Assembly: GCA_001724265.1 (NCBI GenBank)
Contig: MEDY01000370.1
Coordinates: 1 to 56,335, forward strand
Length of the DNA: 56,335 bases
Direction of reading: 5' to 3'
DNA from: Rhizaria sp. SCN 62-66
Lineage: Eukaryota
Part shown: piece by piece, positions 1-56,335 of the stretch
Position numbering within the stretch: position 1 is the stretch's first letter
Layout of the letters: every line of letters starts with the position of its first letter
Position numbers and translations under genes: made by a program
Notes under the pieces: generated by a model
Database searches by the model: none
What the model saw: only the letters and a program-made list of their open reading frames with translations
Told to the model about the DNA's origin: nothing

Positions 1-2788
1 CGCGCGGCGGCCACGGGCGCGGCGGCGGCGGCGGCGGCGCGGGACTGCGCTGTGGCCTGCGCGCGGAAAGCCGCGATGGCGGCCTCGGCGGAGCGGAGAC
101 GCGCGGTGACCGCGTCTAGCTCGGACTGCAGCCGGTAGGCCGATGAGCGCCAGTGCTGGATAAGGTACCCCGCTTCGGTCGCACTGGCAGTCGTCGTTGC
201 CAGGGGCGGCGCGGTGGAGGCCGCGGCGCTAGCGCTGGCGCTGCTGAGGGGACGCAGGGGAGGCGGGTTGGACGCGAAGTAGTCGCTCGCACTGTTGATG
301 TTCACATTGTTGTGGTTGCCGACCGCGGGGTCAGCGTGTGCAAAGGCGGGGATAGGGCCCGCGGGGCCGGTCGATGTCGACGGCCGGCGGGCGCGGGGCG
401 GCACGCCATATGCCTGATTCTGCAACGGCTGTTGATGTTGCTGTAGTGAAGTGGGAGTGTGCGCTGAGGCAGGGCGCTGGCGAGAGGCGTTCAAATGCGC
501 GTTGACATTGCCCATTGCACCAGCGGTGTTGGCGGCGGCGGAGGGGCCGCGCGAGAATCCGCCGGTGCTGCCCGACGGCTTAACTTTGAGGTTCGCGTAC
601 GACTGCGAGTGCTGCTGAGGCTGCGCATTGTAGTAATCGTTGTTCAAGTCATAGTTATAGTTGTTGTTGTAGACATCCGTGCCAGCCTCGCTGTGTTGAT
701 ATCCGCCGCGGTACACAGCGTCATCATCGTCGTTCTGCGCGATATCATCAGCGTCGTTGTAATTATCGCCGTCGGCATCGTTGTCATCTGCAGCGCCGGC
801 CGCCAGCGCCGCCGCCATGGCCGCCTCGTCGTCGCCGACTGCGAGGAACGCCTCCGCGCCCGCGCGCCACGCCTCGGCGCTGCGGCGACTGGGACCGCAA
901 AGCCCGCCGGCGCGCAGCAACGCCGGCACTGCGCCCGCACTCGCGGCGGAGGCGGGCTTCGCGGCACTGCCGTGGCCGTGGGTGCCGATGCTGGCGGGCT
1001 GCGCGTCGAGCTCGAAGACGGGGATGCCGATCAGGAGCAGGTTGCGCTCGCAGTCCTGCACAAACTGGCATGATACCTCGCGCACCGTGGCCCGATGCGC
1101 GCGCGCCATGTGCAGCACCAGCGCCAGCGTAAGACGCTCGCACTCGCGGCGCACCACGTCTGGCAGCACCACGACGCCGCCGGCCGTCGCACCCGCACTC
1201 GCAGAACCGCCGTACTGCGTAGAGGCAATGTTGTTCAGAGTCAGACCGTAGTCGAAGGCCTTGGCGTCCTGATCCAGCACGGCAAACTTGTCCCTGTAGC
1301 GGCCCACCGTCGTGTCGACGCTGAACCACGGCAGCTGTGCACTCGCCGCGGCCGCCAGACCCTCCGTGTTCACGTTAGACCCCTGCGAGTGTGCCTGTGG
1401 CTGGGAGAGTGCGGCGCGCGCGGCGGCGCGGCGTTGCGCGGCCGCGATGACAGCCTTCTCAGTGGGGTACTTAGACTTGCTGTCGCCACTTACACCCGCA
1501 TTCGCACCCGTGCCGGCGCCGGCAGCGGTGGAGCTACTGCCATTCAGTCCCGCAGCATTGCTTTGAGTGATTGCGGTGGAGGTCGTAGCGGAGGGCTGCT
1601 GGTCAAACGCGGCCCGGCCCAGGAGCTGCAGCGCGCGGGCGCCAGCGGCGGGGTCCCAACAGCGGTACGTGACCGTGAGCACGAGGCCCAAAAGCGGGGC
1701 TGCGAACGCCTGCAGCACCTGGAAGCGGCCGTGCGGACTCGCACGCGCACTCACAGAGTGATCATGAGTGGCGGAGTCCGCGATGGGCGAGAGCAACGAG
1801 CGCATGACCTGCGGGAGCGCGACGGCGGCAACGGGCGCGGCCAGGCGGTCGCTGTGGCGCACCAGCGCAACGTACCGCGCCGTGTTCGCCGGGGACGCCA
1901 GCGAGGCCGCCGAAAGCAGGCGCGCGAGCTGCGCAGGGGTGAGCGGGCGGGAGCGGCGCATGATGGTGCCTGCGCCGCTCGCGCCCGCTGCCGCCGCCGC
2001 CGCGGTTGTCGCACTCACATTACCGTTGCGCACAGTGCTGGTGCTGGCGTTGGCGGGGGCGGGGTGAGCGTCGGCGCGCTTAGAGAACAGAAGGCAGTGG
2101 AGCTCGCCGTCTTTGAGCACCGCGGTGGGCGGCAGCGGGAGGCGGAGCCGGCGGGTTGGATGCCACAGCAGCGACAGCGCGCGACCTGTCACGTCGCTGA
2201 GGCCGTGGGACCTGCGGTGCACTGGCGCTGGCACTGGCGCTGCAGCAGAGCCAGACCCGGAGACGGATCCAGGGCCCATTGCTGCGTGGCCGGGACGGGA
2301 AGCTGAGGCTGAGGCCGGGCGGCGGTGGCGGCTGCCGTTAACACTGTTCGTAGCCGCATTCGCAGCCGCAGGCGGGTAAGCAGCAACTGAAGGCGGCCGC
2401 TGCTGCTGCTGCTGGGGCATCGCAGGATTGATATTGTTGTTGTTGCTGTTGCTCGGGTAAGGGTAAGCAGTGGTGCTGGGGTTGGTGTAAGGGTCCTGCA
2501 TGTAAGGGTCTTGTTGCGGCATGTAAGGGGCACCGCCAGGGTAAGGGCCTGCAGCACTAGCAGACGGGTTGTAAAGGTCAGATCCAGGCATGAAAGGGCC
2601 TTGCTGCTGCTGCGAGTAAGGATTCGTGTAAGGGTTACTGGTGGGGTAGGGGTACTGCGGGTAAGGGGGGTAACCCATGCCCTGCTGTGCCAGAGAGTAA
2701 GGGGGATACGGGTAAGGGTTACTGCCGTCAGAATTTGCGGGATGAGGCGGGTAGTCCTCGTTTTGCGGAGGCATCATCATCCCAGGCC

Positions 2789-2823
<35 letters not shown>

Positions 2824-3947
2824 TGCTGGAGCTGAGGTTGGTGTGACTGCAGCTGCGGTTGTTGACTCTGCAGCTGGGACTGATTGTTTTGGCCTTGAAG
2901 CTGAGGCTGCTGGTTTTGCAGCCGAGGCTGTTCGTTGCCAATGTACTGCCCCTGATCAAAACCATCGTGACCTTGACTGCTTTTGAATTCACCACCGTTA
3001 TTGTGAACGGTGTTGTTCTCAGGATGACTCGCAAATAGCCCACTATTGTTCTGTTTGTTGTTATCGCTCCGAGCCCTGTCCTCAGCAGTCGCAGCGACAG
3101 GGCCGGGCGCAGCAGCAGCGGGCGCAGTGTTACGCGGTGCAAATGCAGGCCAGCTGATGCGCACCAATCCCCCCGCACCCGCGCCGGCGCCGGCGCCGTT
3201 ACCAGCGCCGGTATTTGCGGCATCCGCGTTGCCCGCAGTCGTAGTCGCAGCGGGGACAGCGGAAGCAGGGGGGGAAGAGGCAGGCACGGCTGCAGAGTCC
3301 GTCTCCGAGTCAAAGCCATAACGGAGATGGCCAGTGCCGTTGCCGCTGCCGTTGCCATTGGTGTGGTTGTGGTTGTTGCCGACGGCGTTCGAACTGTTAG
3401 GGAGCTGCGGACCGAGGGGCTGCGGACCGAGGGGCTGGATGCTCACGGGCACACCCGCATCGCCATTAGCGCCGTCAACCGCCTGGGCGCCGCCGTGTGG
3501 GCCGGACGGCTGCATATGTTGCTGTCGCTGAGGAGGCTGCTGTGGGGCGTGGCGCTGTTGCTCCTGCTGCTAAGGCCGGGGCCGTGCAGTGAAGACGGGG
3601 AAGCTGTCGTCAGCGCCGCCGTAGTAGTCGCCGTCCTCGTCCGCAAACGCAGCAGGGGCGTGAGAGTTAGCCGTGGCGTCTCCGTCAGCGGCGCGCGGGG
3701 TGGTCAGCCGGCGGAACCCCGGCCTGGGGCCATCGACGCGGTCCTCATCGCCCCCGGCCGCAGCAGCAGCAACAGCAGTGTGCGCTGGCGCCGCGGGGCC
3801 GTGTGTGGGCGCGGAGAAGAGGAAGCCCGGCTCCGGTAACGGCTGCGCGGGGGGCAGACCGAAGTTGTTGTCGGCGGAGTCGGAAAAGTCTGCCTCTCCG
3901 GCCGGTGCCGGAGGGGTAAGCAGCGGAGAGTACGGCACGGGGTCCAT
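1..3947 (-). CDS. Large low-complexity (Gln/Pro/Tyr/Ala/Asn-rich) protein of unknown function, 3' end beyond the window edge; one in-frame TAG at 3570-3572
   Basis: ATG at 3947 (MDPVPYSPLL...). The frame continues through TAG (ARPRP*QQEQQRHAPQQPPQRQQHMQ) and stays open for about 3.5 kb to position 1. It includes poly-Q, NPY/DPY repeats and a globular-looking segment (LLWHPTRRLRLP...EVSCQFVQDCERNLLLIGIP). Confidence 0.8.
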
Positions 3948-4554
3948 GGCCAGTGCCAACCGCGTAAGCGCAGATGAAGAGGTGTGGAGTGCGGGCGCGT
4001 CGCTGCGGCGGACGAAGGAGGTTGCGGTTGGAGACCTCGCGAGATGGCTCTCTGCTCGAGAGGTAGACTGCGTTTTGGAATAAAATAATTGAATATATAG
4101 TGAGATCACGCCAAATTAAATCCACAAAGTGATTCATATACTCAGTAACGGATCATGGGTTGAGATATGGCTGCGCAAAGTTAGTCTTGTTTGAAAAGTC
4201 CTCCAACGGACTGACTGGTGACTGCGATGCAGTTCGCTTGTGGCCCGTTTGTGGTGGCTCGGTCCCGTTGGACCGGAGATGACGAGAGGCGATCGAGGAT
4301 CACGGCAGAGCAGCGCGTTCACACTTGATTGACGATACCTAGCGCTGAAAACTTGAAACTACACTTTCAACCGAGCACGGCTATACTACCACCAATTTTC
4401 TCTTCACGAAGTAGCGCTTATCCACTTCTACACTTTTCCCCGCACCTCCACTCATCGCACTTCCACCACCCCGCCATTGCGCGCCTCTGTCTCTCTCTCC
4501 CATCCCCGCTTCCCGCCCACCTGCGCGCATACCGCTGCCCTCGCCCCCGCCAGC

Positions 4555-6157
4555 ATGTCGACCCCCGCCGACGTCCCTGAGACCGACTCCGCCGCGCCCG
4601 CCGTGGTGCACAAGTGCTCCGGCAAAGACTGCACCGCCGATGCCAAGATGCAGTGCCCCACTTGCATCAAGTCGGGCGCGCCCGCGACCCACTTCTGCTC
4701 CCAGGAGTGCTTCAAAGCCAACTGGGCCGCGCACGCGCCCACGCACATGCAGTACGCCCGCTTCCAGCGCGCGCGCGACTTCGTCCCCCCGCGCTTCCGC
4801 TGGACGGGCCCGCTGCGCCCGTCTTACGTCACTCCGCGCCAGGTGCCACCGCCGGTGCCGCGCCCCGACTACGCCTACACCGGCGACCCGCGCATCGAGG
4901 ACCAGAGCAAGTTCCAGCGCGTGGCGCCGACGTTTACGGCGGAGCAGGTTGCGCTGATCCGCGAGGCCTGCGCCATCGGCCGCGGCGCGCTCGATGTGGG
5001 CGCCAAGCTCTGCGTGCCTGGCGCCATCCCCGACGACATCGACCAGGCTGTGCACAACTACATCGTGTCCAAGGGCGCGTACCCGTCGCCCCTCAACTAC
5101 CGCGGCTTCCCCAAGTCTGTGTGCATCAGCATCAACGAGGTCGTTTGCCACGGCATTCCTGACATGCGCCCGCTCCAGGACGGCGACATAGTCAACATCG
5201 ACGTCACCGCCTACTACAAGGGTACGTGCGGCTCTCTCTATCTTTGGTGTTAATTGTAATTATTCAAGTGTATTATGTAATACGGCGGGGTTTATATCTA
5301 TTTCTGAAGTTTTTTTTTGTTTCGGCGTTATCTCTGCTGTCAAGTGTCTCATCTCTATCACGCCCTTTCGTTTTGACACTGTGATCGCTCACCTCTCTCT
5401 TAGGCTACCACGGCGACCTGAACGAGACGTACACGGTCGGCAAAGTTGACGACGCCGGCAAGAAGCTCATCAAGGCGACCTACGACTCCCTGATGGCGGC
5501 CATCGCCTCTGTCAAGCCCGGCCAGCCGATCCGCGAGTTCGGCAACATCATCACCAACGTCGTCAAGCCCCAGGGCCTGTCCGTCGTGCGCTCCTACTGC
5601 GGCCACGGCATCGGCGACCTGTTTCACTGCGCGCCCAACGTGCCGCACTACCAGAACAACAAGGCCGCCGGCGTGTGCAAGCCCGGCATGGTGTTCACCA
5701 TCGAGCCCATGATCAACGAAGGCGGCTGGGAGGTATGTACTCAAATTATACTATTTGTGCAATATTTCGCTGTATATAAGCTGCATGACGATATATTTAT
5801 CAATTATAAACATGGTTTTCTCTTCTATCTTTTATATTCAACATGTCTCATTCAATTACGTCTCTTTGTCGTGTTTTATATTCCTTGCCAATTGTTGCTG
5901 TACAACAACTGCAGGTCACCACTTGGCCCGACGACTGGACGTCTGTGACCACTGACGGCAAGCGCAGCGCCCAGTTCGAGCACACGCTCGTGGTCACCGA
6001 GGACGGCTGCGAGATCCTCTCCGCCCGCACTGCCGACTCGCGTCCCCTGTGGTGGGAGGAGGAGGCCGCCGAGGCCGCCCCCGCCACCGCGGTTGCTGCG
6101 ACTGCGGCTGCCGGTGAGGCCAAGAAGGAGGAGACGGCTGCTGCGGCTGCCAACTGA
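4555..6157 (+). CDS. METAP1: Methionine aminopeptidase 1 (exons 4555-5221, 5404-5732, 5915-6157; TGA stop)
   Basis: N-terminal zinc finger (CSGKDC..CPTC..FCSQECF..W..H), [57 protein letters not shown]. The GT-AG introns keep the frame. Confidence 0.97.
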
Positions 6158-7142
6158 GTGTACAGGCGTTGGGGGACGACGACTGTGCTCCGCGTGCGGT
6201 GTGACCGTGGGCATTCAGTGACTGTGAGCACTCAGTGACTGTGAGCACTTAGTGATCATGGGCGCGATCGAATGAAGTACGGATGTTTGAGTGTGTTGGT
6301 GGTGACTGTGAGCGTAGGTTAGCGCTTGACAGGCTACTTTTACGGCACTTAGACTTCTCAAGTGCTTCAAAACTGACTGAGTATACTGTTCTTCAGTAGA
6401 AATGTTGCTCACTGACAGTTGTCTTGTAATCACTCAGATTTTTTACACGTCTCTTCACTGGCGGGTATGTCGCTGGTGTGGATAGCGGCTCATTGCTGTG
6501 TTGCGTCTTAGTCAGTCAGTGCCTGGAACTGCGACTGCGCCTGCGCTTGTGACCGCGACTGCACAATGATGATGTTGAGGTTTTGATGTTCATGTACAGT
6601 TGAGAAGTGATGAAAGGGCACTGACGAATAAACAAGTGTCTTATTTTATGCGATACATCACAGTGGTTGTTTGAATATTCTTCAATTTTTTCGTTAATAA
6701 TGTCAGTATGACTTTGTAACAGAGTCACTGAAAATGAATCTACTGATTACAGCCAAAAGGTTGAGAATACGACCGTAATTACGGTAATAACGAGCACCCT
6801 CGAGGCGCTGTGCTGGCTCGTTTGTGGCCAAGATCCTGACTTGATTTTGATTGTATGCCATGGATCAATCGTCAACTGTACTTGCACACGGCTAATCGCT
6901 CACCAAACATTGTGTGATTAATGGACATTTTATTAGAGCATCGAAAAACCTTTGGAAATCGCCTTAGAATCTTCTTTGTTTTTCTCGCTTTTGGCCTTCG
7001 CCTTCCTCCCCTCCTTCTGCAGATCTTGAAGAGCACATTTAACTTTGAAATATTGCTCACTACGTAAAACCACCCCGCGCAGACGCACACACAGACACAT
7101 TTTCATTGATATCAATCTCTATTTGTTGAGCCAGCTGTCTGT

Positions 7143-9857
7143 ATGACCTGGCCCGAGCGTCGTGCTCTGGTCGAGCTCAACAAGGCGCTTGCTCCTGTTG
7201 CTGCACTCTCCACAAGTCTGGATGACCTCGCAACGCTTTCCGCGAAGATTCGCAAAGGGCCTGAGGGCGAAATGATCGACACGTTTGTTGAGAACAACAA
7301 CGTTGTTGATATTCTCGCACGCCTCCTCGACCTTCATGACGACAAGAAAGCTGAGCGCAGGCGTGACATTGTTCTGCGGCTCTTCGAGCGCCCTTACATT
7401 AGCAGCCGTTTGGTCACCAAAAGCACCCTGCTCTCACACCTCACAAGCGTCATCGCCCGCAACCCAGAGGCTGGTGACGCTGCGCGCATCCTCCGTCTGG
7501 TCTCGCACCTCGCCGAGCGCTCGCGCGATATCGACTTCCCCGCACCAGTCATGGCAGCCGCTCTGACGAACATGCTTGTCTTTACCGAGGCAGTCGCAGA
7601 CGCGCTCTTCCCCCGCGTCATCGAAGGCGATAAGTTCTACACGTCCCCCGTTGACAACGTGTTCTGCGACTGCATGTACGGTCTGGCGGGCCTCTGTGCT
7701 AACCGGCCGACGCTGCCGCCGTACGCCGCCGTCGCAGGCTTCGTACCGCTACTGCGTCGTGTGCTGGAGCGCGCGCGCGATACGCCGCCCCACGAGAGCG
7801 CGAAAGACGGGATGATTGATTGGGTGACGGGCAGTCTCTCCGTTCTTCTCGCGGTTGAGAACAACAGCAGCAGCGCCGCGGAAGATGCGCACGCGCTCGC
7901 TATGAGCTCCGGGTTCGACCTCGTGCTTGGGACGCTGCTTTTCAGGCATATGTACATCTCCCTTGTTGAGAGATGCGCACTATCGCTTAATGCTGATGAA
8001 ACAGCGTCTGTTTTCACGGAGCCCCGCATTGAGGAGTTCTGCGGCATGTTCTATCACTTCCAAGGCGAGTGGCCCGATCAAGACACCACACGTCTCGCCC
8101 GCATCATTGCTCACGTCGGGGCCGCCGTGCCTGAGCTGCCGGCGAGGCTTGTGTATGACGAAAACGTCAAGCTGTTGAACCTTTGGGACGCGAGGAACTT
8201 TGTCGTGAGTCTTCATGAGGAGACTGAAGCGGATATTTCTGATACTCGGACCAACGAGATTCGGTTGTATCCCAACGTCACAAAGATTTTTGATGCTTTG
8301 CTGTCAACCGCTGCGGACCGCATCAAGATGGCAACGTATATGTTTAAGTTTAACGTGCACGTGTACTGCCTGCGTGTGTTAGAAAGGGCTCTGTGGAACC
8401 CCCGCGGCTACATTCGCCACATCCACCACAACAACCCCCTGATGACTGACAGCGCAGTGGCATCGTCACTTCGCACTCTACGACTTTTGACTGAGATTAA
8501 CGCCACATCACCTATTACCGGGCATGCTGAAAGCCCGACAGCTCACACGTTTTCCACCGATTTTTTCTCTCGGAATGGCGAGTGTTTCCTGGATGCACTG
8601 CGTTACACAGACTACATGCAACGCGACGGCCCCGCACTCCAGGAGCTTGCGCAGCTGCGCGCATTGCTCGAGCGCCTGAACATGGTCGCACCTACTCCAA
8701 CAGCTACAGAGGATGCGATTGCTCAACGGGAGCAAGCAAGCTCGGCGGTGCGCGCTTTCGCGGAGAGCTGCGAGTGCGGCGAGCAGCGTGCGTTTGATGG
8801 CGTTGTTGCGCGCGCCCTCGAGAGTTGCGATTTCCCGTACCGCGTTATTCCGCGTCTCAATAACCGCCTCTACTACAGTCAGATGCAATTTCAGAAGCCC
8901 ACACGCGATGCGCCGGGTCCGTCCGATGCGGCGCTGGCGCTGCTGCGGCTGAAGGCACGCGCAAGCATTCGTGCCCGAGCCTCAGCGGTGATCGTGGAGA
9001 GTAAACTTCGGTCAGATTTGGTGATGAGCGCTCGGCTCTACAACGCTCAGACAGAACAGTGTGACACATACACCATGACGCTTGCGGTTGATGATGAGAA
9101 GTACCCGTCTCACGCCGCGTATTTCCGTGTTGCGGCGCAAGAGGGTGCGCTCGGCTACCGTTTGCACGGGTGCTTTGGAGCGCGGGACGGCAATTCGCCA
9201 TTTATTGCTCTGTACCGCCACCAGCGCGCGCTGAATTGTCCTCCTAAGACGCCCGTAATGCCCGAAACTGACTGCGTCTACGGCGAGTATACTGCACCAA
9301 CCGCAGATACGGCAAAGACCGTGACGTATCCTGGCGGCACTGTGCTGATGTACCCGCGTGCAGCTTTGCCCGAGCAGCGCAGGCGTCCAGCGGTTGACTC
9401 TTACGGAGATCTTTGTCAGAATCTCGGGACATGTGACACTCCATGGTTCATTGTGTTCAAGCCTTGTGACGCAAGCGTGCTTCGTGGCGCCGTGCCAGTT
9501 GGCCGCGTTGTTTCTTGCACCACTGGGTTTGCGAGTGGGCAAAACTATCTCCCCGCTTCGCCGTCAGCAAATAATAGCGATGATGAATATGATGAACATG
9601 ATTTGTTCAACGCGACCCTCTCGAGGTCCACCTTTCAAACCAGTCTTGTGAAGCAGGGTGGATGTGAGTCTATTGATGCAGACGATGTGCAGGCGGCGGT
9701 GAGCCGCATCCACGAGCGTGGACCATTCGACGAGGTGGTGCTTCGGTGCTTTGAGACTCATTGTAGGCTGACGAACTGCAATAACGTGAATCAGCGGTCG
9801 TTCATTGCACTCGCAATCGACAGCCCAGAGAACAGGAGGGCTTTGGAACAGCTGTGA
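7143..9857 (+). CDS. 904-aa intronless protein; helical, ARM-like N-terminal part and a possible divergent cyclophilin-like C-terminal part
   Basis: Long ORF with coding-like codon usage and a TGA stop. The fold assignments are by eye only. Confidence 0.75.
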   Translation: MTWPERRALVELNKALAPVAALSTSLDDLATLSAKIRKGPEGEMIDTFVENNNVVDILARLLDLHDDKKAERRRDIVLRLFERPYISSRLVTKSTLLSHLTSVIARNPEAGDAARILRLVSHLAERSRDIDFPAPVMAAALTNMLVFTEAVADALFPRVIEGDKFYTSPVDNVFCDCMYGLAGLCANRPTLPPYAAVAGFVPLLRRVLERARDTPPHESAKDGMIDWVTGSLSVLLAVENNSSSAAEDAHALAMSSGFDLVLGTLLFRHMYISLVERCALSLNADETASVFTEPRIEEFCGMFYHFQGEWPDQDTTRLARIIAHVGAAVPELPARLVYDENVKLLNLWDARNFVVSLHEETEADISDTRTNEIRLYPNVTKIFDALLSTAADRIKMATYMFKFNVHVYCLRVLERALWNPRGYIRHIHHNNPLMTDSAVASSLRTLRLLTEINATSPITGHAESPTAHTFSTDFFSRNGECFLDALRYTDYMQRDGPALQELAQLRALLERLNMVAPTPTATEDAIAQREQASSAVRAFAESCECGEQRAFDGVVARALESCDFPYRVIPRLNNRLYYSQMQFQKPTRDAPGPSDAALALLRLKARASIRARASAVIVESKLRSDLVMSARLYNAQTEQCDTYTMTLAVDDEKYPSHAAYFRVAAQEGALGYRLHGCFGARDGNSPFIALYRHQRALNCPPKTPVMPETDCVYGEYTAPTADTAKTVTYPGGTVLMYPRAALPEQRRRPAVDSYGDLCQNLGTCDTPWFIVFKPCDASVLRGAVPVGRVVSCTTGFASGQNYLPASPSANNSDDEYDEHDLFNATLSRSTFQTSLVKQGGCESIDADDVQAAVSRIHERGPFDEVVLRCFETHCRLTNCNNVNQRSFIALAIDSPENRRALEQL

Positions 9858-10259
9858 CCCCCGCATATTCCAAGTAGAGGTTACTTTTGCCAACACGAAC
9901 AGGCTTGGCTTGAATCCTAAATACTGCTTCGTTTTCTCTTCGTGTAAGACAGAGGTGACAGTCGCTCAAGCTGAACTCGACTTGGCTAAGGCTGCGTTGA
10001 TAAAGGAAGAGGCCAACCTGGCAAGGCAAAGAACCGAGTTAGCGACCGTCGCGGCGGAGTAGGCTTGTATTGAGGTGAAGTTAAGGAAAGAAAAAGCTAA
10101 GCAGTTGACATGGTGAGCTGTTTTCTGGTGATCAGTTTCAGATACTCAGCAGTGCAGCTGAGTCGTTAGAAACAGAGAAAAATACAAAACTACTCATTTA
10201 TTCCTACGGGATTTTGATTCTAAATACCACCCATCAACGTGCACTATATAATGTTGTTC

Positions 10260-13200
10260 TTATTCTTCATCGTCGTCAGCATCGTCATCATTTTGATCAT
10301 CACCATCAGACTGATGGTCGTCATCATCGTCGAAGTCCGTCCAGTCCTCGTCCCACACGCTGCCAATGCCCTGCTCGCGCGCGTCGAGTTCGGCCACACG
10401 TTCCGCTGCGGCCCTCTTGTTGGCCTCGGTCTGCGCCTCCAACGACGAGAGGTGCGCTGTGTCACGCATCAACTGTCAAAAGAGCAAATAAGCACACGAA
10501 TTCAAATTAAAAGTGGAGAGTTGAGCAACAGTTAGATCGATAAAGATTTGTTGACATAATCAGAAGGAAAACGCAGATTCACAATGAAAATAAACAAATA
10601 GTCGAGTAAATGCACAAGTTAATACCGAAAGGTGATGACGTTGTTCCGTACCTGTTGCATGTTGCGCACGGCGACGAGAAGCCGCGCCCAGTCGCGGGCT
10701 CCCTGCTGCAGCGCTGTCTGGTGAGCACGCTTACGGGCAGCTGCGTCCACCTCCAACAAAGCCTACACAAAAATATCGCAGAACACACAAGAAATGTTAT
10801 GATCATGAGCGAGCGAGTGAATATTGACTGATGCACAGCCTCCAAGTACGAGGTAAGCAAGGTGTGGTCTTGATACGAACCTCATGTAGCACAGTTGCGT
10901 CGTTTGTTGTAACAACAATGCCATTAAAGCGCGGTTCTGCCGGCATTCCACCAAACCCGCGCCGGAATCCGACGACGGCGCGTGCATAGTCAAGTCCCTA
11001 CAAAAGTGCAGGATGAAGCAGAGTGAGCACATGCAAAGGTAAGGTTGTTAGTTAATGATGCGCACAGAACAGCACAGTTTAACGAGATATCAGCTATTTA
11101 AAAATCATTGTCGAGTATTAAGCACTAATATTTGAGTGTCCCTTGACGTACAAGTTCTTCCGCAGTTTTCTCCGCCGCAGTGTGCACGACGTGTACGCAC
11201 CCCGGCGGCACTCCCTTGCCATCCTTATTTACAGCCACGTTGCCCCACCGGTTGCGCGCGATTGCGCTTCCGCCGCGCGGCCCCGCGCCGTCGCGCCGCG
11301 CCTCGCTTTGCAGCGCGTTGGCGTCGGCCAGCCGCGCCAGCTGCCACTCGCCGTAGAGCTCAACCAGCCGGCCCTGTGCGCTGCCGCTCACGGTACCGCT
11401 CGAGGCCTCGCCCGCCGCGCCCCAACCCGCAGTCATTGCCGTGACGGTCGCGCCGGTCCTGCTGTAGCCTGACCTCCCGCCCGAAGCAGAGGACAAAGCG
11501 ACTGCGGGTAGTGCGGTGAAACGCTCGAAGGCCGCGTCCGAGTCAAACGCCGAGGTCGCTGCGCGGTCGAGCGACCGCAGCAGCTGCTGGTTCAGCGAGA
11601 GAGGGCGCGAGCCGGGCAAGTCACGGGGAGTGCCGGCTGCGGACGCGGGGGTTGCGGGCGTTGGGCGCCGGTCGAACGCGAGGGGAGTCGCAGTCGGAAG
11701 CAGCTACAAAGCGAAGAAGCAAAATAGATCATTGCAAAGAAGAAAACATGATATTAAGCCCCATGATCGAGCAGAGACATACTCATTCAATGCACATTTT
11801 TCAAGCCACGTACCTCCATGCCCGACTTGAGCCATGCGTCCTGCGACCGCAGTGTGTGCCGCATGCTCGCGGGAAACACCAAGTGCACTGTCACCACAGT
11901 CGCCTGCTGATCTGTAGCCGGAACCTCCGTGGTTCCAGCGGAATCACTTCCATCAGTGCTGCCACTATTCTTGTTTGAGTCTGCGTTAAGCGCCGCTGCG
12001 GCAGAGACACATAGCAACGTGGGTGTTAGCCCAGGTGCCACGACGGCGAGATCTTCGCTATCACTGACATCTTTGTCGCTGTCATCGTTCATTGTACTCG
12101 CACGTGCGCTCTTTATCCGATTGTTCATTTTAAGAGCAAGCCGTTCTTGCTTGCGTTTGTCACGCAGCCTCTGTTGCTGCTCGATTGCAGCTAACACCTG
12201 TGGATGCTGCCGCTGTTGTCCACTTTGTAAATCAAGTCCAAGACCTTCCAGTCCAATGTTAGCTGCGGCCGCAGTATCTTCACTGTTTGCGTTCGCGTTC
12301 AGCAGTGGCGGCAGTGGCGCAGAGCTAAATGGCCCCAGGATGCACCGACTGCGCAGCGGACGCTTGCGTGCCTTGGCCTCAGGCAGCGCGAGCACGGGGC
12401 CCGTCGTCGAGGGCAAGCAGTACACAATGGGACCGCAGTGGGGACAGATACCGTGGTCGCACGCGCGCGCAACGCCAGCGCATTTCACACGTGAAACAGC
12501 AGTTTTGGCGCCAGCTGCACTGTTTGCGTCCGCGCAATTATTGTTCACATCGATGCTGTTGTCGTCAGCGTCTGTGTCAGCAAGCATGCGCTTCAGCACG
12601 GCGTCAAGCGAATAGTACGCGTCTTCATTACTAGCGCTTTGATCTGCGCTTGTTGTAGTACCGCTTTGAACATTAGCTCGGTTGCTAGTAGGCGGGCCGT
12701 TATTATCACTGTTAACGCTCTTCGTGTTGTTGCTGCTGCTACTTGTGACCGTGAGCGCGCGGCCAATCGCGACGGCTGGGTCCGCCGGGTACAGCGCCTC
12801 ACGGCCCCGCAACGCCGCCACAGTCGCCCACCGGCGGCGGCCGCTGACCGTGAGCAGCTGCGCCAGAGTCAGTCCCACAGGCACGCTCTGCTCTTGCCGG
12901 TCAACCGCAGTCGCCGCGGAGGCTGTGGAGGAAGTGGCAAGCGGCGTGACGTTGGCGCGCGCGAGGACTGTCGCCAGCGACAAGCATGTCGCACTCACAC
13001 TAACATCAGACGAACTCTTCTTGGTGTCGCTGCCGTTGTCATTGTCTGATTCAGAGTCACTGATGACGACAGCGTCTTTCTTCGATTTCTTGTCTTTCTT
13101 GTGCTGCTCCTTTTTGTCCCTTTTGTCCTTTTTGTGTTCCTTACTCGCATTTTCACTCTTTTCATGGGCACTCGCACTCACATCAGCATGGTTACTGTCT

Positions 13201-13988
13201 TGCACCAGTGCTTGCGGGACGCGCGGCGTCTCGCACATCTCGCACTGCGCCAGCTTATAGTGGTTTAGAAACGTGCACACGCCGCACGCCCACTCACTCT
13301 TGCTTGCAGCCGCACTCACACTGCTGCTCACACTGATACTGATACTGTTGCTCAGACTGATACTGTTGTTGCGGCTGAGACTGGCTGTGTCATCAGGCTG
13401 TATCAGACGTCGCTGTTGCTGTTGTTCCTGTTCGAACTGCGCTTGCGAACTCGTGTGAGCCCGCTTGCGCTGCCCGCGATCATTGACAGCAGCAGCTGCA
13501 GTGGCAGCATCGAGCTTCGCTTTACTCTTGCTTTTCTCAACACTTGCTGTGAGTGCAGCGGACCCCGCGCTGGCAGCTGCGGCGGCAGCGGCTGCCGCTG
13601 CGGCCGCGCGGAGTAGAGACGCCGGGGTGTCCACCACCGCCTTAGTCCTGGCTTTGCTTGCAGTTGCGTTTACGCCGGCAGTTGCGCCAAGAGAAACAGC
13701 TTTCGTCGCACTCTTGTTTTGCGCAGCGGAGGCGGCTGCGGAGACGGAGGAAGATGAGAGCCTTAATAGGTCCTGTGGCAAGCCAGTGTCCGCACGCGGG
13801 GGCAACGCGGAATGCGGGGCTGCCGCCGCGGCATTAGGAGCTGCTGGTGCAGAGGTAGAGGCCGAGACAGGAGTTGCAGATCCCGAACTTGACTTGAGAT
13901 TAAGCGTGCTGTTCTTGTTGTCGAAGGACTCCAGGGCGGGGATATCGTCCTCCCATTCGCTGTCACTATCATCAACACGGTCGCCCAT
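10260..13988 (-). CDS. XPC/Rad4-like DNA damage recognition protein with BHD1-3 motifs and a RanBP2-type zinc finger (exons 13988-11814, 11703-11152, 10997-10881, 10762-10652, 10472-10260; TAA stop)
   Basis: HTLRSQDAWLKSG (BHD2-like), ELYGEWQ, ARNRWGNV...VPPGCVHV, LGLDYARAVVGF..GG...PRFNGIVV (BHD3-like), then DWARLL helix and an acidic tail. WACGVCTFLN......CEMCETPR zinc finger. Four phase-0 GT-AG introns. Confidence 0.8.
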
Positions 13989-14521
13989 GCCGAGCAGAGA
14001 CGGACCTGAACCGAGGGGAATGCTCGCAATGTGTTGTCAGAGGGGCTCGGCAGCAACTAACGAGTCTGGCGGAAGTAGGTGTTATCAGACTCCTACAAAA
14101 TCTCGTATGGAAGCAGATATAACGCGGCGCAAGAAAAAGTATAACAAATAAGATATTCAAGCGCAATTGATAAATACGACTCCACACGAATATTACGTTA
14201 ATACCCTTCTCATGGCGTTTTTAATGCATTTTACGTGAAGTTTCTGATGGCGGTCTTCGGGCTGAGGATTTTTTGCGGGTCGAGAATCTTCTTTCTAAGT
14301 TTGTACTTTTCGAGTTACACACGTCGATCTGGAAGACATAATCATTTTATCTACCTGAAATTGTGTCTTAGTATCTATAGTGTTTATTGCAGTTCCAGGT
14401 GACGGTCTCTGGACGCCAAGATGCATTTGAATTTTGATGTCCTATCGTTCTGTAGCCGTTGCGCCCACTTGCTCATTCTACCCTTCCGCCTGCTTTCCCT
14501 TTTCTCTATTCTTTACTGTAG

Positions 14522-15760
14522 ATGAGTGCTGACGCTGCCAACACTACACCTGAGCAAGTACTTGCTCTTACCGCCCCCACCCAGGGTATGTTCACTTCTA
14601 ATACTCGCTTTTTTGTCCTTCGCACGCGCCGCTCTTCGTCATCCATACTAATCCTTCGCTCCCAAACCCGCCTTCCGTTCGTCCCCTTTGTGCTCCCCTG
14701 TAGGATTTCTCTGCCCTCTCTCGGCTAACGTCTACGGCATCGAGTTTGACAACTTCATCGTCAAGAACGGCAACACTAACCAGGTCGTGTTCAAGGTTTC
14801 CCGCCCCCCGAACGCCGGCGCCATGGAGTTCCCCCCCGGGTTCGACATGGATCTGCTGCGTCAGGTCCGCTACCGTTTCCCCATCTCCTTTCTCGACTGC
14901 TCGCAGGTTAACACTTCGTACGTTACGCCGCTTTTGATATTCATTATCACTTCTGTCTTGCTCCTGCGCCGTTCAAGATCGCTCTTTAGCCGAGGATTTC
15001 TCTAGCTGCTGCTATCGGAAAATTCATAAGATATGCACACTTTAGTAATCATAGTTCGAGTTTCAAATTTGCAATTACGATTAGTGACGCGTTCCTTATG
15101 ATATCGTAAAACCTTGCACTCTAGTATTTTTATCTTGCTCTCAATGCACATCTTCTATGTGCACCGCTTATGCAAAAACTCATCTGTTCTCACTTTGTTC
15201 TATCACACTGCTTTGTTTCTCCACGCAGCCTCACCTTCAAGGTCGGCGACAAGCCCGTGTCTAACTTCCGCATGATTGAACGCCACTACTACAAGGACAC
15301 ACTCATCAAGTCCTACGACTTCAACTTCGTCTTTTGCCCGCCGAACTCGTGCAACGGCTGGGACGCAGAGTACGAGTTTCCTGAGCTCGACGACGCGCTT
15401 AGTACGTCAATATCTCCTCTTTAACATCAAAATTTAACACTAGGAACTCGTAACATCTACTGTATTTTGTTTCTCCGGCCAAATATTTCGAAATTCAGGC
15501 GAATCAAGTGCTAAATCATCGCAGTTACTGCTTTGCTGTCTTTTCTTCAACATTGCGCTCTTGCTCATCATTCACTTATCCCATTATCTCTGTTTTTCGC
15601 TCGTTCTGTTTATGGCACAACAGAGGCCAAGATCGCCGCGGGCTCGTTTGAGGACAACCAGGCCGACACTTTCTACTTCGTCGAGGGCAAGCTTGTCATG
15701 CACAATAAGGCATTTTTCACCTACGTCCCCGATAACGAGGCCGACATCAACAACCAATAA
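14522..15760 (+). CDS. UNC119: UNC119 / PDE-delta family lipidated-cargo carrier (exons 14522-14585, 14704-14917, 15229-15401, 15624-15760; TAA stop)
   Basis: TPEQVL.LTAPT.GFLCPLSAN.YGIEF, VRYRFP..FL, FKVGDKPV.NFRMIERHYY...LIKSYDF.F.FC.PNS.N.W, DTFYFVEGKLVMHNKA. Confidence 0.93.
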
Positions 15761-16514
15761 GTGTGGCCGCATCATATCAGCACACGCGCAACGCGAACGC
15801 TCCCTATATGCCCGTCTCTGTGTCTGTCTTTGTCCGTCGTATGAGCGCACTGGGCATTGACGTGAAGAACGGTTTGTTCTCAAAAAGTGATGCGTGAGTA
15901 CTGCGTGACTGCGACGTGTGATTGTGATTGTGGGCAGAAGAAGGGGAAGATGGAGACTTAGGGCAAGCAGGACGAGGACTGCTTTTGCCGCCGCTGTCTC
16001 CCGTGTTTGTTGCGCTTTTAATGCTTTTGCGAAGTTGCAGTAGCTGAGGGCAGGCAAGCGAGTGACGAACATTTTACTTTGATTTAAGTTTTAGCACGGA
16101 TTTTTATTTTTAAAATGTATTTTATGAAAAATAGAGTTATGATTATTATTGTTTTTTCTATGTATGATTTGACCTGAGCACATACCTATAGCTCTATTGA
16201 AGTTTCGCGTCTGTAGCTGTTTATGATCACGTACATATGCTAGTTTACAATGTTCAGCTCAATGCAACGGCTCTCGGCCCGAGTGGTAAAAGGAAAAAAC
16301 GGTCAAGTGGCTAACTTCAGAGGTCTACGTAGCATCGCTGTGTCCGTCACTTAAGCCAATGACAGTTTGACTAGTATAGCAAGTATGTAAAGTTATATTA
16401 TTGATCTTTGTATCCGAGCTAATGTGCGTTTATTACGGTCTATTTCTCACCCCAACCCTCCTGCGTTTTCTTCCATCTCCCTGCTCCTCGCTGCTCCTGT
16501 TTGACGTCTCACAG

Positions 16515-16985
16515 ATGTCCCAGAAGGCCTCCGCCTACGGGACGCAGCCTCGCCCCGGCGGCGCCGGCGGCGACGCGCCCAAGAAGCGCCGCAAGAAGAA
16601 GAAGCGCATTCTGAACGACGCACAGTCGCAGCGCCTGAACGACTTGCAGGCGCGCACGTACATGGACTCACTGCTGATGAAGCACATCGCGGCCAGCGAC
16701 GTGCGGCCCGCATACGAGGCCAAGATTACCCCTGAAGGTTTGACAGACGCGATCAAGCACTACAAGACGTCGTTGCAGCAGGTCTCTGGGCATGCGGAGC
16801 TGGTGGACGCGTTCGTGGAGACGAAGAAGTGGCTCGACGACGAGGCCTGGAAAGAGGAGTGTCTGCAGTGGAAGGAGCGTCAGTACCGCGAGGAGCTGTA
16901 CGGTGAGAAGGAGACCTTCGACCCCAATACCTACGACGACGAAGATGAGGATGAGGACGATGAGAACGAGGAGGGTGGACACTGA
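16515..16985 (+). CDS. Small hypothetical protein with a basic NLS-like motif and an acidic tail
   Basis: GC-rich ORF MSQKASAYG...PKKRRKKKKR...DDEDEDEDDENEEGGH ending in TGA. It is preceded by a pyrimidine tract and CAG acceptor, so an upstream exon is possible. Confidence 0.75.
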   Translation: MSQKASAYGTQPRPGGAGGDAPKKRRKKKKRILNDAQSQRLNDLQARTYMDSLLMKHIAASDVRPAYEAKITPEGLTDAIKHYKTSLQQVSGHAELVDAFVETKKWLDDEAWKEECLQWKERQYREELYGEKETFDPNTYDDEDEDEDDENEEGGH

Positions 16986-17673
16986 GAGACAAGTAGACTG
17001 ACAAACAGCCCTCACTAAACGGCGTCGTAGAAAGCGCATGTCTAACAATCAGGCTTTTTGAGCTTGTCGAATTCTCCAACATGTTACAGATTCACCGTTT
17101 TTTCTAAAGTAGTTTGTTGTATTTGTTTCCATTTCTTTGCGTCTGATGTGCTCAATACGTGACTTAATTGCTGCGACTTAAGGAGCTTGTGCATCGCTCC
17201 ATACTCTCTTTGGGCCGGCCAAACGCTGTGATAATCATACCCAATGAATACAATTTTGTTATATATTGTAAAGTCATTATGTTTGAAGCTTTTGACCAAA
17301 ATTCACGCTCCTTGACTTTGACCTATGTTGGTTCAATCTTGATGATTGAATTAATGATGATTTGTGGTGGGAGCTACCCAGTGGGGTGATAACGGGCGTT
17401 CTGAAAAAGAAAGCGCACTTTCAGGTCATTCCTATCTGTCAGTTAGAAAAACGACGCCTAATTAAAATGAACCGTGGTTATCAGTATACGAGAGTTTATT
17501 TTGACACTGCTTGTAGTCGCGGAATATATCATTTGTTACCGCTTTCCATGATCACATGAGCCTCGCAGTTCGAGCGGTCCCTCCACATTTTGTTTCTGAC
17601 ATTTACTCCTTTCTCTGCCCACTTTTCTTCATGTTTGCTTGCGCATCGTATTGTTCCTAGACCGGTCCCCAGA

Positions 17674-19632
17674 ATGTGCTGCTGTTCGGGCGACGAGGAG
17701 GACACGAAGCTCGAGTTCCGTGACGGCTCCCGCCGTTCATGCACGGACCTGATCATGTTCCTCCTCTTCGTGGCCGCCGCCGCGGCGTCCATCTTCCTCT
17801 TTGTGTACTCCGACGAGAGGGGCGGCAACCCGTACCACACGCTCTACGGCGTTGATTTCAAGGGCGACATCTGCGGCCGCTCCACGCCTGTGGTCAACAG
17901 CAAGTACGCCGCCTGGCCCATCATCCCCAACACTCCCCAGCGCCTTGAGGTTACTGACACGATTTTCGACATCAAGATCTGCGTCCCCAGCTGCGATGAC
18001 ACCAACACCGACACGACCAACTTCCCCGACACGTACCTTTCCACGACGCTGTTCCGCTACTGCGTGCCGACGGGCACTGCGCTGGCTGCCGGCGGCGAAC
18101 AGATCGTCGAGCTGCTCGGCTCCGGCCGCCAGACTGCCGCCCGCGTCATTAACGACCTGTACATCGCCTGGCCCGTGCTCGCGGGCGCTGCGCTCGTCGC
18201 GATCATCTTCTCGTTCCTCTACGTCAAGTGCATGAAGGTCGAGTGCTGTCGCTGCACGCTCGTCGTCACCGTGATCATCCTCGTCATCGCCGGCGGCTTC
18301 CTCACCGGCTGGGGTCTCATTCGCTACGCCAACCGCATCGCAGACGCAGAGCCCGCCGTGCCGAACCGCGAGTTGGCGGCCCGCGTTACTGGTTGGGTCT
18401 GCGTTGGTGTTACAGCGTTGCTCCTGCTCATCATCCTCGCCATGCGCAAGCGGATCGCGCTCGCGCTCGAGGTCGTCGGCGCCGCTGCATGCGCCGTTGA
18501 CCAGATGAAGTCTTTGATCTTCTACCCGCTGCTGCCGTTCCTCTGCCTTGTCGGCTTTATGATCTACTGGGTCTGGCAGGCGCTCTATCTCTTCTCCGTC
18601 AAGGACCGCTACAACCTTGCCATTCCGGCCGGCGTCGGCTACGACACAGTCGCGCAGATGTCAGGCGCCACCACGTACGCGTACTTTAGCTGGAACACCG
18701 ATTTCCAGTATCTGTTTGTGTATCACTTCTTCTACCTGCTCTGGGTGCTGCAGTTTATTGTCTACGCCACTTACTTCACCATGGCCGGTGCCATCGCAAA
18801 CTGGTTTTTCTCCAAGCCGTCGCTTGCGGACCCGCAGCAGCGCCAGGAGGGCTCAGAGCCCGGCCAGCTGCCCTCAACGCCCGTGCTCAACTCGTTCGGC
18901 CGCACGATCCGCTACCACATCGGCACCATTGCGTTCGGCGCTCTGATCATCGCAATCATCCGCTTTATCCGCGCGATTGTGGCGTATATCCAGCGCAAGA
19001 CGCGTGACGCGCAGAACAAGTGCACGCGATGCCTGCTGTGCTGCGTGCAGTGCCTGCTGCGCTGCTGCCAGAAGTGTCTCGACTACATCTCGCGCAACGC
19101 GCTGGCGTGGTGCGCGATCCGCGGCGAGAACTTCTGCGTCTCCGCGTTCCACTCGTTCGGACTGCTGCTGCAAAACGTTGGGAGCTCGGCCGCCATGACT
19201 CTGGTCGGCACATTCCTCATCTTCTTCGGCAAGATCTGCGTTGCCGCCATCACCACGGGCATCGCCGCCATGGTGCTCATGTACGTCTACTCGGACTCGC
19301 GGCTATCGTCGACAGTGATGCCCATCGTCGTGAGCTTCATCATCGCCTATGTCGTCGCCTCGCTCTTCATGGAAGTGTTCGAGACTGCGCTCGACACCAT
19401 GTTCCTCTGCTTCCTCGCCGACCCCGCGGGCGCGTTTGCCCCCGCCAAGTTCACTGCCGCGATGGAGAGCGCGCGCGCCGAGTACGAGGCCAAGGAGGCC
19501 AAGGCGCGCGCCAAGGCTCAGGCTGCGGGCGGCGCCGTGGTTCAGGGCGAGCAACAGCAGGGCGTTGAGATGCAGGGGTACAGTCCCCGCACCGGCAACA
19601 CCGCCAGTGTCACGCCCTACGGCGGCCAGTAA
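17674..19632 (+). CDS. Choline transporter-like protein (SLC44/CTL family), intronless, TAA stop
   Basis: RSCTDL..LLLF, YGVDF.G.ICG, about 10 hydrophobic segments, RYHIGTIAFGALI, Cys-rich CLLCCVQCLLRCC, AI.GENFC.SA, DTMFLCFL.D. Confidence 0.93.
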   Translation: MCCCSGDEEDTKLEFRDGSRRSCTDLIMFLLFVAAAAASIFLFVYSDERGGNPYHTLYGVDFKGDICGRSTPVVNSKYAAWPIIPNTPQRLEVTDTIFDIKICVPSCDDTNTDTTNFPDTYLSTTLFRYCVPTGTALAAGGEQIVELLGSGRQTAARVINDLYIAWPVLAGAALVAIIFSFLYVKCMKVECCRCTLVVTVIILVIAGGFLTGWGLIRYANRIADAEPAVPNRELAARVTGWVCVGVTALLLLIILAMRKRIALALEVVGAAACAVDQMKSLIFYPLLPFLCLVGFMIYWVWQALYLFSVKDRYNLAIPAGVGYDTVAQMSGATTYAYFSWNTDFQYLFVYHFFYLLWVLQFIVYATYFTMAGAIANWFFSKPSLADPQQRQEGSEPGQLPSTPVLNSFGRTIRYHIGTIAFGALIIAIIRFIRAIVAYIQRKTRDAQNKCTRCLLCCVQCLLRCCQKCLDYISRNALAWCAIRGENFCVSAFHSFGLLLQNVGSSAAMTLVGTFLIFFGKICVAAITTGIAAMVLMYVYSDSRLSSTVMPIVVSFIIAYVVASLFMEVFETALDTMFLCFLADPAGAFAPAKFTAAMESARAEYEAKEAKARAKAQAAGGAVVQGEQQQGVEMQGYSPRTGNTASVTPYGGQ

Positions 19633-20406
19633 ACGAGCGCTGCTATGCGCTAGGGCCGAGATGCATTCTCAAATCCCATGCTGTGTGAGTTTAGCTCTAT
19701 ATTGTGACGCTAATGTGTTCTTTCTTGGAAAGCCTGCATACGTCTAACAGCTGATAGCTCTGATGTGGTTGCTGTTGATGATACTGTTGTAGCTATTGAT
19801 GATCTAAATATTTTATACATCCTGGAAGCTCTCACTGCCGAGAGTTCTTCAGTGATACGTACAGATGCGAAAATCACGTTTCACACACGACATCGCATTA
19901 ACTTAACTACCACTTTGCTTTCTCACAAAGCGCACCAACTTCACACTCGACCTTTTGGGAATGATATCAATATGTTTCGTATTCCTATTTTACATATTAT
20001 CTTTCTGTATATATTTCTTGTTCCTTTCTCCTATTTCTCCTCGTCTTCACCTGCCCCGGTTGCTTTTTCAAAGCAAAGCTTTGCAATTGTTTCAATCACA
20101 ACAGTGCTTTGAATTGAAAATCGCACTTTGTGTTATGATAATTTTTATTCTACATAATATCAATACAAACAGATTTGCTTTCATTTCGGCACGCTTCCTT
20201 TTTTGAGCTGTTGCGTTGCGTTCGTGACGTTGCGGTAGTGGTGATTTTAAACTTTAAGTGTATTGCATATTTTTTTTAATAAACTGTATCTAGGTAAAGT
20301 TTTAATGCGTTCACGTTTGCGTCAACTCATTATGATGTTATCAAGTGCATAATCCTCCTATATAGCCATTGTTCATTGATGTCGTCCTTTGCGGGTTGCG
20401 ACGTAC

Positions 20407-22248
20407 TTACTCTAACAGTGACACATCGTTGATCATCACTTTGCCCTGTTCATCCCACTGCACAATACTCACAATCACTGCAGTCGTTGTTGTGCTCGCA
20501 GTCGCCTTGCCCCCACCAGCCGTCGCTTTGCTGCCCACAGTATGATTCCCATTGCTCACAGCCACATCGCTCACATCCTTGCTCAGGCCTGCAGTGCTTA
20601 CACTGACTGCAAGTGCTTCCGCCGCCGCAAGCGTTTTTACCAGCGCATTTCCCACCACCGCCGCCGCAGCCACAGCGCGGCGCGCAGTCTCAGCGACTGT
20701 GAGCGCCACAGCCCGCGGGGTGGTGAGCGGGAAACATAAGGTAAGCCGCGTCGGCAGAGGCGGGAGCGTGCGCTTGAACTCGCGGCTCACGGTCGTACCG
20801 AGACCGAGCCCGGTACTGAGACTTGCGCTTGTGGCGATGACGTTGGCAGACCAGCAAACCCACGCGTCATGGAAGGACTTGGTGTGAGCGTCACTATGAG
20901 TGTCAGTAGTCATGTTTGCTCCACTGCTCGTAATGGAGTTCCTGCAACTTCTGCTCGCTTCACCCTTAGTTACGGCCGTCTCCGCGACTGATGTCTGGGT
21001 CTCAGCCTCAGATTCCGGCTCTGCCAGTTGTTTACACACCAATGCATCATCTGAGGTGCACGCGAAGTTTTTTGTTGTTGTTGATGCAGTGTCCGTGATG
21101 AGCGCAAGTGCACGCGCAAACGGACAGTAATTCTGAGCATTGTTGCTCTGACAGCAGTCACGAGTTCCGGGGTGGCTGTGGGAATCGCAGTGACCGTGAG
21201 CCGCAGAAGTACCCAGAACAGCCCGGTACCGGTCCATAGCAACCACACACTGCTTCAAGGCACTAACAAGCTCGACCTGTGCGCAATTAAGCAACTTTGA
21301 ACATTCAGACGTTGCAAGATCTGCAACAGAGCAAGCCTCTTCAGTATCATGCTCCAGTGAATGTGCGTTGTGATCGACAGTGGACGCTTTGCTGCGAAGT
21401 GTAAGTGTTGCAAGAGTTGTGACTGACTGAACCCACACAGCCCCCTGCGCTGCCAATGTTGCTGCCGGGACAGGCGCTGCCACAGCAGTCAGGCTTGCAG
21501 TTGTAGGAACAGCGCCCGATGCAGCGCAGTTCGCAGTCGCAGACTCAGGATCGTTTGCGAGTGCAACAACCGCCCTCACGCGTGCCGCCAGTCCCGCGAT
21601 TCCAGGCACGATCGCGGCGGCCGCAAACGCGCGCGGCCGTGCCACAAGCCTGCGCGTGAGCTCCAACGCGTGCGGCGACAGCGGAAGAGGCTGCGCCAAG
21701 AGAAGCGTGGCGAGATCGTACCGAGGTAGCCGGTGTGCGATGACGCTGTGGGCGCGGAGATGCCGCGACACGTAGAGCGCGCCTATCCCGCTCACAGGAG
21801 ACGGAAACGGTGGTGTCACGGGAACTGGAGTTCCATGACCATATGTTCTGCGCGTGGCAGTTCGACTGGGGTCAGTGACTGCGAGCAGAGAGTAAAGATG
21901 GCGGAGCGTGAGTGGGAGACCAGAGTCAGCACAGAGCACTTCGACCTGGCCCTGCTCTACGGCGAGGATAGCTTCCTCGGCCGTAAGCACCGACGCGCTG
22001 GCAGGAATGCCAAACCACGCAATGTTCGCGTGAGTGACCAGTGGTTTATCAGCGGGTTGATTGAGAAAGAAGGCTTCGTTAAGACTGGGGCTCCCGGAAA
22101 GGGAAGTGAAGGCCTTGCCGCGTACAAGCACCAGCTCAGCGACATTCGCAGTCGGGTGCCACAGCGCAACCGACAGCAATAAGACGCGGTGCGGCAGCAG
22201 CGTCAGACCCGGAGGAGAGACCTTCTGGAGATCCGGGGCGTCTGACAT
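20407..22248 (-). CDS. Probable tRNA-splicing endonuclease subunit Sen54-like protein
   Basis: W.P....AELVLVRG..F, LTAEEAILAVEQGQVEV....GLPLTL..LYSLL, and LYVSRHLRAHSVIAHR resemble the Sen54 N-terminal motifs (PEEALYL.ERG.L, PLSL..AY.LL, VY..LKR.GY.V.R). The C-terminal VIVSIV strand also fits. Confidence 0.6.
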   Translation of the reverse strand: MSDAPDLQKVSPPGLTLLPHRVLLLSVALWHPTANVAELVLVRGKAFTSLSGSPSLNEAFFLNQPADKPLVTHANIAWFGIPASASVLTAEEAILAVEQGQVEVLCADSGLPLTLRHLYSLLAVTDPSRTATRRTYGHGTPVPVTPPFPSPVSGIGALYVSRHLRAHSVIAHRLPRYDLATLLLAQPLPLSPHALELTRRLVARPRAFAAAAIVPGIAGLAARVRAVVALANDPESATANCAASGAVPTTASLTAVAAPVPAATLAAQGAVWVQSVTTLATLTLRSKASTVDHNAHSLEHDTEEACSVADLATSECSKLLNCAQVELVSALKQCVVAMDRYRAVLGTSAAHGHCDSHSHPGTRDCCQSNNAQNYCPFARALALITDTASTTTKNFACTSDDALVCKQLAEPESEAETQTSVAETAVTKGEASRSCRNSITSSGANMTTDTHSDAHTKSFHDAWVCWSANVIATSASLSTGLGLGTTVSREFKRTLPPLPTRLTLCFPLTTPRAVALTVAETARRAVAAAAVVGNALVKTLAAAEALAVSVSTAGLSKDVSDVAVSNGNHTVGSKATAGGGKATASTTTTAVIVSIVQWDEQGKVMINDVSLLE

Positions 22249-22526
22249 GGGTTGCGTCGGAGCGCAAAGATGGAGCCGGTCTTTGACTGGGTGTAGAGCT
22301 TTTCAAAACAGGTGGGTAGAAGAGCAAGGTGGATCACTATGAAAAATATATTTTATAATAACTTATATATCAGAAACAAAAAACTCAAACCGCAAACATA
22401 ACCGCACACAACGGATACTAAAGCTCACACATATACATGAATCAACGCAAAAGCTCGCCCACTCATTTCGCTCGCAATCAAGTTCACACAGACGGCACAT
22501 CGTTAAAGCCTCAGTCTCTCGCCCAC

Positions 22527-24110
22527 TCACTTCTTCTCAGCCGCAGCAAGCGTGCGCGCGCACAACTGCTCGGACAGCTCCCACAGCTTGTCCGCGGCGG
22601 CCTCATCCGCGGCCTCGGGGCTGTGGCGCGCGGGCGCGCAGTCCATGATGTAGACGCCCGCGATGCCACTTGAAGCGGCCTCAGGCGCCGTCGCCGCGTA
22701 GACGGTGGAGAAGGCGCCCGCGTGCGGGGTCTCGCGCCACAGATACATCAGCGGCAGGAACGTCGCCTCGGCGTACTTAAGGAAACCGTTGAGGTTCGAT
22801 GTGAAGTTCGTCACAGGGTTGCCTGTGTGGAGACAACAAGAGAGGCAAAAGCAAATGACACAGTATGCATTTCGATAGTAGCAGAGAGTATAACAGTGAG
22901 GATCTATCATGAGAATGAAAGAATAGCAAACTGTAACCAACACACGTAGTAGAAAACATAGATGTACACATTTAATGAAGATAAATCAGCTGAACATGCG
23001 ATATATATTGTTATATTTGGACCCGAAGATTCACGTACCGGGGTGAACACTGAGAACTGCGATCTTGCCCTTGAGCTCAGGGCTCGCGGCCACAATACGC
23101 TCCAGCTTGCGCGCAAAAAGCAGATTGGCAAGTTTGCACCGCGCATACGTCGGGAACGGCGCGTACTCGCTCTGCGTAGGCTCGCGCGCCGCGTCCGCAG
23201 CTTTGGCGTTCTTGTGCAGTGAAGAAGAGAGGACGACGATGCGACCACGCTCGTCCGCGGACACCGGGGACAGACCGAGCGGGGCGGCGACAATCGCGCC
23301 GCCGTCAGTGGCCGAGGGCGTGCCGCGGAGGCGCTTAGCCGCGGTGTCCGCCATGCGCGGCAGCAGCAGCTTCGTGAGCAGGAAGTGCCCCAGATGGTTC
23401 GCAGCGAACGACGACTCGATGTTCTCGTGAGTGAGCTGGTAACCGTTGGTGATGAGACCGGCGTTACAGACGAGCGCGTGAAGCGGCACGCCCGTGGCCA
23501 AAAACGCCGCCGCATACGCGCGGACGGAGGCCATCGAGCTGAGGTCGAGCGGGGTGTCCATCAGGGTCACAGTGCCGACAGGGATGATGTTGCCGCGGCC
23601 AACGCTGTCGGTCTCCGCGTTCTTCCCGTTACCAGCGTTAGAGCTCACCCCAGCGGCGCTGGCGGCGAGCGTGGCGGCCTTGAGCGAGCGCGTGATGTCG
23701 GCGACGGCCTCGCGCGCCTTGGACATGGACCGGCACCCGAGGAACACATGACCACCGGCGAGCGCGAGCTGACGCGCCGTCTCCAGTCCGATGCCCGCGT
23801 TGGCGCCCGTGACGATGTAGACCTTGCCGGCCGTCGACGGGACAACGGGGGGCGTAGGGCCACGAATCTCGGTCCAGTACGTCACGAAGGCGAGCGCGAG
23901 GAGCAGCACGGTGACCGGGAGCGAGCCCACGGCGGGGGTGGTGTAGGCGAGCGAGAGCGCGATGGCCGTCGCGGCCAGCGAGCGCGCAGACGGACTGTAG
24001 ACTTCAAGCATCGCGACACGGGCAATGGGGATCGTCGCAATGTAGCCGGCAATCACCCAGTTGGCAATGGACAGCACGGACATCGCGGTTGGGGCTGTGT
24101 TAAGGCGCAT
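22527..24110 (-). CDS. Short-chain dehydrogenase/reductase (retinol dehydrogenase/WWOX-like) with hydrophobic N-terminus (exons 24110-23039, 22822-22527; TGA stop)
   Basis: VTGANAGIG.ETA..LA, LDLSS..SVR, NAG, NHLGHFLLT, RIV.LSS, YARCK (YxxxK), VHPG, GA.STVYAA, A..LWELSE. Confidence 0.92.
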
Positions 24111-24702
24111 GGAGGAAAGGCGAGGCGTGGCGGAGCGACAGTGCAAAGTGCGTATCATTGAGAGGTGGTAATGAGATAAATAGAAAGTGTTAAAGAAATT
24201 GATTTTGGTATCACAATTAAGAGCACCACTTCTCATTTTTATTTGAGTGGAAGTTCTGGTGACGATCAATTAGGGTTGAATTAACCTCCGAACTGAACGC
24301 ATTCGACTCGAATGCTGCGAGCCGCGTGGTGCTTGTCGACAAAGTAGACGTCAACTTCCGGTGAGCTTTCAAGCAATACAATGAGAGACAGATAGTTGAA
24401 GAGAAGAGGATAACATGAAAGACATGTGTATTGACGCTATGTACAAACACAGGCTCGTGCAGCAGCAAGCGCGCATGCGAGCTGAGGTAAGGATTAGGTA
24501 AACTCAAGAAGAGAGACGACGGAGCTAGAGGCAAATTAGCCATGCTCTATGTGCTTTGGAGCACTTTCTGAACGTTCTTCTGACGAAAATAGATAACGAG
24601 AACACTTAACTTTGTAACAAACAGACCACTCAAGACGAGAGTCATGAAGTATGAAGCCCAAGACAGACTCCACTAAATGAAAGAGTTGCGCAGCTACTCT
24701 GC

Positions 24703-25508
24703 TTAGTTGCCGAGCAGGGCGTAGTCGTCAAGCTTGGAGTTGTACTTCATGATCGTCTTGCGGATCTTGGACGTGTCGACCCACGTGACGTGGTCCTCGA
24801 GCGAGCGCGTGACCAGAAAGGCGTGGTCCGTGACGACAGAGGGGCCGACGCGGACGTGGCCCTGCTTAATATAGTTGATCGCCTCGCGGAGGTTCTCGGC
24901 CATCTTGAGACGGCACATCACGACGGGGAGACGACGGCGGCAGATGGACGACACGGAGACGTTGTCCGCCTGCGACAGCGTAGAACCAGTGGGAATGATA
25001 CCCATCGAGTTCCTGAGAAAGCGAAGAAATGCGTAAGAGCCAGAAGTGAGAGTATAGTCGATGGATGCGGAGAAGGGCTGATTGAAGGGGATACAGATTG
25101 CATTTTTGGTCAGTATTAACATATTTCTCTACACTGGGTGTTCAGGGACTTTAGCCTGATGTTTAAATATCATCATCCAAATGCGAAGCCCGTTCGGCGC
25201 TCTCGAGAACGTGAGTGGGCGGGAAGAGGGTGGTTGGGGGGAGTTGGGGTTTAGACGTACAACTTGTGCAGGAGCATGTCCGTCATCTTAATACGGAACG
25301 GGTCGGCGGGGTCGAGACTCTTGACCTTGTGGACAAGCTTGTGGATCTCACCGACGATCTTGTTGTAGCGCATGTAGTCCTCGCGCTTCTCAATACCGTA
25401 GCGGCGCATGATCTCGCCCTCACGGATCGAGTCGTCGCTCTTCCACCGCAGAAAGTCCACCTTCTTGAGAAGCTTGGACTCATGGTGTTTTAAAGTACGC
25501 ATACTCAT
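24703..25508 (-). CDS. IMP3: U3 snoRNP protein IMP3 (exons 25508-25261, 25012-24703; TAA stop)
   Basis: [59 protein letters not shown]...I.KYN..LDDY. Confidence 0.96.
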
Positions 25509-25971
25509 GCTGCTTCAAAACTGTCAACACCGGACTAAAGGTCGCGGCGGGTCTGGGGTACGCTTATCAATGAAAACAAAACTCGTCCTGACGGACCCGC
25601 ACTCCGCTGCGCTGGTTTGACTCGTCGGTCGGTCAAAGTCAAGCCGGACCGAGCTCACGGTCACTTTTTGACTGCGATTGACTTGAATTTTGCCCTTTTC
25701 GAGTTGCTTTGCAGCTATTGCTAGGCCGTTACAAAATTTATAGTTTGTGTATTGCAATTCTAAGATATATTTCTATGCAGGGTGCACGGTTTCAGATGCA
25801 GATATGCCAGAATTACTCGGGATATCCTCGCTTATCTAACAGCCTGCAAAGCGTGACAAGACCAAAAAAGACTACGTAAACAGACCATTCCTTCCACATG
25901 AATGGTTTCAAGCACTGAATACTTGATTGAAAAAGTTGCCACATGGCGTTATAGTCAGACATATGACTGAT

Positions 25972-27102
25972 TTACGCCACGGTGAGGTCATCGTTGAAGT
26001 AGATGTGGATCGTAGGCACGAACTCGTCGGCCTCGCCCAGCACCTCGAGCTCCTCGCTCTCATCCTAAATTCGGGACAGTAGACGACAAAGATGTACAAA
26101 AGACAACGTCAAAATGAGAATATATCCCATATTTAGAAGGTAATTATTACATAATATCACGACTGAATCAAGATAAAACCAATCAACATAGAGACACACT
26201 TGTTAAGTGTACGTACCGCAATGCCGTTGTCCTCGAGCGTCTTGTCCATGTGCAGCGGGCGGCCGAGACGCTTCCACGTGTAGCTGCCCGCGTGCGCGTT
26301 GATCTTAAGGTAGCGCGTGTGGATCTCACTCAGCGCCTCTTCCGAGCACACCTCGAGCAGATGGTCCTGACCGGTGAGCTGGTTCACTATGCGCACACGG
26401 CGGGTCTTGGCCGAGACGCGGCCCACGATCGAGTCCGTGCGGGACCACCAAGGCGTGGTGATGTCCGTCGCCCACGTCGACACGGGCTCCGTTGGCGGGA
26501 TGTGCACGTAGGGACCTGTGCGAGCACACAGCGAACACGCAGAGGGAGAGGTGCAGAGGTAAGAGTAAAGAGGAGCCAAGGTTTAGTGGGAGTGCAGGAA
26601 GGGAAAATAGATCCAGAAGCGTATGAACGTGTGCGATGTAATATGAAAGCAGTAGATATATACTTGATATAAACTATCGTTCTTATTTTAGTTTGTTTTG
26701 CTGCATACCGAGGGGTGTGAAGAACATCTTGACGCCGAGGTTGGGGTCAATCCAAGTCTTGGGCTCGCGCGTGCGCTCGTCGAAGTACAGCGAGATGTCC
26801 TGGCCGGCCATGTTCAGCAGCGGCTTCGTCATCAGACCTACAGGGAGACACAGCAAATAGCAATACGGTTGACGTTATGTGAGTCGGCGCGCGAGGGGCA
26901 GTCAAGGGTGAGGAATAGGAGCAAGGGCGAGGACAGTGTGGAGCGTACCTTTGTGCTCCTTGATGAGAGGCGTAAGGTCATGGACAAGACCAAAGAAGGA
27001 AACCCAACAGTCGGAGGCGACGTTGTGCTGCGCGATTTCGGCGCGGCTGAAGTATGGGAGCTTGGCCAGCTCCTCGGCGGTCAGTTCAGGCTGCTCGCTC
27101 AT
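25972..27102 (-). CDS. CYB5D1: Cytochrome b5 domain-containing protein 1 (flagellar radial-spoke associated family) (exons 27102-26949, 26837-26709, 26515-26217, 26064-25972; TAA stop)
   Basis: EIAQHN...DCWVSFFG.V.DLTPLI, AGQDIS.YFD, TPWW, RIVN.LT...H.LEVCSEE....I..RYL..NAHA.SYTWK, PTIHIYFNDDLTVA. Confidence 0.92.
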
Positions 27103-27825
27103 CTCTGTGGTCGCTGCCCGTTACCAGCCCGGAAGGGAACCGCTCGAGCGCTATCGTAATGCAAGAAAACAGAAGTGTAAAAAGAAAAATAAGCTCAAAT
27201 CACCATGGATTTACACGGAGTGAAGCGATACCCCACTTTGGCGATCGCAAGTGCTCTATCCCAAAACAGTTTCTCAGCCTTCACCCAGCCCAAGCTTGAC
27301 CGAACGAGACCGGACCGTTGCCGCCCGACAAGCACAGGCAGCAGCCCCCTTCGGTCAATCAGGCAGGTCCCGAGAACTTCCCTTTCGATGGCGCTCCTCG
27401 CCAGCACCGTCCGTCATTTACACTGTGCTATGGCTCTCCAGATACGAATAACAATACAAACTGCATCACCATTAGTATATCTTTACTGGTCTTGTTTCCG
27501 CCGCTCTATGCATCTGGGAAGTTAGAGAGGACGATTGACACCACAAGCTGATGTGTCGGCTTCTCGGCAGGTCCTCACAGCCTCTCACCAACCTCGCTCA
27601 CCCAAATTTTCCTCTGCTATTCCACCTCACAACTCAATTACACCCCGTCTTACTTCTCACTGTCTCCACAGCGCGTTTTTCACACCTTTCTCTCGGCGTG
27701 GCCGCGTTTGTCAGCACTCTTCCTCCTAACTCGTCGCCTCCCACCCCGCCGCTGCCGCTCCGCCCCCGCGCCCGCGCCTCCGGCCCCGGTCAGACCCTTT
27801 CCTTCAGCGTGCCTTGCCCTCTACG

Positions 27826-30297
27826 ATGGCTGAGTACGCCTTACTGACGTCCTGCGGCCGCAACCGCGGTCCGTCGGTGGCCGAGCTTGACTCCTTTTAC
27901 GAGCAGCACGTGACTAATAGTCCTGCTCAGTCCTTCTACGCGACCGTCATTGGACTTGCAAACGCAGCGGATGCCAGTGAAATCGTTGCTGTTGGGTACG
28001 CATCTACTTGTTTCCGGCAGAATTCACGCTCAGCCGTGCTTTGAACCCTTGTATCACATCACTCTGGTGCTCACTCTAGGCTCACTCTAAGCATAAGTGC
28101 GATAATATTCGTTTCGTCTCATCACACATGCTCAGTGCCAACTCACATCTTCACAATTTTCGCAATTTATGTTCTTTATGTTGCTTGAATCACTGCAGAT
28201 ATATCCTCGACGTGTTCAAGGACGCCGGCGAAGTGAGCAACTTCGCGGAAGCCATGCTCGCGGCCGCCATGTTCGCCGGCATGCTCCTCGGCGGCGTCGT
28301 CCTGGGCTTCTGCTCCGACCGCTTCGGCCGCCGCGGCATCCTTGTCTGGACGCTCGCTATCAACGCTTTTGCCGGGCTTATCTCGGCCGTCGCGCCGCAC
28401 ATCGGCTTCCTCGTTCTCGCGCGCTTTGTCGGCGGCGTCGGCATCGGCGGATCGATCCCGGCATGCTTCGCGCTCGTTGCAGAGCTGACTGCGCCCGCGC
28501 AGAGGGGCCGCGCGATCATGTGGATTGCCTGGAACTGGGTCTTTGGCTCGCTTTTTACCGCGGCGTCCGCATGGCTCGTACGTTCAACTGCGTCATCGCG
28601 CAACGTGTTTAACTTCGATTGTTATACGTTCGCAGCTTTTAACGTGTTCTCCAGGACATTTCTCACAATTTCATTTTTGTCACAATTCCACTCTGTACTT
28701 CATTTGCGATTCCGTTATATTTGCGTAGATTCTGGGCTACCTCGGCGCGTCGTGGCGCTACTTGGCCGTGGTTTCTTCTCTCCCAGCCGTCGTCGGCGCC
28801 CTTCTTTCGCACCTTTACCTCCCCGAGTCGCCCTACTTCGACCTCTCTCAGAACCGCATTCCGGCCCTGCTGTCTTCGCTCCGCTTGCTCGCACAGCAGC
28901 ACACGGCGCCGCAGCGGGCCACCGCCGCGCTGGCCGCCGTGGGCCGCATGGAACGCGAGTGGAAGCGTCGTCTGCTGTCCGACCCCAGCAACGACGAGGA
29001 CGACGACAGCAACGACGAGTTTGGCGACGGCAACGGTGGTGAGAAGTTCTACAGCAGCGACAACAGCAAGAGTGATACGAGCAATGGTGCCAATGCGTAC
29101 AGCGACGCTGGAAACGAGACCGACTGTCTCGATGACTATCCGCCGAGCCAGAGCCTGAGCCAGAGCCAGAAGCAGAAGCTGCTCGCGGGCAAGAGTAGCC
29201 CCAACGCCAGCGGCGTTGCGGTGGGCAGCGCGCTCGTCGCGGGCTCGAGTCTCTCTTCAGACGCGGCTGACTTTGCGACCGGGGACTCGCTCGGCGGCTC
29301 CGGTGACGGTCGTCTCAGCGGCACGACGCTGGCGCAGCACCGGTCGTCCCCGCGCCTCACACCCGCCGCCCCCCACAGTGGCGGCAACTCCATGACGACC
29401 ACGATCGCGACGACTGCAGCCGCGGCAGTCACGTCCGGTGGCAGCCGACCCTTGCGCTCGCGCCCCAACGCGACTGCGGCGGTTCTGGCGGGGTCACCGG
29501 TGCCGCCCACGCGTTCTCGCTCGCTCTCCACGTTGAACATGACCGTGGCGGGCGTGTTTTCGGCGCTGGCGGCCGAGTTCTCGAACTGCTTCGCCATCGC
29601 CAGCACGTTGTTCCAGGGAAAACTCTTCCGCATCACGCTGCTGCTACAGTTCGTGTGGTTTTCGCTGTCGTTCTCGACCTACGGCTTCTCCGTCTGGGTG
29701 CCAGCGCTCTTCGCTCACGTCGGCTTTAAGTCAAGCCGCTTCGCCGACGCGTTCATCTTCACGCTCGCGCAGGTTCCCGCCTGCGCGCTGGGCACCTACG
29801 CCGTGGACCACGCTTCGGTCGGCCGGCGCAGGCTGCTCGTGGCGGGCGCGCTGCTGACGACGCTGTGCACGGGGATCTTTGCTGTGGAACACAGCGATAA
29901 GACGCTTGCGCTCGTGCTTGTCTGCCTGTACCAGGTCTTCACGACGCTGGCGTGGAACGCGCTTGACTGCCTCGCCACCGAATCCTTTCCAGCGCCCGCT
30001 CGGTCCACGGCGTTTGCGCTCCAGGCTGCGGCGGGGCGCGTCGGCGCTATCCTCGGCCAGTTTATGTTCAGCTACCTCATCGACGTGTCGGTGACTATGC
30101 TGCTGGGTGCCTGCGCGGCCATCACCGTCTTCACAGCTCTCGCCGGCCTCGCGCTGCCGGCCGGGCTCGGTGAGGAGGCGCACGCCGCGGCGACATGCAC
30201 CAATAGCGGCGCAGCCGCGAATGGGGACATCGGTGGCGCCGTGATGGTGGAGGGAGACTTGAAGATGCGGCAACTGTCGCTGAGTAGCAAAGGATGA
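27826..30297 (+). CDS. MFS transporter, SV2/SVOP-like, with a long low-complexity central loop (exons 27826-27995, 28199-28577, 28729-30297; TGA stop)
   Basis: GLANAADASEI, G..SDRFGRR, RF.GGVGIGG..P, E..P..QRG, LPESP, VGRR.L, ESFP...RSTA......GRVGA. Confidence 0.9.
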
Positions 30298-30313
30298 GGG
30301 TCGAGCAATGTGA

Positions 30314-30344
<31 letters not shown>

Positions 30345-31820
30345 AGATTGATACACGCGGAGAATAACTTGTGTCGTCGATTGGACTGGTTTGTGTGTCG
30401 CACAGCAGCTGTATTTTGATGCTGCGTTCGTCGCATAAGTTAAGTGCGCCTGTCGTTAAAGTTATACGTGTACATGTATCTCAAAGTGCACCTCACGTCA
30501 TTTCACTTCTGTTATTCATTCCAAAGATCACATTGACATCGCGATTTTATTAGTATGTCTCATTTAATGTTTAGCTTTTGACCACCTAATTATTTTGTTG
30601 TAATTACAACATCAATCATTTTTCAGACGCAGCATTGCACTGAACACGAATCATCGTCACTGTCGTGTACGTTTACGCTTGCGTTTACGTTTATGTTTTG
30701 AACTTTTAGTTTGAGTTTTTTGTCTGTTTCCATTGCTTTCTGTTGTTTGCTGTGGGCATTGTCCCCAGTTCCGAGTTGTTGATGCCATTGTTGTTGTTCG
30801 AGGAATGTTTTAATGTGACACGCTTCAGTGTTTCTGCTCATCTCTAGCTTTTCGAATGCGGAGCTTGTCGTGTCTGCATCTGACTGCTTCAGTAGCATAA
30901 CTACACACGTTTTTTTGCGTGCATATCTACCACAATACATCACATCAATAGCCTGGTCCTGTTTCAGTGTCCCTGTCTGCGTTGTACACCCTCACATCTC
31001 CGCTTCATTGTTTCCGAAAGATGTGTGCTTGATACTTTCAACGATTTCTTTTAAAAATAGTAGATACACATGAAACTACTTTTTTCTTCACCATACACTT
31101 TCTTGCGACCTTTGCGCGGCAAATAATGTTTGTTGTAACCATTACAATGTACTTTTTGTTGTGACAGCTGACGACTAGTGGAGGACGACTAGTGAACTCG
31201 TCGGCGCGTAGCTGATTAGAAAAGTCGATGCAAAATCACATGTTTAGTTAAACACGGTGATTTAATCACAGATTCTACTTGAGCGCGCGAAATAACGTAT
31301 AATATATTTACGATAATCGTGGTGACGATCAGAAAAATGAGATATTATCCATTTCTGTCCATTTCGGACGCCGCAAACTTCAGCATCTCCTACTGCTACA
31401 ACTTACGCTCATGTACTCGCTATACATTTTCACCCGCAATGTCAGGCTTTGTACGGTGTTGTTTTCTTTTGTTTCCCCCATTCGACAATTTTCCTTGTGC
31501 TATTGCGTTGTATTCTTTTCTATCTCACTCCCTCTCCTGCGTCACGTCATTGCTCCGGCTTCGCGGTTCATCCGCTGTACCCACTATAAACTTCACAGGA
31601 ATCGGTGTCTGCTCTCTGACTTCGTTGCTTGACGCATTCTATTTTGCTGCCCACTTCGATTACGGCTATCCCGCGGTTGGTAGCGATACACTTGCTTGTC
31701 CCAGCTCCAGTCGCAGTCTCGTAGCTCTCGTCGTCGACTGCCATCCGCCACCGCTGCAGCGGACGCGTTCACAGCGTGCCCACCTTCAAGTCAGTCTTGT
31801 TTGACTGATCACAGGACGCG

Positions 31821-34800
31821 ATGAAACCCGCTTCGCCGCTGTTTTCGACCCTTGTGGTCAAAGACATGCGCATTAAAGTGCGCTCCTAGTACGTCTCGTG
31901 CACTCGTAACTTCCGTCGTCAAGTACTATTCGCACGACAGATAAATAGGCGTGCACATGTGGTGAAGTGAAGCTAATTACGCGTGAAACTTCATCTTTAG
32001 CTTGTTCGTATATTTTCTATTACTATCACCTGACAATCCGTGTTCTCATTACTTAGTTTACTTTGTCTTACTTTTCTGTGCTGTTCCACAACAACTTTCC
32101 GCCGCAGTCTCTCGTTTACTTTCGAGCTTTTGCTGCCGATTCTCACCATCGTGGTCTTGGGCATCTTTTCCTCCAACATCTACGGCGCCGCACAGCTTAA
32201 GGCCAAGTCCACTGTTTCGTACGTACCGCTTATGACAGCACAGACCGCGTTCATCAAGTTTTCCGAGTCGGCCGCATGGATCCTCGCGACCGTCGACTAC
32301 CCGTTCGTGTACGTCGGCCCCGACGAGGGGTGGGAATCGTTCAAACAGTATTTGACGTCAGCCCGCGACGAGCAGGGCGTTGCTCTTATCACGGAAAAGC
32401 ACGTCTCGCGATTTGCCTCCCGTGCCGCGCTGATGGACGCTCTGGTCAAGACAAATCCGAACATAAAGTACGAAGAGACCTCGATCTTTCTCGGCGTGGT
32501 GGAGACTGAGACGCTCTTGGCGGACTCGGTAAAAGCTGATATCGCGAGAAGCCGTGAGACGCAAGTGAATGGTGTGGCGTTTGGCTCGTCGCACACATTC
32601 AACAGCCGCGTTTTCACGGCGACAGTCCCTGCTCAGGCGAGCCAGCCAACAACGCGGACCGGCGACGAGAGTGCAGCGATGCCGAGTACTCTGGGCAGCG
32701 CATCTCATTCCGCTATGAGCAGCAGCAGCGGCGGCGGTGGCGTGCTGCACCACGTCGAAATCATCCAAGCCTCGTCTTACACTTTCCGCGAGGCGCGCGC
32801 GGCCGCCGTGATGCCCACACACGCGAGCGCGCTGCCGGACGTAGACACCTATAGCTTGCGCGGGGTGTTTACCGTTGTCGAGGGGCTGCGCGCGCGATTG
32901 CTGCGCAAGTACGGCGCCATGACATTTGTGGATCCTCCTGTCACACCAAAGGCAACTGCTGCTTCTCGTGCTGGAAGCTCTGGTGTGAGTGATGACGGCG
33001 ACACTGACGTGTTGACTGTTGCTGCAGTTGCACTGTCGCTGCGCTTCCACGTCGCCGGCGCCCCATCCCTCGAGGGCGTTGCATTAGCACTGCTGCGCCG
33101 CGGCGACTTGGGCATCGCGACTGGCATCACACTGGCATTTTTCCCACCGTTCCTGCTTCTTCTCACGGCTATCCTCGGCGAACGCGAGACAAAGATGTAC
33201 GAAATGCTTCGCGTCACCGGGATCAGCCTGTCATCGCTCGCATTGTCTTGGTGTGCGACATATGCGATCACATCAACCGCGGTTGCCGCCGTCTCAGCAG
33301 TCGTAGCTTGGGTGACACTGCTTCCTAACACGTTACCCATCATCATTTTCCTGCCGCTCTGGCTGGCCTCTCTTAACGCCATTGCGCTCGCGTTGTTTCT
33401 CTCCGCGACGTTGCGCTCCATCCGCGCTGTGCAAATGGTTGGTGCAGTTGTCTTTGCGCTCCTATGCGCCTTGTACAGCGCAGTCGAGTCTGCCGCAGTG
33501 ACTGACGCAACCCTGCCGATCAAGCAAACCCGTGGCACGCTGATCATCTTACACGCGCTCTCGCCAGCAGGGCTTATGGCGTCGATGAACTGGCTGCTGC
33601 GCCGCGCGCGCGAGTCGGCTGGTGTGAGCTTCTACGACGTTCCTGTCACTAATGACGGCGTGTCAATGCTTTCGATCATGACGGCACTTGCCACGGGCGC
33701 TATTGTATTTTTCTTATTGGGAGTTTACTTGTACGCTGTTGAGGCCCACGCCAGAAACGAGAAGGTGCACTGCTCAACGCTGTTCGCACCTTTCGTGTCG
33801 CTTGGACGCGCCCTTTGTGCTTGCTGTTGCCCGCGCTGCTGCGGAGGCAGTTCGGCCCGACACCGCCGCGCGACCCAGGGCGGCAACAGTTTGTTGGGTG
33901 TTAAGCATACGGAGAGCAACGGAGACTACGATGATTATGACTATGATAATGCTGAGGAAGAGCGTCTTTTCTCGGAACCTGCACGTCACCATCCATGCGC
34001 CGTGATCGAACCAAACAGTGATATCCCCATTCAAGCAGAGCGGAAACCTTCGTCGTTGGCATCACCACTCGCCCATGGTAAGATGTATTATAGTACGAGC
34101 AGCCGTGGTGGTAGCACGCGTGATTTACGTTCTGGCAGTGACTCTGTGGATGTCAGCGTAGCTCGCGGGCATAGTAGTGCTGACTCTAACGGTGACCAGA
34201 ATCGCAGTGCGAACAACTTTGTTGATGCCAGTGTCTGTGACTCTCACTGTCATGGAGATGACCCTGAGATCGTGCGCATCCGTAACCTGCGCAAGGAATA
34301 CCCTGACAGTAATCTCGTTGCTGTCAAACGGTTTAACTTAGACATCCACCGCGGTGAACTTTTCGCGTTATTGGGACACAACGGTGCCGGCAAGAGCACA
34401 ATTCTCAACACGTTAACGGGCATGTGCAGTCCAACCGCGGGCGGTGCTCGCATTGATGGCGTTGACATTCGTTACCACAACCGCGCTGCTGCCGCTGCGG
34501 TTGCCGAGGCTGATGTTGATTTTGGACTCGGCATGAACCGCAATAGTAGCGATGCGCGTCGGTGGCGCAGGTGGCGACGGCGCGCTTTGTTGCGCGGTCC
34601 GTCGATCGGTTTCTGCCCGCAGCACGACGTGTTGTATCCTACGCTCACACCACGCGACCACTTCGAGCTCTTTGCCCGGCTCCGTGGAGTTCCCAGCGAC
34701 AAACGCGACGCCGAGGTCGAGAAATGGCTGATCGCACTGAACCTGAAGGGCCGCGGTGACGGCTTGCAGAACGACGGTGCTTCTGCGTTGGCTCCGACCG

Positions 34801-37800
34801 GGGGCGCGAAGTTTGCCGCCGCACAGGCGCACACAGCGCATCTACCGGGCCGGCTGGGCGGCCGTGTGATTGCCGACGCGCCGGTGAGCACGCTGTCGGG
34901 CGGGCAGCGGCGGTGCGTGTCGCTGGGCATCGCGCTGATTGGCGACCCGAAGCTGGTGATCTTGGACGAGCCGACGGCGGGGCTGGACGTCGCGGCGCAG
35001 GCCTCGGTGCGCGCGCTGCTGCAGGAGCAGCGCAGGCACCGCGCGATCCTGCTCACGACGCACTCGATGGAGGAGGCCGAGATCTGCGACCGCATCGGCA
35101 TCCTCGCCAACGGCTCGCTGCAGACTGTGGGTTCAAGTCTGTTCCTTAAGCGCACGTTCGGCGCTGGTTATGTGTTGTTTGTTTCCAAGGCACCTGAGGA
35201 GACTTTGATCGAGACTGCAGCCCGCGGAAAGGCCGCTGTCGCCGCTGCAGCCGCGGCGATGGCCGTGCTGGAGCCAACCCCAGAAGAACTTGCCGTTGAA
35301 GAGTCCACGCGAGTGCGGCTCACGCCGTCAGGCCGGCGCATTGCGCGCGCCTTATCAGCCGTGAGTGCGGAGCTTGTGGCACTCTCTGACGTCGCTGGAG
35401 ACATGAAATTCGCGATTCCAATCGCTGCAGTGTCACGTCTGCCCGATCTGCTTGATATGATTGAGCGTGATAAATCGGCTCTTAAGGTCGCGTCCTTTTC
35501 CGTTTCTGTCACACCACTTTCAGACGTATTTTTTACCGTGGCCAACGCCGCTGTCGTTGATGACGATGTACCTCATGCTGTCGTTCAAATCCCATCGGTT
35601 AAGCTGCGTCCGGAAGACTCGCTTGTGCACAGCAGCAAGTCTTCATTGCAATCCTACCGCGAGGCTGCTGCCTCCGCTTTAGCCGCCCCCCGTGCCAATG
35701 GGAGGGCTGGAGATGCTGATGACAGTCTTGACGCCGTCATTGTTGCCGATTCGATGCTTAATTTGACTCAGGCTGAGCTGCGGGGTGAAATCAAAGGAGG
35801 CGAGGGGGCTACTGCGACCCAGAGCGACGAGAGTCACGTGGCGACAGTTAAGCATATGGCTACTCGTGCGAATAATTGTCTTTCAACCCCACTGCTGTCA
35901 GATGCTGAACCGACAATGATTAGCAATATGTGTCACAAACATGTCTTTACCAACACGCAACCCGACTGTGATCGCGCGATTGACAACATCAACAAGAGCT
36001 CGAATGATTCTATCCGCGAGGTTTGCAGCGATTCCACGACAAGCGGTGTCAGTACCAACAACGGGCTCAATCCCTCGAAGACAGCCACTTTGGACCACCC
36101 CAATGATGCTGGCGCTGACATCAATGGTTTCTTCGCGCACAATGACAACCTTTGGCTTGATGACTTTGCACACCGCCGCCTTTATGGCCGCTCCGTTTTC
36201 TGCGACATTTTGCGAGCAATGTACTCCAAGCGCGCAAGAATTTCGCGTCGCGATTGTATTCCGATTTTTGTTCAGACTCTTGTTCCCGTTGCGGCTGTTT
36301 TTGCGTGCATGATGGCGCTGTATTTCGCCTTTGCGCAACCTGATCCTCGAGAGACGGTTGATTTTACACGATCAGGATTATTCTCTGAGCTCCCGGCGTC
36401 GCCAAAGGCTGCACTTACTCCACTGTACGAACACAGCGAAGGCGCCGCGCTGTTTACCAATGAATACGCACGACTCAGTGCGGCGGACGCCGCTCTCCAA
36501 CCTGTCGTTGTGACGCCCCGGGAGCACATTTATGCCGATTCGTGCTACAACGCATTCACATATCAGGAACATACCTTGCAGTTGATCAAGGGACTTGTTG
36601 CACCAGATTTCTACGGTGCAGTGATTGCCGTGTGCTCAGCAGAGAACATGTTCCTAGATACCGAATCGAGTGTTTTCAAGTCGACTAGCGCGAGGACTCG
36701 TGGCAACATTGGTGCTGCGACGGCGTCCGACTTTTCAGCAATGGTTTTGATGAACACAACTGTTCCAGATGCTCTGATCCTGGCGCAGGTTGATATCACT
36801 AACGCCATGCTTAAAATGGTCCATGATCGCTCTCTCGCTGCCGCTGCTGTCGTTGCGAGTGCGGATGGCGATAACTCAACAACAGCGATTTCGAACTAGA
36901 ATTTCATGACTGCATCTACACCTGCCCAGTTCCAGCTATCATTCACCACGCGCGTGGATTCGGTGGTCGCGGCAAAAACGTTCTTTCCAGAAGGTGCTCC
37001 AGCCGCGATCTCCATTGCTGTGGCGCTTGTGCTGCTGTCGAGTCTTTATGGAATGGTGCCTCTTCAGGTACGACCACTTGAAATTTTGACATGCATCATG
37101 GAATGTTTATAAATGTACATGTACCGTCTTATCTTTTCCTGGACCCCTAATTCTTGTATTCTTCTTTGTCTTGATTTCTACTTGACGTTACTTGCTGTCA
37201 CAGGAGCGTGTGTCACAGTCGAAGCATTTGCAGTATGTGTCTGGCGGGTCCAGCCCGGCGTATTGGATTGCAAACTTTTTCTGGGACATCACCGTCGCAC
37301 TTGTTCCCTACTTGGTATTCATCGGTGTCGGTCTCTTCACACACAGCTCTTATCTCTGTGGTCTGGACGTGTTTCTGATTTACTGGTCATTCACGTTTGC
37401 GTCGATCCTTCAGGCTTATTGCATGAGTTTCTTTTGCGAAACCCCTGGCCGCCTACAAACCGCCATGTACCTTGTCAACGCGGGCTCCATTGCAATTCTC
37501 ATGCTCACGCTTAGCGCCACAGTTGATCTCACATTACAATCAGCCGAAATAACAGAGACCCTGCCGTTGTCACGGATTTTCACAGTTATGTTTCCCACTG
37601 GCGGACTTCTCATTGCAATCTTTTTTTCCGTCATGGGCCCGCTATCTGGGGAAACGCTCGCGACGTTCTCGCCTAAAATCTACGCCGGATTTATTGCTGC
37701 CTCTGCGGTTTTCTACACAATCTTGCTAATCATTTTCGAGGTCAAGTCGCGGTACGGACTTGCCGACTGGCTACTGTGCGCGCGTGCGCCTCTCCACATG

Positions 37801-39275
37801 ATCAACCCGGGGCGCCACGAGCGGCCCGCGCGGGAGGACCCAGATGTCGCTGCAGAGCGCGAGGCTGTGCTAAACGGTGAGCGTGAGAACGCGATGTACT
37901 ACCCCGTGGTGTGCTACGGGCTGCGCAAGGTGTTTCCGCCGCGCCGCTCCCCGCCCGCACCCGCGCACGTGGCCGTCAGCGACCTGCATTTTGCCGTCGC
38001 CAAAGGCGAGTGCTTCGGCCTGCTGGGCTCCAACGGCGCCGGCAAGACGAGCGTGCTGCAGATGCTCACGGGCGGAATGCTGCCCACGTCAGGCGCTGCC
38101 ACCGTCAGTGGCTTTGACATCCAGGTTCGTTTTTGATTGTAGAGTTTTGCAATTTAATATCAGGTTTGATCATTATTACTCTATCTTATTCTTGTTCTGT
38201 TTCACTTCCGGGGATATGCGACATTGATCCATCTTTGCTCACCTCATTTTGTTGCATTCACTGTTCTTTCTAGATTGACTCTGAGGCTGTCGCTACAGTT
38301 GTTGGCTACTGCCCTCAATACGATGCCTTTGTGTCTCAGCTTACGGGCCGCGAGAACCTGGAATTCTTCGCTCGCCTGCGCGGTGTATCTGGTGAGCAAA
38401 TCACAATGTACGTTGCAGAGCTTCTGCGTCATCTCACTCTCGAAGCCTGTGCGGACCAAACTGCGGCCACGTACTCCGGCGGCAACAAGCGCAAGCTCTC
38501 GGTGGGCATCGCGCTCATTGGTAACCCGCCGATCGTGATCCTGGACGAGCCCTCGACCGGCGTGGACCCGCAGGCGCGGCGCTCGATGTGGCGCCTCATC
38601 TCGTCCACGATGGCGGATCGCGTGACTGTTATGCACGCCGGTGCGCTACAGTGCATTGGTACGCCGTCGTACCTTAAGGATGAGCTGGGCAGCGGGTTTA
38701 TCGTCACCATTGCGGCAGCATCTTTTGCCACACGTGCGGCTGCAGAGGATGCGATTTTGAGTCGATTTGTTGGTGCGATGAGGCGGGAGCAGCGCGGCGT
38801 TACTCTTAAGATCTACATTCCGCGTAATGCACACTATATTCCGTCTTTAACGGGTGCACGTGACGACACCAATTCTTGTGTGAGCAACACGTCACCAACT
38901 GATGTCGCTGCTTCTGAAGATGGTACGAAATCAAAGACTCGGAAGAGCAGGCGTGGTGATTCCATGCGCTCACTAAAGCCTGTTGGTTCAGCGCACCTTG
39001 CATCGCGCGCGATAAGTGCGGCAGTGATCTTCCGTGTCCTCGAAGAGGTCAAAACGAGCGTCGGTATTGAGACATACTCTGTCGCTACGACAACTCTTCA
39101 GGACGTCTTCCTCAAGATCGTGGCACCCGAGCTTGCTGTGGGTGGCACTGACGATGCCATGCTAGCATCTGCTGTGGCGGTTTCGCCTCATGTGCGCGTG
39201 GTTAATGCGGCCGAAGAGGATGAGAAAGAGTTGTACTCGTTCCAACGCTCGCTCATCGCTGCGCAGCACGTCTAA
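31821..39275 (+). CDS. Full-size ABCA-family transporter, about 2316 aa (exons 31821-31888, 32108-37067, 37204-38124, 38274-39275; TAA stop); in-frame TAG at 36897-36899
   Basis: LVVKDMRIKVR..LSFTFELLLP, GERETKMYEMLRVTG, LLGHNGAGKST, GFCPQHD, LSGGQRR, ILDEPT, LTTHSMEEAE; second half ERVSQSKHLQ..SG....YWIANF, LLGSNGAGKT, YSGGNKRKLS, LDEPSTG.DP, TLQDVFL. Confidence 0.92.
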
Positions 39276-39617
39276 ACCAATCGATAATGACTCCATTTGC
39301 CAAACATAATTTGACTTCATTTGATTAATTTTCTTTCTACATAGTAGTTATTGATCCATTATTCACTAATTCCTTGTTTCTAGTTCATCTACTTTCACCA
39401 GCTTGCGATTCAGCGAGTTCGTATCACATTCGGCACGCTACAACATACACAGCCAACTTTCTCCCTTCTTACAGATCTTCTGACAACCAAAACGAAATCT
39501 TCATACACACGGCAATCTGATCGTCAAAGTGTTAAAAGGACACCGACCAGAACTGTACACGCTGCCTTTCTTATTATACTCTTATTATATCTTTTCAACT
39601 CCCCATGTTGTTTTAGG

Positions 39618-41573
39618 ATGGCTTCTTTGGGATTCCGTGGTGGCGACGCCAAGTCTGTTGATTGCGACACTCCTGTTCTGCCCGACTGCATTGCTTCGCG
39701 CAAGACGCAGCCTTTTATGCCGGCCATTATTGTCCACGGTGGCGCAGGATGGATTTCTGACGAGCGCGCTGTGGTCTGCATTGAGGGCGTTGAACGCGCG
39801 GCAAAGGCAGGCTACGCCGTGCTCATGCGTGGAGGGTCCTCCATGGACGCCGTCTAGGCCGCTGTTCGGTACGATAAATTCTTTCCATAACAAGATGACG
39901 TTCATATATAGCCATTTAAATGGGGGTTGGAGCAATTTCCACTCACCTCGGAACTTTACATGTCTAATTGCTTTATATAAACCTATTTTTTATTCCTTGC
40001 CTCTCGCAGCGTCATGGAAGACGACGAGCAGTTCAACGCCGGCCGCGGCTCCGTCCTGACGACCGCCGGCCATGTCGAGCTTGACGCCGTTGTCATGTGC
40101 GGCGACACGCTTGCCGCGGGCGCCATCGCGGGCGCCACGTGCCCCCGCAACCCTGTCTCTCTGGCCCGACGCGTCATGGAGGCGACTCCGCACGTGCTTC
40201 TAACTGGCCCTGGCGCCGATGCTTTCGCGCGCGAGCCCGGGACCGGCGTGCAGTGCGAAGGGCCCGAGTACTTCATCACCGACACGGCGCGCGCACGGCT
40301 GGAACGGATGCGCGCCGCTGCCACCGCGGCTGTGGCTGAGGAGGCCGTCGCCAAGACCCACGCCAGCTCTGCGACGATCACTTCTGATGCTGCGAATGTA
40401 GCTAAGGCGGGATTCCGCAGCGCGCTCGCCGCTGGCGAGGCCCCGCCCGACGTGAACTCCTTTATGTCTCCTTCCGCCAGTGCAGGCAGCGCTGACGCCA
40501 CGAAGCACGCCGCTGCTGTCACGGCCGCGGGGCCCGGTTTAGCCACACTAGTGGCGAAAACGCTCTCCGCTTCAAGTTGCGTTGCCAGTGGCGCCCAGCG
40601 CGTTGTTGACGGCGTTTGCGAGAAGATTCTCCGCGACCGTGGGTTCGAGCACGACACGGTCGGCGCGGTTGCCATTGACGCCACTGGCTCTATTGCCGGC
40701 GCGACGTCGACAGGTGGCATGAGCAACAAGCGTGCTGGCCGTGTCGGTGACGCCCCCATCGTCGGCGCCGGCGTCTATGCGTACGTCATCCGAAACATAT
40801 CCGCAATGCATTTCCACCATAATTTTGCCTTTTGCATTCGCACTTTCTATGTTTCATTTTTACCTCATTCTGCACATGAGTTGTTTCACATCTTGTTTTG
40901 TTTGCTTGGTTGTTTGTTTGTTTGTTTGTTTTGTTTATACAGCGACTCCGCGGTCGCCGGTGTGTCAAGCACCGGTCACGGAGAGGCCATCCTCAAGGCT
41001 GCACTTGCCTCCCGCGCCGTCATCGCCCTCGAGACTGCCACCGCAGCTGACTGCAAGAAGCAGGAGCAGACTAGCAGTGACCATGAGAGTGACCATGGGC
41101 GCGCACTCGTACTCTATGCGCTCGTCACTGTGGCTGATGCAGAGGCCGCGCTAGGCGCTGACGCTGCGGCCGCGCTCCCGCGCTACGGTTCGCACTGCCT
41201 CGCGCCTCTGCCATCCACCGTCTCCGGCGATCACAGTATCGGCAGGGGTAACTCGTCAGCTGCGACTACGCCTGCGCCTGTGCCTGCGCCCGGGAGCGAC
41301 TGCGAACTCGCTCTCGCCCACGCGCTGCGGTACATGCAGACGCGCGTGGCCGACAGCGAGGGCGCTGGGCTGGTAGCGGTTGACAGCAAGGGTCGCACGG
41401 CGCGCGCGCATAATGCACCACGCATGAGTTGGTGCTCCGTCGAGACTGTGGCAGTTCCAAACAGCAACAACAAGAGCGATGATGACAAGAGTGGCGCTAT
41501 GCGTAAGGTGGGTGTTTGCACGGCGGGTGTTGAGGCGTACAGGCCCGTGCTGCGCGCGGCCATGCACTGGTGA
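39618..41573 (+). CDS. Isoaspartyl peptidase / L-asparaginase type 2 (Ntn-hydrolase), about 550 aa (exons 39618-39868, 40010-40780, 40943-41573; TGA stop); in-frame TAG at 39855-39857
   Basis: PAIIVHGGAG, GGSSMDAV*AAVRVMEDD.QFNAGRGS, ELDA..M.G, NPVSLAR, HDTVGAVA (Thr nucleophile), ATSTGG..NK..GRVGDAP..GAG.YA, STGHGE. Confidence 0.93.
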
Positions 41574-41807
41574 GCGCGCAGAGTGTCATCTCGAACAAGA
41601 GACGCAATGCATCGAGTTGGAATATCTTATCTGACCACAAGAGTCATCATTTGAAGGTTATATAGAACGAAATTGATTCAGCCAAATAAGATAATAAATA
41701 AAGCTATGTATATTCTAATACGACGTTGAATTAAATTGAACTAAATAAAGTAGACTCGTATATCTAGTCAGAGATGTTGCATTCGATAACCCAAAGCAAG
41801 CCACCGG

Positions 41808-43099
41808 TCATGACTTGCTCTGGTTGCCGAATTGCTTGCTGTCAAAGGCCATCAGTGTGGGATCCGAGTCGTAAAACGCCGTGAGTGCAGGGTCCTCAAC
41901 ACACTGCACGTTGAACACGCGCGCGAACTCTGCGACGATGTCGTCCGCGACGGCTTCGAGCGACACGCCACTTGGCGGCGGAAGCGTGCCCCGGACCGCG
42001 GCGGCTTCTGCGACGGCCATCGCGCCGTACTGCACGCGCTCCTCGCGCTGCTGCTCGAGCAGCCCGTGCAGCGAGGCGACGCTCTTGCCCTTGATGCCGC
42101 ACGGCACGATGCGGTGAAACCCCTCGAGCGCGACGGGCTCGACGTTGACCGCGAACCCGTGCATCGTGACCCAGCGGCGTACCTTGATCCCCAGCGCGGC
42201 GACCTTGGCGGAGCCGTCGTTGACCCACACGCCCGGATTTGCCGCGTCGCCCGCGGCCGGGATACCGTGGCGAGCGAGTACCGCGGTCACGGTGTCTTCG
42301 ATCTTATGCACGTACCAGTGCAGGTCCTTCTTGTGGCGCTCGAGGCTGAGGATGGGATAGACCGTCAGTTGGCCGGGACCGTGGTAAGTCACTTCGCCAC
42401 CGCGCTCGAGCTAAACAGCAAGTAGAAAACGTAATGCTCACAAGGTTATGTGAGTTGATGTTTTTTACATAACTGGGATGTCTACATAATATGACACAAG
42501 ATGGCAGTGATCAAGTTGTTGTGTTTGCGGTTTAGTAACGTACGCGATGCATTTCATAGGAGCTCGTGTCAAAGAGCACGTTGTCGAGCGTTGCGGCCTT
42601 GCCGAGAGTGTAGACGGGCGCGTGCTGAACCACGAACAGGACGTCGCGAGGATATGGGTCAACTTTGGGGGTCTTGGCCTCGACAAGAGTCTATGTAAAC
42701 GCAAAACAAATAGAAGTTACAAAATAAGATGCAAATATGAGTAGAGTCTACTAAATTCGAGATATACTTGGATACGTAATAGTTACATCACAGAAGACAT
42801 TGGTACGTGTCAATAAAGTTGCGTACCTCCATCCAGTTGAGCGCAGCGCTAAAGGGCGTCAGCTTGTTGACACGACGGTATACAGAGACAGCAGACAGCG
42901 GGATGTCCGGCGACACAGGCGGCAGACGCGGTGCTTCAGCCACGACAGGCTTAGCAACGACTTGCTGGGGCTGGAGTGTTGCAGCGACCGTTGCGGCAGC
43001 GGCGGTGACGTTGGAGTGAAGGGCGGGCGCAGTCGAGAAGAAGGCGCGCGCTAAAGAGCGGCTTGAGCGGGCGGCGCCGCGAGAAATTGAGCGCAGCAT
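41808..43099 (-). CDS. lipB: Octanoyltransferase LipB/LIPT2 with a mitochondrial-type presequence (exons 43099-42827, 42690-42544, 42410-41808; TGA stop)
   Basis: MLRSISRGAARSSRSLARAFF presequence, VQHAPVYTLG, RGGEVTYHGPGQL.VYPIL, GVWV, KVAALGI...RWVTMHGFAVNV, IVPCGI. Confidence 0.95.
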
Positions 43100-43745
43100 G
43101 GCGCAGGGTTGCGTTCGTGTGTGTGGGCGTCGAAATCAGGATATAGGCTCCTAGGCAGAGAGAAGTCGCGCCGTAGTGTGTGGCGCTGTTAGAGAGGCGC
43201 AGTTTGCCATTCAGAAGAGTGCAAATTGGTGAGCATATCATTCCAGTGTGACAACATTATAAGAATATATTTATCAGCCGACTTAAATCTCTCTTGAAGC
43301 AGTGTAATAAATTCCATCGGCGGACTTCTGAGTGCACAGTGAGATGTTGCTAAGTCAGTCATTGGTCGATCACTTTTTCTTTTTTCCGGTCCGTTGGCGA
43401 TCGACGATTGAGGTTTTCGAGCAGCTTTTGGTGACCGTGGGCTAAGGGCCACTTAGCTCAAAGCAGAGAGGACCCATCTGGCAAGCAACAAACATAATAT
43501 TTCGCGTCCTATAGCCCACGGGGTAGAGTGGCAATAGTTTTTTGTGATATACCACTGTATTTTCCAATTACACTTTAAACAAGACTTCTGATGAGTCAGA
43601 TGGGGACGCATACGAGCCTTCCCGACGTTTGCATAGAGCCCCCTTTCAGACCTGTCCCAAGCCCACTTTCCAAATCGCCCTCTGTTTCCCCCACATTCAC
43701 CCTGTTTCGCTCTTTGACGTTTTTGCCCACTTGTTTCGTAGTGTG

Positions 43746-46700
43746 ATGAGGTTTCTTGTTGGAATCCTTGTTGGCATCCTCGCTGCCGCCGTCGGCTCCG
43801 AGGCCATGTCTGTGACGAGCCGCGTCGAGCAGGCGTCCCTCTACCCTTCCGGTGTGGCGGCGCCCGTCGTGGCCGTTGCTGCCGAGGTTGCCGCCCCCGC
43901 GCACGTTGCTTCCGCTGAGGTCGCCGTCTCTGCCGAGGTCGAGGTCGAGGCTGAGCTCGAGTCCGAGTTCGGCATCGCTGCTTCGTCTTCCTTCATCGAG
44001 ACGGAGTTCGCCGAGGACGCCGAGGAGGAGGCTGAGCTTGACGCCGACATCCAGGCCGACATCGAGGCCGAGTACGAGGCCGAGGTTGAGGTCGACGCCG
44101 CCGACGAGGCCGAGGCTCCCGCCCTGCTCGAGCTCGACGCCGAGGCCGACATCGAGGCTGAGGCTGACGCTGAGTCCGCCATCAACTCGTTCCTCGAGGT
44201 CGCTGCCGAGTCCGAGATTGACCTCACCGCCGAGGTTGAGGAGGAGGCTCTCGCACAGGCCGAGTACGAGACCGCGTTCGAGGAGTTCCTGACCAACCCC
44301 ACTACTCCGGCCAAGGTCGAGGACAAGAAGGCAAGCGTCAAGGCCGCCGAGGCCGCCGTCAAGGCCGACCTCGCTGCTCCCGCTGCTCCTCTCGGTGCCA
44401 CTGCCAAGGCTGATGCCAAGGCCGCCGCTAAGGTTGAGACCAAGAAGGAGGAGACGAAGGAGGCCGTCGCCGCTGCTGTCGCTGCCCCGGTCAAGAACGA
44501 GACCGCCGCCGTCTCGAACGCCACCAGCGCCGCCGTTGCTCCTGTCAAGGTTGAGGATAAGAAGGCTGCCGAGGCTGCCATCAAGGCCGACCTTGCTGCT
44601 CCCGCTGCTCCTCTCGGCACCACCGCCAAGGCCGACGAGAAGGCCGCCGCAAAGGTCGAGTCCAAGAAGGAGGAGAAGAAGGAGGCCGCCGCCGCCGGTG
44701 CTGCGCCTGCCTCCGAGGCTAAGCTTGAGGATGCTAAGGCTGCTGTTGCCGCTGACCTCGCCAAGCCCGCTGTCACCTCTGCTGCGCCCGTCGTCACCCC
44801 CATCCCGGCTGTCGGCGCCGCCGCTGCTGCCAAGCCCGCCTTCCTGGAGGAGGAGGAGCCCGTCGTGGTCGCCCCCGCCCCCTCTGCTGCTGCTGCCCCT
44901 GCTTCCGCCAAGCTTGAGGATGCCAAGGCTGCTGTGGCCGCTGATCTCGCCAAGCCCGCCGCTGCTGCTGCCCCCGCTGCCGCTGCCGATGCTGCGCCCG
45001 CGTCTGCCAAGGTCGAGGCTGCCAAGGCCGCTGTCATCGCCGACCTCGCCAAGCCCGCCGTCGCTTCCTCTGGCAAGAACGAGACGTCGATTCCTGCTGG
45101 TGCCGTCATCCCTGTCAAGGTCGATGACAAGAAGGCTGCCGAGGCCGCCATCAAGGCTGACCTCGCCACGCCCGCTGCGCCCCTCGGTACCACCGCTAAG
45201 GCCGACGAGAAGGCCGCCGCGAAGGTTGAGGTCAAGAAGGAGGAGAAGAAGGAGGCTGCTGCCGCTGCTGCTGCCCCTAGCTCCGCCGCGCCCGCCGCTA
45301 CTGCATTCGTCGAGTCCCAACCGATCTACACCAACCGTCTTGACAAGATCTTTGCCCTCAAGCAGAACATCGTCGCCGTCGCCACCCCGCACGAGACCGA
45401 CGGCAGCCGCCTCATCATGGACACGCTCACGGGCAAGATTGCCGTCATCAAGCCCCGCCCGCCGCCGGTGCCCCTCTTGCCCGGACAGCTCCCCCCGTAC
45501 CGCCCCCCGCGCCCGTTCTTCCCTCCGGGCGTGAATGGCCAGACCTCGATCCTCAAGCAGGCCCTCGACGCGTACCGCCGTGAGCAGCGCATCAACGCCG
45601 CCGAGCTCGCCATCACGGACCTCTTCGGCACCACCGCCTCCACTGCCGAGGCTGCCTCGACCGCCACCTCCACCGCGGACGCCGCGGCTTCTGCTGACTC
45701 GAGCGAGGACGCGACTTTCGTCGAGCAATACAGCGCTAACTCCACCGCCGCCGCCGCTGCTGCCGACCCCAAGCCCGTCGTCGCCGCCGCCACCGTCGCA
45801 AAGGCCGAGGCTAAGACTGAGGCCAAGAAGGCCGAGGTCAAGGCTGAGGTCAAGGCCGCCGCCGTCCCCGCCGTCGCTAAGGCCGCCGTTGCTGCCAAGG
45901 TCGCCTCTGGTGACGCCGTCAAGGCCCCTGTTGCCGCCGCCACCACCGACATCAAGGGCCAGGCACTCGCCGCTGCGCTCGCCAGCGCTGTTGCCAGCAA
46001 TGGCACCGCCGTTGCCACCAACGGCACCGGCGCCGCCGTTGCTGCTGCAGCCCCCGCCGTTGTGCCCGTCAAGGTCGACGTCAAGGCCGCCGAGGCCGCC
46101 ATCAAGGCTGACCTCGCTGCTCCCGCTGCTCCCCTCGGTGCCACCGCCAAGGCCGACGAGAAGGCTGCCGCCAAGGTCGAGACCAAGAAGGAGGAGAAGA
46201 AGGAGGCCGCCGCCGCCGCTGCTGCTCCCAGCTCCGCCGCTGCCCCCGTTAAGGCTGATGACAAGAAGGCCGCCGAGGCTGCCATCAAGGCTGACCTCGC
46301 TGCTCCCGCCGCGCCCCTCGGTGCCACCGCTAAGGCTGATGCCAAGGCTGCTGCCAAGGTTGAGGAGAAGAAGGAGGCCGCCGCCCCCGCCGCCGTCTCT
46401 GATGTCAAGCTCGAGGCTGCTAAGGCCGCCGTTGCCTCTGACCTCGCCAAGCCCGCTGCCGCCGCTGCTGCCCCCGCCGCCGCCGCCGCCGCTGCCCCCG
46501 CGATGTAGAGTGTTAGCACCCCTGCCACTGCCGCTGCTGCCGCCGCCGCTAAGACCTCGCTCCTCGACTCTGCCGTCCCCGAGGACGTCGCTGCGTCTAT
46601 CGACGACCAGATCGCGCTCGGCAAGGCCCGCGACGGCCGCCAGGCCTCTGGCCGCCCCGTGCTGCCGCGCAAGAACCAGCTCCACGCCGAGTACGACCTC

Positions 46701-46934
46701 GCGCAGCGCGCTTCGACATTCAAGGCCGCGCAGGCCAAGATCCAGTCGCTCGGTGATCAGATGGCGCGCGCTGAGGCCGCGGCCGCCGCCGAGGCCGACC
46801 TCGCGGCAGCGACCATGAACGGCCTGCTCACCCCTGAGCCGGCGTCGAACGTCATCATCGCGGGCAAGACCAACTTCCGCCCCAACGATGAGTTCGTCCT
46901 TGCGTCCGCCAACACCGGCGTGCCCCTCGTCTAA
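43746..46934 (+). CDS. Secreted or surface Ala/Lys/Glu-rich repeat protein, about 1062 aa; in-frame TAG at 46506-46508; TAA stop
   Basis: Signal peptide MRFLVGILVGILAAAVGSEA, acidic region, internal repeats, and strong GCC/AAG/GAG codon bias. The frame continues after TAG (APAM*SVSTPATAAAAAAAKTSLLDSAVPED...) into the 46659-46934 ORF. Confidence 0.88.
44341..46460 (+). repeat. Intragenic dispersed repeats: 5 x KAAEAA(I/V)KADLA.PAAPLG.TAKAD.KAAAKVE and 4 x K(L/V)E.AKAAV..DLAKPA
   Basis: Read directly from the translation and from the near-identical nucleotide blocks. Confidence 0.9.
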
Positions 46935-49040
46935 GTGAAGTCACTGTGACGGGTGTGGTGCGGTATAGTGGTAAGTGGTTTGATGGAGCTGTGTGTGCTC
47001 ACAAGATACGAGTGTTTGTGCGTATGTATGTACATGTGCCAGTGTGTCTACTGCTGTATGGAAGGGATGACATTACACGACGATGACAAACAACTTGAAC
47101 ATTCACGAAAAAAGAAACAATATGAATAAGAAGATAATGAGTACTACCAACCAACACCAACGGCGATGATGACACTGATGAGTGAGAGAGAGAAAGGTTA
47201 GTTCGAGGCGCTCCTGCTGCTGCTCCTGCGGCATCAGATCCTTCTGTTACTCCTGCAGTTGCTTGCTATCATTGGCATTACATCAACAGTTGTGATTGAT
47301 ACACAATGCACAAAATTATTCCCCACAACGTAGTAATTTATGTGTCTTGTGTGTGTTTATCGTGGCGTGAGTATGTCCCGTGTCTCAAGCAGTACGCTCG
47401 CTTATATCTCGTTCATGTTGTCGGTCGCTGCTGTTCTTACTGTTGGTTAGTCCTCGTTGTGACGTATGCTGTTGTTTCTTGTTCCTCTCTGGTTGTTTGT
47501 CGTCTTAGTATCATTCCATCTTGCACAAGCACTGTGTCGTATCACTCTCCTCGTTCATCAGCCCGTCTTAGCTCTCCTCGCCAGCGTGCTCACTTTCTCT
47601 CTGAGCCCTTCTCCCCCGTCGGGCGCGGCGCCGCGTGTCGTCGCCCCCGCATCTGCACGCCCCGCGCCGGTGGGTGCCCGCTTTACCCTGGCCACCGAGG
47701 CCGGTGTAGCGCCCCGCCCCGCGACCCCGCGCCGCTGCAGACGCCGTCGCCGTCGCCGCGCTTTGACATGCCGCGTTTGTCATCTTTCTCCTTTACCGAC
47801 CAGCCCTCGTGCTGCGTCATTCGCGCGCTCTTCGCTCTTTCTCCTGACGTGCTGTCACTCCGGAGGACACGGCCGCGGTTTCTTTTATTTTTATATTTCC
47901 TTTTGTCTGTCTTAATGTTTTCGCTCTACTACACTTCGCAACCGCTTCTCGTCCGCAACAATGCCAGTCAAAGGGTGTGCTTGCGGACTGGTTGATGGTT
48001 CAGTGTGCGGTGCGCCTTCTTTTCATTACTTGGTCCGTGCGTTCCCCCTTTTTCTCTCGCATTTTGCACTCACTCACACACGCTCGATATATCTCTCTAT
48101 ACAGCGTTGTGCCAGTCAAGTGAGTCGCGGTGCGATGGGGGCCGTTCATGGGCCCTGTTAGCGTCAACGTGGGCTACGTACACTGCTATTAACCTCAATA
48201 ACAATAACAACAAACCTCCACTCAACCACTCAAAATAAGCAAAACAACACAAAAACAAAATTAGTCGCGCACACGTGGCTGCTCAGTCGCTGTTCCTCTT
48301 TCACACGCAAACTCACACTACACACATAATCTCGCTCTTTGTGTCCGTGGTGCCAGGTGTTCGCTGGTGTTGGTTTCATGACGGCGTTGTGCTGTCACAT
48401 GTTCTTAATGTTTGTTTACTTTTATTTTGTCCTTCACTTTCTGTCACAAGGCGTGTTCCGCCGCCAAAATAGGGATCGCTCGTTTCGCGTCGCACCACCG
48501 CGTAGCACGGCGACGCCCAGTACTAAGGGCCAGCTGTCTGGTATTGTTGTGTCATCACAATAATGCAACAGCTCCTAAGTGCTACGTTGCTGTCCTGTGT
48601 CGTGTTGTGCGCCGTGTATCGTGTCTGTCTCCCCCTTTCGTACCATCAAATATTTGGCTGCTGTATTGCGCTGTGTGCGTCGGCCATGCGCTCTGTTTCT
48701 CTCTATGCCCTCTTAGTCTGCGATCCACAGAGTGGGTGTTGATGCGCAATGTAATACACAAATGTAGTCTCCAAAACGTCGTTGTCAATATCAGTACGTA
48801 CGTACGTACTTTCGGACATATACACGTATATTAATTCATCATTGATTCTTGTATTGTTTTCATCAGTTGTGTGCATACTCATTCACAAGCATGTGAACAT
48901 TCCATTTGCCCATACTCTGTTTCTTTTTTCCCCACAGAACAATGGCATACACCCACATCCACAGGTGCGTTTGCGTCTCTTCTGCCCCCAACTCCTATAG
49001 CTTTCTCTATCTCTTGGCACTGACGCAAGCTGGATATCAA

Positions 49041-50432
49041 TCAGTGACCCGTCGTCGTCGAGTCTGTTGTTGCGTTTGCCTTCTCTTCGTCCGCCACCAC
49101 AGCCTCAACCAGCTCAATGGCGCGCTTGATGCCACATCGTTCGCTCTCGTCCCACGCCAACATCGCCTCCAGAGCCAGGAGCTCGTTCTCCCGCACTTTG
49201 TGACATGGGTATGCAGCCACAAGTGAACGCAGACCCTCATGCTGTAATTTTGAATATGCCCGAGTTTTATAGAAGAGTTTTTGTGTCTTCTCGAGTTTTT
49301 GTGTCTTCTCGTTCTCGCGGATGCGTTCCTCATTGTCATACGGCGCAAAATCGGTGATGAACACGAACAGCATATAGCCTAGTGCGTAGATATCAGCCTT
49401 GAACGGGTCGAAGTTTTGCCTCAAAACTTGAGGAGAGTTGTACTTAGGGGTTCCCATGGTCCCACTCATGCGCTCAGCGACGACTGTTCCTGTGAGATCA
49501 GGCAGTTGACGAGAAATCTTTTGCGGAGTAGGCCACTCATCCTCAGCTAAGCTCTCGTTGACGCCGTCCATGCTCAGAGCTGGAAGCTGCTCGCTGAGAA
49601 ACGCAGGAATATCCTGGCAGATCGTGCTGATAACGCGCTGCCGGCTTTCCTCGTCGTGCTGCTCCAGATGAGCCGGATCTACCACGGGACCAAAGCTGTT
49701 CTTGAGAGACTCGTGTGAGCGGCGCCAGAAATCGGTGCAGGACTGTGCGATTCTCCACCATTGTGATGCCGTCGCGACATAGTTCTCATTAGCACCGGCG
49801 GGAGCGATGAAGCGAGCCGGTGTCGCAACGCGTGACATGCCGAAGTCGATGAGCTTCACGAATAGTTCTTTAGTGATTGCACACCGTTTGAACACCACGT
49901 TCTCAAGCTTGAGGTCGAGATGTGCCATGTAAAGACGGCTGTGCATGTAGTCAACTGCGTAGAGCAGATCGAGGAACATGCGCAGCCTCTCCAGGCGAGT
50001 AGTAGTTGCGACTTCATCGAGCCACAATGAGAGGACCTGGGCTCCGCCATCCTCCATCGCAAGGGCAACACGCTTCTGCTGAGCAGGGTTACCAACCGAC
50101 GCAGCAGCTAGAACTAGGGCCGTCTGTGGGAAGCACGGATGCCTCTCGCAACCCACAAAGCGGGTTGCGGCCCACTCGACAAGGGGGTCCTCGAGCTCAG
50201 AAATATGGATCTGATTGGTGGAGATCTTAGTGACTACTTTCTGCCCACCAAGACCGACAGCATGTGCCGCAACCCGATTGTCTTTGGCAATGATAATTTT
50301 GTTTTTAGGCTAGTCGACGAGCGTTCCGACTATTGGGTTGAGTAGGGTGCGAGTCTGCTCCTCGACGTCCTCGAAGTCCACGACGGCTGTTGGATCTACA
50401 GGGTCGTAATGCGTGCGCAAAGCTGATAACAT
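49041..50432 (-). CDS. Divergent Ser/Thr protein kinase, about 463 aa, intronless; in-frame TAG at 50310-50312; TGA stop
   Basis: ATG at 50432, ...GTLVD*PKNKIIIAKD...QKVVTKIS (VAIK equivalent), EDPLVE (helix C), HLDLKLEN, VKLIDFG, GTPKYNSPQV, KADIYALG, ML.WDESER. Confidence 0.85.
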
Positions 50433-50537
50433 TGCGCCGGCTGCAATTGCAGAGGGTAGAATACATGCGTTATAGTTTTGTTGTAATAGTGTTTTGCTGT
50501 GAGACTTTGATCGTGATCAAAAACAAAGGGAGAGCGT

Positions 50538-51006
50538 TCAGAGGTAGCGATGACCACAAAGGGGGCAATTCCTTCGGAAGCAATCACGCTTTTTGAGAGA
50601 CTTGCAATGCAACACCACATTACTGATCTTAAATTAACAATGTGGACACACGTCATATTGATGTGACCGATTGCTATGCTATGTTTTTACTGCGCAGCAA
50701 TGCTGGGGAAAAACGCGTTTCGACTAGCAGGCCCTTGCTTTTCCTGGACTCGATGGGGCTCAGTTCACGTCAAAGTGATTGTGATGGTCAGAGGTGGCGA
50801 TGACCACCAAAGGGGCATTCGGAAGCAATCACGCTTTTTGAGAGACTTGCAATGCAACATCACATCATTCACCTTAAATTGGCAATTTGGGCGCACGTTA
50901 TATTAATGTGGCCGATTGCTATGCTATGTTTTTACTGCGCAATAATGCTGGGGAAAGACGCGTTTCGATTAGGAAGCCCTTGCTTTTCCTGGATTCGATG
51001 GGTCTC
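50538..51006. repeat. Diverged tandem duplication, two copies of about 220 bp with a 250-bp period (50538-50761 and 50788-51006)
   Basis: Shared blocks such as GGAAGCAATCACGCTTTTTGAGAGACTTGCAATGCAACA, CCGATTGCTATGCTATGTTTTTACTGCGCA and CCCTTGCTTTTCCTGGA. Confidence 0.93.
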
Positions 51007-51226
51007 CGAAGTGTTTGCGGATAAACGTAGATACGCCCACATACAGATAGCAGTTGTCCAATCCCATTTGAGAAAGATACCGATGTGATAAGTGCATGCG
51101 TGTGGCTGAACAAAATGATGTCTGATTACTGAGCTTAGACCCATCTGCAGTGGATTTCACATTCACCACAAACATGTTCTCATTACCTGTGTCTCATTAC
51201 CTTTGCCCACAGACTTCGTTGTAACC

Positions 51227-51472
51227 ATGTCAATGCAAATCTTTGTTTTAAGCCCCAAAAACAAGACAATTGTTCTTGATGTCGAGCCTGCCGACACCAT
51301 CGCTGTCCTCAAGCAGAAGCTTGTCGAGAAGGAGGGTTTCGAGAAGTGCGAGATCTTCCTCATCTTCCAGGGCAAGTGTCTCGCAGACGACCGCACCCTC
51401 GCCGATTACAACGTCCAAGACGACTCTACTCTTAACATGTCCGTCAAGTTTCTTGGTGGGTGCTCCAAGTAA
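51227..51472 (+). CDS. Divergent ubiquitin-like protein with diglycine and a 3-residue C-terminal extension; TAA stop
   Basis: MQIFV...KTI.L.VEP.DTI..K.K..KEG....LIF.GK.L.D.RTL.DYN.Q..STL....FLGG-CSK. It aligns without gaps to 76-aa ubiquitin, with about half the residues identical by manual count. Confidence 0.9.
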   Translation: MSMQIFVLSPKNKTIVLDVEPADTIAVLKQKLVEKEGFEKCEIFLIFQGKCLADDRTLADYNVQDDSTLNMSVKFLGGCSK

Positions 51473-51703
51473 TGGTGTGTGTCTCCACACTCTGCTTTGC
51501 GCCAGTAAGCTCGTCTCTTGTGTGTGTCGTGTGTCGGTCACATCTGTTTCTGTTGCAATTGCTACTCATTTGTAAATAGCTCTGAATCTTTGACAGCGAA
51601 GCTGTTGAATGTTGGTATACATATATTCCTTGATTTAAAGATCGATCTCGAATGAACTATAAATATCCATCAAGTTGGCAACAAGCCAAGAAACTTTGCC
51701 GAA

Positions 51704-51751
51704 TTCGACTGATTCTTTCGCTACAGTTTCGACTGATTCTTTCGCTACAGT
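51704..51751. repeat. Perfect 24-bp tandem duplication (TTCGACTGATTCTTTCGCTACAGT x2)
   Basis: Seen directly in the intergenic sequence. Confidence 0.9.
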
Positions 51752-51951
51752 GTGACAAGACTAATTGTCAGCTTGCATGATCATCAAATCATCAAGATTT
51801 CTGACATATGAACAAAAAACAGGGCTGTCGACATTAAATATGTTTACTATATGCTATGTCAATCAACACGGTTTGTAATACATGAACGAAATGAGAACGC
51901 GAGACCTGAAGTGACACATAACCTAGACACATGTATCCTACGCGTCTAAGC

Positions 51952-54018
51952 TCACACACCGCCGCCAACAGCGCCCTTAGCCACCGCCCCGCCTTGCGCC
52001 GTCTGTCCCGCAACCACAGCTGCAGCCGCACTTGGTGCCGCTGCCGCCGCAGCCGCAGCCGCCGTAGCAGCAGCTGCAGCTGCTGCTGCCGTGGCCGTGG
52101 CTGCAGCCTGCTGCCTCGACTTAAACACCGGCATTTTATGCGGCGGACACGGCGCGGGCGCCTCTGCAAACCACGGGTGACGCACGGCCTGCGCCGCTGT
52201 AATGCGCCGCGCCGGGTCATAACACAGCATGCGTCCGAGCAGGTCCACGCCGGCCTCTGACCCGGAGAGCGCGGGGAACGCGGCCGCGAGCGCAGGCGGG
52301 GACGGTGCGCCGGGGGCCGCGGCCGCTGCGGTGGCGGCAACGGCGGCGGGGGACGTCAGCAGCGGCGCGCACGCCGGCCACGCGGCGACGGTGGGCGGGC
52401 CGAGCAGACCGGCGATGCGCAGCACTTGCTCGGTGGTGTTGCCGCCAGGGAACAGCGGGTGGTGCAGCAGCAGCTCGCCCATGACGCAGCCGGCGGCCCA
52501 CATGTCCGCCGCCGTGTGGTAGCCGCCCGCGTTGAGCAGCAGCTCCGGGGCGCGGTACCACAGCGTGTAGACTGACGGGGATAGGGGCGCGAGAGGAGTC
52601 GGGAGAACGCGTGCGAGGCCGAAATCAGCGATCTTCAGGTCGCCTAAGGGCGACACCAGGAGATTACTCAGCTTGATGTCGCGGTGAATAATGCCCATGT
52701 CGTGTAGGTACTCTAGTCCGCGCAGCATCTGCAGCACAAGCGTCTTGACTTCGGAGACCGTGAAATGGCGTGCAGTGCGATCTAACAGCGTGCCCAAGTC
52801 ATACTCGCACAGTTCGAACACGATGAACACCTGGTTCGGCTGCCGGCCCACCACAACGTCCCGCAGCGCGACAATGTTGCGGTGCTCTAGCCGCCGCAGC
52901 AGCGCGACTTCTCGGAGAGACGTGAGATGGAATCCAAGGAGCTCGTTGGTGAGCAACAGCCGCTTCATTGCAACAGTCTCGCCGCTGCGTCGGTCTTTGG
53001 CCAAATAGACAGTGCCGTAGGTGCCTTCACCAAGGCGGCGGAGCTTCTTGTACATCGTGATGCTCGCGCAGTGGAATGAGCCCATCTGTGCGTTGAGAAC
53101 TTGCGTGCTGCTATCCTGATGCTGCTGCTGCTGCTGCTGCTGCTGTTGCTGTTGTTGCTGTTGCTGTTGCTGCGGCCCAGCTTCAGTCCCCGTTGTCCCC
53201 GTCGCGGGCGCAGGGTCGGCCGGCGGCGGCTGCGACTGGAGCGGCGGCAGCGGAGCCTGCGCCTCGCTCCCCGCAGCAGCGGCGGCGCTCGCGGTAGCAA
53301 AGCTCCACTGCTGATACTGCAAGAGGTGTTGTTGTTGTAATGCGTGCTACTGCGCCTGGTGTTGGTAATACTGCTGCAGCTGTTGTTGTAAATCGTAGAT
53401 GCCACCGCTCGCAGTGTCACTGCCACCGAAATAGGAGCTAGAGCTTGAAGCAAACTGCGAGGGCACGTTGTTGTAGTTATGAGACGAATAGGGTCCGAAC
53501 ATATGCTGCTGCTGCTGCTACTGCTGCATCGTCGGTAAGAAGGCGGGTGAGTACGCGTCAGTTGCAGCACCTGTACTATTCGCGCTCGCACTTGCACCCG
53601 TAGTCGCGGTCGCACTGTTTGCATTCGCTGCGTTTGCAGACGAACTTGCTGGAGCAGGCATGGGGCCATACGGCTGTTGCTGTTGCTGCTGTTGTTGCGC
53701 TGCCGCTGCTTCTGCGCTCGCAGATAAAGCCTCGAGGGAAGGGTGTCCGTAGAGGTATGCACTCTCTGCTGCGTTGAGTTGCTGCTGGAGCTGCTGATGT
53801 AGGTATTGTTGCCTCTGCTGCTGCTGCTCTTGGTGCTGTGAAGTGGACGTGTGTGGCAGTTGGCTAGAAACTGCGTTGTTCGCGCTGCCACCGCGGCCGT
53901 CGTAATTGAAGGTCTTAGAAATGCGCATTCCTGTGTCGGGGAGTGGCGTCTGGTCCGGTTTGATGCTGTGTGTCGTGCCGACATCATCGGTCATGGGCAT
54001 CACGCGAGTGGATTGCAT
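51952..54018 (-). CDS. CDK10/CDK11-like cyclin-dependent kinase with a long Gln-rich N-terminus, about 688 aa; in-frame TAGs at 53518-53520 and 53347-53349; TGA stop
   Basis: GEGTYG.VY.AKD, VAMKR, GFHLTSLRE (PSTAIRE position; compare CDK10 PISSLRE), DVVVG, HRDIKLSNLL, DFGLAR, TLWYRAPELL. The upstream frame is continuous through two TAGs. Confidence 0.9.
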
Positions 54019-54644
54019 GATGTTGACTTCGGATGGGCGTTGTTTGTCTAAAGTAAGTGCTATGAGGAAGAATATGAAATATATTATGAAATACAAGGAT
54101 TTTCCAACTTGGTAAGCCTCGTATCTTTGTTGACGGAAAACTCGATGATATCCACTTTGAATAAGATTCTGACCTAAAGCAGCTCCTCGCGCTCGTGCAA
54201 TGACGGTGGACTGCGAGACTCCACAAAACGAAGCTGCTACCTCGATAGATCATAGATACGACTTGAAAGATTGTGGAGATCTATACAACGCGACAGATCG
54301 TTCTTGAATTTATATCTTTCTTGTTCACCAACGTTTTGTATAACCCGATATGCGCTTGCCGCGAGGGTCGCTCAGCTTCACCTGGGGAGCGGGCTAGCGT
54401 GATACTCCGGAGGAGGATTCCCCTACATTCTTATCGTCAATAGTGATTTGCAACAAGTCTCACCTATTCTACTTAATTTTCTATTTAAAAACTGTGCGTT
54501 GTATCTGTAGCTCGTACACATATCGTTTTATAGCAGGTTTCCTTTCACATCCTTGGAACACTCTCCAGCCTTTCACCCCGCGTCGCCCCGCACCACCGTC
54601 CCGCACCGCCCCTCGCGCGCCCACCTGTGCCACCTGCGCCCCAC

Positions 54645-56335
54645 ATGAGCCGCCCACCGCCCAGCGCGCTGCCGCGCCCCACACTTATCTACAACGCGTC
54701 CCCGACCGACCCCGTCGGTCCCGGTCTCATTATCCCCAAACCACTCCCTCGCAGCACTGCCGCCGCTGCCGCCGCGGCCACAGCGTCCAGCTCGACTGCA
54801 GCCGATCCTCACTCAACCACAGCCTCCGCGCCGGCGTTACCTGCCCCATCGTCGCGGCTGGACGCTGCGCACTCGAGTTCTCCCGCCATCGCGCGCTCCT
54901 CCCCGCTCTTCCCTCTCTTCGCGCTGTGGCAGTCTGTCGCGCGCGTGGTCGTGCCAGACTCCCTCGCCGTCGACGCCGCCCGCGCCCGCGCCGCCGCCCC
55001 CGCGCTGGCCCCGCGCCTTGCCCCGCGCGTTGCGCAACTCCGTCCGCTCGACATCATCCTCGTCCGCACCCCAGGCGCCGTATACGCGTCACTGCGCAGC
55101 GCAACGAAACAGCCGTATGACCACCTCGGCATCGTGCTCGCTGATACGGCAACGTTCCTCCACATCGGCCCGCCCGTCGTGCGCGTGCTCGCCACGCAGG
55201 TCCTGCTCGACCCAGCCCGCTCGCCTTTAGTCCTGCGCCCGCGAGTGCGCTCGCCCGCCGCGGCCGCTGCGCTGCTGGCCGAGCTGCAAGCCCTTGTCGG
55301 CAGCCCGTATAAGGTGTCCCGCGCCTACGCGATCGTCGCGCGCACGGCGGTTGAGAGCGCAACGGGACTCGCGCTGCCGCTGCCGCCGCCCGCCGCCGCC
55401 AGACTCAACATGGGCAGCTTTAGTACAAAGACAAACGCTATCACCAGCACTAGCACAAGCACAAGCACCGCGACTGTCGTTACCAGGCGCGAGAGCAGTG
55501 ACAGTTCAAACAATGCCGCTGCGCCTGCGCGTGTGACTGCAGCGCCTGTTGTTGCGGCTCCCGCGGACGAGGCGTTCATCTGCTCCGACTCGATCATGGA
55601 GCGTTTGCTGCGCTACAGCCCCGCCCTGTCCTCGCTGGCTGAGGCCCACCGTAGTCGACTGCACATCGGCACCCTGGGCGCGTGGACAGTCTCGGATATC
55701 ATGTTGTTGCACGCGGAGGCGGTCAAAGAGCAGCGGCAACGCAGGGACCGTGCTCTACAAGCCGTCCTGAGTCGCGATAACAACAGCGTTAACGCTGATA
55801 CGAAGACCTACGCAGGCAGCACTGAGAGTCATTCTAGTGTTGATGGACTGAGTGAAGATAGCGGTGATTGGTGCGCTCTGGAGGAAGTCCCGTTGCCGCC
55901 TGCGCCGTCGTTGCCGTTGTCGCCGTCGCGGTCACTCCCTCTGGCTACCTCAGCTCCAGCGCCACAGTCGCAGTCGCACTTGCAGTCGCAGTCTCCAGTG
56001 TGGCAGTCCGTTGTGGCTGCAACGGCGCAGGCCCCCACTAGCGCCGGTCTCACCACCGCCACTGGCATTCCCCTGACCAGCTCTACCTCGCCTGGCAGTT
56101 CTCTCTCTCAGTCGCAGTCCTCTGGCTCCGGCTCCGGCTCCGGCTCGGTCTCGCTCTCCGGCTCACAATCGCAGACCGGTGTTGGGCGCGCCACGATTGG
56201 CGCCGCGGGCGTTGTGTCCCTGCTCCGCGGACTCGCCGCCTCTCTAGCCGACGCCGGCGCCGACGCGACGGCCGCGGCGGCCGCGCGCGACGCCGCCGCG
56301 CGGGCCCGCGCGCGGGTGGCGCGGGCGGGGCGGCG
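54645..56335 (+). CDS. Protein with a permuted papain-like NlpC/P60 (YiiX/YebB-type) domain, 3' end beyond the window edge
   Basis: Frame is open from ATG 54645 to the window end. LRPLDIILVR...YDHLGIV...LVGSPY...FICSDSI shows the His-before-Cys order of permuted NlpC/P60 enzymes. It is absent from the ORF track because there is no stop in the window. Confidence 0.65.
   Translation, partial: MSRPPPSALPRPTLIYNASPTDPVGPGLIIPKPLPRSTAAAAAAATASSSTAADPHSTTASAPALPAPSSRLDAAHSSSPAIARSSPLFPLFALWQSVARVVVPDSLAVDAARARAAAPALAPRLAPRVAQLRPLDIILVRTPGAVYASLRSATKQPYDHLGIVLADTATFLHIGPPVVRVLATQVLLDPARSPLVLRPRVRSPAAAAALLAELQALVGSPYKVSRAYAIVARTAVESATGLALPLPPPAAARLNMGSFSTKTNAITSTSTSTSTATVVTRRESSDSSNNAAAPARVTAAPVVAAPADEAFICSDSIMERLLRYSPALSSLAEAHRSRLHIGTLGAWTVSDIMLLHAEAVKEQRQRRDRALQAVLSRDNNSVNADTKTYAGSTESHSSVDGLSEDSGDWCALEEVPLPPAPSLPLSPSRSLPLATSAPAPQSQSHLQSQSPVWQSVVAATAQAPTSAGLTTATGIPLTSSTSPGSSLSQSQSSGSGSGSGSVSLSGSQSQTGVGRATIGAAGVVSLLRGLAASLADAGADATAAAAARDAAARARARVARAGR

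Follow-up and report, generated by a model that had tools for sequence, protein, structure and literature searches.

In-frame TAG codons on a 56-kb contig of an uncultured eukaryote suggest that UAG is translated, probably as glutamine, while UAA and UGA terminate

A nuclear code in which UAG means Gln while UAA and UGA are stops follows the pattern of NCBI table 15. In the excerpts of two reports used here, reassignment of UAG only to Gln is described for the fornicate Iotanema spirale, the ciliate Protocruzia tuzeti, and two phyllopharyngean ciliate lineages (PMC5304391, PMC11687900), and the excerpt on Iotanema gives 204 in-frame UAG codons in 126 genes, with stops in the proportion of 104 UAA to 15 UGA (PMC5304391). 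The same excerpts describe UAG as Leu in the uncultured rhizarian exLh and a TARA ciliate lineage, as Ser in the green alga Scotinosphaera, and as Glu, alongside UAA as Lys, in an oligohymenophorean ciliate (PMC11687900, PMC5304391). Codes in which UAR means Gln are listed there for many ciliates, Hexamita, Streblomastix, ulvophycean algae, and the aphelid Amoeboaphelidium protococcarum (PMC11687900).

The DNA analysed here (the window) is a 56-kb eukaryotic contig from an uncultured organism, recovered from wastewater and bioreactor metagenomes. It carries many genes with introns of 130–180 nt, unlike the gene-sized chromosomes of ciliates. As in the UAG = Gln-only codes, in so far as the excerpts describe them, UAG is found inside conserved genes and at no gene ends, UAA and UGA terminate, and Gln is the likely meaning. 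The window differs from Iotanema as described there in having only seven UAG codons in about 20 genes and stops of 9 TGA to 6 TAA, and from the described cases with the table 15 pattern in being GC-rich (56.6%). With the exLh, TARA, Scotinosphaera, and oligohymenophorean cases of the excerpts it shares the uncoupling of UAG from UAA and an origin in environmental or uncultured material. With the UAR = Gln codes listed it shares a stop codon reassigned to Gln and TAG derived from CAG; unlike in those codes, TAA terminates here (6 of 15 gene ends) and is found in frame at none of 11,605 codons.

We confirmed the seven in-frame TAGs reported in the first-pass annotation at the stated coordinates, and every one of them reads in frame with a gene. 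They fall in six genes, encoding a low-complexity protein, an ABCA transporter, an Asparaginase_2, an Ala/Lys-rich secreted repeat protein, a divergent kinase, and a CDK-like kinase with two TAGs. Those at 36897, 39855, and 46506 are on the forward strand, while those at 3570, 50310, 53347, and 53518 are on the reverse strand and appear as CTA on the forward one. Homology is found on both sides of 36897, 39855, and 50310, and coding signal on both sides of 3570 and 46506; support is weaker for 53347 and 53518. Given genes that hold an internal TAG yet are otherwise intact, and given that no gene ends in TAG, UAG most likely represents an amino acid. The sense reading is supported by several independent lines of evidence, and we regard it as quite likely for this organism; the joint statement, in which UAG is sense, means Gln, and leaves UAA and UGA as the sole terminators, is reasonably probable.

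If UAG were instead an ordinary stop, the TAGs would have to lie in pseudogenes, truncated alleles, 5' UTRs, introns that are in frame and went unrecognised, or GC-rich frames that are open by chance. The flanking homology at three sites is among the observations that make this very unlikely. The ABCA-type ABC transporter gene (32100..39272, forward strand, stop TAA at 39273, 5' exon not located) has Pfam matches to ABC_tran, ABC2_membrane_3, and R1_ABCA1 and an orthologue, P0142. Its TAG (36897..36899) lies in a variable linker preceding the next transmembrane helix, and the donor of the first of two introns, 37068-37203 (GTACGA..CACAG) and 38125-38273 (GTTCGT..TCTAG), follows 56 codons later. 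The segments on either side of the TAG are both homologous to P0142, which is an unbroken open frame of 1861 aa across the aligned region, and the frame past intron 1, 'ERVSQSKHLQYVSG', corresponds to 'ERTNFSKHLQLVSG' in P0142. By codon-usage log-odds, for which the tested flanks lay outside the training set, the flank between the TAG and the intron (36900-37067) reaches +0.266 bits per codon in the TAG frame. A 78-nt in-frame GT..AG interval around this TAG is formally possible as an intron.

The Asparaginase_2 gene (isoaspartyl peptidase/L-asparaginase family by Pfam; 39618..41570, forward strand, stop TGA at 41571) consists of exon 1 at 39618-39868, an intron at 39869-40009 (GTACGA..CGCAG), and exon 2 at 40010-41570. 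Its TAG (39855..39857) falls within a conserved helix, 'GGSSMDAV*AAVR', with the asterisk marking the TAG. The product is colinear with its human homologues through this position, and the Pfam match passes through it, up to model position 51. In a phmmer alignment to human isoaspartyl peptidase/L-asparaginase chains, 'GGSAVDAVEGAV', the TAG stands opposite E.

The divergent protein kinase gene PK1 (Pfam Pkinase; 49044..50432, reverse strand, ATG 50432-50430, stop TGA at 49041) is colinear from residue 1 with its 489-aa orthologue P0143, and the N-termini correspond, 'MLSALRTHYDPV' against 'MLPAARVPYSPV'. The TAG at 50310..50312 lies 40 codons downstream of this conserved start, which speaks against a stop at that point. 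Public gene calls do contain proteins that end at TAGs (P0141, P0148), as expected of an ordinary stop; P0148 is the 40-aa open reading frame of the window that ends at 50310.

The CDK-like kinase gene (Pfam Pkinase, 9.4e-63; 51955..54018, reverse strand, stop TGA at 51952) begins with a Gln/Ala/Ser-rich extension of roughly 310 codons. A relative, P0001, also has a Q-rich extension, of 154 aa, and carries Ile in place of the only alternative Met of the window's kinase. Both TAGs of this gene lie in the extension, a low-complexity region with several open frames, and the case for their placement in coding sequence is less strong than for the other five. The flank past 53347..53349 ('QHQAQ*HALQQQ') scores +9.4 bits over 50 codons without a stop. 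For 53518..53520, inside a CAG run ('TMQQ*QQQQHM'), the TAG frame scores +6.4 bits over 53401-53700 and +12.0 over 53701-54000, with all other frames negative.

Coding signal continues in frame past the remaining two sites, which is likewise at odds with an ordinary stop. The low-complexity protein gene (CDS about 3-3947, reverse strand, 3' end beyond the window) contains the TAG at 3570..3572 in the context RPRP*QQEQQ. The 300-nt bin upstream of it (3601-3900) scores +35.4 bits in the TAG frame and negatively in all other frames, and the in-frame segment 3573-4115 comes to +0.228 bits per codon; bins without an assigned gene do not exceed about +6 bits whatever the frame, and most values are negative. 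The Ala/Lys/Glu-rich repeat protein gene (43746..46931, forward strand, stop TAA at 46932), whose product has a hydrophobic, signal-peptide-like N-terminus (MRFLVGILVGIL...), shows the strongest codon bias in the window, at +40 to +70 bits per 300-nt bin. Its TAG (46506..46508) precedes the TAA by 141 codons, which in frame give +0.50 bits per codon and +70 bits in total, and translation finds no ATG for about 95 codons downstream of the TAG. Contigs from the poly-A RNA run X7 cover 43964-47145, and in a diverged contig of that run (46786-47145) 6 of the 9 listed differences fall at third codon positions of the TAG frame. GC- and CAG-rich DNA does leave several frames open here, in favour of chance-open frames: three over 3700-4100, and an antisense frame of 1114 codons over 43596-46940. 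TAG 3570, too, lies in low-complexity sequence with several open frames.

Introns are an unlikely explanation of the TAG sites. For 5 of the 7 TAGs, the preceding 400 nt contain no GT[AT]CG or GTRAG donor, and GC around the TAGs is 0.51-0.76, whereas four confidently placed introns have 0.33-0.40. The two CDK TAGs have donor-like sites nearby; by our own arithmetic these imply introns of 128 and 154 nt, so the frame would shift. Intronic in-frame TAGs do occur elsewhere in the window (11125, 38271, 42411), as the ordinary-stop explanation would have it.

The TAGs could also be corrected at the RNA level by U-to-C editing, or be sequencing or assembly errors, and a single C-to-T change from CAG could yield all seven. 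We consider this extremely improbable, and U-to-C editing of nuclear mRNAs is not known to us to such an extent. Assembled contigs of other DNA data sets, from the independent run X3 and as the metagenome contig L001, have an unchanged TAG rather than CAG or GAG at 36897, 39855, and 53518, which bears out the first-pass reading of these letters. The X3 contigs over 35667-37128 and 53451-54219 show 0 differences, TAGs 36897 and 53518 included, and TAG 39855 is identical in L001 and in the X3 contig over 39271-41225. A contig from run X5 (46351-47152), labelled RNA and probably DNA, spans TAG 46506 with 0 differences, so that the X3, L001, and X5 contigs retain four of the TAGs with no difference listed. 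The data sets concerned stem from separate studies and from different years, and identical TAGs across them also argue against ordinary stops.

The distribution of stop codons at gene ends points the same way. The first-pass tally of 18 ends (9 TAA and 9 TGA) could not be reproduced; we accepted 15 (9 TGA, 6 TAA), and its statement that none is a TAG held. Some open reading frame ends were rejected as gene ends because they are intronic, such as the TGA at 11787 just past a GTACGT donor. If TAG usage were 25%, the probability of no TAG among 15 ends would be ~0.013 by our own arithmetic. Past the accepted TAA and TGA ends, coding signal ceases and further stops appear, so UAA and UGA still terminate; the six TAA ends are followed by stop-rich non-coding sequence. 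Some ends agree with the C-termini of relatives, as for PK1 against P0143 and for the CTL tails. TAG alone thus breaks 6 of about 20 genes, yet ends none, which is difficult to reconcile with an ordinary stop.

A second comparison, which presupposes no code, used 59 stop codons flanking strongly coding standard-code open reading frames. In-frame coding signal continued past the boundary without a further stop at 4 of 16 TAGs and 0 of 43 TAA/TGA codons (Fisher p = 0.004, with the +9-bit cut-off picked after the data were seen). In favour of ordinary stops, TAG is the main product of transition-type nonsense mutations; about two thirds TAG would be expected from codon make-up, and 7 of 7 TAG under that model gives, taken alone, only a p of about 0.05-0.09. 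The sample is small throughout (56 kb, about 20 genes, 15 gene ends). The first-pass claim of a translated UAG, with UAA and UGA as terminators, is nevertheless supported by the three homology sites, the two coding-signal sites, the lack of consensus introns around the TAGs, the recurrence of 36897, 39855, and 53518 in independent DNA data, and the absence of TAG from all 15 ends.

Across our exon set of 11,605 codons, we counted 7 TAG, 0 TAA, and 0 TGA. The earlier statement that in-frame TAA and TGA are absent therefore stands as a count, one that is partly circular because exon limits were set by TAA and TGA. Its description of TAG as rare holds in full: the exon set has 333 CAG and 106 CAA, so that TAG makes up ~1.6% of putative Gln codons, or 0.6 per 1000 codons. 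The ratio of TAG to CAG (7/333) is ~16 times lower than that of TTG to CTG (111/328), and its frequency in frame is ~10 times below that in the off-frames. TAG still largely behaves as an avoided codon.

Such rarity would also fit an ambiguous, transitional UAG, poorly recognised by eRF1 and read through by near-cognate tRNA-Gln(CUG) or a weak suppressor, and hence avoided in both roles, termination and sense. The TAGs lie mostly in disordered or variable segments, C directly follows at 4 of the 7, and no dedicated tRNA was seen in the window, all in keeping with this explanation. We nonetheless think it improbable. Partial readthrough would be costly at 39855, in a conserved enzyme helix, and at 46506, in the gene of strongest bias, which is present in poly-A RNA contigs; moreover, TAG ends 0 of 15 genes.

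Gln is the best-supported meaning of UAG by neighbour context, as first proposed, though it is unproven: the one conserved column available, at TAG 39855, fits Glu and Gln about equally. Three TAGs (3570, 53347, 53518) were indeed found in Gln tracts rich in CAG and CAA, the last interrupting an otherwise pure CAG run. Three of the 7 adjoin Gln; the corresponding share is 28% among Gln codons and 7.6% among Glu codons, and the resulting likelihoods are 0.209 for Gln and 0.011 for Glu (~19 to 1), with ratios of 24 to 32 to 1 for Gln over Leu and Ser. UAG could be sense with another residue, most plausibly Glu as in the peritrich type, or else the Ser or Leu of other UAG-only codes; excerpts of one report describe codes of all three kinds (PMC11687900). 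At 39855, where the human homologues have Glu, the Pfam score is highest for E (39.6 bits), followed by Q (39.1), T (38.6), K (38.5), L (37.5), and W (37.4), and P0143 has S opposite TAG 50310. The 0.5-bit gap between Glu and Gln is negligible, however, the Ser falls in a variable stretch, and Leu and Trp score lowest at the conserved site. Unlike in the UAG = Leu and UAG = Ser codes of the excerpts, both context and the single conserved column here disfavour those residues. We judge another residue unlikely overall; given a sense reading, Gln is the likely meaning, and Glu, or any residue besides these two, would be about equally improbable.

Under translation of UAG as Gln, a tRNA with anticodon CUA would read the codon, the simplest candidate being a tRNA-Gln(CUG) copy that has mutated, and recognition of UAG by eRF1 would be lost or weakened. 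The 56-kb window contains no tRNA genes of any kind, and no eRF1 gene was found among the genes identified in it. The reassignment may be either young or still mildly disfavoured, because TAG accounts for so small a share of putative Gln codons. UAG-only reassignment is already known as a kind, and this organism is most likely an additional case; translation of UAG as an amino acid would represent a rare kind of nuclear genetic-code change.

All seven in-frame TAGs reported in the first-pass annotation were present, lying in the frames of six genes: 36897, 39855 and 46506 on the forward strand and 3570, 50310, 53347 and 53518 on the reverse strand, each named by its first coordinate. That UAG is read as a sense codon is, judged from sequence, well supported and in our view likely. 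At three sites (39855, 36897 and 50310), the in-frame UAG lies inside conserved coding sequence with homology on both sides. Exon 1 of the asparaginase gene reads '...GGSSMDAV*AAVR' across TAG 39855; a GTACGA donor comes next, and splicing to the acceptor yields '...VMEDDEQFNAGRGSVLT'. In the phmmer alignment, the human isoaspartyl peptidase/L-asparaginase sequence 'GGSAVDAVEGAV' has Glu opposite this TAG, and the Pfam Asparaginase_2 match passes through it, up to model position 51. Since both the alignment and the match span the site, we place it within mature coding sequence, in a conserved helix. Up to TAG 36897 the ABCA transporter frame is open for 1621 codons, and a further 56 open codons separate the TAG from a GTACGA donor; downstream of the intron the frame continues as 'ERVSQSKHLQYVSG', and P0142, the orthologue from a relative, reads 'ERTNFSKHLQLVSG'. 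P0142 forms a single unbroken 1861-aa frame through the 36897 region, with long identical stretches in the nucleotide-binding domain, and the TAG itself occupies a variable linker position. The third site is in PK1, a divergent protein kinase gene at 49044..50432 (-). Its N-terminus, 'MLSALRTHYDPV', matches the start of the 489-aa orthologue P0143, 'MLPAARVPYSPV', which therefore puts the start codon at 50432, 40 codons ahead of TAG 50310, and in both proteins 80 residues precede a conserved 'DPL.EWA.TR' block. A position of this TAG in a 5' UTR was rejected in view of the conserved start and N-terminus. Two public proteins are cut exactly at these codons, P0141 (1619 aa; 32034-36896) at TAG 36897 and P0148 (40 aa; about 50313-50432) at TAG 50310, showing that the public gene calls treated TAG as a stop.

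The remaining sites were evaluated by coding signal, using codon-usage log-odds (in bits) trained on 7,286 codons with the tested flanks left out. Known exons scored positive in one frame, while bins without a placed gene were mostly negative, none exceeding about +6 bits in any frame. Past TAG 46506, in an Ala/Lys/Glu-rich repeat protein gene at 43746..46931 (+), the codon bias stays equally strong over 141 codons (+0.50 bits per codon), and a poly-A RNA contig (run X7) from a diverged strain has 6 of its 9 listed differences at third positions of this frame. The opposite strand of the same gene holds a 1114-codon stop-free frame at 43596-46940 (-); it scored +250 bits, compared with about 650 bits on the forward strand, and reflects GCN-rich codons rather than a gene. 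Upstream of TAG 3570, an ATG ('MDPVPY') stands 125 codons away and the bin scores +35 bits in frame, a signal on which a 5' UTR position was rejected. TAGs 53347 and 53518 both lie within the Gln-rich N-terminal extension of a CDK-like kinase gene at 51955..54018 (-), where in-frame scores are modest (+6.4, +12.0 and +9.4 bits). The relative P0001 also has a Q-rich extension (154 aa), with Ile at the position of the window gene's only alternative start Met. Three of the TAG sites are in low-complexity sequence.

To compare stop codons more generally, we took the complete set of 59 at the boundaries of strongly coding standard-code ORFs. Coding signal ran past the boundary without a further stop at 4 of 16 TAGs versus 0 of 43 TAA/TGA codons (Fisher p=0.004, with a threshold chosen post hoc). 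Intron acceptors (such as 38271 and 42411) and other non-coding sites are among the remaining 12 TAG boundaries. Sequence from other samples was compared through assembled contigs in all four runs. Contigs of X3, a DNA run from another study, covered 36897, 39855 and 53518 and showed no difference; 50310 and 53347 were outside the coverage of the pieces listed. TAG 46506 is bridged by a contig of X5, a run labelled as RNA that is probably DNA, and a metagenome fragment (L001) is identical to the window over 39298-40407. Among the RNA contigs listed, none bridged 36897, 39855, 50310, 53347 or 53518.

Introns were considered as another source of in-frame TAGs. Acceptors in this window are often TAG (TTAG, CTAG, GTAG). 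The introns are 130-185 nt long with a GC content of 33-40%, within exons of 55-75%, and their donors follow a uniform and unusual GT[AT]CG pattern (GTACGA, GTACGT, GTTCGT, GTACGG), which may help to place the lineage. This signature was seen at 5222-5403, 37068-37203, 38125-38273, 39869-40009, 42411-42600 (-) and 10600-11820 (-). No donor of this type occurs within 400 nt upstream of five of the seven TAGs, and GC around the sites is 0.51-0.76. For TAG 36897, an in-frame 78-nt interval (GTTGCG..CCCAG) is an unlikely intron: it has neither the donor consensus, the low GC nor the pyrimidine tract of the confident introns, and its removal would take out residues weakly alignable to P0142. Candidate splice joints from the run contigs were unusable, those listed being repeat artefacts in Ala- or Gln-rich sequence. 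P0142 does not have ABCA intron 1 (37068-37203), its frame being continuous there, so this intron was gained or lost between close relatives; the P0142 ORF terminates directly after 'SGFDIQ', where intron 2 of the window gene starts.

Introns also bear on gene ends. The earlier count of 18 ends, 9 TAA and 9 TGA with no TAG, was not reproduced; 15 ends were accepted (9 TGA, 6 TAA), and the absence of TAG held (0 of 15). TGA closes MetAP1, the gene at 7110-9854, the gene ending at 16982, the last exon of the SDR gene, and the MFS transporter, asparaginase, LipB, PK1 and CDK-like kinase genes; TAA closes the choline-transporter-like, IMP3-like, ABCA, Ala-rich and ubiquitin-like genes and the gene at 20410-22302. 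Several ORF ends are intronic, such as TGA 11787, which directly follows a GTACGT donor, and TAG 11125 was likewise discarded as a gene end because it sits after a GTACGT donor.

As for the amino acid, the one conserved column that holds a TAG, at 39855, is best filled by Glu (39.6 bits) or Gln (39.1 bits), with Leu and Trp worst. Three of the seven TAGs adjoin a Gln, and TAG 53518 stands within a run of CAG codons. Across the modelled proteins, 28% of Gln residues have a Gln neighbour, compared to 7.6% of Glu and 6-7% of Leu, Ser and Lys, giving neighbour-context likelihoods of 0.209 for Gln and 0.011 for Glu. The two lines combined favor Gln over Glu by roughly 13 to 1, and UAG is probably Gln. 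Within this single 56-kb contig, we counted 7 TAG, 333 CAG and 106 CAA among 11,605 codons, a tally that, like the intron check, took the asparaginase intron to end at 39998 rather than at its true end 11 nt on, 40009 (an effect of 4 codons). Set against the comparable first-position T/C pair TTG/CTG (111/328), TAG falls far under the neutral expectation, a pattern compatible with a reassignment that is recent or still carries a slight cost, or with an ambiguous state. The contrast of 7 in-frame TAGs with 0 TAA/TGA is partly built in by how exons were drawn, and under a transition-only nonsense model reaches only about p=0.05-0.09.

The window (GC 56.6%, with GC-rich coding blocks and AT-richer introns and spacers) has typical eukaryotic gene content: MetAP1 (methionine aminopeptidase 1) with a zf-C6H2 finger, a choline-transporter-like protein, an SDR, an MFS transporter, the ABCA transporter, an Asparaginase_2 protein, LipB, an IMP3-like S4 protein, a ubiquitin-like protein, the two kinases, and several low-complexity proteins without a Pfam family. 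Neither tRNA/tmRNA genes nor Rfam families were found in it. A run of at least 24 T at 30298-30325 starts about 20 nt past the MFS transporter TGA stop (30295-30297), and a 189-nt direct repeat (50573-50761 and 50818-51006; 89% identical, 245 nt apart) sits in the spacer between the PK1 and ubiquitin-like genes. The closest proteins are metagenome sequences at 44-60% identity; named proteins match at only 30-45% (fungi at 38-45% for the CDK-like kinase, animals at ~30% for the choline-transporter-like protein), and atlas look-ups returned mixed phyla. Near-identical DNA occurs in bioreactor, wastewater and activated sludge metagenomes from several studies. The metagenome scan recovered L001 as an identical 1110-bp fragment and a distant 19,753 bp locus, L002, whose Asparaginase_2 gene is 33% identical. 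Contigs from other samples differ from the window at 38504, 38507, 38516, 38519 and 38522, 3 nt apart, and mostly at third codon positions over 46829-46919; related strains, about 1-5% diverged, co-occur in wastewater and bioreactor habitats. The one hint of a flagellated organism, a weak one, comes from an exon at 14652-14990 (+) with a GMP_PDE_delta domain (UNC119/PDE6D-type) and from an ORF at 26160-26582 (-), which we take to resemble a cilia-associated protein and for which a Pfam search gave no match.

Few nuclear codes give UAG and UAA different meanings. Passages of PMC11687900 and PMC5304391 name a single fornicate, a single rhizarian and a single green alga, besides several lineages of ciliates. 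They list UAG alone as Gln in Iotanema spirale, Protocruzia tuzeti and two phyllopharyngean lineages, UAG as Leu in the rhizarian exLh and a ciliate lineage, as Ser in Scotinosphaera, and as Glu, with UAA as Lys, in one ciliate. A UAG-only reassignment is thus of a known kind; this would be a new case, made unusual by a GC-rich genome, TGA as the preferred stop and very low UAG usage. No report of a wastewater eukaryote with a UAG reassignment was found in the literature searched, supplements aside. We tentatively suggest, as a possibility short of an even chance, an independent and so far undescribed UAG-only reassignment at an early stage, in a free-living eukaryotic lineage that would be deep, unsampled and common in wastewater reactors. 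UAG would already have gone from gene ends at such a stage, yet make up less than 2% of Gln codons. If true, this early-stage code would capture, in nature, a codon on its way from stop to sense. A further case, in a eukaryote that is GC-rich, carries introns and does not look like a ciliate, would give one more example of how UAG can be uncoupled from UAA. Eukaryotic bins of this organism would be mis-annotated unless the code is set, as the truncation of P0141 and P0148 already illustrates. With UAG so little used and TGA the favored stop, this code would represent a stage, early or constrained, that is no longer seen in the better-known cases.

What the first reader, a model, noticed from the sequence alone, without database searches (positions are those of the whole stretch)
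39840..39868. TAG inside a conserved helix of the asparaginase
GGSSMDAV-TAG-AAVR|VMEDD lies in the conserved DAV(E)AAV..LED motif of type-2 asparaginases, 11 nt before a GTACG donor. A stop here would remove the whole catalytic domain, yet all later motifs are intact. Homologues usually have Glu here, so Gln is a conservative fit, but this site alone does not exclude UAG=Glu.
Basis: partly seen in the sequence, partly recalled or inferred. Interest (0 to 1): 0.75.

Follow-up and report, generated by a model that had tools for sequence, protein, structure and literature searches.

The report
Protist reads UAG stop as glutamate
This uncultured single-celled eukaryote appears to use the 'stop' codon UAG as a rare glutamate codon while UAA and UGA still end its genes, a nuclear genetic code that I did not find described in the literature I could search.

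Summary
The in-frame TAG (39855-39857) in the only type-2 asparaginase gene found in this genome is real; contigs from other runs carry it too. It is one case of a genome-wide code change. After coding runs, TAA (55 of 58) and TGA (29 of 30) give way to non-coding DNA, whereas TAG continues as coding in 11 of 13. One paralogue family holds 31 internal TAG against 1 TAA and 0 TGA. TAG columns are Glu in asparaginases (80 of 136; Gln 10), eRF1 (97 of 111; Gln 0) and FAP21 (5 of 5 shown). A paralogue likelihood test ranks Glu first. The genome has one tRNA(CUA) with a Glu-type acceptor stem, and its D-arm word marks tRNA-Glu in 78 of 78 bacterial tRNAs. The single eRF1 has T32S, G57S and T58K and itself contains a TAG. 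Against: a minority of TAGs sit in Gln columns or poly-Gln tracts, TAG is very rare, and there is no RNA or proteomic evidence. Known UAG-only codes give Leu, Gln or Ser; known UAG=Glu codes also reassign UAA.

The parts
39855..39857 (+). In-frame TAG, read as a sense codon (most likely Glu), at the DAV(E)AAV position of the asparaginase
   Evidence: identical in contigs of runs X5 and X11
39618..39868 (+). First coding exon of the type-2 asparaginase / isoaspartyl peptidase gene. Start is either ATG 39618 or ATG 39717; an acceptor-like ttttag just before 39618 hints at an upstream exon
   Evidence: PF01112 positions 1-52
39869..40009 (+). Intron 1 (GTACG...CGCAG, 141 nt, phase 2)
   Evidence: a relative's contig in run X4 has an intron at the same place (joint 39873-40008, 166 other letters)
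40010..40780 (+). Exon 2: rest of the alpha subunit, a long Ala-rich linker and the start of the beta subunit (HDTVG with the nucleophile Thr)
   Evidence: PF01112 53-218, E 3.8e-47
40781..40942 (+). Intron 2 (GTACG...TACAG, 162 nt, in frame, no stop)
40943..41573 (+). Exon 3, ending at a TGA stop (41571-41573)
46506..46508 (+). Second in-frame TAG of the window, inside a 1128-codon Ala/Glu/Lys-rich ORF that ends in TAA
50310..50312 (-). In-frame TAG upstream of the kinase domain in ORF 49041-50516
53347..53520 (-). Two in-frame TAGs (53347-53349, 53518-53520) in the Gln-rich N-terminus of a CDK-like kinase; these are the Gln-like minority of sites
3570..3572 (-). In-frame TAG before a Gln-rich stretch in a 1371-codon ORF
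7110..9857 (+). Member (without TAG) of the Pfam-less paralogue family used as the genome-wide test set

Best explanation
This organism has a variant nuclear genetic code: UAG = glutamate, UAA and UGA = stop. A single-copy tRNA gene with anticodon CUA and a tRNA-Glu body (G000:C84:76008-76080, minus strand) reads UAG and is presumably charged by the one cytosolic GluRS. The single eRF1 (G000:C63) carries T32S, G57S and T58K in its stop-recognition motifs and presumably no longer competes well at UAG. UAG has left gene ends and is used as a very rare third Glu codon: about 0.4% of Glu codons in conserved, codon-biased genes and about 3% in a fast-evolving family. The asparaginase TAG is thus an ordinary Glu and the gene is intact. 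Shown by tools: in-frame TAGs, stop usage at predicted gene ends, column preferences, and the tRNA and eRF1 sequences. Inferred: charging with Glu, loss of UAG recognition by eRF1, translation of the mRNAs.
For: Gene-end test on about 800 kb of own DNA: TAA 55 of 58 and TGA 29 of 30 are followed by non-coding DNA and 0 by coding; TAG 11 of 13 by coding and 1 by non-coding (Fisher p 1e-13). Paralogue family: 53 matches hold 31 TAG, 1 TAA, 0 TGA. The only eRF1 gene found needs TAG read-through at human E107; that column is E97, D12, V2, Q0 of 111. Asparaginase column, from homologues found with a query lacking the site: E80, T18, V14, Q10, 13 gaps of 149. FAP21/EFHB: E in 5 of 5 alignments shown. 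SUV3: D and S; UBC6/J2: D and S; no Q. Leave-one-out likelihood over 27 of 29 family TAG sites: E 7.6, K -1.7, N -5.3, Q -5.7 nats; 0 of 5000 resamples of true Gln codons reach the observed E-minus-Q score. Pfam bits summed over 9 sites relative to E: Q -2.2, K -3.0, D -5.7, S -8.2, Y -14.9, L -17.4, W -20.0. Neighbouring residues are Glu-like at 17 of 22 TAGs (GAA 82%, CAA 39%). tRNA(CUA): Rfam 58 bits and a poly-T terminator, in a nuclear contig. Its first five acceptor pairs equal those of both own tRNA-Glu, and its nearest own tRNA is Glu(CUC), 47 of 73 versus 33 and 29 for Gln. Its 20-nt D-arm word occurs in 78 tRNAs among 80 bacterial loci, all 78 tRNA-Glu. The 9 annotated records among the 17 longest phage-collection matches are all tRNA-Glu, at weak E-values. 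Differences to relatives in run X4 fall on third codon positions in 35 of the 39 listed exon sites.
Against: A Gln-like minority exists. One family column is Q21 of 32. Pooled over family TAG columns, Q is enriched 2.8-fold against 3.0-fold for E. A ubiquitin-like domain has TAG where own paralogues have Q. 3 of 22 TAGs sit in Gln-rich context, more than GAA does (p 0.009). The family E-minus-Q score lies in the low 1.8% tail of true Glu codons. The Pfam margin over Q and K is only 2-3 bits. A tRNA tree left tRNA(CUA) unresolved on a long branch, and it is only 64% identical to the own Glu(CUC). Gene ends were predicted from composition, not from transcripts. The eRF1 reference set was 111 best hits, not a curated taxon sample.
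Confidence: 0.85

Rival explanations
1. UAG = Gln (NCBI table-15-like code, as in Iotanema, Hartmannula and Trochilia); the Glu columns are conservative replacements.
For: TAGs in poly-Gln tracts, the Q21/32 column, the ubiquitin-like site; the tRNA has A37-A38 like the own tRNA-Gln(UUG); small Pfam margin.
Against: 0 of 111 Gln at the eRF1 site and 10 of 136 at the asparaginase site; Glu in 5 of 5 FAP21 alignments; resampled Gln codons never match the family score. The tRNA acceptor stem and D-arm are Glu-type, and A38 is also common in the bacterial tRNA-Glu matches. Between two Gln, TAG occurs once in 864 against 113 CAA. CAG-to-TAG transitions explain Gln-context TAGs under a Glu code.
Confidence: 0.05
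2. Ambiguous or incomplete reassignment: UAG is mostly Glu, but with some Gln from near-cognate tRNA-Gln or some termination by eRF1, which would keep it rare.
For: TAG is extremely rare in conserved genes (20 of 97,833 codons); a single tRNA gene; mixed E/Q signal; TAG sites are less conserved than ordinary Glu sites. The eRF1 T32S change is conservative.
Against: At most 1 of 85 predicted gene ends uses TAG (95% upper bound 6.4%), and that one is followed by GC-rich, possibly coding DNA. Other A/T-rich sense codons are also rare (ATA 30, AGA 28). The codons after TAG begin with all four bases, so no read-through motif is evident.
Confidence: 0.07
3. Pseudogene, assembly error, or splicing or RNA editing that removes the TAG.
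For: No RNA run covers the site. Several apparent in-frame TAGs elsewhere proved to be intron acceptors.
Against: The same TAG is in contigs of other studies. It is the only lesion in the only PF01112 gene found, with third-position-biased divergence. The stop excess is TAG-specific (31:1:0). The only upstream GT that keeps the frame (39836) and all in-frame mini-introns ending at this TAG would delete the colinear conserved motif. Editing to Trp is disfavoured by 20 bits. A dedicated tRNA(CUA) exists.
Confidence: 0.02
4. UAG = pyrrolysine or another non-standard residue (ARAGORN labels the tRNA 'Pyl' from its anticodon).
For: Only the label.
Against: The tRNA has a canonical cloverleaf matching RF00005 over all 71 positions and Glu-type arms; the TAG sites are ordinary surface Glu/Asp positions in unrelated proteins.
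Confidence: 0.01

Closest known systems
Oligohymenophorea sp. PL0344 code, UAA=Lys and UAG=Glu (PMC10553269, passages read)
   Same: UAG=Glu with tRNA-Sup(CUA) most similar to tRNA-Glu.
   Different: There UAA is also reassigned and only UGA stops, with ten CUA tRNA genes 69-93% identical to tRNA-Glu. Here UAA is the main stop, there is one CUA gene at 64%, and the organism does not look like a ciliate.
UAR=Glu codes of peritrich ciliates and Blastocrithidia (PMC5304391, PMC12153298, passages read)
   Same: UAG read as Glu; in Blastocrithidia by a tRNA-Glu(CUA) derived from tRNA-Glu.
   Different: UAA is Glu as well (dual meaning in Blastocrithidia, where UGA=Trp). Here no in-frame TAA or TGA excess and no tRNA(UUA) was found.
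UAG-only reassignments: rhizarian exLh (Leu), Iotanema spirale (Gln, eRF1 T32G), phyllopharyngean ciliates (Leu, Gln), Protocruzia tuzeti (Gln), Scotinosphaera (Ser) (PMC5304391, PMC11687900, passages read)
   Same: UAG is sense while UAA and UGA stay stops; eRF1 Thr32 is altered as in Iotanema; found in a metagenomic assembly like the TARA ciliates.
   Different: The amino acid is Glu. UAG is very rare here, whereas 78-91% of genes carry one in the phyllopharyngeans. eRF1 has T32S plus G57S and T58K.
Type-2 (plant-type) asparaginase / isoaspartyl peptidase, PF01112 (human ASRGL1, E. coli IaaA)
   Same: All three exons match; the catalytic-Thr motif is present.
   Different: Long Ala-rich linker and a roughly 100-residue insertion in the beta subunit; one UAG codon.

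Membership tests
UAG-only stop-to-sense nuclear codes | In-frame UAG in conserved, intact genes, far above UAA and UGA | tested here: met
   31 TAG, 1 TAA, 0 TGA in 53 family matches; eRF1, asparaginase, kinases, FAP21, UBC6, SUV3
UAG-only stop-to-sense nuclear codes | UAA and UGA retained as terminators, UAG not used at gene ends | tested here: met
   84 predicted ends at TAA or TGA, at most 1 at TAG; ends predicted from composition only
UAG-only stop-to-sense nuclear codes | Cognate tRNA(CUA) present | tested here: met
   G000:C84:76008-76080
UAG-only stop-to-sense nuclear codes | eRF1 has lost UAG recognition | not testable with these tools
   Sequence changes T32S (Thr in 111 of 111 homologues), G57S, T58K, L126M and K130Q seen; function untested
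Table-15-like code (UAG=Gln) | UAG columns are Gln and the tRNA derives from tRNA-Gln | tested here: not met
UAR=Glu codes (peritrichs, Blastocrithidia) and the PL0344 code | UAG decoded as Glu | tested here: met
   by column statistics and tRNA type only; no peptide evidence
UAR=Glu codes (peritrichs, Blastocrithidia) and the PL0344 code | UAA also used as a sense codon, with a tRNA(UUA) | tested here: not met
   0 of 58 TAA followed by coding DNA; pattern searches gave no tRNA(UUA); a gene with an intron or missing from the assembly would be missed
Context-dependent stop/sense codes (Condylostoma, Blastocrithidia) | The reassigned codon still terminates near mRNA 3' ends | tested here: inconclusive
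   At most 1 of 85 ends, upper bound 6.4%; no transcript ends available
Pyrrolysine decoding | Non-canonical tRNA-Pyl architecture | tested here: not met
   canonical tRNA, full-length RF00005 match
Pyrrolysine decoding | pylS and pylBCD genes | not tested
   no search run
Type-2 asparaginase (PF01112) | Domain match over the curated cut-off, with the nucleophile-Thr motif | tested here: met
Type-2 asparaginase (PF01112) | Autoproteolysis and amidohydrolase activity | not testable with these tools
   needs an enzyme assay
Cercozoa / Rhizaria (lineage of the organism) | Polyubiquitin and ribosomal protein L1 insertions (PMC6133090); phylogenetic placement | tested here: inconclusive
   No polyubiquitin junction assembled and the L1 gene is cut at a contig end. 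Best named GRP94 hits are Paulinella 57%, Lapot 54%, Cafeteria 53%; sister to Paulinella with SH-aLRT 81 only

The most novel reading that the evidence does not exclude
The new code was founded by a tRNA-Glu of bacterial or organellar origin, moved to the nucleus under a Pol III terminator, fitted with a eukaryotic Glu acceptor stem and switched to CUA. Its D-arm is an exact 20-nt match to bacterial tRNA-Glu and unlike the own tRNA-Glu D-arms. In addition, the UAG inside eRF1's own N-domain acts as a feedback site that keeps residual UAG termination low. The sister lineage, whose eRF1 is 86% identical, shares T58K but keeps Thr32, and may show an earlier step of the change.
Probability: 0.2. 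Interest if true: 0.9.

Novelty: new variant of a known kind. Interest (0 to 1): 0.8.

Why it matters
UAA and UAG almost always change meaning together, and the few UAG-only nuclear codes reported give Leu, Gln or Ser. UAG=Glu with UAA as the main stop would be a further code, in a lineage without named close relatives in the collections searched. The genome supplies what most such reports lack: the tRNA gene, the eRF1 with specific substitutions (T32S, T58K) and one GluRS. This makes it directly testable how eRF1 gives up UAG while keeping both UAA and UGA. The rarity of UAG and its rise in fast-evolving families fit a codon-capture stage in a GC-rich genome, not the AT-pressure route proposed for Blastocrithidia. 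In practice, standard gene callers truncate these genes: the database protein for this locus starts only in exon 2 (P0184).

Tried and rejected
No RNA holder was listed for the locus; the RNA-labelled run X6 is probably DNA and does not cover the site. Family searches for myosin, dynein, ABC, kinesin, DEAD, UCH and helicase domains gave few TAGs. On inspection, TAGs in L161, L162, L166, L167, L168, L169, L301, L302, L304, L305 and L308 were intron acceptors or intronic and were dropped; L307 was ambiguous and dropped. Of the 9 kinase matches with a lone TAG (142 matches), 5 are in exons. The UCH site and three other sites had no Pfam hit, and the FAP21 site lay outside its Pfam match. The USP5 alignment was uninformative (Cys). 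The MetRS site was scored for E and Q only (54.0 versus 54.1) and left out of the 9-site sum. A first, strict coding filter found only 4 TAGs. The tRNA tree and MFE folding were uninformative. The metagenome scan gave no close relative's locus, only distant homologues (a motif match in 21 of 80 gave E10, Q5, others 6). Lineage placement failed. Earlier findings of the scan: none returned. Rejected readings: mini-intron, alternative donor, A-to-I editing to Trp, pyrrolysine, and Leu/Tyr/Ser/Trp assignments.

Full report
Observation. The TAG is at 39855-39857, in frame in GGSSMDAV-TAG-AAVR, 11 nt before the GTACG donor at 39869. Splicing 39869-40009 and 40781-40942 gives an open frame with this single internal TAG and a TGA at 41571-41573. 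All three exons match PF01112, and this is the only PF01112 locus found in the 34.9-Mb, 714-contig genome. The site aligns without gaps to Glu of human ASRGL1. Contigs from runs of two other studies cover it unchanged. A relative has an intron at the same place, and 35 of the 39 listed exon differences to relatives fall on third codon positions (79 further differences were not shown). The only upstream GT that keeps the frame, and every in-frame mini-intron ending at this TAG, would delete the aligned motif.

The site is one case of a genome-wide pattern. On about 800 kb of own DNA I trained a coding model and asked what follows each stop triplet that ends a strongly coding run. TAA was followed by non-coding DNA in 55 of 58 cases and by coding DNA in none. 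TGA gave 29 of 30 and none. TAG was followed by coding DNA in 11 of 13 and by non-coding in 1 (Fisher p 1e-13). A Pfam-less family related to window 7110-9857 has 53 matches holding 31 TAG, 1 TAA and 0 TGA. The only eRF1 gene found (the other PF03463 locus looks like pelota) has a TAG inside its N-domain at human E107. TAG is rare: 20 of 97,833 filtered codons against 4406 GAG, 509 GAA, 3556 CAG and 415 CAA, and 29 of 18,662 in the family. Eleven apparent sites were intron acceptors or intronic and were dropped.

Which amino acid. At the eRF1 site, 111 of 120 homologues (kept by length) give E97, D12, V2, Q0. At the asparaginase site, 149 homologues found with a query that lacked the site give E80, T18, V14, Q10, I5, C2 and 13 gaps among the top classes. 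At the FAP21/EFHB site all 5 alignments shown have Glu. SUV3 and UBC6/J2 have Asp or Ser. In the family, a leave-one-out column likelihood over 27 of 29 TAG sites ranks E 7.6, K -1.7, N -5.3 and Q -5.7 nats. The method recovers the right residue for 14 of 15 control codons (AAA fails), and 0 of 5000 resamples of Gln codons reach the observed E-minus-Q score. Pfam scores over 9 sites reject Leu, Tyr and Trp by 15-20 bits but separate Glu from Gln and Lys by only 2-3 bits. Flanking residues are Glu-like at 17 of 22 sites.

Results against Glu. One family column is Q21 of 32, and pooled enrichment at TAG columns is 3.0-fold for E and 2.8-fold for Q. A ubiquitin-like domain has TAG where paralogues have Gln. 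Three of 22 sites lie in Gln-rich tracts, more than GAA does (p 0.009). The family score is in the low 1.8% tail of true Glu codons. My inference is that these TAGs arose by CAG-to-TAG transitions tolerated as Gln-to-Glu changes; TAG fills only 1 of 864 positions between two Gln, against 113 for CAA. Partial Gln decoding cannot be excluded.

Machinery. A pattern search found one tRNA gene with anticodon CUA at G000:C84:76008-76080. It is a full-length RF00005 match (58 bits), followed by a T-run, between ordinary nuclear genes. Among the own tRNAs recovered, it is nearest to Glu(CUC), 47 of 73, against 33 and 29 for the two tRNA-Gln. Its first five acceptor pairs equal those of both tRNA-Glu and its T-stem equals that of Glu(CUC). 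A tree did not resolve it. No tRNA(UUA) was found. One cytosolic GluRS and one GlnRS were found (told apart by recalled features). eRF1 has T32S (Thr in 111 of 111 homologues), G57S, T58K, L126M and K130Q, and keeps E55, L69 and S70. PMC5304391 (passages) reports that Thr32 bonds to the guanine of UAG and that Iotanema has T32G. PMC3384315 and PMC4381064 (passages) place T32 and T58 in stop recognition. That these changes remove UAG recognition is inferred. The chance that a gene of eRF1's length carries a TAG is about 9%, so a feedback role is only a possibility.

Organism. A eukaryote with GC-rich exons, AT-richer introns, about 11 dynein heavy-chain loci and FAP21, so probably a flagellate. 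Its holders are bioreactor and wastewater metagenomes. The SSU rRNA gene is very divergent and carries four group I introns. Best named GRP94 hits are the rhizarians Paulinella and Lapot, with weak tree support. A cercozoan identity is plausible but not shown. If it is a sainouroid, it would be a second UAG reassignment in the group of exLh (speculation).

Comparison and novelty. It works like other UAG-only codes (suppressor tRNA plus altered eRF1) and shares the Glu meaning with peritrichs, Blastocrithidia and PL0344, but it fails membership of those codes because UAA stays a stop. PMC11687900 (passages) lists UAG-only codes as Leu, Gln and Ser. Four library searches (listings and abstract starts) showed no nuclear UAG=Glu code with UAA as stop. 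Subscription journals are largely missing from the library and I read no supplements, so an unseen report is possible. That no NCBI table matches is recalled, not checked.

Verdict. Probability that UAG is a sense codon genome-wide is about 0.97, and that it is plainly Glu about 0.85. New variant of a known kind; interest 0.8.

Noticed in passing
L280 (G000:C706:2959-10403): Very divergent SSU rRNA gene with four group I introns; the first carries a long extra insert that may encode a homing endonuclease (not checked).
   Followed up: partly
window 7110-9857 (+) and at least 50 loci in G000: Large lineage-specific protein family without a Pfam match; one member (L042) is fused to a ubiquitin-like domain. 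It uses TAG about 8 times more often than conserved genes.
   Followed up: partly
L001 (G000:C63:103370-103699, -): eRF1 itself contains an in-frame TAG at human E107, so making eRF1 depends on UAG read-through.
   Followed up: partly
P0004 (unnamed eRF1, 86% identical): A relative's eRF1 shares T58K but keeps T32 and G57, and has Val at the TAG column; it may belong to a lineage with the same or an earlier code.
   Followed up: no
L034:1489-1561 (-): The tRNA(CUA) D-arm is an exact 20-nt match to bacterial tRNA-Glu genes and differs from the organism's own tRNA-Glu D-arms; possible bacterial or organellar origin.
   Followed up: partly
L040, L041, L043-L045, L325: Ubiquitin genes are unusually divergent, start with an extra Met-Ser and some end with a three-residue tail; no polyubiquitin junction is assembled.
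   Followed up: partly
window 40330-40640 and 41030-41310 (+): The asparaginase has a long Ala-rich linker before the nucleophile Thr and a roughly 100-residue insertion in the beta subunit.
   Followed up: no
window 43548-46934 (+): 1128-codon Ala/Glu/Lys-rich repetitive ORF with a hydrophobic, signal-like segment near its first Met; possibly a surface protein.
   Followed up: no
window 36897-36899 (+): A further in-frame TAG near the end of the long ABC-transporter ORF; whether it is exonic or intronic was not settled.
   Followed up: no

Follow-up and report, generated by a model that had tools for sequence, protein, structure and literature searches.

Changes of the code that affect TAG alone are rare, but a handful of protists have them. 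In the nuclear code of Iotanema spirale UAG encodes Gln and termination is left to UAA and UGA (Panek et al. 2017, PMC5304391). The rhizarian exLh (Sainouroidea) is described in the same paper as reading UAG as Leu, with UAA and UGA as stops in 56 and 15 cases (PMC5304391). Among the phyllopharyngean ciliates, Hartmannula sinica and Trochilia petrani use UAG for Gln and a TARA clade uses it for Leu (McGowan et al. 2024, PMC11687900). Iotanema, exLh, some phyllopharyngeans and one oligohymenophorean are the cases named in these two papers in which UAG and UAA have split meanings (PMC5304391, PMC11687900), and a ciliate reading UAA and UAG as different residues is reported in PMC10553269. In NCBI table 6 (ciliate, dasycladacean and Hexamita) both TAA and TAG encode Gln. 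The aphelid code is also grouped with codes of this kind. In the ciliate that splits UAA from UAG, the two residues are reportedly Lys and Glu.

The window analysed here, a whole contig of 56 kb (56,335 nucleotides), is intron-bearing, GC-rich eukaryotic DNA that was also met in wastewater and bioreactor metagenomes. It carries about 20 genes on both strands at a GC content of 0.57 (mean 0.624 in coding versus 0.473 in unannotated DNA). Its introns are of the spliceosomal type and, by homology and reading of the DNA, are ~135-145 nt long with a GC content of ~0.35-0.4 and the donor GTACGA or GTACGT. A layout with genes on both strands, a GC of 0.57 and introns seems unlike ciliate macronuclear DNA. 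One gene encodes a lipoyl transferase which, from its motif, we take to be LipB-like. No tRNA genes and no Rfam matches were found in the window.

As in Iotanema, UAG would be the only codon changed, and it is a minor one in both, at ~8% of Gln codons there (PMC5304391) and, if every TAG encodes Gln, ~1.6% here (7/436). Iotanema is an anaerobic fornicate (PMC5304391), whereas the organism of the window has the lipoyl transferase, GC-rich DNA and introns; it probably belongs to another lineage. The phyllopharyngean cases resemble it in that UAG alone is changed, UAA is still a stop and some were found in metagenome data (PMC11687900); they are ciliates, however, whilst the window is a 56-kb contig in which TGA is the commonest stop, at 8/13 gene ends. 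Like the window's organism, exLh has a UAG-only change and is a non-ciliate protist known only from mixed sequence data (PMC5304391). TAG as Gln would be common to table 6 and the window, but TAA is a terminator here.

TAG as a very probable sense codon in the window

We counted seven in-frame TAGs in six genes. Two lie in a CDK10-like kinase gene, described in the next section, and the others are:

39855..39857, plus strand: SSMDAV-TAG-AAVR in an Asparaginase_2 gene, the TAG falling in exon 1 with a GTACGA 5' splice site 12 nt further downstream
36897..36899, plus strand: TAG in an ABCA-type transporter gene, between the NBD1 half and the second membrane domain plus NBD2
46506..46508, plus strand: TAG in the gene of a secreted-looking Ala/Lys/Glu repeat protein, with flank scores of 25.6 and 24.0
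50310..50312, minus strand: TAG as codon 41 in another kinase gene (the second kinase), whose start is at 50432
3570..3572, minus strand: TAG in the gene of a large low-complexity protein (RPRP-TAG-QQEQQRH)

TAGs at 28726, 38271 and about 42412 (minus strand) resemble 3' splice sites and were left out of the count.

Three genes, those of the asparaginase (exon 1), the ABCA transporter and the second kinase, have an in-frame TAG within conserved coding sequence. With the TAG exon included, the asparaginase scored 223 bits against Pfam, up from 192 without it, and the spacing DAVxAAVRVMEDD fits solved ASRGL1 structures. The intron that follows this exon runs GTACGA...CAG. In the database, the exon is represented by P0127, a 76-aa fragment that ends directly before the TAG. 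Gene callers set to the standard or bacterial code cut the proteins of this organism at TAG, and those of such organisms are thus left truncated in metagenome catalogues. In the transporter gene both flanks of the TAG are coding by codon score (17.5 and 11.0) and the exon must run on into TMD2 and NBD2. The second kinase has an unbroken orthologue, P0277 (34% identity, 97% coverage), with which it shares the N-terminus ML.A.R..Y.PV upstream of the TAG.

In the repeat protein gene the TAG is followed by 141 coding-like codons (0.518 per codon, best of six frames) and then by TAA at 46932-46934, and a polyA RNA contig from run X8 on 46505-46780 includes the TAG. The 125 codons upstream of the TAG at 3570 score 0.31 per codon, again the best of six frames.

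Under a strict test requiring coding, open flanks on both sides, 3/736 TAGs passed but 0/880 TAAs and 0/1844 TGAs. At looser flank thresholds 5 TAAs and 2 TGAs also passed, mostly antisense of GC-rich genes, and specificity was lost. In our own reading of 13 gene models, a small sample in which some ends were placed by ORF and GC drop alone, eight ended in TGA, five in TAA and none in TAG. Were TAG to end a fifth to a quarter of genes, the probability of this absence would be ~0.02-0.06. The reassignment is of TAG only and does not follow table 6, because TAA ends 5/13 genes and none of the 880 TAAs has coding open flanks. The first-pass annotation of this DNA had implied table 6; in that respect it does not stand, as TAA is a terminator here.

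TAG is rare, at 7/~11,100 codons (~0.6 per 1000), and most long ORFs have none, which is what a standard code would lead one to expect, the in-frame cases then stemming from sequencing errors, from decaying genes with nonsense mutations or from leaky programmed read-through. We consider this very improbable. Six genes are hit, conserved ones included, the coding signal persists past the TAGs and none of the 13 genes ends in TAG. DNA contigs of two runs, X1 (piece 53301-56246) and X4, the latter from a separate study ten years after X1, span both TAGs of the CDK10-like gene with no difference listed there. As two independent DNA assemblies agree, these TAGs are not assembly slips. It is thus very probable that the organism of the window reads TAG as sense. 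In the scheme we propose, TAG, and TAG alone, would have shifted from stop to rare sense codon in the nuclear genome of an uncultured eukaryote, and a tRNA with anticodon CUA would presumably decode it.

The probable Gln-rich extension of the CDK10-like gene

The CDK10-like gene has the following features:

51952..54018, minus strand: CDK10-like gene, which with TAG as sense has 688 codons, its first in-frame ATG at 54018-54016 and its TGA at 51954-51952
53086..54018, minus strand: Gln/Ala/Ser-rich low-complexity N-terminal extension, 311 codons, GC 0.586
53518..53520, minus strand: first in-frame TAG, codon 167, in a CAG run (TMQQ-TAG-QQQQH), with a codon score of 13.1 upstream and 12.4 downstream
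53347..53349, minus strand: second in-frame TAG, codon 224 (HQAQ-TAG-HALQQQ)
53083..53085, minus strand: Met directly ahead of the kinase domain (MGSFHCASITMYKKL), an alternative start that aligns with the Met of MESYACQPVTVYEKL in homologue P0008
52168..53052, minus strand: protein kinase domain, Pfam PF00069, residues 349-643 of P0001

Judged by its full Pkinase domain and its nearest named relatives, the kinase is CDK10-like. The domain is complete (PF00069 positions 1-263 of 263, E 8e-63). The best named homologues are CDK10 and CDK-G, with 43-51% identity over the kinase half only, many of those named CDK10 lying at 43-47%. The helix motif reads LTSLRE, which we take to resemble the PISSLRE motif of CDK10. 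The full Pkinase domain is common to this protein and to CDK10 and CDK-G, whilst no homologue was found for the 311-residue Gln/Ala/Ser-rich N-terminus or for an Ala-rich C-terminal tail. The best hits of the query were scattered over stramenopiles, algae, fungi and animals.

The first-pass annotation had picked out two strings with TAG in Gln-rich context and claimed that reading through them joins two ORFs. Both strings are exact on the minus strand, ATGCAGCAGTAGCAGCAGCAGCAGCAT at 53529-53503 with its TAG at 53520-53518 and CACCAGGCGCAGTAGCACGCATTACAACAACAA at 53361-53329 with its TAG at 53349-53347, and both TAGs share the reading frame of the Pkinase ORF. Read-through does fuse the flanking ORFs of 192 aa (53518..54096) and 456 aa (51952..53322) into a single ORF of 688 aa ending in TGA. 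Table 6 or table 15 gives this joining, with only two codons read differently.

Several features suggest that the tract holding the two TAGs is translated as part of the gene, which we regard as quite probable. In tract segments A and B none of the other five frames reaches the codon score of the kinase frame, which is free of TAA and TGA over 765 codons, the tract included. GC content steps from 0.38 to 0.54 or more at the ATG at 54018 and is 0.586 in the tract, against the AT-rich non-coding DNA of the window. A similar Gln-rich tract with a TAG sits inside another protein (3572).

These points bear on whether translation could instead begin at the Met at 53085, which would make the tract a 5' leader, an upstream ORF or a separately transcribed stretch. 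TAG would still be sense in the window, but the two tract TAGs would say nothing about the code. Such a start was raised in the first-pass annotation as what would refute its claim, and the alignment of this Met with that of P0008, the best compact homologue, whose kinase domain lies ~20 residues from the N-terminus, speaks for it. The CDK10-type homologues are short proteins, most of them 380-430 aa long, that cover only 45-55% of the query. Segment C (53346-53086) shows no frame preference. The sole strain variant in the tract, at 53417 and 223 letters from the end of the X4 contig, changes Asp to Gly at a second codon position, whereas both strain variants in the kinase part fall at third codon positions.

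Searches for relatives of the tract also fit a downstream start. No tract homologue was found, the full-length query matching the kinase domain only. A tract-only query returned nothing among 8000 candidates and was probably swamped by poly-Gln words, as it also missed the gene's own 192-aa ORF. A metagenome contig scan with six patterns, three of them poly-Gln, gave only distant kinases (L001-L006, 28-51% identity). Among the listed contig pieces of the RNA-type runs X5 and X8, those on this gene lie in the kinase part (52729-52995 in X5, a piece marked as probably DNA, and 52209-52504 in X8) and none on the tract. Depth over the tract is blurred by CAG/CTG repeats common to other organisms, and neither the pieces nor the depth speak for or against any position of the transcript start. 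Many loose contig ends lie at 53673-53697, in the CAG/CTG repeat region.

On balance, a start at 53085 seems unlikely. Of the 11 ATGs in the tract the last lies at 53502, and ribosomes scanning from the 5' end would arrive at 53085 only if the mRNA began within the tract. Together with the GC content, the open kinase frame and the ATG at the GC step, this favours an upstream start.

Small 5' introns that splice out both TAGs are extremely improbable. Candidate donors do occur upstream (GTACAG at 53576, and GTGACA/GTATTA) and each TAG could be used as a YAG acceptor. The resulting introns would nevertheless be GC-rich, 25-75 nt long and without a GTACGA or GTACGT donor, in contrast to the AT-rich confirmed introns of ~135-145 nt, and removal of just one of them would put the gene out of frame. 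Inside the tract there is no GTAYG[AT] splice donor.

Gln or Glu at TAG

In the preferred reading, then, both TAGs sit in a lineage-specific, Gln-rich N-terminal extension of the CDK10-like kinase and would be translated, most likely as Gln, having arisen from CAG by neutral C-to-T changes. Taken on its own, Gln is the best reading of TAG and a probable one. It comes from context, whilst the Iotanema assignment came from hyperconserved columns, a tRNA and a likelihood test (PMC5304391). Codons in the extension are CAG 46, CAA 22, TAG 2, GAG 4 and GAA 2. Across the window a Gln neighbour was found at 3/7 TAGs, compared with 0.29 of Gln codons and at most 0.093 for every non-Gln residue. At least three in seven would occur with a probability of 0.33 if TAG followed the rate of Gln, of 0.013 for that of Glu and of 0.008 for that of Leu, a result that rests mainly on the CDK10-like gene. 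The argument presumes that the Gln-rich tracts are translated, and C-to-T changes in CAG runs yield TAG whatever its meaning.

A context classifier gave Gln 0.95-0.99 when every site was used and 0.79-0.89 when each gene contributed a single site; Glu received 0.004-0.027 with all sites. Without the CDK10-like gene the outcome was a toss-up (Gln 0.15-0.35 versus Glu 0.29-0.56). This bears out the earlier view that nothing in the window speaks more strongly for Gln than these two TAGs. The further claim that TAG is a synonymous CAG is favoured by context but opposed by the asparaginase, as its TAG alone falls on a conserved column that can be aligned. Across 148 homologues this column holds E 96, V 28, Q 15, T 4, M 2, A 1, L 1 and gap 1. 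The two nearest relatives, P0128 and P0129, have Glu there and the same intron position. Opposite the TAG of the second kinase, BLASTP placed Q when the query carried Q there and MAFFT placed S when it carried X, and this site was left out. Leu, the exLh assignment, is disfavoured here: it occurs in 1/148 sequences at the asparaginase column and was not among the five best residues of any classifier run.

Glu, or less likely another residue, would thus be the main competitor, the TAGs in CAG runs then being Gln-to-Glu changes, made by C-to-T and tolerated in a disordered tract. The asparaginase column and the classifier run without the CDK10-like gene point this way, Glu interrupts Gln runs in the same proteins (QHQEQQQQ, xQQEQQ), and codes with UAR as Glu are known in peritrichs and Blastocrithidia. 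We nevertheless find Glu a doubtful assignment given the low probability of the Gln neighbours at the Glu rate and the low all-site classifier values. The tract has two TAGs although Glu codons number just 6 there and Gln codons 68, and Gln also occurs at the asparaginase column, in 15/148 homologues as DAVQAAV. The full combination preferred here, in which TAG is sense, the tract is translated and TAG means Gln, so that the gene would encode one 688-aa protein, has somewhat better than even chances.

Wider setting

Nuclear codes that split UAG from UAA are few and bear on how eRF1 and suppressor tRNAs separate two codons that usually change together. A GC-rich, intron-bearing case would, if true, add an independent data point, and one from outside the AT-rich genomes that are the usual setting of the debate on stop reassignment. 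A bolder interpretation is a separate UAG-only origin in an unsampled aerobic, GC-rich, non-ciliate lineage, at its boldest with UAG as Glu and UAA and UGA as stops; we hold this to be rather improbable. If TAG were Glu, the closest kin would be the UAR = Glu codes of peritrichs and Blastocrithidia, in which UAA is also sense. Our literature search, the supplementary lists of the two code papers aside, found no code with UAG as Glu and both UAA and UGA as stops. Relatives of P0128, the choline transporter and P0278 were sought in genome and viral contigs and none were found. DNA of the same organism recurs in wastewater reactors across ten years.

Two in-frame TAG codons in the CDK10-like kinase gene

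The first-pass annotation quoted two glutamine-rich strings interrupted by TAG in the CDK10-like gene, and both were present letter for letter on the minus strand of the window sequence. Three features define the gene:

53520-53518, minus strand, TAG no. 1, in frame with the kinase domain
53349-53347, minus strand, TAG no. 2, in frame with the kinase domain
about 53052-52168, minus strand, complete protein kinase domain (PF00069, E 8e-63; residues 349-643 of P0001, the CDK10-like query)

Under the standard code this region gives two ORFs, of 192 aa (53518..54096) and 456 aa (51952..53322). Reading TAG as a residue fused them, as had been proposed, with only those two codons altered. The product from the first in-frame ATG (54018) has 688 residues and terminates at TGA. 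The best matches of the kinase were spread over eukaryotes, at no more than 51% identity.

The two-TAG feature is real, and assembly error is not the source of either codon. A contig from DNA run X1 spans 53301-56246 and has no listed differences at the TAGs; nor does a contig from DNA run X4 (a separate study, ten years later), which has a variant at 53417, 223 letters to the contig end. The window may have been assembled from sample X1. Runs from different studies also differed by strain variants at 52816 and 52387 (X4 and the activated-sludge polyA RNA run X8); read against the window sequence, both fall at third codon positions in the kinase domain.

We are fairly confident that the Gln-rich tract ahead of the kinase domain (53086..54018, minus strand) is translated. 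The kinase frame is free of TAA and TGA across 765 codons. It had the best codon score in segment A, before TAG no. 1 (54018-53521; 0.111 against at most -0.114 in the other five frames), and in segment B, between the TAGs (53517-53350; 0.136 against at most -0.015). GC content is 0.586 in the tract, with a coding mean of 0.624 and an unannotated mean of 0.473, and jumps from 0.38 to at least 0.54 exactly at ATG 54018. These properties count against a start at Met 53085, which would yield the kinase domain without the tract and which we consider improbable. Such a start would suit the compactness of CDK10-type proteins, and a Met of one of them, P0008 (48% identity), aligns with Met 53085. In its favour too, protein searches found no homologues of the tract, segment C (after TAG no. 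2) showed no frame preference in six-frame codon scores, the sole strain variant in the tract (53417 T>C, read against the window sequence) changes Asp to Gly in low-complexity sequence, and among the pieces listed RNA contigs cover the kinase part only. A second frame is likewise open over most of the tract (340-aa ORF), as expected from CAG-rich sequence. Eleven ATGs occur in the tract, the final one at 53502, so initiation at 53085 would require the mRNA 5' end to lie within the tract. The splice donor characteristic of this window does not occur in the tract. A comparable Gln-rich tract with TAG (RPRP-TAG-QQEQQRH, 3572) lies well within another protein.

TAG in other genes of the window

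This organism very probably reads TAG as sense. The case can be made without the CDK10-like gene, on five lines of evidence that all come from one 56-kb window. In-frame TAGs number seven, spread over six genes in approximately 11,100 codons. An unusual, strict donor marks this organism's introns: GTACGA or GTACGT where the intron was confirmed by homology and reading of the DNA, occasionally GTATGT. The introns close with CAG, measure about 135-145 nt and are far more AT-rich than exons:

39869-40009, 37068-37202, 40781-about 40935, 5222, 5733, 28578 and 42543 (minus strand), introns and donors

Several listed ORF "stop codons" actually sit inside donors or introns, such as the TGA in GTACGTGA at 23038 (minus strand) and the TAA at 5251.

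Asparaginase exon 1 reads ...GGSSMDAV-TAG-AAVR, followed 12 nt on by a GTACGA...CAG intron and then VMEDDEQFNAGRGS. Spliced spacing is identical to that of solved ASRGL1 structures (DAVEGAVTVLEDD), and the Pfam score, 192 bits without exon 1, was 223 bits with it. The organism's own database fragment, P0127, terminates immediately before the TAG. In the ABCA transporter, TAG 36897 closes a 1555-aa ORF, but another 53 coding-like codons in the same frame lead to a CAG|GTACGA donor; beyond the intron, ERVSQSKHLQYVSG... is followed by the second membrane domain and NBD2. About 25 residues of NBD2 (38560-38640, plus strand) are seemingly missing between the Walker B/D-loop region (ILDEPSTGVDPQARRSMWRLISST) and MADRVTVMHAGAL; the gap is either a real deletion or the trace of a small exon or intron left unrecognised.

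In kinase 2, TAG is codon 41. In its orthologue P0277 (34% identity, 97% coverage) the ORF is uninterrupted and the N-terminus is the same (ML.A.R..Y.PV). Starting at the next ATG past the TAG would lose the N-lobe, because the Pfam match begins at profile position 70. A further case is a repeat protein:

43746-46934, plus strand, repeat protein of 1062 codons that opens like a signal peptide and includes an acidic region

Past TAG 46506, 141 codons precede a TAA; no other segment tested had so high a coding score (0.518 per codon, ahead of the other five frames). The protein carries many KADLAAPAAPLG(A/T)TAKAD(E/A)KAAAKVE repeats, and its C-terminal domain after the TAG is non-repetitive. Gene callers could be misled by the antisense strand, which stays open over 1115 codons with no stop at all, and the GC-rich repeats attract many unrelated metagenome contigs.

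Among 13 gene ends readable with some confidence, eight were TGA, five TAA and none TAG. A strict flank test, demanding 40 stop-free, coding-scoring codons on each side, passed 3 of 736 TAGs, 0 of 880 TAAs and 0 of 1844 TGAs. Looser thresholds also let through five TAA and two TGA, mostly in antisense frames of GC-rich genes, and the strict test alone is therefore informative. The code is a reassignment of TAG alone.

The amino acid encoded by TAG

Sequence context favours Gln. A Gln neighbour stands beside TAG in three of seven cases and beside Gln codons in 124 of 429 (0.29); the highest rate for another residue was 0.093 (Met), and codons one step from CAG ranged from 0.06 to 0.12. At least three in seven would arise with probability 0.33 if TAG followed the Gln rate, 0.013 under the Glu rate and 0.038 under that of CGG, figures that disregard C-to-T changes in CAG runs, a source of TAG whatever its meaning. 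The tract itself contains 68 Gln codons, six Glu and the two TAGs.

The sole alignable conserved site points the other way. Across 148 representative asparaginase homologues (P0127 and the long repeat protein P0130 excluded), the TAG column held E in 96, V in 28, Q in 15, T in 4, M in 2, and A, L and a gap in one each; the query had Q there, so any bias would be toward Q. The nearest relatives, P0128 and P0129, have E; their exon matches (70% and 59% identity) share the intron position, each continuing into intron sequence.

A simple residue classifier combined local composition at six sites with the asparaginase column under a flat prior. It gave Gln 0.95-0.99 over all sites and 0.79-0.89 with a single TAG per gene. 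Without the CDK10-like gene, Gln fell to 0.15-0.35 against 0.29-0.56 for Glu. The two tract TAGs are therefore the window's main evidence for Gln, as the first-pass annotation held, evidence that presupposes tract translation. Overall its observation was confirmed and its interpretation only partly supported. Gln is the target of most known UAG reassignments. With this prevalence factored in, Gln is the likely meaning of TAG, Glu an unlikely one and any other residue less likely still.

Known codes and the source organism

UAG-only nuclear codes are described for Iotanema spirale (Gln) and rhizarian exLh (Leu; PMC5304391), and for phyllopharyngean ciliates (Gln twice, Leu once; PMC11687900). 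The window code operates like that of Iotanema and is a candidate member of the "UAG = Gln" codes. Table 6 was rejected because TAA terminates genes. The Leu code was also rejected, with L at 1 of 148 in the asparaginase column. The lineage probably differs from all of those named here. The genome is presumably not ciliate-like, and we take the LipB-like gene to be unlike expectation for a fornicate. Literature searches, limited to main texts, brought up no such code in a wastewater eukaryote. The window code would be a new case of a rare, already known UAG-only kind, bearing on genetic-code evolution.

The window is a piece of eukaryotic nuclear genome from bioreactor, wastewater and activated-sludge metagenomes, with a GC content of 0.57; its exons are GC-rich, its introns and spacers AT-rich. 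It encodes an ABCA-type transporter, an Asparaginase_2 enzyme, a choline-transporter-like protein, an MFS transporter, a short-chain dehydrogenase and two kinases. Neither tRNA genes nor Rfam matches were found in it. Other exons, recognised by eye from motifs, we take to be methionine aminopeptidase, LipB-like, UNC119-like and IMP3-like; those at 14650-15760 (plus strand) and 24703-25287 (minus strand) presumably resemble a UNC119/PDE6D-type lipid-binding protein or an IMP3/S4-type protein. A UNC119-like gene, if real, hints at a life stage with flagella or cilia. At 48794-48809 a spacer contains a short tandem run of (GTAC)n. Relatives are present in other public assemblies (P0128 and P0129 for asparaginase; P0277-P0281), and those of kinase 2, at 34% identity, lie on contigs of up to 78,790 bp.
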